Below, one piece after another: positions 1 through 24,000 of a DNA stretch of 24,000 nucleotides. The notes beneath the pieces were generated by a model. The model made no database searches and was not told where the DNA came from. It was given only the letters and a program-made list of their open reading frames with translations. Both the position numbers and the translations under genes were made by a program. The first letter of the stretch is position 1. The number at the start of each line of letters is the position of its first letter. Origin of the DNA: Chitinophagales bacterium. GTDB lineage: Bacteria > Bacteroidota > Bacteroidia > Chitinophagales > Chitinophagaceae. The DNA is taken from assembly GCA_038203525.1 (NCBI GenBank), contig JBBRDW010000033.1, forward strand, positions 1 through 24,000, written 5' to 3'.

Positions 1-516
1 ACCCTTTGCGGATTTTATTCCATTCACATTTTCAAACACAAACATTTTTGGTTGATATTTCTCCAGATACTTCGCATACTGTACATACAAATAATTTCTT
101 GGGTCACCTTCCATATTGTTTGCAGATCTTGCTCTTCCTACCAGTGAATAAGCCTGACATGGTGGGCCTCCTATAATAAGATCAACCTTGTTACCCTTTA
201 ATTGCTTAGAAATTATTTTATGAATTTGCTTGTTATAGATTGAACCAATCGGCATATTAATTACACTGTCGAGCAATTCTTTTGGAATCTCTGCATAAAG
301 TTCTTTCCTATTTATTTCGCCCTTGAGGTACGAGATATAAATATTGTATTGACTAATTGATTTAAGATAATGATAAGCAGTTCTTGTCTTTAATGTATAG
401 CAGGCTGCCTCATCCATTTCAACATGTGCAATGGGTTTAAAACCTGCACGGATAAATCCTTCAGAAAGGCCGCCAGCTCCAGCAAATAGGTCAATAAAGT
501 TTAAGGGCTTGCTCAT
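1..516 (-). CDS. DNA (cytosine-5)-methyltransferase, N-terminal 172 codons; the gene continues past the left edge
   Basis: Reverse-strand translation from the ATG (complement of 514-516) gives MSKPLNFIDLFAGAGGLSEGF (motif I FxGxGG). It continues to LIIGGPPCQAYS (motif IV PCQ, about 150-180) and MFVFENVNG (motif VI ENV, about 20-45). It is absent from the ORF track because it is open at the window edge. Confidence 0.9.
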   Translation of the reverse strand, partial: MSKPLNFIDLFAGAGGLSEGFIRAGFKPIAHVEMDEAACYTLKTRTAYHYLKSISQYNIYISYLKGEINRKELYAEIPKELLDSVINMPIGSIYNKQIHKIISKQLKGNKVDLIIGGPPCQAYSLVGRARSANNMEGDPRNYLYVQYAKYLEKYQPKMFVFENVNGIKSAKG

Positions 517-521
517 GGTTT

Positions 522-737
522 TTAAAAATCCTTTGTATCAAAAAAATCTTTTAAAGAAATGTCCAGGGCTACTATTATTTTTTCTAATGTTGATATTGAA
601 ATATTTTTTCTCCCCTTTTCGATATGGTTTATATAAGTTCTTTCCATATCAGCAGCATAAGCAAACTTTTGCTGAGAGAGTTTTTTGGCCTTTCGTAATT
701 CAACGATTCTTTCACCGATTTTTTCTTTCAAGTCCAT
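522..737 (-). CDS. XRE-family helix-turn-helix regulator (71 aa), controller (C)-protein-like, directly upstream of the methyltransferase
   Basis: The ORF track gives 522..788. I prefer the internal ATG (complement 735-737), which gives MDLKEKIGERIVELRKAKKLSQQKFAYAADMERTYINHIEKGRKNISISTLEKI, a typical XRE/HTH_3 pattern. Its stop lies 5 nt from the MTase start on the same strand. Confidence 0.8.
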   Translation of the reverse strand: MDLKEKIGERIVELRKAKKLSQQKFAYAADMERTYINHIEKGRKNISISTLEKIIVALDISLKDFFDTKDF

Positions 738-753
738 GTTGCAAAGTATTTTT

Positions 754-788
754 ATGTGTCCTATAAAGCTGCATACTTTAGGACACAT
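754..788. promoter_or_regulatory. Perfect inverted repeat ATGTGTCCTA-N15-TAGGACACAT; candidate operator for the adjacent HTH regulator
   Basis: The 10-bp arms at 754-763 and 779-788 are exact reverse complements. The site begins 17 nt upstream of the HTH start codon (737, minus strand). Confidence 0.45.
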
Positions 789-845
789 TTTTATTAGCAG
801 AAATAATTAAAGACAGTTGTGAACATTATGTGCATGAAAATGGCA

Positions 846-882
846 AACGTGACTCATAATACATTTGCTTATAAGTCACGTT
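846..882. promoter_or_regulatory. Second perfect inverted repeat AACGTGACT-N19-AGTCACGTT upstream of the HTH-MTase operon
   Basis: The 9-bp arms at 846-854 and 874-882 are exact reverse complements. The GACT/AGTC half-sites recall C-box half-sites, but the spacing differs. Function is unknown. Confidence 0.3.
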
Positions 883-988
883 GGATAACTTCTTAAATGG
901 TTCAGGAGAAATTCACAAGCAGGGAGCGAAGTGTTTTTACGAACTTGTCTGGTTTTAATTTGCATTCCATAGTGGCTTTACTTTATAC

Positions 989-1088
989 TTGAATAGTAGT
1001 ATTAAACCCCTTCAGGGTTGATAGTGTACTGTAGTTATTGTGCTGCGGGTTTTACCCGCAGTTATTCATGTTAAAGCCCTTCGGGCTT
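989..1088 (+). repeat. Multi-hairpin repeat unit, copy 1 (RAYT-flanking family)
   Basis: This 100-nt unit contains hairpins AACCCC..GGGTT, CTGCGGGT-TTT-ACCCGCAG (preceded by GTAG) and AAAGCCC-TTC-GGGCTT. It repeats at 1129-1228 with 5 mismatches, exactly 140 bp later. Confidence 0.9.
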
Positions 1089-1128
1089 TTTATTGCACAC
1101 TCATTTTAAGCCTGAAGGGCCATAATGA

Positions 1129-1228
1129 TTGAATAGTAGTATTCAACCCTTTCAGGGTTGGTAGTGTACTGTAGTTATTGATCTGCGGGTTTTACCCGCA
1201 GTTATTCATGTTAAAGCCCTTCGGGCTT
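1129..1228 (+). repeat. Multi-hairpin repeat unit, copy 2
   Basis: 95/100 identical to 989-1088, in tandem with a 140-bp period. Confidence 0.9.
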
Positions 1229-1307
1229 GGTTGATAGCTGTACTATAATCTTGTACACGACCAATATTATTGCCATCGGGCCGCACATTAGAAGCTGTAT
1301 TGCTTGT

Positions 1308-1390
1308 AAGCCCGAAGGGCTTGAATGTGAATAACCATCGGCGAAACCGATGGTATAAAACATGAACACATAACCCCAAAGGGGTTAAAT
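1308..1390 (-). repeat. Multi-hairpin repeat unit, inverted and diverged copy
   Basis: The reverse complement reads AACCCCTTTGGGGTT ... ACCATCGG-TTTCG-CCGATGGT-TATTCACATTCAAGCCCTTCGGGCTT. The order of three hairpins and the TTATTCA..AAGCCCTTCGGGCTT tail match the unit. The middle stem sequence is replaced by a different but still complementary one. Confidence 0.7.
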
Positions 1391-1497
1391 ATGATATAAT
1401 GATTGTATTACGAATTGCTTTAAAAAGAAACCCGTTTATTATTAACTTTCGGAGGGTAAAATAAAATATTAAATTGCCTGTTAAATACAATTTTGAT

Positions 1498-1944
1498 ATG
1501 AGTACTTACCGCCAGATCTTTTACCAGATTGTTTTTGGCACAAAACACCGTAAGCCAACAATTGCAGAAGCATATGAGGAAGAACTATACAAATACATAT
1601 CGGGAATAATAAAAAATAAAAATTGTAAGCTTTATCGTATCAACGGTGTTGAAGATCATATTCATATCATGTCAGACCTTCATCCATCTATTTGTCTTAG
1701 TGATTATGTAAAAGAAATTAAGGTTGCCAGCAGTTTATGGATGAAAGAAGGAAATAAGTTCCCGGAATTCGAAGGATGGCAGGATGGATATGGTGCATTT
1801 ACTTATTCAATAAGAGAAAGGGACATGATAATAAACTATATAAAAAATCAAAAGGAACATCACAGATCAGAAAATTTTTATACCGAATACAGGCGTTTAC
1901 TTATTGAAAATGGAGTTGAATTCGATGAAAAATATTTATTGTAA
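1498..1944 (+). CDS. IS200-like Y1 (HUH) tyrosine transposase of the REP-associated (RAYT / COG1943) type
   Basis: MSTYRQIFYQIVFGTKHRKP...VEDHIHIM (HUH-type HxH motif)...GWQDGYGAFTYS (catalytic Tyr region)...YIKNQKEHH. The ORF track starts at a TTG (1474). The ATG at 1498 fits the usual MSTY.QI.Y.IVF N-terminus. Confidence 0.85.
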   Translation: MSTYRQIFYQIVFGTKHRKPTIAEAYEEELYKYISGIIKNKNCKLYRINGVEDHIHIMSDLHPSICLSDYVKEIKVASSLWMKEGNKFPEFEGWQDGYGAFTYSIRERDMIINYIKNQKEHHRSENFYTEYRRLLIENGVEFDEKYLL

Positions 1945-1950
1945 CAGTTT

Positions 1951-2043
1951 TATTCAACCCCTGTCGGGAGTGGGTGTCTGAAATATATTTATAGCTCCGG
2001 GTAATTAACTGGAGCTATTGATATTAAAGCCCCTTGGGCTTTT
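1951..2043 (+). repeat. Multi-hairpin repeat unit, diverged copy downstream of the transposase
   Basis: Reads TATTCAACCCCTGTCGGG ... AGCTCC-gggtaattaac-tGGAGCT-ATTGATATTAAAGCCCCTTGGGCTTT. The layout matches the unit, again with a different self-complementary middle stem. Confidence 0.6.
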
Positions 2044-2071
2044 GATGGCAGCACAAATAAGCCTAAGATTG

Positions 2072-2524
2072 CTACGATAATATTTTTTTACAAATTGCTT
2101 TTAATGTTTTTTCGAGAATAACAGGTTTCAACCCGCATTCCCAAACGGTAATAATTTTCCAGCCTTCTTTCTTTAAAGTTTTTAAAGCTTTGGCATCATT
2201 GGCTTTGTTGGTATTTATTTTTTGCAGCCACCATTCAGTCCTGGTTTTTGGTACAACATAATATTTACAGTTCTTATGTCCATGCCAGAAACAGCCGTGT
2301 ATAAAGATTAGCGTCTTATATTTTGGTAAAACAATATCAGGTTTACCGGGCAGGTGCTTTCTCCCATCTCCTTCAGGAGAGGGGCCGGGGGTGAGGCGGT
2401 GCAGCCTATAACGAAAGCCCTGTGCATGCAGAAAGCTGCGCACCAGCATTTCAGGCTTTGTGTTGGTGCTGCGGATGCGGCTCATATTAAAGCTGCGCTG
2501 TTCTTTAGTATGTACATCTGCCAT
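2072..2524 (-). CDS. vsr: Very-short-patch repair endonuclease (Vsr), copy 1
   Basis: MADVHTKEQRSFNMSRIRSTNTKPE...LPGKPDIVLPKYKTLIFIHGCFWHGH...WWLQKI...GWKIITVWEC aligns with E. coli Vsr landmarks recalled from memory (MADVHDK, LPGRPDFV, FTHGCFWHHH, IVWEC). Confidence 0.92.
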   Translation of the reverse strand: MADVHTKEQRSFNMSRIRSTNTKPEMLVRSFLHAQGFRYRLHRLTPGPSPEGDGRKHLPGKPDIVLPKYKTLIFIHGCFWHGHKNCKYYVVPKTRTEWWLQKINTNKANDAKALKTLKKEGWKIITVWECGLKPVILEKTLKAICKKILS

Positions 2525-2769
2525 AAAGCAAAGTTAGTTGCCGGTCGGCAGTTACATTTTCCTTTGTTTGGAATTTGAGATTTAGAATTATTTTTTTTGC
2601 AATCATCTGCTGCTATAAAAAAGAACCCCTGAAATGAGTAACCCTGATATTTGCCGGGGCAGGCTCCACAGGTGATGCCCGCATTGCAAATGCCGGTTTC
2701 ATAGTAAATTTATGATTAATAAAATTGTAGTTATTTTGCAGTTATGTTCACCTTGGAAACATAATGTAA

Positions 2770-3039
2770 ATACTCAGGAAGCACAAACCTGAGCTGGAAA
2801 AAAAATACCCGATTTCCGGATTGGGCGTTTTTGGTTCTTATGCAAGAGGCGAAGCCACGGCAGAAAGTGATATTGATATTGCTGTAGAAATTACAGGCGC
2901 AATGGGTTTAAATTTTATTGCAATGGCTGTGGCTGATGGGATAGAAAACCTATTTGGCATAAAAACAGATGTAGTTCCAAAACGATCCATAAAACCCGAA
3001 TACCTTTCTGCTGTAGAAAAAGATATTATTTATGTTTGA
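2770..3039 (+). pseudogene. MNT-type minimal nucleotidyltransferase, N-terminally disrupted
   Basis: GVFGSYARGEATAESDIDIAVEI is the GS-X9-DxD nucleotidyltransferase signature. In-frame upstream sequence ILRKHKPELEKKYPISG (2770-2820) still looks homologous, but it is cut off by TAA at 2767-2769. The only start is a TTG at 2821, and an out-of-frame ATG lies at 2744 (MFTLET*). Confidence 0.55.
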
Positions 3040-3136
3040 AAGAAAACCTTCACCAGCAGACCCGTCATTGTGTGTTATCACCAACGACTTTCGCTTTAAT
3101 CTTCGCTGCGATTAAAGCTCCATAAATAATCAGAAC

Positions 3137-3155
3137 GTACAAGAGTGCGACGCAA
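3137..3155 (+). repeat. 19-bp core repeat GTACAAGAGTGCGACGCAA (exact)
   Basis: Exact 19/19 match, intergenic. It is followed 25 nt later by CCGGGCTAAAAAATATTA (3181-3198). Confidence 0.95.
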
Positions 3156-3453
3156 GAAAAGCTGCACAGCATATCTGCTGCCGGGCTAAAAAATATTACA
3201 CATAATATCTGCTTCCTGTTGCTAAAATACCGCTCCCCTTTAACGATGTGGATTTGCAGCTACATTCAGCAGTTGGTTTTTTGTGCAGAACTTAGATTGG
3301 TGCGGCGCAATTTTATAGCAGCCCTGATAAATGCGGCGCCAAACTCCCGGCTTTACCCAAACACAGGATATATAAAAAATCTTTTGCCAATTTGATTTGA
3401 ATTCGCATGCAACGGCATGAAGATTGCGCTTGTCTGTATAAAGAAAGCAGTTT

Positions 3454-4110
3454 ATGAAACACCAGCACACACCCCCCGAATACATTGACGAGTTTGGCCG
3501 CCCCCAGGAAAGAGCCAATATTTTAATTCACCTGCTGGGTGTTGTGTTTGGTGTATTGGCCATTCCCTTTTTACTTATTAGCGCAAAGCAGGGCGATACC
3601 AGCCACATGATTAGCCTGGGTATTTATGCTTTGTGTTTTTTAATGGTGTTCCTGAGCTCTACACTTTACCACAGCGTGCGGAGGTATAAAGTAAAAATGT
3701 TTCTTAAAAAAGTTGACCGTATAAGTATTTACTTTTTTATTGCGGGCACTTATACGGCGATTATACGGTTTTATCTTTTCGATGCTACCGGTTTTACCTT
3801 GCTGGCGGTTTTATGGACACTGGTTCTGGCCGGTATCTTCTTTGAAATTGTGTTCCCCGATAAATTCAATTTATTTTCTTTACTGGCTTACCTGGTAATG
3901 GGGCTGATCTTTGTATTTGTACCAAGGCAGTTCTTTTCTTCCATGCCCGCAGGTGTTATGGCTTTGGTGCTGGCGGGTGTGGGCCTGTATATATTTGGCG
4001 TAGTATTTTATGTGTGGCAGCGGTGGAGCTATCATCATGCTGCCTGGCATTTGTTCGTGCTGGCCGGGGGTGTTTGCCACTTTGCCGCGCTGCTGCAAAC
4101 AGTAAGTTAG
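3454..4110 (+). CDS. Hemolysin III / PAQR family membrane protein
   Basis: Seven predicted TM segments. Family landmarks present: STLYHS, DRISIYFFIAGTYT, HHAAWHLFVLAGGVCHF. Confidence 0.85.
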   Translation: MKHQHTPPEYIDEFGRPQERANILIHLLGVVFGVLAIPFLLISAKQGDTSHMISLGIYALCFLMVFLSSTLYHSVRRYKVKMFLKKVDRISIYFFIAGTYTAIIRFYLFDATGFTLLAVLWTLVLAGIFFEIVFPDKFNLFSLLAYLVMGLIFVFVPRQFFSSMPAGVMALVLAGVGLYIFGVVFYVWQRWSYHHAAWHLFVLAGGVCHFAALLQTVS

Positions 4111-4290
4111 TTGTACCGTTACCCTTTATTATTTTTATAGAAAACCCGCAATTTGCCTGTTAATATTTTTGTATCAGTCTCCACTACTACTATCAGGTTC
4201 TCGTTGCAGCTTGCCCCGCGCATGGCGCATATGCGGCAAGCTAAGGAATACATTTATTGACCCAACAGCATCGCTACTATTGAGTTTCCG

Positions 4291-4309
4291 TTGCGTCGCA
4301 CTCTTGTAC
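4291..4309 (-). repeat. 19-bp core repeat (exact, reverse orientation TTGCGTCGCACTCTTGTAC)
   Basis: Exact 19/19 match, intergenic, downstream of the hemolysin-III gene. Confidence 0.95.
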
Positions 4310-4503
4310 TTTTGGTTCTCTATGCGACTTTCAGAACTCAGTTGTTTTTTTTCCTTGCAAATGAAAGCGAAGATTATTCGGCAACGCATTAATATTTAAA
4401 ACTATTTACTAAATCTTCATTGCAAGACAACCTAAAACCATTACTGGTAAACACTTTCAGCGATTTTTGTCAAAAATTAGGTTGACGCATAAGCGCCCAT
4501 GGC

Positions 4504-4522
4504 GGTGGTCGCACGCTTGTAC
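4504..4522 (-). repeat. 19-bp core repeat, degenerate copy (14/19)
   Basis: GGTGGTCGCACGCTTGTAC. A weakly complementary partner GCGCAAGAGTTAGCTATGCGGCCAC lies at 4564-4588. Confidence 0.5.
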
Positions 4523-4704
4523 TGTAGTAGATATTTGCGCAATGGTGCATTATTAAGCAATGAGCGCAAGAGTTAGCTATGCGGCCACGGCCTATTATGT
4601 TTTCGATTTAAAGAATGATATAGTTAGATGGCAAATGCGCTGGACAAAAGCAATGCTCTTATTTACTTTTTGTCTTGACACAAAAAAAGGAACAAAAAAG
4701 TCAA

Positions 4705-4734
4705 GAAAGAAAAGATATACAACGCTTTTCTTTC
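4705..4734 (-). terminator. Possible intrinsic terminator downstream of vsr copy 2
   Basis: Perfect 10-bp stem GAAAGAAAAG / CTTTTCTTTC (4705-4714 / 4725-4734) with a 10-nt loop. On the minus strand it is followed by a T-rich tract. The stem is AT/purine-rich, so it is weak. Confidence 0.3.
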
Positions 4735-4841
4735 TTTCGCCCTGATTTTGCTTTTGAACTACTGTGAATTGAGCAATTGTACATTATTGGGCATTGAGCA
4801 CAGGGGTTAATTATGCTGTGGATATTTGCTGTGCTATTATT

Positions 4842-5294
4842 TTACTTCTTTAATCGGCGCACCAGCTTTTGTAGGGTGGCCGCTGCTTTTGCAGGCTTTA
4901 GGTCACACTCCCAAACGATGATAATTTTCCAGCCTTCTTTCTTTAAAGCTTTTACAGCTTTTGCATCATTGTCTTTGTTCATATTTATTTTTTGTACCCA
5001 CCATTCGCTGCTTGTTTGCGGAACTTTAAAATATAAACAGTTGGTATGCCCATGCCAGAAACAGCCGTGTATAAAGATTACGGTTTTATATTTTGGTAAA
5101 ACAATATCTGGTTTGCCGGGTAGTTGCTTTCGCCTTTCTTCTGTAGGAGAGGGGCGGGGGGTGAGGCCGTGCAGTTTATAACGAAAGCCCTGTGCATACA
5201 GAAATTTACGCACCAGCATTTCGGGCTTTGCCTTGGTGCTGCGTATGCGGCTCATATTGTAGCTGCGCTGTTCTTTGGTAGGCACATCGGCCAT
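4842..5294 (-). CDS. vsr: Very-short-patch repair endonuclease (Vsr), copy 2 (paralog of 2072..2524)
   Basis: MADVPTKEQRSYNMSRIRSTKAKPE...LPGKPDIVLPKYKTVIFIHGCFWHGH...VWEC. It is 150 aa, the same length as copy 1, and collinear with it. Confidence 0.92.
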   Translation of the reverse strand: MADVPTKEQRSYNMSRIRSTKAKPEMLVRKFLYAQGFRYKLHGLTPRPSPTEERRKQLPGKPDIVLPKYKTVIFIHGCFWHGHTNCLYFKVPQTSSEWWVQKINMNKDNDAKAVKALKKEGWKIIIVWECDLKPAKAAATLQKLVRRLKK

Positions 5295-5315
5295 CGTACA
5301 AAATAACCGTCTTAA

Positions 5316-5834
5316 CTATTCCTTTCTTTTATAGTGTATAAGCCAGTTGCTTTGCCAGCTAATACCACCGTCGGTTGAGGATTGCCAGCTCCAGTCGAAC
5401 GAGCCGGGCGTAATATGATAGTAAACCATTCTGTTAATCATTTTTCCGGTTCGGCTTATTTGCACAGGTACATTTTTTTCATTTGTTACGAGTATCATGG
5501 AGTCCGCTTTCATACCGCCGGTAAGATAGATAAAGCCACCCTGGCTGTCTACCCATGTTTGTTCCCAGGTTTTATAATTTGTATTGTACACGCTCCAGCT
5601 TTTACCAAAGTAATGGGTATTGGGATCAGTAAAGTTTTCCTGCACCGTACAGTTGCCAAATATTTTTTCAACATGATTGGTTCCGTGCAAAGTATCGCTC
5701 CAGGTAAGGTTCCAGTCGCCTAACCAAAAATTAAACTGAGATGCTTCCGGTAAAGAGCAGGGTGGCTGGTTGTTCTTTTGCGCATAAGAGTATACAAACA
5801 AAAAACTGCCGGCAAAGAGTAGCATAATTTTCAT
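5316..5834 (-). CDS. Secreted hypothetical protein (signal peptide; family not recognised with confidence)
   Basis: N-terminal MKIMLLFAGSFLFVYSYAQ is signal-like. The ORF is a clean 172 aa. It ends 21 nt upstream of the vsr copy 2 start on the same strand. Confidence 0.6.
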   Translation of the reverse strand: MKIMLLFAGSFLFVYSYAQKNNQPPCSLPEASQFNFWLGDWNLTWSDTLHGTNHVEKIFGNCTVQENFTDPNTHYFGKSWSVYNTNYKTWEQTWVDSQGGFIYLTGGMKADSMILVTNEKNVPVQISRTGKMINRMVYYHITPGSFDWSWQSSTDGGISWQSNWLIHYKRKE

Positions 5835-6179
5835 AATAAACTTTTTTGATCAGACTTTAAGGTAGGTTAATTTACTTTTTTATTTCGCCGGATTATTACC
5901 GGCGGCATTTATCAGTGACTGTTTTTTTTAAGTGGTAAAATAATGCGGTTCTGTGCGAAAAAATCTGGAATGGAATGATATAAGCCGGGAAGTTATTATT
6001 TTGTTTACGCCATAGTTAAAGCAAAAAAATTTCACTTCTAACCAAAGCCACAGGGAAGCGCGTGCCGGCGTTTGTTTAGTTTACTGGCACAAAAATGTGT
6101 CTGTTATATAACTGATGACAACCGCGTTAAACATTATCATTGCCAAATCTAAAGCACTAACTTTATATAAAACCTGTGT

Positions 6180-7310
6180 ATGCAACCACTTCCGCTTACT
6201 GTAAAAAGATCTATAGAATTAATGGGCCTGGTATTGGCTGCAGCGATTGTAGTGCAAGGCCAGCAAATCATCATGCCCCTGCTCATGGCTTTTTTTATGA
6301 GCATTGTATTGCTACCCATTTACCGCTTTCTTAAAAAGCATAAAATGCCCGAATTGTTATCCATTTTTCTTTCACTGATGGTCATGATCATTATCATAAG
6401 CCTCATCATTTTTTTTATCAGTTCGCAGATAACGCCGCTTATAAAAGATTTTCCACAGATAAGGGAAAATATTACACGGCATATTAATGATTTAAGCGCA
6501 TGGTTTGGCGAAAGAACCAATATCTCTACAGTAGAACAATCCAAATTTTTAAACGACCAAAGTAATAATTTACTCAATTATGCGGCTAATATTTTAGGCG
6601 GTGCGGCGGGCACATTGGGTACTGCCTTTATCTTTTTTGGCCTGCTGCCAGTGTACACTTTTTTAATGTTGTACTACAAGGTAATCTTAATGCGGTTTGT
6701 GTATATGTGGTTTCCGCAGGAGAGCCATCCACGTGTAAAAGTAGTGGTACAGCAAACGGAAACTATTGTTAAAAGTTATATACTCGGCCTGCTGATACAG
6801 ATCACTTATATCACTATCTTACTGGGAGGTTCGCTCGCACTTTTTGGCATAAAGCACGCCCTGCTCATAGGTATTGTGTTTGGGGTGCTTAACCTTATAC
6901 CCTATATAGGCGCTTTGTTCGGTAATATTATCGGGGTGTTGTTAACCCTCAGTTCATCGCAGGATATTGGGCCGGTGATAACCGTGCTGGTAACCATAGC
7001 CGTGGTTCAGTTCCTCGATAATAATATTTTAATGCCCAGCATCGTGGGCTCTAAAGTAAGGATCAATGCACTGGTTTGTCTTGCCGGTGTCTTTATTGGT
7101 GGTGCACTGGCCGGTATACCCGGCATGTTTCTTTCGCTGCCGCTTATTGCCGTGTTTAAAGTTATATTCGATCATACAGACCGGTTTAAACATTGGGGTA
7201 TTCTTTTTGGTGACGAAATGGAGGCTAAAAAGCCAAACTTAAAAATTTTGAACTGGAAAAAGAATGCCGGACAAAACAGCGTAAAAAAGAAAAAGGAAGA
7301 ACAAGGTTGA
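6180..7310 (+). CDS. AI-2E family transporter (PerM/YhhT-like permease)
   Basis: Polytopic membrane protein of 376 aa. The C-terminal region LNLIPYIGALFGN...FLDNNILMPSIVGSKVRINAL...GIPGMFLSLPLIAV is typical of the family. Confidence 0.85.
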   Translation: MQPLPLTVKRSIELMGLVLAAAIVVQGQQIIMPLLMAFFMSIVLLPIYRFLKKHKMPELLSIFLSLMVMIIIISLIIFFISSQITPLIKDFPQIRENITRHINDLSAWFGERTNISTVEQSKFLNDQSNNLLNYAANILGGAAGTLGTAFIFFGLLPVYTFLMLYYKVILMRFVYMWFPQESHPRVKVVVQQTETIVKSYILGLLIQITYITILLGGSLALFGIKHALLIGIVFGVLNLIPYIGALFGNIIGVLLTLSSSQDIGPVITVLVTIAVVQFLDNNILMPSIVGSKVRINALVCLAGVFIGGALAGIPGMFLSLPLIAVFKVIFDHTDRFKHWGILFGDEMEAKKPNLKILNWKKNAGQNSVKKKKEEQG

Positions 7311-7343
7311 TGTATCCAGCTTTCGAACTTTCTTCAGCTTTGG

Positions 7344-7479
7344 TTGTGTCACTCACTTGTACGTTCAGCACTTTATTCAGCAATTAGCGGTCAGGTATCA
7401 GCAATAACAGCAAGCCGTGTTTCCAAACGCTGACTGATGAAAGCTGAAAGTTATTCTTAAGTACAAGAGTGCGACGCAA
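7344..7479. repeat. Composite A: inverted pair of core repeats (variant arm 7344-7362, exact arm 7461-7479) around a 98-nt self-complementary spacer
   Basis: TTGTGTCACTCACTTGTAC ... GTACAAGAGTGCGACGCAA. The spacer contains complementary blocks (TTCAGC/GCTGAA, CGGTCAG/CTGACTG). Confidence 0.9.
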
Positions 7480-7737
7480 CGATGTTGAATAAAGAACCCA
7501 CGCCTGGCCACAAAAGAAAAAATAAAAGTTAGCCGGGCAGCAAATGCCCGTGCTATAAAAAAATATTAAAACAGATAAACAGGTAGGTTAAACTGCTGGT
7601 TTAAACCATTGATTAAGTTACCTCCAAAATTACTATCCCACGCCTGACTTTGCCACCAATTAAGGCTAATGATTTGATAATTAACGAAAGCAGTTTTTTT
7701 TCGTTTCGCCCACTACAATAAGCATATTGAAGAAAAA

Positions 7738-9316
7738 TTTAGATCAATAAAAATTTTTCGCGGATCACTGGCATCAATTACATTACAGCTATTTATTGCT
7801 TTAGGGATGCTTCATTTTGGGAGCGAGAAGAGCGAATCTATACTTTTTTTATTATGTTTTACAAGGCTCACCTGCATCTTATCAGACGTTTTGCGCAGCG
7901 ATGTTTCGTTGAAAGTGGGCTTCGCTTTGTTCACCTTCTGTAGCACCAAATTCTGCAATGCAAATGCAATATATCATAAACAGATATTACCTTCTATTCT
8001 GCTGTATGTCCAATGAAACATGGGTCTTGTTTGCAAATTCGATTTGAAGGTGCGTAAGCTGTCTTCTATTTTATTTTCGTCTAAGGCATAAGCTTCTTTA
8101 CCATCGGATTTGAAGAACAACCGCGCTGGCTTTTGCTTGAGCAATCCAGGGTTTTCCAATAGCTTTTTGCCTGTTTACCGTTTGTCTTCCCAGTCGTGTT
8201 TATCCTTCTTTGCCCTGTTGGCGGAATAGGTAGCAAAGATTGTTTTGCCCTCCTGATTAATAGTAGGTGTACTTAATAACTACAGCTACATCAACATGAT
8301 TATTGTGTACCCACTCGTGCTTATAATTCGATAAATTAAGCAATGGCGCCTGTATGCTTTGGGTAAGGTTTTCAGCCTTTCACCTATAATAAATTCATAG
8401 CTTTTGCCAGTAGTAATTTGCAGGTTGTTGTTAGAGGGCATACCTCTGTCAGCAACTACAATTATTTTATCAATCTGGTACTGGTTCTGTAAATCATCCA
8501 ACGCTTTTTCAAACGTATGTCTTTCATAAGTATCTCCTTTAAAAATGCAATAGCCAATCGGGTTTTTATCCCTGTTTATTTTCATGCAAAAAAGTATTAA
8601 AGCATTGCCAATTTTACCATTTTTACCAAAACCCATCGGGCGCAGTTCACCTCCTTTTTGTACTTCATGCTCCAGATAAAAAGTAGTTGCAACATAAAAG
8701 ACAACATCTAATTTTTGATTAAATAAAACTCTGCCTGTTGTAAAAATTTGCTGTTGAATGAAAAAGCTGTTATGCTTGCTGCTGGGCTCTTGTAATCGTT
8801 CTAAGCGCATCAGAAAAACGCTATTGTATAAATTAAACTGAAGTTTACTTTTGTTCTCTATTCTTCTAAAAATATCGTGTAAACCATACTGTTGTAAAGC
8901 CTTACTTCAGATTTGCTGATACCCATAATTATACCTGCCAATTTTTTGAAGAGCTTCTTGCAGTAAAGCTTTTATTTGGCCTCCTCCTATTTCAAATAAC
9001 CTAATACCAATAGCTCTAAGCTGCGCCTCCATATAATCATCTACCTTGCCTAAGTGTATAAAATCCGATGCGTTGATTGGCCGCCTGCATTGCGATAGCT
9101 TTCCAGTATTCGCAAAAAAGTTGCTGATGCTTTTTTCTCCACTCTAAGAAATGGCATACTACAACACTACAGGGTACGATAGCAAAAATAAAACAGTGAG
9201 AAAAAATCGGCTCACTGCATTTTTTTGCAAATCAAGTAATACCATTTTTCAGCAATCAGCTTCAGGATATTTCAAAAATGGATGTGTCAAAGTCAAGAAA
9301 AATGTATTGATCTAAA
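7738..9316 (-). mobile_element. IS1634-like (IS4-superfamily DDE) insertion sequence remnant with candidate terminal inverted repeats
   Basis: TTTAGATCAATA at 7738-7749 has its exact complement TATTGATCTAAA at 9305-9316, and adjacent ATTTTTC blocks also match. The pair encloses the transposase fragments. The element is about 1.58 kb. Confidence 0.5.
7974..9157 (-). pseudogene. IS1634-family transposase, broken by frameshifts and stops
   Basis: The N-terminus from complement 9155-9157 reads MPFLRVEKKASATFLRILESYRNAGGQSTHRIL. The frame then shifts near 9055 into LGKVDDYMEAQLRAIGIR. The middle fragment 8286..8810 carries DKIIVVADRGMPSNNNL (DDE region). The C-terminal fragment 7974..8159 carries RPMFHWTYSRIEGNICL. 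Confidence 0.75.
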
Positions 9317-9342
9317 AATCAGCAGCCGGCTAAAATAAAAAA

Positions 9343-9366
9343 GGTCGGTTCATTGCTGAACCAACC
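9343..9366 (-). terminator. Intrinsic terminator of the TonB-dependent receptor gene
   Basis: Hairpin GGTCGGTTCA-TTGC-TGAACCAACC with one G-U pair on the minus-strand transcript. On the minus strand it is followed by TTTTTTATTTT. It lies 29 nt after the stop. Confidence 0.65.
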
Positions 9367-9394
9367 TTTTTAATAGAGGGGAAATATTGATAAC

Positions 9395-12196
9395 TTAAAA
9401 CTTAAATACCACTGAGGCATTAAATGTAGTTCCCAACTGGCTAAACTGCGAACCGTTATAGCCAAGTATGCGGTACCTTCCGCTGAACTCTAAGAAACCT
9501 TCGAGCAAATTCTTTGCAGCAGCATCGTCAAGAACTGATTGCCCGGAAGAGTTAAGGGCTTCCAGTTTCCATTTAGGCAATACATTAAAGATATTGTTTA
9601 CCGTAAAGTTTGCAGATATTTTGCTGCTGAAATTGTAACCCAGGTTCAAGTCGGTAACAATAGCCGGGGTAAATTTCTGAATGATATTCTCCATATCAGA
9701 CCTGCCATTGTCTAAATCCTGGAACTCAGTTGGCCCAAACAAAGTATTGTTGAGGTTAAAGCTCCATTTGCTTACGTTATAATCAAAGCCAAGTATTCCC
9801 TTGTATTTAGGGCGGCTTTTGGTAAGCAGGGAAATGATCTGTGTATTAAGGATGGTTGAACCGGCATTTTTAATTGCAGCGGGATCGTTTGGTTTACCAA
9901 CAATTTCATTCCTGGTAGTGTAATTAGCAGCAAGATTAATACCCAATTTGCCGGTGCCAATAGCAATATTTTTGTAATTGGCTACAAAGTCTAAACCTGA
10001 AGTGCGGGTTTTAATACCGTTTATGAAAAACTGTATGCTAACCACATCAGCAGCCTGCAATATTTGGTAAAGCTCGGTGCCTGGATCATTTGAGCTAATA
10101 GATGAACTGTATACAATTCTGTCGCGTATGGTAATATCATAATAATCCAAAGTAATGCTGAAATTCTTTGAAGGTTTTGCGCCAATACCGACTGTAAAGT
10201 TTGTTGACTTCTCAGGTTTTAATTTAGGTACACCTAACAGGAATGCCTGTTTGCTGTTGTTATTAAATAAGCCTGAACTTACAATAGTACCACCTGCAAA
10301 AGAAGCCTGTGTTGACTGTGCATAAATCTGGTGCAGCGTTGGCGCACGAAAGCCGGTAGAAACTGAACCTCTAACAACAAAATTGTCACCGTCAAGTTTT
10401 ACACGGGTAGATCCGCGATACACGAATGCGCTTCCAAAGTCGCTATATTTTTCACCACGCACTGTACCATTAATAAGCCAGTCTTTGGTAACGTTTAAGC
10501 TTGCATCGAAGTAACCACCAATATTATACCTGCTGAATACACCTGAATTTTCCTGGCGGATACCTGGGAAAGAGTTTGCACCTTCTCCGGAAAATGATGC
10601 AGTGTCTCCTGCTACAATTTTATAAGTTTCTTTTCTTGCCTCCGTACCAAAACCTATGGCAAAATTATCTGTTACGCTTTTAGAGATATCAATATTACCT
10701 ACCACATTGCTAAAACCGTAACCGCCTGGTTTAAAAGCAGTATTGCTGGCTTTAAGCAATGAGCGGTTTACAGTATTATTTACTGCATACAACTGCTGAT
10801 TGCCCCCGACCGTTACACTTATATCCTGTTTCCAGCCATTGGTTTCATTTTTAAAACCGGCTGTGGCATTATAGTCTGTCAGGTCTCCTTCAAAGGTTGG
10901 CTGATAGCCAATATACCCCTGGTAAACACCGGCAGCTTTATCAGCCTCAAAATCGTTCTGAAGTTGTGAACCTTCCGATCCGTAGCTTGAACCAGTATAG
11001 TCTGCCGCACCTGGAGAAGGAGCGTGCAATAACCCTTCGTCAATTCTCCAGTAAGCCGGACGATAGTTTGCATTACTGAAAACTTTTTTGGTTACAAAAG
11101 CTGCATTACTGTAAAACATTCCTTTATCACCAACAGGTACACCAAGGTTGTAAAGGAACTTTGATGCCGTAGTGGTACCTGTACCATTATTATTATTGGC
11201 ATCAGGGTATCTCTGCAAATAAGACCTGATGGCTGCGTCAGTAACATCGTCTCCACCGAACGTGGCTATTTCTGTAGGTACATCAACAATACCAGACCTG
11301 CGGGCATTATCCTGCTGATCAAATGCTACGGTATAATTGATAAATCCTTTGCTGCCAAAATTAGCTCCGCCGTTAAGAGACAAGCCATAAGAACCGCCGT
11401 CACCTTTACTTGTACCACCACCATTAAGGGTGACGGAACTGTATTGGTATCTGTCTTTTAATATCACGTTCATTACACCGGCAATGGCATCAGAACCATA
11501 TTGAGCCGATGCACCGTCACGCAGAATCTCCACGTTTTTAATCGCATCAATCGGAATTCCGGAAAGGTCTGCGCCTGTTTCTCCACGGCCCGGTGAGAAC
11601 TGCACGTAAAGCAGTGAACTCAGGTTCTTTCTTTTACCATTAATAAGTATCAATGTACGGCTAGGCCCCAGGTTCCTTATTTCATACGGATCCAAAAGTG
11701 TAGAAGCATCATTTACCGGTGTATTTACCGTATTGAACGAGGGTACCCGGTATTGCAGCGTCTTATCAAAACTTTGCTGGCCCGTGCTTTTTAACGAAGC
11801 CGCATCAACATTATCAACTGGTAACGCAGAGCTTACTGAAGAACGGGGAACAGAGCGGGTACCCACCACATAAATATCCTGAAGTGCTTCACCGCTTTCG
11901 ATCAGGGTAATGTTAAGGACTGTCTGTTGACCATCGGTAATGGTAACTTTTGAACTTTGTGGGGCAAATCCAACGTTAGAAAATGTAATGGAGTAAGTTC
12001 CGGCTGTAAGCTTGAGGGAATATTTCCCATCTTTATCGGTAGTAGTACCCCCACCTTTTGAGCTAACCACACTGGCATTTTCCAGAGGCTTGCCACTGCC
12101 TGTTACGGTACCGGATAATGTACCCTGGGCCTGCACTATTAATGGAAACAAAAACAGCATTAATAAACTAGCAGCGAGCAGTTTTACTTTTCTCAT
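9395..12196 (-). CDS. TonB-dependent outer-membrane receptor with N-terminal carboxypeptidase-regulatory-like domain
   Basis: 933 aa with a signal peptide, a CarbopepD_reg-like segment (GTLSGTVTG...DGKYSLKL..GTYSITFS), a plug region (..ILINGKR..DIPIDAIKNVEILRDGASAQYGSDAIAGVMNVIL) and a beta-barrel ending in terminal F. Confidence 0.92.
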   Translation of the reverse strand: MRKVKLLAASLLMLFLFPLIVQAQGTLSGTVTGSGKPLENASVVSSKGGGTTTDKDGKYSLKLTAGTYSITFSNVGFAPQSSKVTITDGQQTVLNITLIESGEALQDIYVVGTRSVPRSSVSSALPVDNVDAASLKSTGQQSFDKTLQYRVPSFNTVNTPVNDASTLLDPYEIRNLGPSRTLILINGKRKNLSSLLYVQFSPGRGETGADLSGIPIDAIKNVEILRDGASAQYGSDAIAGVMNVILKDRYQYSSVTLNGGGTSKGDGGSYGLSLNGGANFGSKGFINYTVAFDQQDNARRSGIVDVPTEIATFGGDDVTDAAIRSYLQRYPDANNNNGTGTTTASKFLYNLGVPVGDKGMFYSNAAFVTKKVFSNANYRPAYWRIDEGLLHAPSPGAADYTGSSYGSEGSQLQNDFEADKAAGVYQGYIGYQPTFEGDLTDYNATAGFKNETNGWKQDISVTVGGNQQLYAVNNTVNRSLLKASNTAFKPGGYGFSNVVGNIDISKSVTDNFAIGFGTEARKETYKIVAGDTASFSGEGANSFPGIRQENSGVFSRYNIGGYFDASLNVTKDWLINGTVRGEKYSDFGSAFVYRGSTRVKLDGDNFVVRGSVSTGFRAPTLHQIYAQSTQASFAGGTIVSSGLFNNNSKQAFLLGVPKLKPEKSTNFTVGIGAKPSKNFSITLDYYDITIRDRIVYSSSISSNDPGTELYQILQAADVVSIQFFINGIKTRTSGLDFVANYKNIAIGTGKLGINLAANYTTRNEIVGKPNDPAAIKNAGSTILNTQIISLLTKSRPKYKGILGFDYNVSKWSFNLNNTLFGPTEFQDLDNGRSDMENIIQKFTPAIVTDLNLGYNFSSKISANFTVNNIFNVLPKWKLEALNSSGQSVLDDAAAKNLLEGFLEFSGRYRILGYNGSQFSQLGTTFNASVVFKF

Positions 12197-12455
12197 AACT
12201 TGTTATTAGTTTGGTTCAGAAGCTAAAATATCGAATTTATTGATAAGTCATTTTTTTGTTAAGGGAACAGCCGAAACTACAATCTGAAGTAACCCCATTT
12301 TAATTTGGTTAGTTCGTTATTTTCCAGGTCAGCATTTCTGCTTGGTAGCTATCCATTATTTTACTGATTGTATTGCGATTGCTCTGGCAGCTGCAGTTTT
12401 AGACCAATAAAATACAAGGTTATTAACCCAGCTTTGGTAGTACAATTAAACATTA

Positions 12456-12474
12456 TTGCGTCGCACTCTTGTAC
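12456..12474 (-). repeat. 19-bp core repeat (exact, reverse orientation)
   Basis: Exact 19/19 match in the divergent intergenic region between the TonB receptor and the Rieske gene. It overlaps only the implausible upstream extension of ORF 12469..13695. Confidence 0.95.
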
Positions 12475-12612
12475 AGTTTTTCCACTATTCCGCATGTGCC
12501 AGAGGTAAAACTAATTAACCGGCTTTTATATATTCCGGATGTGGCATTGTATAATAAAGTAGCTACCAGTGCTCCCTTCAAAATAATTAACTTCGGCAAA
12601 ATTGTTTTCCAC

Positions 12613-13695
12613 ATGCCCCGTTTTATAGTTGATGCCGATATTTCAAAAGCCTGCACAATAGCAAAAGAATTTTATACTAGCGCCGGGTTTCTTGAAGAAT
12701 CTAAAGAAAAAATCTTTGCGCCGGCCTGGCTCTATGCCGGCAACAGCGATCAGGTAAAAGAGCCCGGCAGCGCCCACCCGTTTATCTTGCTTGAGAATTA
12801 TTTAGACGAGCCTTTACTGCTAACAAAAGGTATAACCGGCAACTTACATTGCATCAGTAATGTATGTACACACCGCGGTAATTTGGTAGTAAACGAACCC
12901 TGTAAAGTCAGTCAGTTACGCTGCAAATACCATGGAAGGTTATTTGGCCTGGATGGCCATTTTATCTCAATGCCAGAGTTTAGAGAAGTTCAAAATTTCC
13001 CCTCAGAATCAGATAACCTAAAAGAACTTTCCATTTTTAAATGGGGCAAATTATTGTTTACCAATTTAAAATCAGGCATACCTGCATCGCTTTTTTTCGA
13101 TGATATGGTTAAGCGCATTCCCTGGTTTCCGGTTGATGAATTAGATTACCGCCCCAACCTTTCGCAGGACTTTACCGTAAAAGCAAACTGGGCGTTGTAT
13201 TGTGAAAATTATCTGGAAGGTTTTCATATTCCATTTGTGCATGCCGGCTTAAATGCCATGCTTGATTTTGGTGAGTACACCACAGAAATTTTCAGGTATT
13301 CAAACCTTCAGCTGGGCATTGGTAAAAAGGGAGATGTATGTTTTAATTTACCAGAGTCATCACCCGATTATGGTAAGGAAGTAGCAGCATATTATTTTTG
13401 GGTCTTCCCCAATTTGATGTTTAATTTTTATCCATGGGGTTTATCACTCAATATTGTACAGCCGGTTGGCTTAAGCGAATCAAAAGTTTCCTTCCTTACT
13501 TTTGTTTCTGATGAAAGTAAACTCAATACTGGCGCAGGTTCGGGGCTCGATGCCGTTGAGCTCGAAGACGAAGAAGTGGTGCAGAACGTGCAGAAAGGAA
13601 TAAGGTCAAGATTTTACAATAATGGCCGCTATTCGGTTACCCGCGAACAGGGTACGCATCATTTTCATTCTTTAATTGCCGGGTTTATGGGGTAA
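12613..13695 (+). CDS. Rieske [2Fe-2S] non-heme-iron oxygenase, alpha-subunit-like
   Basis: Rieske motif CTHRGNLV...CKYHGRLF. The catalytic region contains NYLEGFHIPFVH. I moved the start to ATG 12613 (MPRFIVDADISKA) because the track start at 12469 overlaps the intergenic repeat. Confidence 0.85.
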   Translation: MPRFIVDADISKACTIAKEFYTSAGFLEESKEKIFAPAWLYAGNSDQVKEPGSAHPFILLENYLDEPLLLTKGITGNLHCISNVCTHRGNLVVNEPCKVSQLRCKYHGRLFGLDGHFISMPEFREVQNFPSESDNLKELSIFKWGKLLFTNLKSGIPASLFFDDMVKRIPWFPVDELDYRPNLSQDFTVKANWALYCENYLEGFHIPFVHAGLNAMLDFGEYTTEIFRYSNLQLGIGKKGDVCFNLPESSPDYGKEVAAYYFWVFPNLMFNFYPWGLSLNIVQPVGLSESKVSFLTFVSDESKLNTGAGSGLDAVELEDEEVVQNVQKGIRSRFYNNGRYSVTREQGTHHFHSLIAGFMG

Positions 13696-13944
13696 AAAAT
13701 TGATAGTAGCTTTTAGCTGCGTGCGACCAGCTTTGTAGTATGGGTTTTAAGTTGCTGCATAAACATAAACAATAACAATAGCCATCCTCTGGCAGAACGA
13801 AGACCCATCAAAAAATAAATATGGGGCACAAAAATATTCTACTGGTTTACCACTGCACAAGTTTAGCTTTGAACGATTAATAACAAATGAGGGTTTTTTA
13901 TTCCTGCCAGGGCTTAAAAGCCTTCACTCAAAATATCGAAATTC

Positions 13945-14643
13945 ATGCTTGAAGAAATATTAAAAAGCCATACTGCTATTTTTCACCGGGTTGTCCCTTT
14001 TAATGAGGCAACAGATAAATTGCTTATGATGGATTTTTCTGGTAACAACAGCGAGATCAGCACAAGTATAATTACAGACACAGAAAAGTTTTCTAACTAT
14101 GTGCAACAAAAACTAAATGCTTCAAATGCAAATTATGGTATCGGCGGTTACAACGAAGAACGCAATTTTTATAGCCGCAGTAATAATTTTGACGGTAAGA
14201 ATGGGGCCGAACCACGCCGTCTTCACCTTGGAATAGACATCTGGGGGCAAGCCGGTACGCCAGTTTTTGCACCCCATGGCGGCATGGTGCACAGCTTTGC
14301 ATTTAACAGTGCATATGCTGATTATGGGGCTACAATAATACTGCTGCACCAGCTAGATGGTTTTGCTTTTTACACCCTATACGGCCACCTCTCCCTTAGA
14401 GATATTGAACATTTAAAAGAAGGGAAATATATAAACCGCGGAGAAGAGTTTGCCCATTTCGGCGTACCTGCAGAAAACGGGCAATGGCCACCGCACCTGC
14501 ATTTCCAGATTATTATTCAACTGGAATGGAAGCGTGGCGATTACCCCGGCGTTTGCAAAAAAAGCGAAAGTGAAAAGTACCTGCTAAATTGCCCCAACCC
14601 AGATCTTATGCTAAACATGATGCAATTTGCTGCAATTATTTAA
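13945..14643 (+). CDS. M23 family metallopeptidase
   Basis: HLGIDIWGQAGTPVFAP (HxxxD), YGHL and PPHLHFQI (HxH) are the M23 zinc-ligand motifs. Confidence 0.85.
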   Translation: MLEEILKSHTAIFHRVVPFNEATDKLLMMDFSGNNSEISTSIITDTEKFSNYVQQKLNASNANYGIGGYNEERNFYSRSNNFDGKNGAEPRRLHLGIDIWGQAGTPVFAPHGGMVHSFAFNSAYADYGATIILLHQLDGFAFYTLYGHLSLRDIEHLKEGKYINRGEEFAHFGVPAENGQWPPHLHFQIIIQLEWKRGDYPGVCKKSESEKYLLNCPNPDLMLNMMQFAAII

Positions 14644-14724
14644 AGGCAAATAAGTCAATATTAAATTTCATTTTTTCAAAACCATAATAAGTTTTTATTT
14701 TAGCTCCCTCTAAAAACAACACAA

Positions 14725-14928
14725 ATGAGCACTCAGCATTTTGATGACGACAGCTTAAAAAAATTTACACTTTCCGGTTTCCTTGCTTTTGCAGCGGTAT
14801 TCAGCGTATTAATGCTGATGATGCGTTGCCATGGCGATTTTGTTCCCACAACAGAAAATACACACAACACATCCGCAGCAGAAAGCCACGAGACAGAAAA
14901 GCCCGCTAAAACTCCATCGGCAGAGTAG
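14725..14928 (+). CDS. Small hypothetical membrane protein (67 aa)
   Basis: One hydrophobic segment (LSGFLAFAAVFSVLMLMM) followed by a low-complexity tail. No homology recognised. Confidence 0.35.
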   Translation: MSTQHFDDDSLKKFTLSGFLAFAAVFSVLMLMMRCHGDFVPTTENTHNTSAAESHETEKPAKTPSAE

Positions 14929-15090
14929 AATAATTTTACAGGAAACTGTTAAGTGTTTATGCTGCCACAGACTTTGGGTACAATTTATTTGTAATTTATT
15001 TGGTTCAAAAACAAGCTCTTGAACGGAAAGTTTTTTATTGGTAAGGTGAAATTTTTTTGGCCCGGCTACAAATCTTTGTTTAATCTTTTG

Positions 15091-15225
15091 TTGCGTCGCA
15101 CACTTGTACTTTTGGTAATAATGGCGGCAAATTCTGTGCAGTACGTAGCCTGCCGCCGTTTGCTATTTTAAAAGGCTGCTGCACATTGCCCAAAAAAGAA
15201 CAAGGCGTACAAGTGAGTGACACAA
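15091..15225. repeat. Composite C: inverted pair of core repeats (18/19 arm 15091-15109, variant arm 15207-15225) around a 97-nt self-complementary spacer
   Basis: TTGCGTCGCACACTTGTAC ... GTACAAGTGAGTGACACAA. The right arm is the exact reverse complement of the variant arm at 7344-7362. The spacer contains GGCGGCA/TGCCGCC, TGTGCAG/CTGCACA and TTTTGG/CCCAAAA pairs. Confidence 0.9.
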
Positions 15226-15339
15226 CAGGTGCCTAATAGCAGCAATGCAGCCCGGTATAAAATATTTACTGTAGAAATTAAAATCCCGTTCTGAATTTTC
15301 GGAAGAGATTTTTTTCTCTCATGCGCAAATTTCTTTAAG

Positions 15340-16287
15340 CTAACTGTATATGGCAACTTCGTTTAAACCGGTATTATTTTTTGCGCCACGGTACATGCCA
15401 GCACTGTTAAAAACCATCAATGCATTGCCCTCTGCATCAACTCCAATCATGCCGCCTTCGCCACCGATCTTTACCAGTTTATCGTGCACCACAATATTCA
15501 TCGCCTCCTGTAAGCTAAGGCTTTTGTACTCCATTAAACAACTTACATCGTACGCAGCAACGGTTCGTATAAACATTTCGCCATGCCCCGTACAGCTGAT
15601 GGCGCAGGTATGGTTATTTGCATAGGTTCCGCAACCGATCATGGGGCTATCGCCAATCCGGCCATACTTTTTATTCGTCATGCCACCAGTGCTGGTGGCA
15701 GCAGCTATGTTGCCGTTTATATCGCAGGCCACCGCGCCAACAGTACCAAACTTTTTATCTTTCATCAGCTCTTCCAGTTGCTGATGGGTATGATCGAGTG
15801 AGTAGTTATCAGAGTCGCGGATGGCTTTCCACTGATCGTAACGAAACTGTGAAAAGAAAAACTCGTCGGGCTCTAATTTTATGCCTTGTTTAATGGCAAA
15901 ATCGTTGGCGCCTTTGCCACTTAAAAAAACGTGATTGCTGTTGCGCATTACTTCAGTTGCAAGCTCAATTGGATTGCGCACATTACGAACACCGCTTACT
16001 GCGCCGGCATTTAAAGTGCTGCCATCCATAATTGCGGCATCCATTTCCTGTACCCCCTTTTTGGTAAATACAGAACCGCGGCCGGCATTGAAAAGCATAT
16101 TATCTTCCAAAATAACCAAAGCTGCTTTTACAGAATTAACGGCAGAACCTCCTTCTTCCAATACCGCAAAACCAGCGTCTAATGCTGCCTGCAGGCCATT
16201 GAGATAAGCGAGTTCCAGTTCGGGGGTCATGTCTTCTTTAAGAATAGTACCTGCGCCGCCATGTAACACCAGAGTATATTTTTCCAT
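15340..16287 (-). CDS. iaaA: Isoaspartyl peptidase / L-asparaginase (Ntn hydrolase, IaaA-like)
   Basis: LVLHGGAG N-terminus. Autoprocessing site KFGTVGAVACD, then TSTGGMTNKKYGRIGDSPMIGCGTYA. Confidence 0.88.
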   Translation of the reverse strand: MEKYTLVLHGGAGTILKEDMTPELELAYLNGLQAALDAGFAVLEEGGSAVNSVKAALVILEDNMLFNAGRGSVFTKKGVQEMDAAIMDGSTLNAGAVSGVRNVRNPIELATEVMRNSNHVFLSGKGANDFAIKQGIKLEPDEFFFSQFRYDQWKAIRDSDNYSLDHTHQQLEELMKDKKFGTVGAVACDINGNIAAATSTGGMTNKKYGRIGDSPMIGCGTYANNHTCAISCTGHGEMFIRTVAAYDVSCLMEYKSLSLQEAMNIVVHDKLVKIGGEGGMIGVDAEGNALMVFNSAGMYRGAKNNTGLNEVAIYS

Positions 16288-16353
16288 ACGTGTAAGTGGG
16301 TATTCGCCAACCGGGCGAAAGTAAATAAATTACACAGTTAAAAATTCTAAGTT

Positions 16354-17016
16354 TTGAAGCCATTTATTAAGAGACGTTTAAGCATTACGGATATTTTTTT
16401 GATTCTCGTTAACCTTGTTCCATTATGGGGCGTGTGGTTTAAAGGCTGGAATGCAAAGGAAGTATTTCTTGTGTATTGTTTGGAGAGCGTTATTGCAGGC
16501 GCTTATAACATACTGATGATGTGGATGACCACGTTGGTAAAAAAGAAAGATGAATGGAGCAATGGCGGGGCAACGACAATAGTATCGGGCTACTTTTTTA
16601 TTTTATTTTTCATGGTGCATTATGGTTTTTTTATTTTTATACAGTTAAGTATTTTTTTTAGTGTAGCTGGTTTTGGCATTGCTTTTACCGAATCTCCGGG
16701 TGTTCTGCAGTTCATTATACACCCTATGGATTTACTTTCGCCCGGAACGCAACAATTACTCATCCTTTTTATAGCCAGCTATGGGCTGGTGGTATTAAAA
16801 GATTTTGTTTTTAACGGTGCCTACAAAACGGCGTCTATTGGTGCACTTATGTTTGCTCCTTATGCAAGAATCTTTGTACAGCAGTTTTGTGTAATTATTG
16901 GTTCCTTTTTGCTGGGCTTTAACCTGGGGAGTATATTCATCTTGGTTTTCGTCATCATAAAAATATTCTTCGAGAGTATTGTAGATTTTCAAAAAATGAC
17001 AAAGAAAAAAAGTTAA
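16354..17016 (+). CDS. Polytopic membrane protein of unknown function (possibly DUF6498-like)
   Basis: About 6 hydrophobic segments. The track start is a TTG, so the start is uncertain. The family assignment comes from memory of N-terminal LVNLVPLWGV..GW patterns only. Confidence 0.55.
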   Translation: MKPFIKRRLSITDIFLILVNLVPLWGVWFKGWNAKEVFLVYCLESVIAGAYNILMMWMTTLVKKKDEWSNGGATTIVSGYFFILFFMVHYGFFIFIQLSIFFSVAGFGIAFTESPGVLQFIIHPMDLLSPGTQQLLILFIASYGLVVLKDFVFNGAYKTASIGALMFAPYARIFVQQFCVIIGSFLLGFNLGSIFILVFVIIKIFFESIVDFQKMTKKKS

Positions 17017-17209
17017 TTGTCGCCAGGTGCAAAGTAATTTTTTAGCTCAGCTGTATAACATCAAAGATGCTTATACTGTAGCTTGCCCGCCGATTCGGCA
17101 GCCGCAAGCTCATAAGTTCAGCACTTAACTAAACAGTAAGGAACGAACATGGAATAATTACCTGCTGATCATCCAGGGCCTCTTTGCCTTGCTGCCTTTA
17201 GTTAACAAA

Positions 17210-17228
17210 GTACAAGCGTGCGACGCAA
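17210..17228 (+). repeat. 19-bp core repeat (18/19: GTACAAGCGTGCGACGCAA)
   Basis: One mismatch. It is followed by AAGCCCGATAAGAATTACCTAAGCCCGGCTAATAAAAATTATTTA (17230-17275). A possible decayed partner ATGCTTATACTGTAG lies at 17067-17081. Confidence 0.9.
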
Positions 17229-17335
17229 CGAAGCCCGATAAGAATTACCTAAGCCCGGCTAATAAAAATTATTTATTAAGTTACCTTGCTATCATTTATC
17301 TTCAAACTGTGAACTAAATACTGTAAAGGAAAACT

Positions 17336-18175
17336 ATGGCTGTAAAACTTATTGCCGACAGTGGCTCTACCAAATGTGAGTGGTGCCTGCTGGTTGACGG
17401 TAAAAGGAAAAAAATAATAACACAAGGCATTAGCCCGTATTTTCTCAATGAAGAGCAGGTGGTTAGCATTCTGCAAAAAGAACTCCTTGGCAAAATAAAA
17501 AACGTTGTGGTTGACGAGATTTTTTACTATGGTACAGGCCTCGCCAATCCCGAAAACGGCAGGTTTATAAAACGTGCTTTAAAGAAGGTTTTTCCGGCTG
17601 CGAAAATTGCAGCAGAAATAGATTTGCTTGCTGCGGCAAGAGCTGTTTGTGGTCACCATAAAGGTATAGCCTGCATATTGGGCACCGGCTCAAATTCCTG
17701 TTATTTCAACGGCAGGAAGATTGTGAAAAATAGTCCCGGCCTTGGCTACGTGCTTGGCGACGAAGGCAGCGGTGCTTATCTGGGCAAAAAAGTAATACAG
17801 CATTTTCTTTACAATACATTTGATGAGGACCTTTTGCTGCGCTTCAATAAACAGTTTAATACCAATGCTAATGAAATACTGGAACATGTTTATAAAATGC
17901 CGCAACCAAACCGCTACTTGGCTTCGTTCGCTATTTTTCTCGCTGAGAACCGCGACCATTTTATGATAGAAAATATTATTGAAGACGGCCTGAATGATTT
18001 CTTCTTTACCCATTTGAACAAGTACCGTGAAAGCTGGTTATATCCAATTAGTTTTGTTGGCAGTGTGGCATATGGTTTTAGAGATGTGCTTAAGAATTTA
18101 TGCAACACTTACGAGCTGGAACTTGGCAATGTTTTAAAGCAGCCAATGGATGGGCTGATCGCTTACCACCAATAA
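17336..18175 (+). CDS. BadF/BadG/BcrA/BcrD-type ATPase; N-acetylglucosamine / N-acetylmuramic acid kinase-like (MurK-like)
   Basis: N-terminal ADSGSTKCEW phosphate-1 motif, ILGTGSN, and GYVLGDEGSGAYLG. It sits immediately upstream of murQ (6-nt gap). Confidence 0.8.
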   Translation: MAVKLIADSGSTKCEWCLLVDGKRKKIITQGISPYFLNEEQVVSILQKELLGKIKNVVVDEIFYYGTGLANPENGRFIKRALKKVFPAAKIAAEIDLLAAARAVCGHHKGIACILGTGSNSCYFNGRKIVKNSPGLGYVLGDEGSGAYLGKKVIQHFLYNTFDEDLLLRFNKQFNTNANEILEHVYKMPQPNRYLASFAIFLAENRDHFMIENIIEDGLNDFFFTHLNKYRESWLYPISFVGSVAYGFRDVLKNLCNTYELELGNVLKQPMDGLIAYHQ

Positions 18176-18180
18176 AATTT

Positions 18181-18996
18181 ATGAGTGAATTTATCCGCAT
18201 TACTGAGCAGCCATCTCAATACAGGCACTTGGAAAAAATGAGTATAAAAGAGATTGTTACCAATCTTAACAATGAAGACAAAACGGTTGCTTACGCCATA
18301 GAAAAAAAGTTACCAGCCATTGAAAAACTAATTACAGCGATAGCAGATAAAATGCTGGCAGGCGGTAGGTTATTTTATGTTGGCGCAGGTACCAGCGGCA
18401 GGCTTGGTATATTGGATGCAAGTGAGTGCCCGCCTACTTATGGTGTTCCTTTTGGTTTGGTTACGGGCATCATAGCCGGCGGCGAAACTGCCATAATAAA
18501 ATCCGTGGAAGATGCCGAAGATAATACCTTGCAGGGATGGCTCGATTTGCAGCAGCATAGTATTTGCGACAAAGATTTTGTAATAGGTATTGCCGCCAGC
18601 GGTACCACGCCATATGTTATCGGCGCACTGCAGCATTGTAGAGAAAATAGTGTGGAAACCGGTTGCATAACCAGCAATGAAGGCAGCCCGCTTGCGGCTG
18701 TGGCTGATCATAAAATTGAAGTGGTAGTTGGGCCGGAAGTTGTTACAGGAAGTTCCCGCATGAAGAGTGGCACCATGCAGAAAATGATCTTAAACATGAT
18801 CTCTACAACCGTAATGATCCAGTTGGGAAGGGTAGAGGATAACCGCATGGTAAACATGCAACTCAGCAACGAAAAACTGGTAGACCGCGGCGTTAAAATG
18901 TTAATGGAAAAAATAAACACCAACGATTATGAAGCTGCAAAAAAATTACTCCTTCAATACGGCACAGTAAAAAAAGCAACCGATGCAGTTAAGTGA
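18181..18996 (+). CDS. murQ: N-acetylmuramic acid 6-phosphate etherase
   Basis: GGRLFYVGAGTSGRLGILDASECPPTYGV and VVTGSSRMKSGTMQKMILNM match E. coli MurQ landmarks. I moved the start to ATG 18181 (MSEFIRIT) instead of the overlapping track start at 18100. Confidence 0.92.
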   Translation: MSEFIRITEQPSQYRHLEKMSIKEIVTNLNNEDKTVAYAIEKKLPAIEKLITAIADKMLAGGRLFYVGAGTSGRLGILDASECPPTYGVPFGLVTGIIAGGETAIIKSVEDAEDNTLQGWLDLQQHSICDKDFVIGIAASGTTPYVIGALQHCRENSVETGCITSNEGSPLAAVADHKIEVVVGPEVVTGSSRMKSGTMQKMILNMISTTVMIQLGRVEDNRMVNMQLSNEKLVDRGVKMLMEKINTNDYEAAKKLLLQYGTVKKATDAVK

Positions 18997-19043
18997 TAAA
19001 TACATTTTATGAACCGGGCAATAGAACATGAATGAGGCTTTAC

Positions 19044-19062
19044 TTGCGTCGCACTCTTGTAC
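19044..19062 (-). repeat. 19-bp core repeat (exact, reverse orientation)
   Basis: Exact 19/19 match. The upstream flank 18997-19043 is the reverse-complement homolog of the flank following the 20899 copy (AAGCCTCATTCAT..GCCCGG..AAAAT). Confidence 0.95.
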
Positions 19063-19139
19063 TTTCTCAATAAAATTCAGCCATGACGTACCAGTGAAAC
19101 AAATCGAAAATCTAAGATCTAAAAATCGCAAATCAAATC

Positions 19140-19541
19140 ATGGAATTAAGAAACAGTCGTTTTAAAATAAACATCAAAGTTGAGCAGCAGCACCTCGACG
19201 ATGTAAACCATGTAAACAATGTGATCTATGTGCAATGGATGGAAAAAATTGCACGTCAGCACTGGAATACTTATGCATCTGAAGAAATGCAGCAACAGGT
19301 TCTGTGGATGATCAAACGACATGAAATAGATTATATAACGCAGGCTTTTCTAAACGATGAATTAGAAATGCACACTTGGACCGGCGATTACACCAATGTA
19401 ACCTGGAAACGCCATTACGAAATAATAAGACTGGCAGATAATAAAAAGATAATCAGTGCAGCAAGTATCTGGATACCACTCGATAGAAAAACCCAGCGGC
19501 CAAAGCGAATTGATGATTCGTTACTATTAATGTTTGCATAA
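19140..19541 (+). CDS. Hotdog-fold acyl-CoA thioesterase (4HBT/YbgC-like)
   Basis: 133 aa. VEQQHLDDVNHVNNVIYVQWMEKIARQHW fits the catalytic-Asp N-terminal pattern of 4HBT thioesterases. Confidence 0.75.
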   Translation: MELRNSRFKINIKVEQQHLDDVNHVNNVIYVQWMEKIARQHWNTYASEEMQQQVLWMIKRHEIDYITQAFLNDELEMHTWTGDYTNVTWKRHYEIIRLADNKKIISAASIWIPLDRKTQRPKRIDDSLLLMFA

Positions 19542-19543
19542 GC

Positions 19544-20158
19544 TTATAAGGCAAAAGAAACGTCTGCAACCTGAGTTACGCATACTCCGGCACCCTTCAA
19601 TGCCTTTTCTGCCTGCAGCACGTGGCGATAATTATGCGCAATTAAAAACATAAACACATCACCCAGTTTCAGCTTTATAAATTTTGCAATCGAAATCGGA
19701 ACTTTGGTTTTCTCAAGGTCTATTGTTGCCGCATCCTCCAGCAACTGCAACAGCCTTTCTTGCTGATCTATAAAAGTTGCAATTACTTTATCGCTGTCCT
19801 CATCATTCAAAGAAATATAAGCTTTCATCGCCTTCATTTTTTTAGAAGGATTTCCTTCTGCATTTGTCGTCATCATTTTAGTAAAATAATTGCCTATTAA
19901 ACCAGATTGAAATTGTTCAGTTGCAGTGCTGTTATTCTTTTTGGCTTTTAAAATAGCGGCTTCAATTGCAGGCAGGTAATATTCACTATACCTGTTTAAA
20001 TGAACAACGCATTGTTTCGCACTCCAGGAATTTACAGTAGGTTGTTGTGAAAATTTTTCCAGCAGAATCATTTGCCATTCCTGTATGGCTTTGTTCAATA
20101 AATTTTCAGTTTGCTCCATCAGGTTTTCGATTAATTGTTTTGATTGGTAAGTTGGCAT
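19544..20158 (-). CDS. DinB-superfamily (DinB_2-like four-helix-bundle) protein
   Basis: W..KQCVVHL near the N-terminus and HNYRHVLQAE near the C-terminus fit the conserved His triad spacing of DinB-family proteins. Confidence 0.65.
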   Translation of the reverse strand: MPTYQSKQLIENLMEQTENLLNKAIQEWQMILLEKFSQQPTVNSWSAKQCVVHLNRYSEYYLPAIEAAILKAKKNNSTATEQFQSGLIGNYFTKMMTTNAEGNPSKKMKAMKAYISLNDEDSDKVIATFIDQQERLLQLLEDAATIDLEKTKVPISIAKFIKLKLGDVFMFLIAHNYRHVLQAEKALKGAGVCVTQVADVSFAL

Positions 20159-20201
20159 GATGAATAGTTTTATAAAGCAAAGCTGCTGACTTCTAAAAAA
20201 T

Positions 20202-20228
20202 AAAATCTTGGTCTACACCAAGATTTTT
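20202..20228 (-). terminator. Intrinsic terminator downstream of the Crp/Fnr gene (bidirectional-looking)
   Basis: Perfect 11-bp stem AAAATCTTGGT / ACCAAGATTTT with loop CTACA. An A6 run lies on one side and T-runs on the other. It lies 10 nt after the stop of the minus-strand gene. Confidence 0.6.
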
Positions 20229-20237
20229 GAAAAGCAA

Positions 20238-20822
20238 TTACAAACGAACTGTTCCTAGCAACTTACTGAAAGTAGTAGCATCAATTCCCAAATAAGAAGC
20301 AAGATATTTATGCGGTATCAATTGCAGCACATGCGGGCTGCGCTTTAATAATGTGCGGAATTTTTCTTCTGCCGAAAAACATTGAAGTTCAATTTGTCTT
20401 TCCAAAACACCAGCCAAAGCAAAACTGGATGCTTTTAGAATGAGCTTTTCAATATTTCTGTGTTTGTTCATGAGTTCATTTACCTGCTGGTAAGTTGTGC
20501 GCAGAAATGCACTGGCAGTAAGCGTTTCAAAATAATACTTCGATGGCTGCTGTGTAAGAAATGAATCCGCCACACCAGAGAAAGAATAGGGATAGGTAAA
20601 AACAAGCGTTGCTTCTTTATCGTTTTCGTGAAGATAAAAGGCACGTTGCACACCTTCGGTTATAAAGTATAAATGCTTTTCTATTTCACCCGCCGCTGTA
20701 AGCAACGTTTTTCTTTTTGCTGTTTGTATTTGCCAAATAGATGCAAAATCATCCCATTCATTTTGTTCGAGTGGCAGAATGGAGTAGGTGAATTTGTACA
20801 GTTGTTTAATTGCTTCTTGCAT
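20238..20822 (-). CDS. Crp/Fnr family transcriptional regulator
   Basis: 194 aa with a cNMP-binding-like N-terminal domain and a C-terminal HTH (HKYLASYLGIDATTFSKL). Confidence 0.85.
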   Translation of the reverse strand: MQEAIKQLYKFTYSILPLEQNEWDDFASIWQIQTAKRKTLLTAAGEIEKHLYFITEGVQRAFYLHENDKEATLVFTYPYSFSGVADSFLTQQPSKYYFETLTASAFLRTTYQQVNELMNKHRNIEKLILKASSFALAGVLERQIELQCFSAEEKFRTLLKRSPHVLQLIPHKYLASYLGIDATTFSKLLGTVRL

Positions 20823-20898
20823 ACGCTAAAGTATCAATTTACAAACATAACACGAGTTGTTTTACCCGCTGCGATAAAAGCCCAATATTCCGCTGAAC

Positions 20899-20917
20899 GT
20901 ACAAGAGTGCGACGCAA
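20899..20917 (+). repeat. 19-bp core repeat (exact)
   Basis: Exact 19/19 match in the divergent region between crp-like and dinB. It is followed by CGGAAGCCTCATTCATATTCCCAAGCCCGGCACAAAATATC (20918-20958). Confidence 0.95.
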
Positions 20918-20979
20918 CGGAAGCCTCATTCATATTCCCAAGCCCGGCACAAAATATCTTTTCTAACTTAGCTGCATCA

Positions 20980-22155
20980 ATGAATAAGCCGCAACGATAT
21001 ATAGCTCATTTTGACCTGGATTCTTTTTTTGTGAGTGTGGAAGTGTTGAACGACCCATCGCTCAAAGATAAGCCGGTACTAGTTGGCGGTAGCGCAGAAC
21101 GCGGCGTGGTGGCGGCTTGCAGCTATGCGGCGCGAAAGTTTGGTATTCATTCTGCCATGCCCATGAAGAAAGCGATGCAGCTTTGTCCGCATGCAATTGT
21201 CGTGCGTGGTACCCGTGGAGAATACAGCCGGTTTTCGCGCTGGGTTACCGAAATTATTGCAGCTAAAGCACCGCTGTTTGAAAAGGCCAGCATCGATGAA
21301 TTTTATATTGACCTTACGGGCATGGATAAATATTTTGATGTGTTTCAATGGACAATTGACCTGCGGCAGGAAATAATTGATAAAACACAGTTACCCATTT
21401 CATTTGCCCTTGCTACCAATAAAATGATTGCGAAGATTGCTACGGATGAAGCCAAACCCAATGGCTATATTTTTATACAGCCAGGCAGGGAGAGAGAATT
21501 TTTGGCGCCGTTACCGGTGAATAAAATTCCGGGTGTGGGCGGGCAAACTTTTATAACGCTAAAGGAAATGGGCATTAATCTTATTGGCGATATAAATAAA
21601 CACAGTGTTGAAGAACTGGAGAAAAAATTAGGCAAATGGGGCGTTGATTTGTGGAGCAAATCGTATGGCCTGCATTTTAATGAAGTGCATCCTTATCACC
21701 AAGCAAAATCTATTTCCACGGAAAATACTTTTGAGGAGAATAAGACCGACGTGGAATTTTTACTGAGTGAACTGGTGCGCATGACAGAGAAAATTGCTTT
21801 TGAACTGCGGCAGGATGAAAAGCTTGCAGGTTGCATTGCTGTAAAAATACGTTATCCCGATTTTGAAACTACGTCCAGGCAAACGACTATTAACTATACT
21901 TTTCGGGACGATGAGCTTATACCCGCAGCCATGAATCTGTTTCATAAACTCTACCGAAAAGGAAATCCCATACGCTTGCTGGGTGTACGTTTGAGCGAAT
22001 TAACCAATGAAGCCGTGCAAGGGAGTTTGTTCGATGATGGCATTAAGAAGACCAATCTTTATAAAGCAATAGACGCTGTAAAAATTAAATTTGGAAAAAG
22101 CTTGTTACAGAAAGCAAGAACCGTTAAGAAAGGGGAATCGGGAAATGAAGAATGA
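20980..22155 (+). CDS. dinB: DNA polymerase IV (Y-family)
   Basis: IAHFDLDSFFVSVE (catalytic DxD..FF), SIDEFYIDLTG, and AKIATDEAKPNG are Y-family landmarks. Confidence 0.92.
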   Translation: MNKPQRYIAHFDLDSFFVSVEVLNDPSLKDKPVLVGGSAERGVVAACSYAARKFGIHSAMPMKKAMQLCPHAIVVRGTRGEYSRFSRWVTEIIAAKAPLFEKASIDEFYIDLTGMDKYFDVFQWTIDLRQEIIDKTQLPISFALATNKMIAKIATDEAKPNGYIFIQPGREREFLAPLPVNKIPGVGGQTFITLKEMGINLIGDINKHSVEELEKKLGKWGVDLWSKSYGLHFNEVHPYHQAKSISTENTFEENKTDVEFLLSELVRMTEKIAFELRQDEKLAGCIAVKIRYPDFETTSRQTTINYTFRDDELIPAAMNLFHKLYRKGNPIRLLGVRLSELTNEAVQGSLFDDGIKKTNLYKAIDAVKIKFGKSLLQKARTVKKGESGNEE

Positions 22156-22254
22156 AAAATGAAGAGCTTAAATGCAACAAAGCAATAAACTGAAAACTAA
22201 CAACTGTAAACGCTAAGCATAAAAAATTAGTCCACTTATTTTGTAGGAAACTAA

Positions 22255-22262
22255 TATATTTG
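22255..22262 (+). promoter_or_regulatory. Candidate Bacteroidota -7 promoter box TATATTTG upstream of the peroxiredoxin gene
   Basis: Matches TAnnTTTG, 19 nt before ATG 22282. No well-spaced -33 TTTG is seen. Confidence 0.3.
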
Positions 22263-22281
22263 TTAGCCAAAACAAATATAT

Positions 22282-22920
22282 ATGGGTTTACGATTAGGCG
22301 ATGTTGCACCAAATTTTAAAGCAACCACCACAGCAGGCGACATAGACTTTTACGAGTACCTGGCTGCAGGCTGGGGAATTTTGTTTTCGCATCCGGCGGA
22401 TTTTACACCTGTATGTACAACAGAACTTGGCAAAACAGCTTTGCTAAAGGAAGAATTTGCAAAACGAAATGTAAAAGTGCTTGCAGTTAGTATTGATCCG
22501 CTAGATAAGCACAACAGCTGGCTGAACGATATCAATGAAACCCAAAATGTAACCGTTGGCTTTCCGCTCATTGCAGATGAAGACCGAACAGTTGCAACCT
22601 TATACGATATGATTCATCCCAATGCTTCTTTAACGGCTACCGTACGTTCATTATTTATAATTGGGCCAGACAAACTGGTAAAACTCATGATCACTTATCC
22701 TGCCTCAACCGGCAGAAATTTCATCGAAGTTTTGCGGGTAGTAGATTCTCTGCAGTTAACTTCAAACTACAGCGTAGCAACGCCTGCCGATTGGAAAGCA
22801 GGTGAAGATTGTATAGTAGTTCCAGCTGTAAGTACCGAAGATGCGATTAAAAAGTTTCCCAAAGGTGTTAAGGTGGTAAAGCCTTATTTGCGCTATACCC
22901 CGCAGCCAAATATCGATTAG
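22282..22920 (+). CDS. 1-Cys peroxiredoxin (Prx6-like)
   Basis: GDVAPNF...WGILFSHPADFTPVCTTELG contains the peroxidatic Cys motif PVCTTE. The 212-aa length fits 1-Cys Prx. Confidence 0.9.
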   Translation: MGLRLGDVAPNFKATTTAGDIDFYEYLAAGWGILFSHPADFTPVCTTELGKTALLKEEFAKRNVKVLAVSIDPLDKHNSWLNDINETQNVTVGFPLIADEDRTVATLYDMIHPNASLTATVRSLFIIGPDKLVKLMITYPASTGRNFIEVLRVVDSLQLTSNYSVATPADWKAGEDCIVVPAVSTEDAIKKFPKGVKVVKPYLRYTPQPNID

Positions 22921-22944
22921 TTTTTCATGTGTATTCTTAGTTTT

Positions 22945-22977
22945 AACCCCGGTGAAATTAGGCATCGGGGTTTTTTT
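22945..22977 (+). terminator. Intrinsic terminator after the peroxiredoxin gene
   Basis: CCCCG (22947-22951) pairs with CGGGG (22966-22970), followed by T7. The loop is long (14 nt), so confidence is moderate. Confidence 0.5.
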
Positions 22978-23012
22978 ATGGGCCGGGCAGCCGTACCCTG
23001 TGGCAACGTTCC

Positions 23013-23166
23013 TTGCGTCGCACTCTTGTACTTTGGGGAAGTATAGCAGCAAGTTCACGTGTTCAACAGTTCACGAGTTAACTACGCCGTTTACATTTAA
23101 AAGCCCGTAAACCTTTGAACTTGTGAACTGCTTCAACTTATTCTTAAGTACAAGAGTGCGACGCAA
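23013..23166. repeat. Composite B: inverted pair of exact core repeats (23013-23031 and 23148-23166) around a 116-nt self-complementary spacer
   Basis: TTGCGTCGCACTCTTGTAC ... GTACAAGAGTGCGACGCAA, both 19/19. The spacer pairs AGTTCACGTGTTCAACAGTT with AACCTTTGAACTTGTGAACT, and GTTTAC with GTAAAC. Confidence 0.95.
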
Positions 23167-23270
23167 CCAGGCCGCCATAAAAAGATTGGCTGGGATACTA
23201 AAAAATTGTCTTTTATGGTAGTTTATCGTTTTATTAGATATTCGGGTTTACATGTTACTAAGCTTTTAGA

Positions 23271-23278
23271 TATATTTG
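23271..23278 (+). promoter_or_regulatory. Candidate -7 promoter box TATATTTG upstream of the M16 peptidase gene
   Basis: Matches TAnnTTTG, 16 nt before ATG 23295. A TTTA lies 20 nt upstream as a weak -33 element. Confidence 0.35.
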
Positions 23279-23294
23279 GGCCTAAATTTTTTTT

Positions 23295-24000
23295 ATGATC
23301 AACACTTCTCTCAAAAAAATTATTATTCCCTTTTTACTACTGAGTGCATTTTTTGTTAATGCACAAACCCCAACACAAAAGCTAACACCAGATCCTAATG
23401 TAAAAATTGGCAAGCTGGCAAACGGTTTAACCTATTATATCCGTGAGAATAAAAAGCCGGAAAATAAAGTTGAATTAAGGCTTGTAGTAAACGCCGGCTC
23501 TGTTCTTGAAGACAACGATCAGCAGGGCCTTGCGCATTTCATTGAACACATGGCTTTTAACGGCAGTAAACATTTTAAGAAGAATGAACTGGTTAACACA
23601 CTTCAAAATATGGGTATACAGTTTGGTGCAGACCTAAATGCTTACACCAGTTTTGATGAAACCGTTTACATACTTCCTGTTCCTTTAACAGATACAAGCA
23701 ATCTGCGCAAAGGGTTAACGGTTCTGCAAGACTGGGCCGGCGGCTTATCGTTTGACAATGATCAGATAGATGGAGAAAGAGGCGTAGTGCTGGAGGAAAG
23801 CCGTTTAGGCAAAGGCGCCGAAGACCGTATGTTCAGGAAAATATTTCCCGTAGAATACGCAGGATCTAAATATGCTGAACGTTTACCCATTGGTAAAGAC
23901 AGCATAATAAAAAATGCAAAATATGATGCTGTAAAAAGGTTTTACAAAGAATGGTATCGCCCCAATCTTATGGCAGTAATAGTAGTAGGGGATATTGACC
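23295..24000 (+). CDS. M16 (pitrilysin) family zinc peptidase, N-terminal part; runs off the right edge
   Basis: MINTSLKKIIIPFLLLSAFFVNAQ is a signal peptide. GLAHFIEHMAFNGSKHF is the inverted HxxEH zinc motif. The frame stays open to the window end, so it is not in the ORF track. Confidence 0.88.
   Translation, partial: MINTSLKKIIIPFLLLSAFFVNAQTPTQKLTPDPNVKIGKLANGLTYYIRENKKPENKVELRLVVNAGSVLEDNDQQGLAHFIEHMAFNGSKHFKKNELVNTLQNMGIQFGADLNAYTSFDETVYILPVPLTDTSNLRKGLTVLQDWAGGLSFDNDQIDGERGVVLEESRLGKGAEDRMFRKIFPVEYAGSKYAERLPIGKDSIIKNAKYDAVKRFYKEWYRPNLMAVIVVGDID

Follow-up and report, generated by a model that had tools for sequence, protein, structure and literature searches.

A subclass 1.2 Y1 transposase gene and its probable three-hairpin substrate in a Chitinophagaceae genome

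Positions 999 to 2043 of the window analysed here, a stretch of 24,000 nt, probably constitute a complete REP/RAYT-like module in which a transposase of TnpA_Y1 subclass 1.2 is paired with its cognate three-hairpin substrate, and which is either at a founder stage or inactive in this genome. The repeat is private to the locus here and the same module's unit is found at dozens of sites in relatives, and it is for this reason that we read the system as REP/RAYT-like and at its founder stage. Domesticated transposases that maintain a population of non-autonomous repeats are known chiefly from REP/RAYT systems. To our knowledge, work on these systems has dealt almost entirely with Proteobacteria, and with no enzymes other than those of class 2.

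The locus and its insertion beside vsr

The Y1/HUH transposase gene (1498–1944, plus strand) is surrounded by four units of about 90 nt, each built of three hairpins (h1 to h3): u1 (999–1090, plus), which belongs to repeat family D2/D4, its tandem copy u2 (1139–1230, plus), the inverted u3 (1306–1392, minus) and the degraded u4 (1950–2043, plus). A preliminary description of this DNA had reported two tandem 100-nt units at 989–1088 and 1129–1228, and these indeed share 95% identity with a period of 140 nt. It had also placed an inverted unit upstream of the gene and another unit downstream, and we recover both, as the inverted u3 and the direct u4. A covariance model trained on 38 units from 17 loci (R1) gives u1 to u4 scores of 86.1, 86.9, 84.4 and 56.1 bits, respectively. 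The left and right arms of the module, u3 and u4, span about 740 bp, and the gene is bracketed by inverted structured repeats in the manner of a RAYT gene, as had been proposed.

Every unit folds as three hairpins in single-stranded DNA, with z-scores from −4.7 to −6.6 (−5.3 for u1, −6.6 for u2 and −6.2 for u3) and none of 200 shuffles folding equally well. In u1, h1 is AACCC/GGGTT and h3 is AAAGCCC/GGGCTTT; the consensus of the unit reads CAACCCC..GGGGTTG for h1 and AAGCCC..GGGCTT for h3, and places between them an h2 with a variable lower stem and a conserved GGT-TTC-ACC apex. The middle stems of the locus are unlike yet complementary (CTGCGGGT/ACCCGCAG in u1, ACCATCGG/CCGATGGT in u3, and AGCTCC/GGAGCT), and the suggestion that structure is kept there while sequence changes is borne out family-wide by compensatory changes in 7 of 8 middle-stem pairs. 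Across the family 93.8% of cells are paired, and 80 cells carry double changes, compared with 22 in shuffles (0/500 reach 80) and at most 17 in slid controls. The three-hairpin description has to be qualified for u4, the first hairpin of which is degraded: the right arm of h1 is mutated, the apex of h2 is altered and the middle hairpin is off consensus, R1 finds 8 non-canonical pair positions, and the nhmmer E-value is 2.8e-11 versus about 5e-17 for u1 and u2. As u4 is degraded, this genome's copy may be non-functional as a substrate. A GTAG motif had been noted 5′ of the middle palindrome, as in REPs. Both u1 and u2 have it, but among family units it occurs in the linker of just 5/38 and 2/40, and it is therefore probably incidental; lacking conservation across the family, it was rejected as a REP-like tag.

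Besides u1–u4, R1 run with filters off detected no match above about 23 bits in the window. At that level lies a fifth, partial unit in inverted orientation (1106–1165, minus; 23.2 bits, E 0.002), a remnant in the u1–u2 spacer that reads AAGCCTGAAGGGCC, overlaps h1 of u2 and forms inverted pair I3. Searches of the whole 4.77-Mb assembly with nhmmer and the covariance model yielded no unit beyond the four full matches, and no gene-less inverted doublet of the unit. Genome-wide scans with single hairpins (blastn-short and Hamming distance) returned just chance matches of 15–19 nt to the units of the window, and an Rfam scan of 800–2200 gave far sub-threshold matches only, with no family that fits.

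The gene is followed by vsr, encoding a very-short-patch repair endonuclease (2072–2524, minus; PF03852, 1.2e-31; TIGR00632). The left junction of the block that was inserted is recognisable from a remnant of a resident vsr 3′ end (905–968, minus) that reads ECKLKPDKFVKTLRSLLVNFS followed by a stop. In the same-genus genome G002 (contig C15) the two flanks adjoin and the block is absent. Indeed, window 837–968 aligns there (L056 1501–1632, 76%) and runs straight into vsr, and the stretch it matches overlaps by 37 nt the stretch matching window 2105–2536 (BLAST). The segment missing from the G002 syntenic site, 969–2104, comprises u1–u4, the gene and the new vsr 3′ end. In L027, a metagenomic relative in which vsr is collinear with the module, window 1140–2525 forms a single alignment of 1431 nt (1610–2961, 72.5%) spanning u2, u3, the gene, u4 and vsr. 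Judged from these alignments, the block is an insertion relative to G002, and the cluster arrived at this site within a larger block that included the vsr end, the vsr 3′ end having come with the module. Nothing shows enzyme-driven amplification in this genome beyond the local tandem copy.

Class and conservation of the transposase

The gene is intact and encodes a protein of 148 aa that matches Pfam PF01797 (Y1_Tnp) at 1e-24 and the NCBI IS200 model NF033573 at 68.5 bits, for a cut-off of 55. Its catalytic motifs are D53-H54-I55-H56 (HUH), W94-Q95 and Y114-I-K-N-Q118-K-E-H121-H122; it aligns to Y127/Q131 of IS608 and has the HUH/Y1 fold with the catalytic Tyr and Gln of IS200/IS605 transposases. 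We assigned its class from published motifs together with sequence and fold comparisons against the PDB. All matches in PDB sequence and profile searches were IS200/IS605-type TnpA, and the TnpA_REP structure 4ER8 was unmatched at E<=10 in the profile search. When the AF2 model of the protein (pLDDT 86) was used in a fold search, the top 29 PDB matches were all IS200/IS605-type TnpA (IS608, ISDra2 and relatives), ISDra2 and IS608 at 3e-9, with 4ER8 at rank 30 (E 1.4e-5). The RAYT-type label given to the protein at the outset does not stand, and we rejected an identity as class-2 RAYT/TnpA_REP: the class-2 motif is Y---NP and the sequence here is YIKNQKEHH, the PDB profile matches are to IS200/IS605 TnpA only, and 4ER8 ranks as given above.

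Subclass 1.2, which occurs in Bacteroidetes, is characterised by DH[IV]H, WQ and YIKNQKEHH motifs, proteins averaging 148 aa in length, a C-terminal tail that is conserved and specific to the subclass, and low copy number, and was published as IS200-like, without REPs, terminal secondary structures or IS-type ends; subclass 1.1 has W[TS] and Y[IV]ENQ, with a mean of 4.8 copies that are 99.4% identical (Quentin et al. 2018, BMC Genomics 19:475, PMC6006769). The protein reproduces the signature of subclass 1.2 exactly. The HUH motif reads E-D53-H54-I55-H56-I, with His54 and His56 invariant in 29 sequences; W94 and Q95, within G-W94-Q95-D-G, are invariant; the tyrosine motif is identical to the published one (Y---Q--HH), its Y..-Q..HH being kept in 23/23 orthologs; in the tail, F127, E130, E137 and F142 are invariant and D143–L147 at least 90% conserved. 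Length and copy number agree too, with one gene copy and one 42%-identical paralog in this genome. WQ and YIKNQ stand in place of the subclass 1.1 motifs. On these sequence features the transposase belongs to TnpA_Y1 subclass 1.2. It departs from the published subclass in that a conserved three-hairpin unit, dispersed in many genomes, borders the gene both here and at no fewer than 20 orthologous loci.

The preliminary description had called the gene a RAYT, RAYTs being single-copy, and had reasoned that many identical copies with identical ends would mark it as an active IS200. With tblastn we find one copy in this genome, and no set of near-identical copies with identical ends. At a threshold of 1e-55, which is slightly too strict (G045 and G097 carry cognate genes at 1e-55 and 1e-52), the gene is present in 19 of 301 genomes of Chitinophagaceae and single-copy in 18 of these 19, among them four assembled in 1–3 contigs; no orthologue was found in the three congeners searched (G001–G003). 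All 23 extracted orthologs (56–90% identity) are free of indels across the 148 aligned codons; two have in-frame stops and the remaining 21 are uninterrupted. Comparison with the orthologs gives dN/dS of 0.03–0.09 at dS of about 1 or more: the gene is under strong purifying selection. The order inverted unit, gene, direct unit is kept in at least 20 orthologous loci, most of those inspected, as is an inverted unit at the position of u3, and the orthologous modules sit in differing gene neighbourhoods. Inheritance of classical RAYTs is reported as mainly vertical; the phyletic distribution of this gene is, by contrast, patchy.

In the sole genome with a duplicated gene, G298, the module is carried by an element that has terminal inverted repeats of about 16 bp and 9-bp target duplications, and was therefore moved there by a different transposase. 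This arrangement resembles that of TIRYTs, in which terminal inverted repeats flank a Y1 gene (Di Nocera et al. 2013, PMC3733652; named in PMC6006769). The module of the window differs from TIRYTs in this respect: a search around it for terminal inverted repeats of the G298 kind found none, and no target duplications bound it.

Dispersal of the unit in relatives

Most other orthologue-carrying genomes contain this unit as a dispersed family. All 19 have at least two units, with counts from 2 to at least 75 that are lower bounds because only 28–144 candidates were scored per genome, and units are absent from 6 of 11 control genomes. The initial statement that the repeat occurs nowhere else in 24 kb is thus true of the whole assembly, but not of the relatives: the genome-wide over-representation expected of RAYT-associated repeats is seen in them and is lacking here, where the only four copies are all at the locus. 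At least 75 units were counted in G064 and at least 68 in G260. Many dispersed units form gene-less inverted doublets, which correspond to the module without its gene; in the doublets of G064 and G008, which have spacers of 10–15 nt, the two halves carry different middle stems. G008 and G053 hold 25 to at least 95 units, and no cognate gene was found in these two genomes; either the units outlast the gene, or they are moved by some other enzyme.

Competing readings and significance

An alternative that we consider unlikely, though by some distance the most serious, is that the locus is an ordinary autonomous insertion sequence of the IS200 group, ending in two inverted units and single-copy by chance, with the doublets as MITE-type deletion derivatives and nothing domesticated. 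The locus shares much with IS200/IS605 elements (subclass 1.1; IS608 and ISDra2) and their MITE derivatives (PATEs): a class 1 protein that passes the IS200 model and has IS608 and ISDra2 TnpA as nearest structures, the same fold with its His-u-His, Tyr and Gln, hairpins adjoining both gene ends, a module of about 0.7 kb, which is the size of an IS200, and gene-less derivatives that resemble the module with its gene deleted. The patchy distribution, the differing neighbourhoods and the two orthologs with in-frame stops point the same way. On the other hand, the gene is single-copy in nearly all genomes that bear it, including the four assembled in 1–3 contigs, and near-identical copies are seen only in G298, where they moved inside another element. 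Its orthologs are saturated at synonymous sites and under purifying selection, unlike recent near-identical copies. There are three hairpins per end, and the ends are inverted here and in orthologous loci, whereas those of IS200/IS605 have the same orientation on one strand. Moreover, the insertion in this genome includes a vsr fragment and leaves a relic, with no clean element-sized insertion, and the W and Y motifs differ from those of subclass 1.1.

It is very improbable that the hairpins are instead expression signals, such as bidirectional terminators or insulators, that were locally duplicated and are not transposition substrates. In u1 and u4, the G+C-rich stem of h3 leads into a T run (AAAGCCCTTCGGGCTTTTT), at convergent gene ends, and all the hairpins are perfect palindromes and would therefore act on both strands. 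However, h2 shows the strongest covariation and has no T run after it, in other genomes the whole unit recurs at dozens of sites distant from Y1 genes, its hairpins in the same order and at the same spacing, often as inverted doublets, its presence tracks that of the gene, and it matches no Rfam family.

The least credible of the readings, with hardly any weight left to it, is that the abundant 19-bp family is a present or past substrate of the enzyme, the private cluster being incidental. In G064, a 19-bp-type core ends 20–22 nt from the h1 end in 6–8 of 38 units, and at least 8 of its 114 cores are no more than about 100 nt away from a unit. The counts across genomes contradict this reading: the congeners G001–G003, which lack the orthologue, have 1,000–2,200 cores, orthologue-bearing G013 and G021 have 3 and 0, and G260, with its many units, has 1. 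In the window, the 1 kb on either side of the gene is free of 19-bp cores. The remark that this family does not flank the gene was correct, and the family does not co-vary with the gene across genomes either. The preliminary description had also envisaged another RAYT flanked by the 19-bp family, but the second subclass 1.2 gene of this genome, the 42%-identical paralog on another contig, is flanked by its own dispersed doublet family, a third repeat family. A fixed spacing of 19-bp cores to the doublets of this paralog was sought in this genome and none was found, the distances ranging from 92 to 379 nt. On the distribution of these repeats, the 19-bp family is independent of the gene, with no functional link, and we regard it as settled that neither of the two Y1 transposases of the genome serves it.

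We therefore return to the REP/RAYT-like module, in which one unit lies inverted 5′ of the gene and one direct 3′ of it, with further copies close by. If the enzyme works like the TnpA proteins of IS608 and ISDra2, it would bind single-stranded DNA at the hairpins and would cleave and rejoin it through Tyr114 and a metal held by His54, His56 and Gln118; units or gene-less inverted doublets would be mobilised in trans and the gene would stay in place. In this genome, recombination probably brought the whole block into a resident vsr gene, after which one local duplication would have produced u1/u2 and the right-hand unit would have degraded, with no other site seeded. The module resembles the REP/REPIN-RAYT systems (E. 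coli YafM, PDB 4ER8; Pseudomonas REPINs) in having a single-copy Y1 gene between inverted palindromic repeats that, in relatives, occur as singlets, inverted doublets and clusters, with stems conserved by structure and not by sequence. It departs from them in its Y---Q protein without sequence match to 4ER8, in a unit of three hairpins (~90 nt) versus one, in the lack of a conserved GTAG, in doublet halves with different middle stems, in its patchy phyletic spread and in being undispersed in this genome. Several observations count against the module reading: the protein is nearer to autonomous IS200/IS605 transposases than to the biochemically characterised TnpA_REP, the gene is patchily distributed and was not found in the three congeners, G008 and G053 have units although no cognate gene was found in them, the module of G298 was moved by another transposase, and u4 is degraded.

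More broadly, we lean slightly towards the view that subclass 1.2 provides the enzyme for a second system of REP/RAYT type in Bacteroidota, which would have arisen within class 1 apart from the class-2 RAYTs. Its substrate would be the three-hairpin unit, with middle and outer stems that diversify within a genome yet stay paired, and its states would run from founder, through at least 75 dispersed copies, to gene-less orphan populations. Our results suggest that an IS200-like class-1 subclass thought to be repeat-less has a REP/RAYT lifestyle in Chitinophagaceae. The locus and its relatives would offer defined biochemical substrates, three hairpins of which one is variable in sequence but not in structure, and a natural series of founder, expanded and orphan states in which to follow how repeat populations start, grow and die.

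A subclass 1.2 transposase and its hairpin units

The window covers the initial 24 kb of contig C33 in a 4.77-Mb assembly of 211 contigs (genome G000). As the preliminary description had it, the region 989-2043 holds two direct copies of a ~100-nt unit on the forward strand (u1 and u2; 989-1088 and 1129-1228, 95% identical with a 140-nt period), and repeat comparison places an inverted copy at ~1306-1392 on the reverse strand (u3) and a diverged direct copy at ~1950-2043 on the forward strand (u4). Each contains three hairpins (h1, h2 and h3) which, folded as single-stranded DNA, give z-scores of -4.7 to -6.5, with no shuffle folding equally well. The u4 copy is degraded, scoring 56 bits with the covariance model vs 84-87 for the other units. 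On one side the locus is bordered by a vsr gene (2072-2524, reverse strand), and on the other by an HTH regulator gene (522-788, reverse strand) and, beside it, a C5-methyltransferase gene (1-516, reverse strand). We searched the whole assembly using blastn-short, Hamming scans for each hairpin, an nhmmer profile and the covariance model, and found no units beyond this locus; the family is private to it, as had been proposed for the 24 kb, and comprises four complete copies plus a partial remnant (1106-1165).

Pfam Y1_Tnp (1e-24) and the NCBI IS200 model (68.5 bits, cut-off 55) both recognise the ORF at 1498-1944. Searched against the PDB by sequence and by profile, its product returned only IS200/IS605-type TnpA proteins (IS608, ISDra2, a Deinococcus protein and two Sulfolobus proteins), with His-Ile-His and Tyr114...Gln118 of our protein lining up with the IS608 catalytic residues, and gave no match to E. 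coli TnpA_REP even at E<=10. When an AlphaFold model (pLDDT 86) was compared, IS200/IS605-type TnpA structures ranked first (E ~3e-9) and 4ER8, the E. coli TnpA_REP structure, came at rank 30. The defining features of subclass 1.2 are the motifs DH[IV]H, WQ and YIKNQKEHH and an average of 148 aa; the subclass is present in Cyanobacteria and Bacteroidetes at ~1.7 copies per genome, and is recorded without REPs and generally without IS200-type terminal structures, while class-2 RAYTs all carry Y---NP (Quentin et al. 2018, PMC6006769). Our search for literature on subclass 1.2 after that paper found none. The window protein has EDHIHI, GWQDG and NYIKNQKEHH in 148 aa, and it is this match to the published motifs and length that decisively places it, as judged from sequence, in TnpA_Y1 subclass 1.2. 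The RAYT label given to it previously does not hold in the class-2 sense: the tyrosine motif is YIKNQ instead of Y---NP, and the closest PDB structures are IS200/IS605-type TnpA. Purifying selection on the gene is strong, with dN/dS of 0.03-0.09, synonymous sites near saturation and 0 indels over 148 codons across 23 orthologs.

Conservation and dispersal of the units

At E<=1e-10 there are ~3,760 homologs, nearly all of 147-148 aa, the named ones being from Chitinophagaceae, Segetibacter or Ferruginibacter. We inspected the flanks of the gene in three metagenomic contigs and in orthologs from 20 genomes, and most showed an upstream inverted unit and a downstream direct unit within unrelated gene neighbourhoods. 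One metagenomic contig, L027, reproduces the order of the window exactly: a pair of direct units, an inverted unit, the gene, a further direct unit and vsr. Alignment of 38 units yields the consensus TATTCAACCCCTTnnGGGTTG - ~22 nt - CCnCnGGTTTCACCnGnGG - TTATTCATATTAAAGCCCTTCGGGCTT, with h1 and h3 cores invariant in sequence and compensatory changes in 7 of the 8 middle-stem pairs. In this unbiased alignment 93.8% of cells are paired vs 83.1% in shuffles, and 80 cells are changed on both sides vs 22 in shuffles (0/500 reach 80) and at most 17 with partners slid. GTAG 5' of the middle palindrome, put forward earlier as a REP-like feature, is present in just 5/38 and 2/40 units and cannot be regarded as such. 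Within a single complete genome, G064, h1 and the loops are constant, and the h2 lower stem and h3 stem vary by copy yet stay complementary (for example AAGCC/GGCTT, CGCCC/GGGCT and TATCCC/GGGATA; loci L039, L060, L064, L065 and L071-L090). Some process keeps both arms of the palindromes matched during the diversification of copies.

Using an orthologue threshold of E<=1e-55, the gene was detected in 19 of the 301 family genomes searched (17/151 genera), and is single-copy in 18 of these 19, including four assemblies of 1-3 contigs. Every one of the 19 contains units by the covariance model. As scoring was limited to 144 candidates per genome, the counts are minima: at least 2-5 each in G071, G000, G013 and G182, at least 8-33 each in eleven further orthologue-bearing genomes, and at least 39, 44, 68 and 75 in G021, G074, G260 and G064, respectively. 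The same model gave no units in 6/11 genomes without an orthologue, and in a one-per-genus sample units are present in 33/151 genomes. Two genomes seemingly with units and no gene (G045 and G097) have cognate genes at 56-57% identity, canonically flanked. Many dispersed units form inverted pairs (doublets) with 10-15 nt between them, which repeats the layout seen at the gene with the gene itself absent. No cognate Y1 gene was found in the assemblies of G008 (at least 95 units) or G053 (at least 25), the sole Y1 gene of G008 (C24:60637-61056) being flanked by a different hairpin family, and the congener G002 lacks the gene and retains four solitary units (for example C42:55461-55551, C101:9858-9949 and C113:23918-24007). 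All three may represent orphan or decaying populations after gene loss.

Two orthologs, L035 (G071:C307:12599-13042) and L092 (G097:C299:3081-3524), have one in-frame TAA stop each and are possibly recent pseudogenes; both are still flanked by high-scoring units, and G097 has at least 14 of them. Only G298 has two orthologue copies, L034 (C6:204975-208418) and L046 (C6:341996-345439). These copies (locus positions 1299-2079; 781 nt, 98.5% identical) are delimited by terminal inverted repeats of ~16 bp (CTATCGTGTGGACACA / TGTGTCCAYACGATAG) and by direct target duplications of 9 bp (GTCAGCCCC; CCTCCCGAG), implying that here the module was carried along by a different element, of the DDE type.

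Repeat families and Y1 genes of the genome

Many identical gene copies with identical ends, which had been held to be the mark of an active IS200, are not what tblastn recovers in G000: there is one copy and one 42%-identical paralog, another subclass 1.2 gene (C17:51821-52258, reverse strand) located where the contig ends, together with the beginning of a second copy in tandem. Its motifs (DHIH, WQ and YVLNQKGHH) are of the same signature as those of the window protein. The paralog locus (C17:51615-52631, outside the window) has on its flanks a third repeat, a ~70-nt hairpin pair (TTACGCCAGCGGCGTAA and TTGCCCCAGCGGGGCAA) found on ~14 other contigs and forming there at least 11 inverted doublets, each central in a ~300-nt conserved MITE-like element (for example C14:38954-39120, C19:30905-31073, C49:1398-1565 and C54:24569-24737). 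Mapping repeats against Y1 genes over the whole genome hence gives one gene with a private cluster and one with dispersed doublets, and the latter looks like a REPIN/RAYT-like system in an expanded state in the same genome.

The abundant 19-bp core (TTGCGTCGCACTCTTGTAC) has ~1,570-1,790 copies in G000. The copy nearest to the gene, at 3137, lies over 1 kb from it, confirming that this family does not flank it; nor does it flank the other Y1 gene, which has the third repeat. The 19-bp family, far larger, belongs to neither. Counts across genomes show that family and gene are separable in both directions: the orthologue is missing from G001-G003, of the same genus, where there are 1,000-2,200 cores; G013 and G021 carry it with 3 and 0 cores, respectively; in G260 at least 68 units stand against 1 core; G022, with 28 cores, lacks any Y1 gene; and genomes with the C17-type paralog (for example G004, G026 and G028) have 0 cores. 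In G064 a core variant ends 20-22 nt from the h1 end in 6-8 of 38 units, and at least 8 of 114 cores lie within ~100 nt of a unit (for example C1:4163179-4163310, 4924920-4925049 and 4008650-4009350; loci L073, L079, L082, L083 and L085); several units there also have ATAACATACCTTGCATCGCC ~12 nt past h3. This linkage would fit insertion at a target or a composite repeat in that genome, and leaves the conclusion for the window unchanged. In G000 the families are not linked.

Arrival of the block and nature of the system

In the congener G002 the homolog of window 837-968 continues straight into vsr, and the segments matching 837-968 and 2105-2536 overlap by 37 nt, which makes 969 to ~2104 an insertion relative to G002. 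Positions 905-968 are still readable as a vsr C-terminus (ECKLKPDKFVKTLRSLLVNFS and stop), and the present vsr has its own. Window 1140-2525 matches L027 in a single alignment (72.5% identical) spanning u2-u3-gene-u4-vsr. In the simplest reading, we infer that units, gene and vsr entered a resident vsr together, as one block, by recombination, with homology anchoring one side and an illegitimate join at 968/969. The insertion differs from the clean, element-sized product expected of Y1 transposition, and terminal inverted repeats bounding it were sought and not found. Entry by insertion accounts for the congeners without the gene and for the repeat family being private to the locus; degradation of u4 may be a further reason why the family has not spread in G000.

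Nearby, the non-coding segment 837-891 includes a near-perfect (13/14) palindrome at 846-882 and shares 91% identity with the congener G001 (C738:13005-13059) and ~76% with G002, above the adjacent vsr coding DNA (70-74%). The two intact vsr paralogs of the window (2072-2524 and 4842-5294) share a 12-residue G+C-rich insert (RLTPGPSPEGDGRK / GLTPRPSPTEERRK) missing from the vsr of G002 and of L027.

The reading with the best support is a REP/RAYT-like system whose enzyme belongs to class 1 (subclass 1.2), with G000 having the founder cluster only. On this reading the protein would act in trans, recognising the hairpins in single-stranded DNA and moving units or doublets. The main rival reading, a low-activity IS200-group element with MITE derivatives, is weakened by the constant single-copy status, the ancient divergence under purifying selection, the distinct motifs, and ends that are inverted, not co-oriented. 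If the hairpins were terminators or insulators, neither the dispersal of the entire three-hairpin unit nor the covariation of h2 could be explained; no known RNA family matches the units. Protein subclass 1.2, REP/RAYT systems and IS200-derived MITEs are already known. What appears to be new is a cognate, structurally conserved three-hairpin repeat for subclass 1.2, dispersed in many Chitinophagaceae, and the window locus is a clean example of its founder state.

Follow-up and report, generated by a model that had tools for sequence, protein, structure and literature searches.

An oriented repeat unit of about 100 nt fills most intergenic gaps in a Chitinophagaceae genome

Why does one 19-bp sequence, GTACAAGAGTGCGACGCAA, recur throughout a 24,000-nt stretch of Chitinophagaceae DNA (hereafter the window), and what has put it there? 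Eight exact copies are present, at 3137(+), 4291(-), 7461(+), 12456(-), 19044(-), 20899(+), 23013(-) and 23148(+), together with two copies, at 15091(-) and 17210(+), that carry a single mismatch, at position 8 in both cases. These coordinates and strands reproduce those of the original prediction, as does its claim that the 19-mer lies far beyond chance: 10 copies with at most one mismatch compare with 0 expected, and 100 dinucleotide shuffles of the window gave zero matches. Two further copies, at 7344(-) and 15207(+), had been described as a 15/19 variant; they are present and are reclassified here as a second conserved core type (type B, GTACAAGTGAGTGACACAA, the 19-mer above being type A) rather than a product of decay, because 17 exact copies of it occur in 13 other loci. 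The last copy, recorded as a 14/19 match at 4504(-), is genuine but differently built: its first 15 bases are those of the 17210 core (15/15), after which the core is interrupted (GTACAAGCGTGCGAC, then CACCGCC...GCGTCAAC). The window tally is 8 exact, 2 one-mismatch, 2 type B and 1 interrupted cores, for a chance expectation of 0.

The core and the unit around it

The 19-mer lies at the centre of a longer non-coding unit, oriented and about 95–110 nt in length, and is itself nearly invariant. The predicted motif is real, but the repeated entity is this unit of about 100 nt, with its tail and upstream part. In order, the unit comprises a weakly conserved upstream part of about 35–45 nt, the core GTACAAG-W-GTGCGACGCAA-S, a GCCSGGC motif about 24 nt downstream, and an A-run. 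The core itself is laid out as a 5′ flank, GTACAAG(W)G, a central mini-palindrome and a 3′ flank, CAA(C/G), the mini-palindrome being TGCGACGCA in type A, GTGACAC in type B and a GC-rich stem-loop in about 10% of the units. The tail is loosely conserved, with GCCSGGC at +43 and the A-run at +51 to +58. The unit length was set by the information profile and a profile search; an alignment of one subfamily breaks off sharply near -35 and at the A-run. The whole-unit profile scores 12 units as strong (E 1e-9 to 1e-19); together they take up 1163 nt, i.e. 4.8%, of the window.

The main form displays neither a conserved fold nor covariation nor any fold-energy signal, and tests of the units for structured-RNA and promoter signals gave none. 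Where a stem-loop is carried, it replaces the 9-nt mini-palindrome of the core. In these long forms, unrelated GC-rich stems can take the place of the stem sequence at the palindrome, and one insert, CCCCGAG..TCGGGG, occurs at three non-orthologous sites, exclusively within cores. The earlier view that the core forms no hairpin is right for the main form, but not for the copies, about 10%, whose TGCG-A-CGCA site carries a GC-rich stem-loop.

Position of the units among genes

Unit 1 (3098..3206, +; type A exact core 3137–3155; E 7e-19) directs its tail at an hlyIII/TrhA-like gene (3454–4110) and has subfamily relatives in other genomes (79–85% identity over 72–93 nt). Unit 2 (4243..4341, -; type A exact core 4291–4309; inverted repeat I3) directs its tail at the end of the same gene. 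Note that the two units flank this single gene with their tails facing inward. The interrupted, long-form-like unit (4470..4547, -) has a core that starts at 4522 and reads downward through GTACAAGCGTGCGAC, the insert CACCGCCATGGGCGCTTATGCGT and CAAC; its profile match is partial (4508–4547, E 0.03), and its extent below 4508 was judged by eye. Units 3 (7303..7395, -; type B core 7344–7362) and 4 (7444..7523, +; type A exact core 7461–7479) are the left and right halves of a head-to-head doublet, with core starts 99 nt apart, which aligns to the L050 doublet at 70% over 180 nt. Unit 5 (12419..12510, -; type A exact core 12456–12474) lies in the divergent region between a TonB-dependent receptor gene (start 12196) and a Rieske oxygenase gene (about 12613); its L076 orthologue has an identical core and essentially unalignable flanks. 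Behind the Rieske gene, where L076 carries an intact unit, the L076 alignment points to a probable decayed relic (..CTGCGTGCGACCAGCTTTGTAG.., approximately 13700..13745, -), a tentative assignment that the profile missed.

Units 6 (15042..15140, -; type A core 15091–15109, A8T) and 7 (15166..15275, +; type B core 15207–15225) are likewise the left and right halves of a head-to-head doublet, with 98 nt from core start to core start, and the tail of unit 7 is directed at the end of an asparaginase gene, 15340–16287(-). Unit 8 (17178..17280, +; type A core 17210–17228, A8C), which has an orthologue in L130, lies upstream of a BadF/GlcNAc-kinase-like gene at 17336. The tail of unit 9 (18995..19095, -; type A exact core 19044–19062) begins at the murQ stop codon (end 18996); the orthologous unit is intact in L130 and has 4 mismatches in L122. 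Unit 10 (20861..20968, +; type A exact core 20899–20917) occupies most of the 157-nt divergent region between a Crp-like gene and dinB/PolIV, and its orthologues have 1 mismatch in L131, a long form with a 22-nt hairpin insert in L130 and a decayed core in L127. Finally, units 11 (22970..23062, -; type A exact core 23013–23031) and 12 (23138..23213, +; type A exact core 23148–23166) form the left and right halves of a doublet with core starts 117 nt apart and a good single-stranded DNA fold (z = -5.9). The T-run of unit 11 is common to the intrinsic terminator of a peroxiredoxin gene.

All copies in the window lie outside credible genes. The ORFs touched by units (12469.., 20673.., 22762.. and 3240..) are alternative-start or antisense artefacts, and the sole gene overlap in the window is that of the tail of unit 3, the unit at 7344, with the last 8 nt of the 6180–7310 gene. 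Nine of the 13 intergenic regions of at least 100 bp are occupied, usually by one unit or one doublet each; the repeat fills most intergenic gaps in this genome. Crude ORFs account for 79% of the DNA in the window and 108 related loci, yet 169 of the 175 copies there fall outside them (p about 6e-104); the other six are ORF-calling artefacts or overlap just the last ~10 codons. This upholds the extragenic location originally claimed from the window, coding copies being essentially absent (0–1/175). The genes adjoining or enclosed by units are diverse and reveal no gene specificity.

Exclusion from genes bears on the idea that the motif is a DNA-uptake-type signal, accumulated via biased uptake and recombination during natural transformation. 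Like DUS and USS, it is short, asymmetric, conserved family-wide, locally dense (1 per 2 kb, in both orientations) and often found as inverted pairs behind genes, and its flanks are AT-rich. DUS and USS are, however, common in coding DNA, from which the present motif is excluded. Moreover, the motif is borne on homologous units of ~100 nt that share descent at non-orthologous sites and therefore did not arise by point mutation, its two core types stand side by side in the same genome and even the same doublets, its density is non-uniform across the family, differing more than 10-fold among relatives, and it abounds in a provirus. We regard an uptake signal as extremely improbable.

The tail begins 0–20 nt behind the stop codon in 47 of the 97 cases in which it faces a gene end, and the stop-to-tail distance has a second peak, consistent with an intervening terminator hairpin. 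In co-directional intergenic regions, the reverse-complement strand of the unit lies on the gene sense strand for 53 of 85 units and on the opposite strand for 32 (p = 0.03). Both features fit a 3′-UTR element that works at the RNA level. On the upstream gene's strand the unit reads T-run, GCCSGGC, 24 nt, GTTGCGTCGCACTCTTGTAC, UUU, and in the mRNA it might terminate transcription, be a site of processing, stabilise the message, or bind a protein or a complementary sRNA. The long forms, in which a GC-rich hairpin precedes the U-rich ACUCUUGUACUUU on that strand, and the 19 contiguous invariant bases, which suit base pairing, fit it too. Such a role is nevertheless unlikely: of 158 units, 61 face the start of a gene and 24 are in divergent intergenic regions, both orientations occur throughout the loci and within a single co-directional phage late-gene cluster, and a strong terminator within phage structural operons would be polar. 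The main form, besides its lack of fold and covariation, has no hairpin-plus-U-run, canonical terminators being separate (e.g. 22935–22975).

The units are found singly or as head-to-head doublets. Close pairs are head-to-head in 20 of 22 cases (p about 1e-10), neighbouring units alternate in orientation in 83 of 105, and doublet spacers fold with z < -2 in 8 of 23 (median z -1.7). Types A and B coexist within one genome and within single doublets.

Distribution and kinship in the family

The exact core is not restricted to the window, a possibility raised alongside the original prediction: more than 108 stretches carry it, at least 12 genera of Chitinophagaceae being represented, and proviruses have it as well. 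Unit density is ~1 per 2 kb (5 per 10 kb) here and about alike in Panacibacter/Limnovirga-like relatives, 2–5 per 10 kb in UBA4407, GL140 and Limnovirga, and 0–1 per 10–20 kb in other relatives, including close ones with the same genes. The unusual density first reported thus stands for the window, but it characterises one clade rather than the whole family. Prophages carry units at host-like density: a 36.9-kb provirus has 8 among its terminase, portal, head and sheath genes. One co-directional phage late-gene cluster has units in both orientations, and in a provirus one unit core lies 8 nt past an integrase gene.

At orthologous intergenic regions, a unit present in some genomes is replaced in others by an empty, decayed or reversed site. 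Some units are retained between genomes whose genes are ~70–75% identical in DNA sequence, the core being exact and the flanks randomised. Outside the core, flanks share a mean identity of 35%, no better than column-shuffled controls, and within one provirus they are likewise no more alike than background. Column shuffles gave no unit pair with at least 60% flank identity, and the real units give 52. Members of one subfamily turn up at non-orthologous sites, both in different genomes and in prophages, e.g. the GCCGAAG type, whose upstream sequence is common to two unrelated loci (L122 and L127), and two core lineages, A and B, are propagating.

The exact cores amid randomised flanks, even at orthologous sites of ~72%-identical genomes, could mean that the 19–20-bp core is bound by a protein that is abundant and specific to the family, e.g. 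a nucleoid-associated or boundary factor, and that would mark transcription-unit edges, copies being kept by purifying selection and not by transposition. The usual restriction to one unit or doublet per intergenic region, the units carried by prophages at host-like density and the mixed orientations in co-directional clusters agree with such a site, the orientations fitting one on double-stranded DNA, and its 9-bp palindrome could suit a dimeric binder. This host cis-element is possible but rather doubtful: close relatives with the same genes have few units and orthologous sites are often empty or decayed; therefore, the element is dispensable. In addition, flank-sharing subfamilies at non-orthologous sites and the two core lineages point to copying, not to independent site evolution, and replacement of the palindrome by unrelated GC-rich stems is hard to square with base-specific recognition of double-stranded DNA.

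Differing inserts at an identical core point, including an orthologous copy that toggles between short and long forms, and the unit next to a provirus integrase gene recall a target or attachment site, in which case integrative elements or insertion sequences would recognise the core or insert at it and the variable surroundings and hairpin inserts would be recombination leftovers. Neisserial dRS3/NIME, in which a conserved ~20-bp repeat lies between variable modules in intergenic DNA, has the same mosaic look; dRS3 is a split inverted repeat used as a phage or IS target, whereas the present core is asymmetric. We give this reading little credence, since no kilobase-scale element splits a core in ~1 Mb of loci, the integrase adjacency is a single case and, as judged by inspection of the sequence, the core lacks the inverted arms and spacer of tyrosine-recombinase core sites.

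Relation to known repeats and likely origin

The motif and unit match no family in Rfam, and the motif matches no annotated phage or plasmid record and none of the paper text searched, in line with the earlier failure to recognise it as a named repeat; the repeat family appears to be undescribed. Among its closest counterparts are REP/BIME and REPIN-RAYT systems, with which it shares a strictly extragenic location, high copy number, long persistence, lineage-specific abundance and frequent sites just past stop codons, where REPs are often placed. It also shares an oriented unit made of a 5′ flank, a central palindrome and a 3′ flank, the pairing of two unit types into inverted doublets that strongly favour one configuration, and conserved repeats separated by non-conserved yet often foldable spacers, as in REPINs (PMC3337134). 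The original distinction from classical REPs is less sharp than claimed: it holds for the hairpin-free main form, but the units have the REP layout, stem-loops in some copies and inverted doublets whose spacers are often foldable. Other differences are that the central palindrome of the dominant form has just 9 nt and does not fold, that REP sequences are usually confined to one species or genus but the exact core spans at least 12 genera, and that the hosts are Bacteroidota and not Enterobacteria or Pseudomonas. The 5′ tetranucleotide is GTAC, in contrast to GTAG/GTGG in RAYT-associated REPs, and no RAYT flanked by these units was found.

ERIC sequences are intergenic repeats of ~100–130 nt, conserved across genera and hugely variable in copy number between species, with shorter or longer variants due to internal deletions or insertions at fixed points. 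The present units resemble them in length class, cross-genus conservation, variable copy number and short/long variants at a fixed internal point. They have no sequence similarity to ERIC, however, which is one long imperfect palindrome conserved throughout, whereas here 19–20 nt are conserved and a single unit is not palindromic. MITEs such as Correia elements are similarly short, non-coding, intergenic and sometimes found in prophages, and the doublets have inverted ends; in contrast to MITEs, the copies are not similar along their length, and neither terminal inverted repeats at defined termini, target-site duplication nor parent insertion sequence was found.

We put at about even odds (roughly 0.5) that the units form an interspersed intergenic repeat family of Chitinophagaceae, REP/REPIN (BIME)- or ERIC-like, copied and kept uniform in its core by a candidate trans-acting enzyme. 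A vertically inherited DNA enzyme, possibly a RAYT-like HUH/Y1 transposase or another recombinase, would copy units or doublets to A/T-rich sites just beyond coding regions. The core, from 5′ flank through palindrome to 3′ flank, would be its putative recognition site and would be kept uniform, leaving the remainder of the unit free to drift. Several points weigh against this reading: recent copy-and-paste activity should have produced near-identical copies, not flanks averaging 35% identity, and the dominant form, unlike classical REPs, cannot fold alone. At the compared orthologous sites, neither a clean filled-versus-empty case nor a target-site duplication nor an excision footprint was recovered, and no recurrent transposase lies between or beside units in the examined loci. 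The one Y1/RayT-like gene examined in the window (1498–1941) has its own, different hairpin modules, and neither it nor its homologues in six other contexts are flanked by units. Membership of the REP-RAYT group is not established: a stable hairpin is lacking in the main form, and this Y1 gene has no flanking units.

Under this copying model, any consequences of the units for the host, e.g. for mRNA ends or local DNA structure, would be secondary, a view also put forward for REPs. That some units persist at orthologous sites, the core being exact and the flanks randomised, is explained equally well by purifying selection for a host function and by a selfish element.

The repeated unit and its core

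A motif search of the window recovered all eight exact copies of GTACAAGAGTGCGACGCAA in the original prediction, at 3137(+), 4291(-), 7461(+), 12456(-), 19044(-), 20899(+), 23013(-) and 23148(+), together with the two one-mismatch copies at 15091(-) and 17210(+), both of which are altered at position 8. The 15/19 variant was seen at 7344(-) and 15207(+), and the 14/19 copy at 4504(-) shares its first 15 bases with the 17210 core and is interrupted thereafter. The motif is beyond chance, as 100 dinucleotide shuffles gave 0 matches. All window copies do lie between credible genes, the ORFs that overlap them being alternative-start or antisense artefacts. The window has ~40% G+C and an ordinary gene content; no tRNA genes were found in it.

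What is repeated is not the bare 19-mer, as had been supposed, but a unit of ~100 nt, as judged from alignment, an information profile and a profile search. Copies aligned in one orientation display, besides the core, three features of weak conservation: an upstream part, GCYSGG ~24 nt past the core and then an A-run. The information profile, based on 171 copies with at most 3 mismatches in related loci (132 of them exact), gives the consensus aAatGcT.AAtaAA.atC.aAaa, followed by GTACAAG(A/T)GTGCGACGCAA(C/G) and then by gAA.G.T.AAtA...gC.GGg.cAAAAAAA. A unit profile built on positions -45 to +75 detects 12 units in the 24-kb window (E 1e-9 to 1e-19), which sum to 1163 nt, i.e. 4.8% of the window. 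Outside the core, the mean identity between units is 35%, equal to that of column-shuffled controls, yet 52 unit pairs reach at least 60% identity there, versus 0 in these controls, and in one subfamily four genomes align from about -35 to the A-run at 79–85% identity. The units are thus ancient and divergent, their subfamilies only faintly discernible, and the core has stayed exact.

Two kinds of core are conserved. The type B core, GTACAAGTGAGTGACACAA, is found exactly conserved in 17 copies from 13 loci and is enriched in doublets (pairs of head-to-head units), where its partner usually carries a type A core. Its changes, C12T and G16A, preserve the central mini-palindrome (GCGACGC to GTGACAC); since both are CpG-decay changes, we take them as one inherited double change and not as independent covariation. 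Both core CpGs differ between type B and type A. Similarly, the tail heptamer GCCSGGC decays chiefly by C-to-T or G-to-A changes, into GCTGGGT, GTTGGGT, GCCTGGC or GCTGGAT, for example in the tails at window positions 4252-4262, 7499-7507, 12424-12432 and 23190-23198. The heptamer decay and the type B changes are consistent with deamination driven by cytosine methylation, the genome carrying C5-methyltransferase and Vsr genes.

The claim that the core is not a hairpin holds for the main form, whose only palindrome is TGCG-A-CGCA, but not for the ~10% of units that carry real GC-rich stems at this very site. In these long forms, a GC-rich stem-loop lies inside GCGACGC or replaces it, bounded by intact GTACAAG.G(T) and CAA(S): CCGCC-TGA-GGCGG at 7057 and CCCGC-CTT-GCGGG at 3955 in L130 (L numbers designate related loci from other genomes or proviruses), CCCGCC-GC-GGCGGG in L058, and CCCCGAG...CTCGTCGGGG in L042, L127 and L131. 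Further core inserts occur in L047, L088, L103 and at window position 4504. The CCCCGAG insert occupies three non-orthologous sites, each inside a core, and the long-form hairpin was never seen outside cores, which rules it out as an independent mobile mini-element. Because the long-form stems occupy the position of the central palindrome, the unit has the layout of a REP, with a 5' flank, a palindrome and a 3' flank, of which the dominant form retains only a vestigial 9-nt palindrome. For single units, RNAalifold gives merely a trivial 4-bp pairing as consensus structure, fold z-scores as single-stranded DNA lie between -0.4 and +1.9, and an analysis of mutual information in 163 copies yields neighbour effects only. 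A structured RNA or a single-unit hairpin was therefore rejected, RNAalifold, per-copy DNA folds, mutual information and Rfam all being empty. A small ORF running through the reverse-complement core, an idea raised by the 12-nt spacing (codon phase) of the variable positions 8 and 20, was rejected too: type B turns LRRTLV into LCHSLV, the starts are inconsistent and the distance to the stop is variable.

Placement, distribution and orthologous sites

In the window and related loci, crude ORFs account for 79% of the DNA, and 169/175 copies with at most 2 mismatches lie outside them (p about 6e-104); of the remaining 6, some lie 5' of the true start and the others reach no further into the gene than its final ~10 codons, so that at most one copy (0-1/175) is in coding DNA. 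One such overlap, on the minus strand of L066 (7605-7635), involves the final ~10 codons of an ORF that resembles a type I restriction S subunit in its C-terminal sequence; both the C-terminal tail and the stop codon seem to come from the repeat there. The tail points towards a gene end 97 times and towards a gene start 61 times. When it faces a gene end, the core lies 30–69 nt from the stop codon in 47 of the 97 units, which means that the tail T-run starts 0–20 nt past the stop; sometimes the T-run provides the stop codon itself. A second distance peak, at 90–109 nt, fits the presence of a terminator hairpin between stop and unit, as is the case behind the peroxiredoxin gene. Nine of the 13 window intergenic regions of at least 100 bp are occupied by a unit or a doublet, and co-directional, convergent and divergent regions have shares of units roughly as expected for intergenic DNA. 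The genes beside or enclosed by units are diverse, with no recurrent transposase within, between or beside units among the neighbouring and enclosed genes of the loci, which rules out the regulon of one gene family and a cargo transposon. That the units are host DNA-binding sites or boundary elements is a reading that we consider unlikely.

Promoters were also considered. The Bacteroidota housekeeping model (-33 TTTG / -7 TAnnTTTG) found no counterpart: on neither strand does the -7 box peak at a given position, the count at a single offset never exceeding 8/200 units. Together with promoter scans, this rules out a sigma-70-type or Bacteroidota promoter; ECF-like and sigma-54-like promoters were rejected by eye on the aligned copies, where the partner element would fall in non-conserved sequence.

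The motif extends well beyond the window, the exact 19-mer being present in at least 108 stretches in a search of one genome per GTDB species. The matches listed are all from Chitinophagaceae, Chitinophagales or unclassified Bacteroidetes MAGs and include Segetibacter, Ferruginibacter, Foetidibacter, Flavisolibacter, Limnovirga, Lacibacter, Pinibacter, Flavihumibacter, Puia, Niabella and Chitinophaga; at least 12 genera have the exact 19-mer in common. Densities are estimated at 5 units per 10 kb here and at 2–5 per 10 kb in Panacibacter sp. UBA4407 (whose PolIV is 94% identical to that of the window), GL140 and Limnovirga, while extra units are close to zero in most other genomes and more distant murQ loci hold 0–1 units in 10–20 kb; the range between relatives thus exceeds 10-fold. 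GL140 is a unit-rich MAG with short contigs.

At orthologous regions, some genomes have a unit where others have none, a decayed one or one in the reverse orientation. No clean empty site was recovered: the candidate pairs for a site with identical flanks and exact element ends all have non-orthologous or hypervariable flanks. In the TonB-dependent receptor/Rieske region, where the genes of the window and of L076 share 70–75% DNA identity, the exact core of the window has a counterpart of the same sequence and orientation in unalignable flanks; after the Rieske gene, L076 has an intact unit and the window a probable decayed relic. The exact core after murQ corresponds to an intact unit in L130 and to a core with 4 mismatches in L122. 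Before polIV, the window has an exact core, L131 a core with 1 mismatch, L130 a long form, and L127 a kept tail behind a core decayed at 9/20 positions. After the peroxiredoxin gene, where the window carries a doublet, a unit is present in 4/4 relatives compared, with differing 5' heptamers. In other syntenic genome pairs, units are conserved in 3–4 cases, absent in many and in opposite orientation in one.

Two further sequence features were observed around these loci. Tandem A-rich heptamer repeats (AAACTNN, AATGAAG, GTGAACA), whose length varies among close relatives, lie just 5' of starts, just 3' of stops or in doublet spacers (window 22144-22165; L130 ~1620-1680; L131 ~1880-1930; L127 ~12190-12300). 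The peroxiredoxin gene is preceded by a strongly conserved stretch of 50 nt, AAAAAATTAGTCCACTTATTTTGTAGGGAATTGATATATTTG, which is found at window 22230-22282 and at the orthologous positions of L127, L130 and L131, terminates in a TAnnTTTG-type box and is probably the promoter of that gene; in L127, its start coincides exactly with the A-run of a unit.

Units populate prophage DNA too. Among IMG/VR contigs, 15 stretches carry the exact core, and one 36.9-kb provirus (L133 and L136, IMGVR_UViG_3300020047_016721) contains 8 units, a host-like density, for example at L133 2488, 4458, 7071 and 13240. This provirus is myovirus-like (terminase, portal, head protease, tail sheath, integrase), and its units, with exact cores and dissimilar flanks, lie between the integrase, terminase, portal, head-protease and sheath genes. 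In one case, 8 nt separate the integrase stop codon from a core start. Both unit orientations occur inside one co-directional cluster of late genes, which speaks against the units being strong terminators or having an RNA role tied to one strand; an RNA-level 3'-UTR element is improbable.

Doublets and comparison with known classes

Neighbouring units alternate in orientation in 83 of 105 cases, and 20 of the 22 pairs closer than 400 bp are head-to-head, with facing cores and outward tails. Core starts in close pairs are 25–187 nt apart, with a mode near 99. The doublet spacers are not conserved in sequence and tend to fold better than shuffles (median z -1.7; z < -2 in 8/23), several of them not folding at all; the three window doublets (7344/7461, 15091/15207 and 23013/23148) have fold z-scores of +0.25, -1.06 and -5.9.

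As the original prediction had it, the repeat corresponds to no Rfam motif, nothing matching the window at E ≤ 1; over 54 kb of loci including long forms, Rfam gave three chance-level matches, none at a unit. The sequence matched nothing in annotated plasmids, annotated phages or paper full text, and a full-text search for repeats in Chitinophagaceae or Bacteroidetes yielded nothing matching.

The closest likeness is to REPINs, described (PMC3337134) as extragenic, oriented repeats with a central palindrome and one preferred inverted-doublet configuration, in which conserved repeats enclose non-conserved, hairpin-prone spacers, the doublets end with A/T runs, persistence is long and abundance lineage-specific. 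The units share these points, including the A/T runs at doublet ends, although only some of their spacers fold. Like the repeats of REP/REPIN-RAYT systems, they are short, present in many copies and confined to extragenic DNA; they differ in that REPs are imperfect palindromes with a stable stem-loop whereas the main unit form does not fold, and in that no single-copy RAYT (Y1/HUH transposase) gene flanked by the same repeats was found among the Y1 genes sampled.

The Y1 gene of the window (1498-1941, +) encodes a 148-aa transposase of the IS200/IS605 type (NCBIfam). Its homologues form more than 120 clusters at 77–95% identity, each on few contigs, and several are called RayT by JGI. On either side of the window gene lie 100-nt modules of its own, each with three GC-rich hairpins and none related to the 19-mer units: two tandem copies and an inverted part upstream (989-1088, 1129-1228, 1308-1348) and one copy downstream (1943-2045). 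No unit adjoins a Y1 homologue in six other contexts, and no other Y1 gene was found in ~1 Mb of loci. A tie between the units and this IS200/RayT-like gene is therefore rejected, as other repeats flank it and its homologues in these contexts have no adjoining units. Because the hairpin fails in the main form and RAYT adjacency fails for the only Y1 gene examinable, membership in the REP-RAYT class is not established. Other features observed are (i) an array resembling the Y1 modules in L089 (827-1357); (ii) two vsr paralogues (mismatch endonuclease) at 2072-2524 (-) and 4842-5294 (-), 83% identical over 300 nt; (iii) a pairing of Y1 gene and vsr found again in L151 and L152; (iv) a cytosine-C5 methyltransferase-like reading frame at 1-520 (-) that runs off the window start; and (v) an IS1634-family transposase fragment at 8286-8810 (-) (94.6 bits for a cut-off of 100; profile positions 114-251 of 483), within a stretch (~7530-9390) that holds neither credible long genes nor units.

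Other classes fit less well. MITEs have inverted repeats at defined termini, a target-site duplication and an autonomous insertion sequence related to them, whereas the units are most conserved internally and not at their termini, with 35% identity outside the core, and no target-site duplication is definable at them; a dRS3-like target site is quite improbable. The ERIC consensus is 127 bp; any likeness to ERIC of the units, whose host belongs to Bacteroidota, is in behaviour only. Intrinsic terminators consist of a GC-rich hairpin that leads straight into a U-run on the transcribed strand, whereas the main form has no hairpin, and on the gene strand its T-run precedes the GC-rich heptamer; a terminator consensus scan found canonical terminators apart from units. 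Uptake signals (DUS/USS) occur in coding and non-coding DNA, arise by point mutation and have a uniformly high density in competent lineages, whereas the units are non-coding, have homologous flanks at non-orthologous sites and vary more than 10-fold in density; such a function is very unlikely.

A proposed repeat family of Chitinophagaceae

We propose, with a probability of roughly 0.5, that the units form a new REP/REPIN/ERIC-like family of interspersed repeats of Chitinophagaceae. In this view, a trans-acting enzyme passed on vertically would recognise the core, copy the units and keep their cores uniform. The repeat is real and family-wide and apparently undescribed; we regard it as a variation on an established type of element and not as a category of its own. 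Two puzzles stand out, namely the exact core beside flanks of background identity and the way in which orthologous copies change between a short, a long and a decayed state. They are explained neither by a recent burst of a mobile element nor by plain neutral decay, which leaves some room for a conserved host factor behind the upkeep of the core, be it active, templated or selected. More tentatively, and with rather low confidence, the core might not simply serve a selfish repeat but be a family-wide 19–20-nt address, read and maintained by a conserved host factor (protein or guide nucleic acid). The factor would hold this address unchanged across thousands of intergenic sites and the resident prophages, with the surroundings left to drift, and the whole would amount to a Chitinophagaceae genome punctuation or self-marking upheld by selection, templated correction or conversion; changes of orthologous copies between short and hairpin-insert forms would then be a by-product of the factor's activity.

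Several practical consequences follow from a repeat family that is absent from the libraries and papers searchable. For annotation, it matters that units set in at stop codons and take up promoter regions; assemblies from short reads should break at them because of their density and inverted doublets; and the core is usable as a Chitinophagaceae-specific handle for PCR or fingerprinting and as a marker that links metagenomic contigs and proviruses to hosts in this family. To our knowledge, REP/REPIN-type systems have been studied almost exclusively in Proteobacteria, and the units described here are in Bacteroidota. If the window is representative, one repeat family makes up ~5% of the genome and occupies most intergenic regions. 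An exact 19-mer in at least 12 genera with drifted flanks is an unusually clean case of a long-preserved recognition sequence, and phylogenetic profiling or a pull-down based on it ought to lead to its partner enzyme or protein.

Follow-up and report, generated by a model that had tools for sequence, protein, structure and literature searches.

The window considered in the current analysis, a stretch of 24,000 nucleotides from a member of the Chitinophagaceae, carries among others the genes for hlyIII, an AI-2E transporter, a TonB-dependent receptor, a Rieske oxygenase, an asparaginase, a BadF-like kinase followed by murQ, dinB, a peroxiredoxin and an M16 peptidase, and a short repeat unit is dispersed between them. 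The 19-mer GTACAAGAGTGCGACGCAA occurs ten times with at most one mismatch, exactly where an earlier sequence-only reading of this DNA had placed copies of a core, and shuffled sequences predict none; two variant cores listed in that reading, at 7344 (-) and 15207 (+), are real members of the family. With a profile HMM of the unit (nhmmer, 36-64 bits) 12 full-length units have been identified in nine regions, all intergenic with respect to flanking genes annotated by Pfam, against a chance expectation of 0 (Table 1). The unit of about 85 nt comprises, in order, a head (GCTGAATA), the 19-nt core, GCTTAATAG, GCCGG and an A-run referred to here as the tail, at fixed spacing relative to the core (head at -19, ATAG 9 or 10 nt after the core, GCCGG at +22-24, A-run at +30-36). 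This architecture is found again in 171 copies from about 70 genomes, which leaves copying as its only possible origin. The unit, built around a 19-base core that hardly varies, is probably a hitherto undescribed insertion element of about 60-85 bases shared by many genera of Chitinophagaceae and their phages. Copies of one genome are about 50-78% identical when the core is excluded and thus carry no signature of a recent burst.

Table 1. Repeat units and remnants in the window, with core types A and B as defined in the text.
Feature	Position	Strand	Core	Support	Surroundings
Single unit	3111..3198	+	type A, 3137-3155	exact core; 59.3 bits	tail towards hlyIII (start 3454)
Single unit	4248..4333	-	type A, 4291-4309	exact core; 55.8 bits	tail towards hlyIII 3' end (stop 4110)
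Decayed partial unit	4508..4536	-	remnant GTACAAGCGTGCGACCACC, 4504-4522	E 8e-4; 13.8 bits	same strand as 4291 unit
Composite 1, left arm	7304..7387	-	type B, GTACAAGTGAGTGACACAA, 7344-7362	40.9 bits	tail overlaps stop codon of AI-2E transporter (7308-7310)
Composite 1, right arm	7437..7515	+	type A, 7461-7479	41.1 bits
Single unit	12418..12499	-	type A, 12456-12474		TonB-dependent receptor / Rieske oxygenase gap
Composite 2, left arm	15049..15132	-	type A, 15091-15109
Composite 2, right arm	15183..15268	+	type B, 15207-15225		tail towards asparaginase stop (15340)
Possible tail remnant (weak)	17036..17070	-		E 0.5 only	head-to-head position relative to 17210
Single unit	17187..17272	+	type A, C at position 8, 17210-17228		upstream of BadF-like kinase and murQ
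Single unit	19003..19086	-	type A, 19044-19062		tail abuts murQ stop (18996)
Single unit	20874..20961	+	type A, 20899-20917		dinB (Pol IV) ATG 62 nt downstream
Composite 3, left arm	22971..23056	-	type A, 23013-23031		A-run merges with T-run of peroxiredoxin intrinsic terminator (22945-22972)
Composite 3, right arm	23124..23206	+	type A, 23148-23166		tail towards M16 peptidase (start 23295)

The observation made in the sequence-only reading, that genes are bracketed by a plus and a minus core with composites at almost every boundary between transcription units, is confirmed in part. The bracketing is present and the tail faces the flanking gene in 12 of 12 units, but about 9 of the 16 boundaries carry a unit, several others, at 5835-6179 (divergent), 8811-9394, 14644-14724, 16288-16353, 20159-20237 and 22156-22281, being free of it, and only three regions hold a composite (a head-to-head pair) as against six with a single unit. 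Among the proposed decayed copies, the one at 4508-4536 is borne out and that near 17067 is weak, whereas at about 4564, 13717 and 13855 the profile HMM finds nothing beyond a 9-nt match to GCGTGCGAC; the copy at 4508-4536 lies on the strand of the 4291 unit and hence is not its head-to-head partner. The absence of copies between genes that look co-transcribed holds in the window, where it is trivial since the gaps there measure only 2-6 nt, and fails in other genomes and phages, where units fill gaps of 63-160 nt between co-directional genes, one of them lying between a phage portal gene and the next gene of the structural module. This is the kind of outcome that the sequence-only reading had itself named as refuting, and it speaks against a link to transcription-unit boundaries.

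The bracketing follows from a simpler rule, namely that the tail points towards the nearest gene and that close pairs are head-to-head. Pooling the loci gives 20 close pairs, 19 of them head-to-head (p = 6e-11) and none tail-to-tail; decayed partners lie in head-to-head position in 16 cases and otherwise in 0, neighbouring copies alternate in orientation (83 vs 16), and the tail is closer to a gene than the head in 101 cases against 44. The tail is directed towards gene starts and gene ends alike (86 vs 98, p = 0.42), in agreement with the earlier view that the element cannot be explained simply as a promoter or as a terminator; the Bacteroidetes TTG/TAnnTTTG promoter was not found in the units, nor was a hairpin followed by a U-run.

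At least 108 genome blocks, drawn from many Chitinophagaceae genera, contain the core, as do 32 viral stretches. Of 208 units, 194 fall outside ORFs, which were called crudely and take up 84% of the sequence. The genes bracketed are housekeeping genes (atpD, guaB, sucD, trpE, hutU) and not cassettes. The fit to gene ends is close: the A-run end often touches a stop or start codon, with stop codons immediately 5' of TTTTTATG..CCGGC and ATG 5-8 nt past the A-run.

The 19-bp core reads GTACAAG-N-G(T/A)-G(C/T)GAC(G/A)C-AA and exists as two discrete types, GCGACGC (A) and GTGACAC (B), which differ by symmetric changes and show 0 intermediates in about 197 copies. Its left part (GTACAAG) is asymmetric and its right part palindromic, TGCGnCGCA in type A and GTGnCAC in type B. 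Single units have no secondary structure of their own (z about 0, no consensus fold). Pairs combine types A and B in 12 of 19 cases as against 25% expected (p = 6e-4), and A/B arms lie closer together (43-163 nt) than A/A arms (98-205 nt).

These features bear on a reading at the level of RNA, in which composites would be transcript-end hairpins acting as stabilisers, RNase III sites or terminators, the 5' and 3' UTRs of one mRNA would pair through a plus unit in the former and a minus unit in the latter, and the A-rich tail would provide the translation start region. Many units are necessarily transcribed, because a promoter could not fit into the 5-8 nt between A-run and ATG and because the tail directly adjoins stop codons; bracketing pairs would provide 19 bp of 5'-3' complementarity, and the composite at 22971-23206, the sole A/A pair folded, does so strongly (z = -6.5). 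The preferred A/B pairing, however, weakens the stem (z of -1.6 and -2.9), about two thirds of the units have no recognisable partner, the unit has no match in Rfam, and within the core a 3-bp stem closed by a 1-nt loop is sterically impossible. Orientation is likewise unbiased relative to transcription, strand and gene direction in co-directional gaps showing no preference in chromosomes (47 vs 40) or phages (21 vs 18). The lack of strand preference and of a conserved fold, together with the symmetric core types, indicates an element read as DNA and not as RNA, and the RNA-level explanation is considered quite improbable.

Evidence for insertion comes from a phage integrase-terminase junction. 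One phage (L131) has the empty sequence TAA-AAATAA-ATG, whereas three others (L130, L152 and L158) carry 57-59 extra nt at the same junction, in which 7 nt precede the core and 33 nt follow it as far as GGCTC, and neither reading frame is disrupted. This is the only clean empty site, and it is phage-borne; formally, a precise deletion in L131 could produce the same arrangement. Turnover is evident in chromosomes also. For the most part, relatives whose MurQ is 55-85% identical lack recognisable units in the neighbourhood of murK-murQ or of dinB, and copy density ranges down to one in 17.9 kb (L110) and 0 in 20.8 kb (L117). The orthologous copy of the 17210 unit is decayed in L115 and that of the 19044 unit in L122 has lost the GTAC end. 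The clean empty and filled site, the decayed orthologous copies and the unequal density between related genomes make a selfish element the best supported of the three roles offered in the sequence-only reading, the interpretation of which is thus upheld in part. Its transcript-end hairpins and cruciforms are at odds with units that are mostly single and unstructured and with paired units that favour mismatched arms, and no observation here demands a nucleoid-protein or insulator role.

On balance we favour, with moderate confidence, the view that the units are a non-autonomous copy-and-paste insertion element specific to Chitinophagaceae and carried also by their phages, which neither marks the boundaries of transcription units nor creates them. 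The inserted piece would be about 57-60 nt, made of a few bases, the core and about 33 nt ending in GCCGG. Its target is predicted to be AT-rich, roughly GCTNAATA(stop)^(C)ATAAAA, and sequences of this kind are met just after stop codons and just before the A-rich start regions of Bacteroidota genes, so that the recognisable unit would extend to about 85 nt with its A-run end touching the gene end. A trans-acting protein, be it a mobilising enzyme or a host protein, may recognise the core as double-stranded DNA, which would explain why the core is preserved even as the remainder of the unit drifts. A pair of units sharing a gap would always come to lie head-to-head and preferably as A with B, whereby a perfect long palindrome is avoided, and the pattern of plus, genes and minus would be the geometric outcome of these rules once units have colonised most of the gaps that measure at least 100 nt, as in this genome. 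The data establish that the copies are homologous, how they are distributed and oriented, one insertion event, and decay and turnover, whereas the protein partner, the target motif and the mechanism of transposition are inferences. Terminal inverted repeats and target-site duplications were looked for and none detected, and no mobilising enzyme was found. The sole transposase-like gene nearby (1498-1944, Y1/IS200-like) has another kind of hairpin repeat on its flanks, and no homologue of it occurs in 126 other loci, which amount to about 0.9 Mb in 108 genome blocks and 18 metagenome loci.

The conservation of individual cores would not be predicted for a purely selfish element. In 5 of 7 orthologous pairs, taken from genomes whose coding DNA is about 75% identical, the core matches at 18-19/19 positions although the flanks cannot be aligned, a pattern that speaks for selection acting on single copies or for gene conversion. 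The dinB unit (20899) has a core identical at 19/19 in L122 (2380), and the unit at 12418-12499 has a counterpart at the same site and orientation in a metagenome-assembled genome about 75% identical (L105 3725). Such constancy, extending across genera, could reflect a polar boundary element selected by the host, in which a conserved protein bound to the core acts directionally towards the gene on the tail side, as a roadblock or insulator against outside transcription or as a topological or nucleoid domain anchor, and units are kept because they are useful. The strict gene-ward polarity, the head-to-head close pairs and the hard edge butted by stop or start codons are in keeping with it, as is the fact that related phages keep units at matching positions. 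Among 3' ends in the window, those with no unit (TonB receptor, Crp-like gene) have canonical terminators, and murQ and AI-2E have a unit and no terminator. Divergent promoter gaps are depleted of units (21% vs 55% occupied, p = 4e-4); like the persistence of units in compact phage genomes, this depletion is as compatible with a useful role as with tolerance. Against this, relatives manage the same genes with no units and certain orthologous copies are simply decaying. Where a unit fits snugly as a leader, the only route of the gene's transcript runs through it, so it cannot block incoming transcription there, and units also fill 63-130-nt gaps within one-directional arrays of phage structural genes. 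We regard a boundary element, with its putative protein partner, as unlikely.

The phage loci suggest another possibility, that a site-specific recombinase uses the core for crossover or attachment, as a sequence either attB/attP-like for temperate phages or a linker by which operons and phage modules are swapped, the copies being both scars and substrates. Three related phage contigs have a unit directly 3' of a gene for a tyrosine recombinase of XerC/D size, the usual location of attP, and two otherwise unrelated phages share a 552-nt patch with 99% identity up to the core and 81% onward. The core contains a short palindrome with two symmetric variants, and units terminate the shared gene blocks of the few available syntenic pairs; since most gene boundaries carry a unit, however, overlap with synteny breaks is expected anyway. 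The 4-1-4 palindrome is far smaller than known tyrosine-recombinase core sites, each phage genome carries several units rather than one, chromosomal copies have no linked recombinase and the mosaic junction is a single anecdote, which renders a recombination site rather improbable. Least of all do we credit a family-wide tag like DUS and USS, by which self DNA would be preferentially taken up or transduced. Such a signal would suit a core that is short and GC-rich with AT-rich tracts after it, is conserved throughout the family in both orientations and two dialects, and adjoins terL in phages, but homology over the whole 85 nt indicates copying by insertion and not point mutation with drive, coding DNA excludes the units, and strict gene polarity and head-to-head pairing are left unaccounted for.

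Short repeats dispersed at gene boundaries include the dRS3 repeats of Neisseria, which are targets of integrating elements, and the PeSL cassettes of T4-type phages, which serve as recombination linkers between modules. The unit resembles them in adjoining a phage recombinase gene and in one mosaic junction at the core, a likeness drawn from one junction and one gene neighbourhood, both of phages. ERIC (IRU), Correia and other MITE-type repeats are likewise short intergenic insertions (about 100-150 bp) spread across related genera in either orientation, often co-transcribed with their neighbours and in some cases providing the stop codon or the end of a gene. They are imperfect palindromes with terminal inverted repeats, and Correia has a TA duplication, whereas the unit is asymmetric, lacks both features as far as detected and is conserved in an internal 19-mer and not at its termini. 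The IS200/IS605-derived mini-elements (PATEs) share with it the small size, the lack of terminal inverted repeats and target duplication, and insertion in one orientation beside a short target motif, but require subterminal hairpins and show a replication-strand bias; the unit has no predicted hairpins and its orientation alternates within a few kb.

The REP/BIME sequences of Enterobacteriaceae and Pseudomonas, including REPINs, occur as singletons and inverted dimers, of which head-to-head dimers predominate and those of two types are preferred (PMC3733652). The unit follows the same arrangement, and is similarly of high copy number, intergenic, common to a bacterial family, scarce in divergent promoter regions, mosaic in make-up, old and persistent. 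REP is itself a stem-loop of 20-40 nt that bears a GTAG or CGTC tag and is linked to a REP-flanked RAYT gene, whereas the only RAYT-like gene near the units is flanked by other repeats and the conserved part of the unit is a 19-mer that forms no hairpin. Mixed pairing differs in its effect, reducing the hairpin potential of the unit rather than building a hairpin.

The 19-mer GTACAAGAGTGCGACGCAA occurs in ten copies with at most one mismatch in the window, exactly where the sequence-only reading had placed them, and none is expected from shuffled sequence. A variant core, GTACAAGTGAGTGACACAA, has been identified in two extra copies, 7344(-) and 15207(+), units being named here by the coordinate and strand of their cores. 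Search of the window with a profile built from 171 copies of the unit recovers 12 full-length units (36-64 bits), each some 85 nt long and situated between genes. The same search bears on a set of decayed copies proposed earlier, most of which were overstated: a convincing fragment is found at 4508-4536 (E 8e-4) and a weak one at 17036-17070, and no unit is recognised at ~4564, 13717 or 13855. Three intergenic regions carry a pair of units (composites, see table) and single units occupy six further ones. The repeats, and the pattern of a plus-strand core, genes and a minus-strand core, are thus real, while their presence at almost every boundary between transcription units was an exaggeration, since at least six other boundaries have no unit. 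Pfam agrees with the genes named around them, namely HlyIII, Vsr, AI-2E transporter, TonB-dependent receptor, Rieske oxygenase, M23 peptidase, asparaginase, DUF6498, BadF-like kinase, MurQ-like SIS protein, thioesterase, DinB_2 and cNMP-binding regulator; the names Pol IV (dinB), peroxiredoxin and M16 peptidase rest on the initial calls and on translations and not on Pfam.

Paired units and other repeat features of the window
Feature	Coordinates	Strand	Remark
Composite	7344/7461		pair in one intergenic region
Composite	15091/15207		pair in one intergenic region
Composite	23013/23148		pair in one intergenic region
Y1_Tnp / IS200-like (RAYT-like) gene	1498-1944	+	inside its own hairpin-rich repeats (989-2050), unrelated to the 19-mer element
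Direct 100-nt copies	989-1088, 1129-1228		95% identical
Inverted partial copy	1308-1348
Further small GC hairpins	1945-2050

Alignment on the core of copies from many genomes reveals a conserved span from about -22 to +58. The head, GCTGAATA, lies at -19 from the core, GCTTAATAG begins 6 nt past it, and these are followed by GCCGG at 22-24 nt and by an A-run, the tail, at 30-36 nt past the core. Nearly all the information in the unit resides in the core, where position 8 alone is free. The core exists in two types, A (..GT-GCGACGC-AA, ~170 copies) and B (..GA-GTGACAC-AA, ~30 copies); neither of the single-change intermediates is seen among ~197 copies, and both changes that fall within the palindrome are symmetric. 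This palindrome, TGCGaCGCA (4-1-4), is the sole one in the unit and cannot fold as a hairpin, a 3-bp stem closed by a 1-nt loop being impossible; the symmetry of the core is hence suggestive of a putative double-stranded protein site and not of base pairing. Short AT-only palindromes, such as ATAAAATGTATTTAT and TAATAAAAATTATTTATTA, are observed after the A-run of several units (window 3185-3215, 17255-17280 and 19003-19020) and are outside the family-wide consensus.

In the pooled loci, genes were called with a crude longest-ORF caller, and distances to gene starts are approximate. The called ORFs make up 84% of the sequence, and 194 of the 208 units (93%) lie outside them; some of the remaining copies are within over-extended ORFs, such as those at 4440 and 7053 of the phage locus L130. 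This location, together with a homology that spans 85 nt with fixed internal spacing, excludes the DUS/USS class, a short motif that point mutation creates and that is frequent within genes too, and an uptake or packaging signal is a most improbable explanation of the family. Tails point towards gene starts (86) and gene ends (98) about equally, and it is the tail that is closer to the gene in 101 cases against 44 for the head (p = 2e-6). In many units the stop codon is followed directly by TTTTTATG..CCGGC, or the A-run is followed by ATG after 5-8 nt.

Pairs of units less than 300 nt apart are head-to-head in 19 of 20 cases, tandem in one and tail-to-tail in none (p = 6e-11), and degenerate partners of apparent singletons occupy the head-to-head position in 16 cases and any other in none. 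Within a few kb, neighbouring units alternate in orientation 83 times and fail to do so 16 times. Type B accounts for 15% of units, and A/B combinations for 12 of the 19 head-to-head pairs (p = 6e-4); they are spaced more closely than A/A pairs. Where gaps measure 120-300 nt, units are present in 21% of the divergent promoter ones as against 55% of those that are co-directional or convergent (p = 4e-4). Together these rules of position, orientation and pairing reproduce the bracketing of genes seen in the window, so that this genuine pattern does not need transcription units, which the sequence-only reading had invoked for it.

The suggestion that the unit is not simply a promoter or a terminator is well founded. 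The Bacteroidota sigma-A promoter (TTG ... TAnnTTTG, -33/-7) is absent from the unit body, except that 10 of 184 units have TAnnTTTG at the 5' edge of the core (TACTTTTG) when read on the reverse strand. Between tail and ATG the motif is present in 18 of 63 cases where the gap allows it and in 0 of 23 snug cases; the genes of the latter must therefore be transcribed through the unit. A generic sigma-70 scan gives matches no commoner than in shuffled sequence. The scan for intrinsic terminators touches none of the 19-nt cores, and the unit itself contributes no GC-rich hairpin followed by a U-run. The matches near units are host or tail hairpins: one is the terminator of the peroxiredoxin gene, with a T-run that passes into the A-run of 23013, and the other is weak and lies at 7534-7550, where the tail of 7461 is extended.

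A structured RNA has also been rejected. RNAalifold detects no consensus pairs among 171 units, single units fold much like shuffles on both strands (mean z -0.5 sense, +0.2 antisense), and the Rfam 15 covariance models have no match at the gathering score or at E <= 1 in the whole window. Transcript-end hairpins were among the possible roles raised for composites. The hairpin is strong only in the one A/A pair (z = -6.5) and weak in the two A/B pairs (z = -1.6 and -2.9), and since A/B pairing is the preferred state the hairpin is avoided rather than selected, which speaks against this role. About two thirds of the units have no recognisable partner, and A/B arms weaken the hairpin; action through hairpins or UTR pairing at the RNA level is accordingly considered improbable, the strong A/A pair notwithstanding.

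The exact core has been identified in at least 108 genome blocks in an exact-match scan with one genome per species. Among the matches listed, all are from Chitinophagaceae or unclassified Bacteroidota MAGs, the genera include Segetibacter, Ferruginibacter, Flavisolibacter, Foetidibacter, Limnovirga, Lacibacter, Pinibacter, Puia, Hydrotalea and Paracnuella, and the nearest genome is a MAG ~75% identical in coding DNA, that of the window itself being absent. Relatives selected by MurQ (55-85% identical) mostly have no recognisable unit around murK-murQ or dinB; the closest metagenome MurQ, 85% identical, is a partial match, a 20.8-kb locus has no unit and a 17.9-kb locus has one. The units are thus dispensable for murK-murQ and dinB, and how densely they occur is specific to the lineage. 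In L115 and L122, from the closest relative (~77% nucleotide identity), three orthologous positions have met three fates: the unit upstream of dinB is intact with a core identical in 19/19 positions, that downstream of murQ lacks the GTAC end of the core, and the copy upstream of murK is badly decayed. Other orthologous pairs, from genomes ~75% identical, retain 18-19/19 core positions between flanks that are unalignable. That the core has been kept in orthologous copies of great age, and in phage genomes despite their compactness, hints that individual copies are under selection. A polar boundary or roadblock element maintained by host selection would fit such retention but not the dispensability of units around murK-murQ and dinB; we regard it as unlikely.

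Thirty-two IMG/VR stretches carry the core as well. Plasmid and phage record collections gave no match. One of the stretches, L130 (IMGVR_UViG_3300020047_016721), encodes integrase, large terminase, portal, capsid and sheath proteins and is a genuine tailed (pro)phage. In viral contigs the units fill gaps of 63-130 nt in one-directional gene arrays, 21 in sense and 18 in antisense orientation, and neighbouring reading frames enter both ends of the element. In L130 2440-7100, and also in L152 and L158, units bracket the large terminase gene and come after the portal gene; in L130 the integrase and terminase reading frames stop inside the element. Several MAG and viral contigs have units within ~100 nt of their ends (L147 109-127, L151 60-78, L046 1-19), which fits either a repeat that breaks short-read assemblies or a marking of prophage ends.

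A search of all 158 loci for empty sites yielded one case, in phages. The integrase-terminase junction of the related viral contig L131 reads TAA-AAATAA-ATG and has no element, and at the same junction L130, L152 and L158 have 57-59 extra nt, made up of the core with 7 nt before it and, after it, 33 nt that end in GGCTC. The comparison gives a clean filled-versus-empty site and shows that the A-run and the head-like GC.AATA..TAA are at least partly target sequence. Two other candidates were discarded, one being a replaced intergenic region and the other a spurious core within a phage gene that is conserved. No target-site duplication has been detected, since the head, mid and tail segments of one unit resemble each other no better than segments taken from different units (z -0.2 to 1.3), and none is visible at the filled phage site; duplications could have been lost from old copies. 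Terminal inverted repeats are also absent from the units, head and tail being unrelated when inverted.

On balance, we somewhat favour the view that the unit is a non-autonomous insertion element with the core as putative protein recognition site. Such an element would insert in AT-rich sequence beside stop codons and start regions, and would be tolerated only where gene and promoter stay unbroken. Insertion of this kind accounts for the gene-ward polarity, the head-to-head rule, the alternating orientation and the bracketing. The weak points of the account are that no enzyme, terminal repeats or duplications have been found, that one insertion only is documented, and that the core is retained in old copies and phages as noted above. 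A recombination or attachment site is a further and less probable candidate than host selection. It is favoured by three phage contigs in which a XerC/D-sized recombinase gene (1596-2480 in L130) has a unit directly downstream of it, and by a 552-nt patch, which takes in a small gene, a unit and the beginning of the gene that follows, and is the only stretch common to two otherwise unrelated phages (L150 1894-2270 and L129 3960-4290). The patch is 98-100% identical before the core and 81% from the core on, the fall from 99% to 81% taking place exactly at the core, and this step suggests a recombination junction at the element.

Gene cassettes and composite transposons were rejected, as the genes inside close +/- pairs are housekeeping ones (ATP synthase beta, IMP dehydrogenase, succinyl-CoA synthetase, anthranilate synthase, urocanase), and inspection of translations in loci of ~1.2 Mb revealed no transposase-like gene inside such pairs. 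An integron-like array, in which recombination sites alternate with mobile accessory cassettes and an integrase is present, was likewise dismissed, since the bracketed housekeeping genes are syntenic with those of relatives that have no units.

Proteobacteria have well-studied interspersed intergenic repeats, among them REP/BIME, REPIN, ERIC and Correia elements. Repeats of the GTAG/CGTC kind are family-wide and intergenic, scarce in divergent promoter gaps and arranged in head-to-head and mixed-type dimers, and the REP stem has at one of its ends an unpaired tetranucleotide tag, GTAG or CGTC (PMC3733652). The unit resembles REP/BIME in being family-wide, high in copy number, intergenic, scarce in divergent promoter gaps, dimerised head-to-head and inclined to mixed types. 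REP is, however, a 20-40-nt imperfect palindrome with a stem-loop, which the unit does not have; the core of the unit begins with GTAC, the palindrome is the only place where CGTC appears, on its reverse strand, and neither flanks a stem. In REP and REPIN the repeat flanks a RAYT (Y1 transposase) gene. A RAYT link was considered here and set aside, as the Y1_Tnp gene of the window is flanked by different hairpin repeats and none was found near other copies; tblastn against 126 other loci gave no homologue of this gene. For REPIN, an inverted doublet with a long hairpin that replicates as a unit, the observations point both ways: doublets and decayed partners occur in the head-to-head geometry and in no other, but two thirds of the units have no partner, the one documented insertion is that of a single unit, and A/B arms weaken the hairpin. 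In contrast to MITEs (Correia, ERIC-like) the unit has no terminal inverted repeats and no detected duplication, and no parent element was found in ~1.2 Mb of loci; in contrast to mini-elements of IS200/IS605 it has no subterminal hairpins and no replication-strand bias, its orientation alternating 83 to 16. The family is therefore an interspersed intergenic repeat outside the defining criteria of REP, MITE and IS200/IS605 mini-elements, and no description of such a repeat for Chitinophagaceae was found in full-text literature by sequence string or topic.

The unusual traits of the family are that its unit is not palindromic, that the 19-mer is identical across genera while the rest drifts, that two covarying core types prefer each other, and that phages carry the element as well as chromosomes. 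The family provides a test case for whether long-lived bacterial repeats are kept by their own replication or by host selection, and the core is a candidate handle for a DNA-binding or mobilising protein; recruitment of a dedicated protein would make the family more interesting. A bolder and unlikely proposal is that the 19-bp core is the site of a Chitinophagaceae-wide protein with specificities A and B, the units being portable polar "gene-end modules" that would act as orientation-dependent roadblocks insulating genes, or as universal linkers for swapping operons and phage modules between genomes of the family, and that phages would have adopted to the same end. The units could be of practical use in strain-typing primers, explain assembly breaks in MAGs and call for caution in operon and terminator prediction in Chitinophagaceae.

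Other repeats and genes have also been noted in the window. The region 989-2050 looks like a classical REP-RAYT cluster. An HTH gene and a fragment of a DNA methyltransferase-like gene lie in window 1-788, and paralogous Vsr genes of 150 aa each are encoded on the minus strand at 2072-2524 and 4842-5294, with 300 nt at 83% identity. A non-coding stretch of ~113 nt (4658-4770), with the inverted repeat TCTTGAC...GTCAAGA, is 86% identical to Foetidibacter luteolus L043 7046-7160 in surroundings that are unalignable; it has no Rfam match, and a 21-mer from it is absent in the other loci. Broken minus-strand ORFs at 7974-8810, past unit 7461 and before the TonB-dependent receptor, are similar to the C-terminal portion of an IS1634/IS4-type transposase and correspond to the IS remnant of the sequence-only reading; a 174-aa piece of them has no Pfam match. 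Several units elsewhere are adjoined by a different GC-rich palindromic repeat (for example TCATTGCAAGCAGCGCGAAGCAA and ATTGCTTCGTTCCTCGCAATGACGAG), as in L014 ~7000-7090, L036 ~3290-3340 and L010 ~200-250, which may be a second interspersed repeat family of Chitinophagaceae genomes.

Follow-up and report, generated by a model that had tools for sequence, protein, structure and literature searches.

Three inverted-repeat composites in a Chitinophagales genome are facing copies of one interspersed intergenic repeat unit

Interspersed repeats of the REP/BIME type in Enterobacteria, and the RAYT-associated REPINs of Pseudomonas, are high-copy, extragenic sequences in which a conserved short core is embedded in looser surroundings. 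They occur as singles and as inverted doublets, form mosaics with small modules and persist vertically over long periods. The same can be said of the repeat unit described here, which was found in a 24,000-nt stretch of DNA from a Chitinophagales bacterium (the window) and in related loci, and whose C-type core (see below) contains CGTC, the tag of one REP super-family (PMC3733652). The features that define REPs and REPINs are nevertheless lacking. Instead of an imperfect palindrome or stem-loop of 20-40 nt, the unit has only an odd palindrome of 7-9 nt within its core. REPINs have a RAYT gene flanked by repeats, whereas 1.15 Mb of unit-bearing loci contained no homologue of the Y1 transposase and the Y1 gene of the window is flanked by different hairpins, so that an association with RAYTs was rejected. 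REPIN doublets, moreover, have a characteristic spacing and a compensatory hairpin, whereas paired units are separated by 24-186 nt and have arms of different types that anti-covary.

MITEs (Correia/NEMIS, RUP, ERIC) offer a second comparison. Like them, paired units form composites of 140-230 nt that are intergenic and bounded by terminal inverted repeats (16-19 of 20 arm positions match). MITE copies are, however, near-identical and share an interior, whereas the centres are unrelated throughout the unit family and most copies are "half" elements; in the loci examined, no transposase lies between inverted units. Neither Rfam nor the searchable literature on Chitinophagaceae repeats holds a description of such a family, sequence strings from it matching only irrelevant texts, and it appears to be undescribed.

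Anatomy and distribution of the repeat unit

With up to 3 mismatches allowed, the core pattern GTTGCGTCGCACTCTTGTAC occurs 10 times in the window, whereas 100 dinucleotide-preserving shuffles of the window lead one to expect 0. Under a looser mismatch limit a variant, GTTGTGTCACTCACTTGTAC, is picked up twice as well, at 7343(+) and 15207(-), for a total of 12 cores in 24 kb, all of them intergenic and between ordinary chromosomal genes. Six belong to single units: 3137-3156(-), in a unit (3112..3196) with a hairpin module GCTTTAATC...GATTAAAGC on its tail side; 4290-4309(+), in unit 4250..4334, with a degenerate core-like copy at 4503-4522(+); 12455-12474(+), in unit 12415..12499, between genes for a TonB-dependent receptor and a Rieske oxygenase; 17210-17229(-), in unit 17185..17269; and 19043-19062(+) and 20899-20918(-), in units 19003..19087 and 20874..20958, which form a 68-nt inverted pair of 78% complementarity.

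The remaining six cores make up three composites. Composite 1 (7343..7480) joins a V-type core at 7343-7362(+) to a C-type core at 7461-7480(-) across a 98-nt centre; composite 2 (15090..15226) joins a C-type core at 15090-15109(+) to a V-type core at 15207-15226(-) across 97 nt; and composite 3 (23012..23167) has C-type cores at both 23012-23031(+) and 23148-23167(-), 116 nt apart. All three lie downstream of gene 3' ends. The left unit of composite 1 has no T-tract because it abuts the stop codon of an AI-2E transporter gene at 7310, and composite 2 is flanked by convergent M23 peptidase and asparaginase genes. A preliminary description of this DNA had recognised the three head-to-head pairs, with their GTAC ends inward and with centres of these lengths, and had noted an identity of 30 nt between 7451-7480 and 23138-23167 that is exact; its pairs are real, its core starts were off by one base, the core being 20 nt long. 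The units at 7461(-) and 23148(-) have 38 nt in common at 92%. Each composite is thus two facing copies of one interspersed intergenic repeat unit within a shared intergenic region. It is not a distinct hairpin element, and its arms are ordinary members of a larger, mostly single-unit population.

Gap-free alignment of 207 units on the core, and the position matrix derived from it, describe a unit of about 85 nt in which sub-motif spacing is fixed. From left to right it consists of a T-tract (-38 to -33 when counted from the core's first base, with a T frequency of 0.6-0.8), a CCGGC box of the form CC(N)G(C) at -28 to -24 (CC at -28/-27, G at -25), a spacer, the 20-bp core and a short tail of about 22 nt reaching to about +42; spacer and tail are loosely conserved. 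The core itself is laid out as GTT, a short odd palindrome and CNCTTGTAC. The palindrome is TGCG-T-CGCA in the C-type core, GTTGCGTCGCACNCTTGTAC, and GTG-T-CAC in the V-type core given above, while other core classes have GTTGCGTCGCA in common and differ in their right halves. About 85% of the units in related DNA are single: in the loci, 151 C cores are single and 25 paired, and 19 V cores are single and 11 paired. One unit sub-family carries a tail-side hairpin module about 30 nt beyond the core, with the consensus (G)AGCTTTTAYCGMAGCGWAGATTRAAGCG, in the window at 3098-3126 and 20861-20890 and in many loci; with this extra module the repeats are mosaic and BIME-like in make-up.

The exact core was found in at least 108 DNA stretches in a scan of one genome per species. 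Among the matches listed, its carriers are Chitinophagaceae or Chitinophagales, or unclassified Bacteroidota and Sphingobacteriales MAGs, and the genera include Segetibacter, Ferruginibacter, Flavisolibacter, Foetidibacter, Limnovirga, Lacibacter, Pinibacter, Puia, Flavihumibacter, Hydrotalea and Paracnuella. Phage genomes (IMG/VR contigs L117, L118, L126, L135 and L141) also carry units, in the short gaps between integrase, terminase, portal, head and tail-sheath genes; some phage units span an entire gap, from stop codon to next start codon. Across the loci only 8 of 177 cores fall inside called ORFs. Units are present in about half of the intergenic regions, at a density of roughly one per 2 kb both in the window and in locus L109, and tandem, convergent and divergent contexts hold them at roughly background proportions. 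With 49, 41, 34 and 21 units in the four contexts, the first two being forward and reverse units between tandem genes, a rule for unit orientation relative to genes was rejected. No gene family recurs beside the units in the loci, and no transposase, recombinase or binding protein was identified as accompanying them there.

The window is a piece of chromosome of a Panacibacter-like Chitinophagaceae member, and its genes are ordinary, chromosomal and non-mobile. They include those for HlyIII, the AI-2E transporter, the TonB-dependent receptor, the Rieske oxygenase, the M23 peptidase, the asparaginase (93% identical to proteins labelled Panacibacter), two Vsr proteins, a MurQ-like protein, DNA polymerase IV and a peroxiredoxin. 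None of the window's genes encodes an integrase domain, and the only transposase-like genes are an IS200-like Y1 gene (1498-1944) and an IS1634 fragment. The different short GC-rich hairpins that surround the Y1 gene (983-1400 and 1955-2050, e.g. AAGCCCTTCGGGCTT and CTGCGGGTTTTACCCGCAG) form a cluster that holds a 100-nt segment twice, 140 nt apart (989-1088 and 1129-1228, 95% identical), and that looks like a separate REP-like family. The fragment of an IS1634-family transposase gene (8286-8810, - strand) scores 94.6 bits, below the 100-bit cut-off, over positions 114-251 of a 483-position profile and is probably a decayed IS. The two vsr paralogues (very-short-patch repair endonuclease; 2072-2524 and 4842-5294, both on the - strand) are 83% identical over 300 nt and lie 2.8 kb apart, on either side of the HlyIII gene and two units; neither has a recognisable cytosine methyltransferase gene next to it. 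Just outside the 7461 unit, at 7528-7560, a T-tract, a GCCCGGC-type box and a small hairpin, GGGCAtttgcTGCCC, occur with no adjoining core and may be the remnant of another unit.

Folding of the composites and of their centres

The three composites had been read as pointing to selection on a long hairpin or cruciform, or else on arm-binding proteins, with a 19-bp arm stem and centres that differ in sequence yet are each self-complementary. A 19-bp stem is available only to 23012/23148, where 19 of 20 core positions match; the other two composites oppose a C core to a V core and match at 16/20 and 17/20 positions. That the centres share no sequence is roughly correct, except that the first 22 nt or so on each side are weakly conserved unit tail; in composite 3 the arms continue to resemble each other, insertions and deletions aside, for about 45 nt into the centre. 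As wholes, the composites have strong folds (z = -2.6, -4.6 and -9.6 for composites 1, 2 and 3) because their arms pair trivially, most of the fold energy coming from the arms. Taken by themselves, only one of the three centres outdoes its shuffled controls, so that for the other two the outcome is the one that the preliminary description had named as refuting its hairpin: the z-score of 7363-7460 is -0.75 as RNA and -0.21/+0.22 as DNA (+/- strand), and that of 15110-15206 is -0.11 as RNA and -0.19/+0.15 as DNA. Only 23032-23147 is self-complementary, an extended quasi-palindrome that folds better than its controls (RNA z -2.27, DNA z -1.84/-2.83), and the complementary blocks quoted earlier for 23013-23166 are indeed found there and paired in the fold.

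A wider set of 19 composites from many genomes has centres of 24-186 nt that are unrelated in sequence, which bears out the earlier view that these are not a simple MITE with a shared interior. Their median centre z is -1.1, and 7/19 have z<-2; by eye, some of the low-z centres are long quasi-palindromes (L090), and others owe their structure to independent local hairpins (L010). The arms show the opposite of compensation. In 16 distinct arm pairs, variable positions are paired in 84.1% of cases against 86.6 +/- 1.1 after shuffling (497/500 shuffles equal or exceed the observed value), and changes on both sides number 2 against 4.6 (500/500 shuffles). Mismatched C/V arms occur in 11/19 composites against about 25% expected (p=0.002), and V/V arms in 0/19, though sampling would rarely have caught V/V composites. 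Centres are shorter in C/V than in C/C composites (p=0.02), and it is C/V composites that predominate at the shortest centres, the C/V enrichment being robust solely for close pairs. It is where the cores lie close that C/V arms are favoured, as if perfect palindromes at short range were being avoided and not selected.

Centre folding, arm anti-covariation, the C/V excess and the predominance of single units all go against selection on a hairpin or cruciform with structure-preserving centres. A centre is better described as two unit tails with intervening DNA, sometimes including local hairpins, than as a selected structure. The case also carries a caution: strong folding of an inverted repeat does not show that a hairpin is selected.

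Several functions of the unit at the level of transcription or RNA were considered. No conserved secondary structure was found in single units on either strand, RNAalifold giving about 0 kcal/mol for 176 of them on each; the whole window has no Rfam match at E<=1 and contains no tRNA or tmRNA. The Bacteroidetes sigma-A motif TAnnTTTG occurs at the T-tract in 0/207 units, and no -7/-33 promoter motif of Bacteroidetes stands at a fixed place in the units, although 9/264 form TAnnTTTG by chance where GTAC meets TTTTG. One spacer sub-family (e.g. L002, L014, L030 and window 23000-23016) has TGGCAT-N5/6-TTGC over the spacer/core junction, which resembles a sigma-54 -24/-12 promoter; its spacing is variable (by eye) and the other spacer sub-families are without the GG, and a sigma-54-like promoter (TGGCAT-N5-TTGC) was rejected as a general feature. 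An intrinsic terminator was rejected as well, a significant hairpin upstream of the T-tract being present in only about 10% of units, and so was a small peptide, the ORF from the T-tract NTG stopping after about 8 codons in one example inspected by eye. RNA-guided transcription by dCas12f (PMC13472631) concerns few target sites per genome and does not fit the units.

Core types, insertions and the orientation of neighbouring units

Among 176 C and 30 V cores we found about one intermediate at the diagnostic positions 5, 9 and 11, a count in which the invariance of the C type is partly inflated since loci were collected by exact C-core matches, the V type being absent from the search query. Conservation at a single site is illustrated by the 12455 core, which is identical at 19/19 positions at the same site of a genome with 72-78% identity in the matching genes; the remainder of that intergenic region has diverged and is barely alignable. 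Between two genomes that are 92% identical, 3/7 compared unit sites have switched between C and V (L109 1021, 2664 and 14547 against L112 1780, 2662 and 14821), each switch comprising three coordinated changes within 7 nt in flanks that are 83-95% identical. Such whole-type switching without intermediates calls for templated replacement or very strong epistasis; independent point mutations could not produce it. The flanks of different copies are about 0.38 identical within genomes and 0.35 between genomes or genera, near random, so that the copies do not stem from a recent burst of copying; two neighbouring L109 copies are 82% identical in their flanks. The preliminary description had named arm-binding proteins as an alternative to hairpin selection, and judged from a 20-bp core that is nearly invariant, V type included, in drifting flanks, this is still the most plausible reading.

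In some copies the core is interrupted at its exact dyad centre, between GTTGC(G) and (G)TCGCAC, by insertions, 13 to about 75 nt long, that are palindromic and GC-rich. In phage L118, at about 14270, the site reads CTTGC-GCCTGCCTGCCGGCAGGCAG-GTCGCAC where L117 (13221) and L135 (7646) have CTTGC-GTCGCAC; one such insertion, carried by one of three related phages and missing from the other two, is a perfect palindrome of 20 nt. Other dyad insertions lie at L109 11057, L109 14064-14131, L029 4455, L112 13217 and L113 about 10990. Relatives with a 93% identical asparaginase lack the 15090 composite and have instead a single orthologous unit with an interrupted core. At a candidate empty site in L135 compared with L118, the entire spacer is replaced, and no target-site duplication is visible at T-tract ends.

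Neighbouring units are preferentially inverted. Among profile-detected units of loci L001-L145 and the window, 110 neighbouring pairs are inverted and 29 direct (p about 3e-12), and the bias holds for single units more than 300 nt apart (51 inverted, 11 direct; p=3e-7). Close pairs that share one intergenic region are head-to-head in 34 cases and tail-to-tail in 1. Between inverted neighbours lie mostly single genes or one-directional gene sets, in either direction relative to the units, and the bracketed genes are core metabolic ones (e.g. PGK, IMPDH, GcvP and urocanase). Put compactly, a transcription unit tends to carry repeat units either at both ends, T-tracts inward, or at neither end, a composite being then the junction between two bracketed transcription units. 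The mirror description, in which +[cargo or nothing]- modules never abut, fits equally well: the flank similarity of paired units does not separate +...- from -...+ intervals. The two segments in which L109 and L112 differ each lie between +...- units.

Competing explanations and comparison with described systems

In the reading that we prefer, at about even odds, an interspersed element of the REP/BIME kind has a core that a protein recognises on DNA, and each composite is two of its copies placed head to head. The 20-bp core would be the site on double-stranded DNA of a sequence-specific protein conserved across Chitinophagaceae, and the T-tract and CCGGC box, at their fixed spacing, may provide accessory contacts or bending signals. 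The element would belong to a class carried long-term by its host and would act as DNA, not as structured RNA. The uniformity of its copies would result from purifying selection together with copy-correction by other copies, which would account for whole-type swaps at orthologous sites without intermediates. We infer protein recognition, copy-correction and the cause of the orientation rules; what is observed is the anatomy and distribution of the unit, the invariance of its core, type switching, the orientation rules themselves and the lack of promoter, terminator and RNA-structure signals. Some observations weigh against this reading. Strong orientation rules are not predicted for a passive repeat and hint at a pairwise function or active recombination, C and V cores cannot make a REP-type stem-loop, some composites are true long quasi-palindromes (the 7/19 centres with z<-2), and the unit-bearing loci yielded none of the proteins expected to act on the units, be it a binding protein, a transposase or a recombinase.

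The units might instead be oriented sites of an undescribed genome-wide Chitinophagaceae system, in which a protein reads the core "alleles" C and V and acts on pairs of sites, an idea that we entertain only tentatively. Transcription units would then come to lie between inverted sites, neighbours in direct orientation would be lost, and an intergenic region could be shared by a head-to-head pair alone. Such a system might invert and exchange modules all along the chromosome, or it might set domain boundaries or act as an insulator. It is similarly doubtful, in our estimate, that the units are the recombination sites of a chromosome-wide site-specific or transposase-derived system, with inverted sites bracketing genes or operons as in pdif modules or shufflons. 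In that case direct neighbours, which cause gene deletions, would be weeded out, and a composite would mark the junction of two bracketed modules or be itself an "empty" module. The excess of inverted neighbours, among single units as well as overall, and the almost exclusive head-to-head arrangement of close pairs agree with this, as do genes lying in either direction inside inverted pairs and the core types that switch beside the two bracketed segments differing between L109 and L112. Alternating inverted sites that bracket modules are likewise seen in pdif modules of Acinetobacter plasmids and in shufflons. The units, however, are chromosome-wide and bracket core metabolic genes; no recombinase was found in the loci, no inversion of a bracketed module was observed between relatives in the few comparisons possible, and breakpoints are not always at cores. 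With units in about half of the intergenic regions, indels are moreover likely to be unit-flanked by chance. The core, by inspection, is asymmetric with a 1-nt dyad centre and does not have the anatomy of pdif or shufflon sites, two arms around a 6-8 bp spacer; it is also, presumably, unlike dif or sfx sites.

Mobility of the composite as an active MITE/REPIN family, moved by a transposase encoded elsewhere (a RAYT-like Y1 or a DDE enzyme) and leaving singles as decayed halves, strikes us as unlikely. The TIR-like arms of fixed polarity, the occurrence of units in phages, the presence or absence of the 15090 composite between relatives, the likeness of the two L109 neighbours and of the 7461(-) and 23148(-) units, and the Y1 gene in the window would all suit it; the variable interiors and spacing, the preponderance of single copies, flanks so saturated that likeness within a genome is no greater than between genera, and the absence from the loci of visible target-site duplications and of a core-flanked transposase would not. 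We think it distinctly improbable that the units mark DNA for uptake or as "self", in the manner of DUS (Neisseria) or USS (Pasteurellaceae), and are spread and maintained by biased uptake and recombination. The two have much in common, namely about one copy per 1-2 kb, a family-wide core with coexisting "dialects", an AT-tract at fixed distance (here the T-tract), flanks that are not copied and inverted pairs close to the ends of genes; the units lack any signature of recent copying. Yet DUS and USS, which are much shorter, occur also in coding sequence, whereas units are strictly intergenic, save for the few in called ORFs, and have spacer sub-families that look common to several loci by eye. 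A unit appears to be gained by replacement of the whole spacer, not by point mutation, and an uptake marker predicts neither alternating orientation nor the head-to-head rule; we know of no natural competence in Chitinophagaceae. Nor do we see much probability in composites and other inverted pairs acting as RNA hairpins, be it to stabilise mRNA, to terminate transcription in both directions or to be cut by RNase III. A duplex of 20 bp is close to the smallest that RNase III accepts, and the low z-scores of whole composites and of some centres, like the position of the window composites behind gene 3' ends, are in keeping with such a role. Against it stand the share of the arms in the fold energy, the two window centres with z about 0, the anti-covarying arms enriched in C/V mismatches, and the predominance of single units, which take either orientation between tandem genes. 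The T-tract, too, lies before the stem and not after it and is seldom accompanied by a hairpin, and only 5/17 composites are between convergent genes.

Integron attC sites resemble the composites in having conserved ends, variable and sometimes self-complementary centres, a similar length (57-141 nt for attC) and GTT/AAC ends. Their polarity, RYYYAAC...GTTRRRY, is reversed with respect to the composites, 5'-GTTGCG...CGCAAC-3', in which GTT is outermost 5' and AAC outermost 3'. An integron was rejected on this wrong polarity, on the absence of an integrase from the window and on the ordinary chromosomal genes that lie in both directions between sites. Each of the REP/REPIN, MITE, attC, DUS and pdif classes thus has at least one defining feature that the units lack.

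Returning to the preferred reading, a REP/BIME-like element with a protein-recognised core, we consider the underlying repeat family more interesting than the original hairpin idea. If the density of about one unit per 2 kb holds genome-wide, it would by extrapolation be among the densest bacterial interspersed repeat families, with thousands of copies per genome. Its rules suggest that a specific protein is its partner and that copies may still be recombining with one another, which, if so, would matter for the stability of genomes and the evolution of gene order in a large family of soil and fresh water, and the core could be used as a metagenomic marker for the DNA of Chitinophagaceae and their phages. 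Unlike classical REPs and MITEs, the units have a 20-mer that is frozen over many genera, a wider range than is usual for a REP, two discrete core types that swap whole, a core centre that takes GC-rich palindromic insertions, and an orientation that alternates over kilobases.

Follow-up and report, generated by a model that had tools for sequence, protein, structure and literature searches.

A three-box interspersed repeat of intergenic regions in Chitinophagaceae genomes

The segment at positions 20,899-20,958 of the window (by which we mean the whole 24,000-nt stretch of DNA analysed) spans the stretch from core to tail in a single copy of an interspersed, non-palindromic repeat of ~85 nt, which is composed of three short boxes and occurs in ~2,000 copies between ordinary genes of its own genome. 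This intergenic repeat of the Chitinophagaceae is previously undescribed; our literature searches found no paper containing the exact core or its reverse complement, and none pairing Chitinophagaceae with intergenic repeats. We read the unit, at a probability of roughly one half, as an oriented, double-stranded protein-recognition module belonging to a REP/BIME-like family of repeats that is not palindromic.

Hairpins or inverted ends define the abundant intergenic repeats known so far from bacteria (REP, REPIN, BIME, MITEs); the three-box family has neither. Its 19-nt core has been kept in more than 70 genera while the sequence between the boxes drifts, which calls for a highly specific recogniser, and the strict rule that the A-tract is turned toward the nearest gene calls for a mechanism of placement or of function. 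A partner, if found, would represent either a new way to spread DNA repeats or a new gene-boundary factor in Bacteroidota, and the repeat itself would serve as a ready typing marker for Chitinophagaceae.

Architecture of the repeat unit

The core, GTACAAGAGTGCGACGCAA (19 nt), is present at 10 places in the window when up to three mismatches are allowed, as against none in 100 shuffled sequences, and in 1,794 copies, 988 of them exact, in the window's own genome (4.77 Mb, 39.7% G+C), of which the repeat makes up roughly 3%. The anatomy of the unit was defined from 1,708 genomic core copies, aligned without gaps at no more than two mismatches, whose logo carries information between about -22 and +72, counted from the start of the core. 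Boxes follow in the order head (WGCT[G/C]AATAA), 20-nt core and tail (GCCNGGCYCAWAAAA), with spacings constant to +/-1 nt in ~2,000 copies; the earlier note had recognized the part of this unit that comprises core, fixed linker, GC box and A-run. It had staked that proposal on a positional enrichment of the GC box and A-run, and the enrichment found among the 1,708 aligned copies is extreme, 92% of them having a tail box that begins 40-41 nt after the start of the core and 98.7% one that begins after 39-42 nt. Conversely, 1,555 of the 2,129 genome-wide matches to the tail-box position weight matrix (PWM) lie 36-48 nt from a core, and the reversed-genome control yielded 170 matches.

The proposed layout of a ~25-nt linker followed by a GCCCGG box holds, and is refined here to a linker of 22-23 nt and a box GCCNGGC(Y)C. 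With PWM anchoring the tail box reads W-G-C-C-N-G-G-C-Y-C-A-W-A-A-A-A, with G at 97-99% at three positions and A at 96% at two. Although GCCNGGC is itself a palindrome the box is asymmetric, its Gs being conserved at 97-99% while its Cs are replaced by T in 17-32% of copies. There was no signal of CCNGG avoidance or of a link to restriction sites. The head box lies at -20 to -11 (~20 nt upstream of the core, with a consensus G at -19) and its position is near constant, with offsets of -25 to -23 in 90% of copies.

The linker is constant in length and largely free in sequence: linkers are distinct in 1,699 of the 1,708 copies and random pairs are 38% identical, the semi-conserved positions being A at +21/22, G at +24 and T at +26. 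Linker subfamilies exist, and between copies with similar linkers the resemblance exceeds background only over the segment that runs from the core to ~+58, and is at background in the head region and past the A-run. A half-element of ~60 nt, as originally suggested, is therefore what these copies share, and the head box is a motif conserved separately from that core-to-A-run homology.

Copies in the window

All strings and coordinates quoted in the earlier note were found in the window. In the flagged copy (plus strand), the segment 20,899-20,958 reads GTACAAGAGTGCGACGCAA-C, 23 nt, then GCCCGGC-ACAAAATATC. Its head box, AAGCCCAATATT, was placed at 20,878-20,889 from the sequence and the family consensus; the core, GTACAAGAGTGCGACGCAA plus C, at 20,899-20,918, includes a 9-nt palindrome, TGCGACGCA; the 23-nt linker occupies 20,919-20,941; and the tail box, GCCCGGC-ACAAAATAT at 20,942-20,957, closes the unit on its outer side, 23 nt ahead of the ATG (20,980) of a Pol IV gene. 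The linker shares AAGCCTCATTCAT with the minus-strand copy whose core is at 19,044, and the linker homology that had been noticed between these two copies through AAGCCTCATTCAT[G/A]TTC is real.

Full units on the plus strand lie at 3,112-3,195 (a solo copy with its tail toward the start of a HlyIII-family gene), 7,436-7,519 (right arm of a pair), 17,185-17,268 (kept in the sister species G001 and G002) and 23,123-23,206 (right arm of a pair, tail toward an M16 peptidase gene). On the minus strand they lie at 4,251-4,334 (tail toward the end of the HlyIII-family gene, within a 320-nt subfamily repeat at 4,204-4,523), 12,416-12,499 (tail toward the start of a TonB-dependent receptor gene, the position being kept in G001 and G002), 15,051-15,134 (left arm of a pair that is kept in G003), 19,004-19,087 (tail adjoining the end of a SIS-domain gene; kept in G001, G002 and G003) and 22,973-23,056, where the A-run, read as the T-run 22,973-22,979, is the U-tract of a terminator hairpin at 22,945-22,972. 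Units with a variant core, GTACAAGTGAGTGACACAA, form the left arm of a head-to-head pair at 7,304-7,387 (minus strand) and the right arm of another at 15,182-15,265 (plus strand).

Two local claims required revision. The copy with its core at 7,461 had been described as carrying two tandem boxes at atypical distances; the second (7,531-7,570) is indeed extra, and the first, GCCTGGCC at 7,502-7,509, stands at the standard 22 nt after the core. The extra tail-like box has its own A-run behind the regular tail of this copy and holds a hairpin, GGGCAGCAAATGCCC. The box at 9,324-9,342 (plus strand), taken at first as solitary, is instead an orphan tail box left by a full element: it lies beside a bidirectional terminator hairpin (9,343-9,373), and in G001 and G002 the corresponding position holds the intact element with a plus-strand core.

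Folding and structural predictions

No stem-loop was found in the unit on either strand. Mean minimum free energies of 300 copies (-17.9 forward and -18.7 reverse) equal those of shuffled sequences (-17.1 and -19.3), and the flagged copy gave folding z values of 0.16 and 0.32 on its two strands. The best local pairing, a 4-bp stem with a wobble pair and a probability of 0.38, is broken by the variant core. Analysis of mutual information detected neighbouring-column effects and no long-range covariation, and the Rfam 15 covariance models gave no match at E <= 1 anywhere in the window. A structured RNA or DNA was rejected on these three grounds. Curvature through helical phasing of A-tracts was likewise rejected, the strongest period being ~18 with no peak at 10-11 nt.

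Placement relative to genes and transcription signals

The repeat is almost strictly intergenic, with only 65 of the 1,708 copies overlapping an ORF call by more than 30 nt. Of co-directional gaps 39% hold copies, as against 45% of divergent and 56% of convergent ones; 55-60% of the gaps in this genome are without any copy. Their orientation is not tied to transcription, which argues for action at the level of DNA rather than RNA.

It is instead tied to the nearest gene, which the A-run end faces, often abutting the stop codon. Measured from +60 on the tail side, the median distance is 24 nt to a gene end or 79 nt to a gene start; from -22 on the head side it is 154 nt to a gene end or 206 nt to a gene start (gene positions are our own ORF calls, so that distances to gene starts are approximate). 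Stop codons peak 15-18 nt past the first G of the tail box, directly behind the A-run, and genes almost never enter that run. The A-run, which had been proposed as the A/T-rich outer end, is therefore a hard outer boundary. Neighbouring copies along contigs alternate in sense (734 minus-plus and 693 plus-minus successions versus 420 in the same sense), and the intervals from a plus to the following minus copy have a median of 2.6 kb.

External hairpins borrow this boundary in a minority of cases. A strong hairpin abuts the T-run in 75 of 918 gene-end copies (~8-13%), so that the A-run doubles there as the U-tract of a terminator; most gene-end copies have no such hairpin. An intrinsic terminator inside the unit was rejected, since the unit has no hairpin of its own. 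A Bacteroidetes sigma-A promoter inside the unit was also rejected, because no TTG (-33)/TAnnTTTG (-7) pair stands at a fixed place. Exact TAnnTTTG boxes of start-facing copies are spread from +80 to +170, outside the unit and in no fixed phase, and an exact -7 box falls within the unit in only 3-6% of copies, on the reverse strand. In the dinB-ahpC gap a conserved promoter box, TATATTTG, lies ~30 nt beyond the A-run position.

Head-to-head pairs and solo copies

Where a gap holds two copies, these are arranged head to head, minus then plus, in 357 of 371 cases and tail to tail in the other 14. The head-to-head pairing implied by the earlier proposal of a 230-290-bp palindromic module is thereby confirmed; there is no such fixed module, because the arms are unrelated and their cores lie anywhere from 30 to 300 nt apart. 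Linker identity between the two arms is 0.381, as against 0.380 for random copies, and heads and flanks are likewise no closer than random. Target-site duplications, a search for which had been proposed just outside the A/T-rich ends, were not found, the lengths of flanking repeats in 242 pairs equalling those of a shuffled-partner control. A palindromic composite as the unit was rejected on arm identity, variable spacing and the lack of duplications.

Solo copies make up ~60%. Above control levels, ~100 of 1,234 solos retain a decayed inverted core and ~90 an inverted tail box; since such remnants accompany only ~7-10%, the idea that most solos are decayed pairs was rejected.

Distribution, matching loci and subfamilies

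An exact-match scan of species genomes retrieved Chitinophagaceae/Chitinophagales records only, among them Segetibacter, Ferruginibacter, Foetidibacter, Flavisolibacter, Limnovirga, Lacibacter, Pinibacter, Puia and other genera. With at most one mismatch the 19-mer occurs in 95 of 201 Chitinophagaceae genomes and in 71 of 135 genera (the reversed-pattern control gave 0), which implies a conserved recogniser. Counts in this 201-genome scan range from 1 to ~1,570 per genome, while copy number within the genus of the window varies two-fold, from 1,037 to 2,206. Copies in low-copy genomes keep all three boxes. In G004, which does not contain the 19-mer, 300 kb were searched for an equivalent repeat with another core and none was found. 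On contig C1 of G121 (another genus), 18 of 19 exact copies among the matches listed are on the plus strand, over ~3 Mb; totals for that genome at no more than one mismatch are 28 forward and 23 reverse, and the exact form may be a strand-linked core subtype.

A positional counterpart exists in another species of the genus for 8 of the 12 window copies. Compared without gaps, copies at matching positions in G000 to G003 and G005 are 91% identical over the core, 60% over the tail box and 54% over the linker, against 30-42% for the flanks; to judge from these comparisons, the boxes are under selection or homogenisation. Gain or loss at single loci is also apparent. Intact cores are present in sister species at the gaps at ~13,740 and ~17,080; at the latter the minus-strand partner is found in G001 and G002, and the window has no intact core there. 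In the gap after dinB, G001, G002 and G005 (the last from another genus) carry a unit, and the window holds only a tail-like remnant at 22,212-22,226. This remnant, GCTAAGCATAAAAAA, without head and core, is followed by the -7-type box TATATTTG at 22,255-22,262, around which a promoter region of ~55 nt is largely conserved in six genomes.

Several subfamilies were distinguished. The variant core GTACAAGTGAGTGACACAA accounts for 213 copies with the same box layout and a weaker tail box, and it pairs only with canonical arms (86 canonical-variant pairs versus 0 variant-variant, where ~5 were expected). A paired substitution in it, C11/G15 to T/A, preserves the symmetry of the small palindrome. 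The variant-core arm of the window at 7,344 has in G002 (L166, ~2761) a counterpart with a canonical-type core, GTACAAGTGTGCGACGCAA, so that one locus has switched core type. In at least 111 copies a long core carries a GC-rich insert of 22-23 nt, GTGCGAC[CACCGCC-nnn-GGCGGGGCAAGCT]GCAAC, with the downstream part unchanged; the insert can form a 5-bp stem that is no more stable than shuffled sequences. In the window this insert, between GCGAC and GCAA, is seen at 4,504-4,522 and 4,213-4,250 (minus strand), and its 3' part, GGGGCAAGCTG, resembles a hairpin repeat, GGGGCAACCTG, that lies at C17:51773 beside the second Y1 transposase gene of the genome.

A further subfamily consists of ~47 copies of a 320-nt repeat with 87-95% identity, one of which is 4,204-4,523 of the window (minus strand). 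That copy has a partial long-core start (GTACAAGCGTGCGACCACCGCC...), a full canonical half-element (core at 4,291) and, at its end, a GC hairpin followed by GCAAGCTGCAAC. This 320-nt repeat appears to be the branch of the family that was amplified last.

Search for a partner protein

No binding protein was identified, and in the low-copy genomes examined no gene was found that recurs beside the repeat. The few long repeats recovered had none with these ends that could be an autonomous element; 304 intervals from a minus to a plus copy contained no recurrent transposase; and no presence/absence polymorphism with clean edges was found.

The genome has two Y1_Tnp genes of its own (window 1,474-1,944 and C17:51824-52279), and both are flanked by GTAG-type hairpin repeats rather than by the core. 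Each of the corresponding RAYT-like regions (window 989-2,043 and C17:51600-52600) is set among its own low-copy GTAG hairpin repeats, e.g. TTGCCCCAGCGGGGCAACCTGTTTAG, whose architecture is unrelated to that of the three-box family. Y1_Tnp is present in 160 of the 201 family genomes, and its presence does not track repeat copy number. The reverse strand of the core (TTGCGTCGCAC) contains CGTC, and many linkers contain ATAGTAG, with no adjoining hairpin. A RAYT link was not supported, the Y1 genes being associated with other repeats and uncoupled from copy number.

Discussion

Fixed spacing, free linkers, the lack of a fold, an orientation independent of transcription, conservation of the boxes and the family-wide 19-mer together point to a conserved and highly specific trans-acting recogniser of double-stranded DNA. 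Patchy presence, thousand-fold differences in copy number, subfamilies and locus-wise gain and loss resemble REP/BIME repeats and not an indispensable host signal. In the mechanism we propose, the unit would most likely act as double-stranded DNA and form an oriented composite site for one conserved trans-acting protein or complex, whose contacts with the three boxes would extend over some eight turns of the helix, the intervening DNA being free to drift. The family would be non-autonomous, having presumably spread by duplication in some lineages, after which copies would be inherited vertically and retained or lost locus by locus. The A-tract end would be set against genes, where in a minority of copies an ordinary terminator would use it as its U-tract. 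A benefit to the host is conjectural, and the present data would accommodate a purely host-beneficial and a commensal role alike. One property counts against the double-stranded reading: the asymmetry of the tail box, with its nearly invariant Gs and C-to-T exchanges, would also fit a single-stranded form.

Of the explanations that compete with such a recognition module, a host boundary element is the one we regard simply as unlikely. A dedicated factor would act directionally toward the tail-side gene and delimit transcription units, either by blocking read-through past the stop codon (a roadblock combined with the U-tract) or by shielding or boosting a promoter on the A-tract side. The tail is always toward the nearest gene, stop codons abut the A-run, neighbouring copies alternate, matching loci keep the boxes, 8-13% of gene-end copies lend their T-run to a genuine terminator hairpin, and a conserved promoter box follows the A-run by ~30 nt in the dinB-ahpC gap, all of which such an element would explain. 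It would not explain why a search of family genomes failed to detect the 19-mer in about half of them, complete ones included, with no equivalent in 300 kb of G004; why copy number differs a thousand-fold between genera and over half of the gaps of this genome are empty; or why species of one genus gain or lose a copy in the same gap without visible gene change. Most gene-end copies, moreover, have no hairpin before the T-run, and -7 boxes keep no fixed distance from the A-run. A bolder form of this idea, which we consider distinctly unlikely, is that the copies could be oriented sites of a dedicated Chitinophagaceae DNA-binding factor marking gene or operon edges, a bacterial 'insulator' whose convergent sites would bracket blocks of ~2.6 kb and act directionally on transcription or DNA topology. 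At the level of RNA, the unit could be a small RNA or a structured element of a UTR, or could itself serve as terminator or promoter; this would be in keeping with a tail box that conserves G and tolerates C/T, and with positions beside gene ends and starts. Both orientations relative to transcription are common, however, and the unit has no fold, covariation or Rfam family; with a hairpin ahead of the T-run and a fixed TTG/TAnnTTTG pair missing as well, we hold an RNA-level element to be extremely improbable.

Two further explanations concern mobility. The repeat could be a REP relative moved through single-stranded DNA by a Y1 transposase of the IS200/RAYT type, with insertion in one orientation beside a T/A-run, which would make the A-run a target and not part of the element. 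This would account for the lack of target duplications and for the strict polarity beside the A-run, also directly behind terminator U-tracts; dominant head-to-head dimers, as reported for REPs (PMC3733652), CGTC on the reverse strand of the core, ATAGTAG in many linkers, the GC hairpin within the core of at least 111 copies and the Y1_Tnp genes of most family genomes agree with it. Yet the canonical unit has no hairpin, and the long core has one of just 5 bp, whose stability does not exceed that of shuffled sequences. GTAG hairpin repeats, not the core, surround both Y1 genes here, and G095 and G115 (38 and 55 copies) gave no Y1_Tnp match while many repeat-free genomes have one; we judge a Y1-driven origin improbable. 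Were the repeat a classical MITE, its half-elements would act as terminal inverted repeats, head-to-head pairs would be what moves, and solos would be decayed halves. The preponderance of head-to-head gaps, the solos that retain a decayed inverted partner, and the ~17,080 partner and ~9,280 element that are intact in sister species, the window having no intact core at either place, speak for this. What counts against it is that the arms of a pair are no more similar than random copies and are variably spaced, that the 242 pairs have no target duplication and ~90% of solos no detectable partner, that the searches turned up no autonomous element or transposase family that has these ends or lies between minus and plus copies, and that conservation peaks ~40-60 nt inside the presumed termini; we hold a MITE to be very improbable.

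Comparison with known repeat families

Neither inverted ends with a defined homologous unit, nor a target-site duplication, nor an autonomous relative, by which MITEs are recognized, was found for the three-box repeat. Pneumococcal BOX, Neisseria Correia and enterobacterial ERIC elements are modular and intergenic and sometimes supply parts of terminators or promoters. They have defined ends, inverted terminal repeats or extensive self-complementarity, and full-length homology, and Correia elements have target duplications. The three-box repeat resembles them in being modular and intergenic and in sometimes supplying terminator or promoter parts to its neighbours, and differs in that its copies share boxes only, with no duplication and no predicted fold.

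REP sequences are imperfect palindromes that form a stem-loop with a GTAG tag, and a REP family flanks its RAYT gene; the three-box unit, by contrast, is linear, ~85 nt long and without a fold, and it does not flank the Y1 genes of its own genome. REPs with a CGTC tag are reported from Bacteroidetes, among other phyla, without a dedicated transposase (Di Nocera et al. 2013, PMC3733652). As with those repeats, the three-box family has no linked transposase and its head-to-head dimers dominate; the letters CGTC occur on the reverse strand of its core, with no hairpin beside them. CGTC REPs have stems of 8-9 bp and loops of 4-5 nt by the tag, whereas the three-box unit offers a 4-bp stem at best, and the REP surveys cover hairpin-type families only (PMC3733652).

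A close likeness is to the REPs and BIMEs of Enterobacteria and the REPINs of Pseudomonas, which are likewise short, very abundant and strictly intergenic. High copy number, extragenic position and head-to-head dimers, the features by which REPs and REPINs are known, are all found here (1,794 copies, 65 of 1,708 overlapping ORFs, and 357 head-to-head versus 14 tail-to-tail gaps). As in REP, BIME and REPIN families, the head-to-head arrangement is strongly preferred and the head-to-tail one almost absent, and subtypes form heterodimers, here of variant and canonical arms (86 versus 0). The three-box repeat also shares with these families a long vertical persistence, a sharply conserved master sequence and a patchy occurrence among related taxa.
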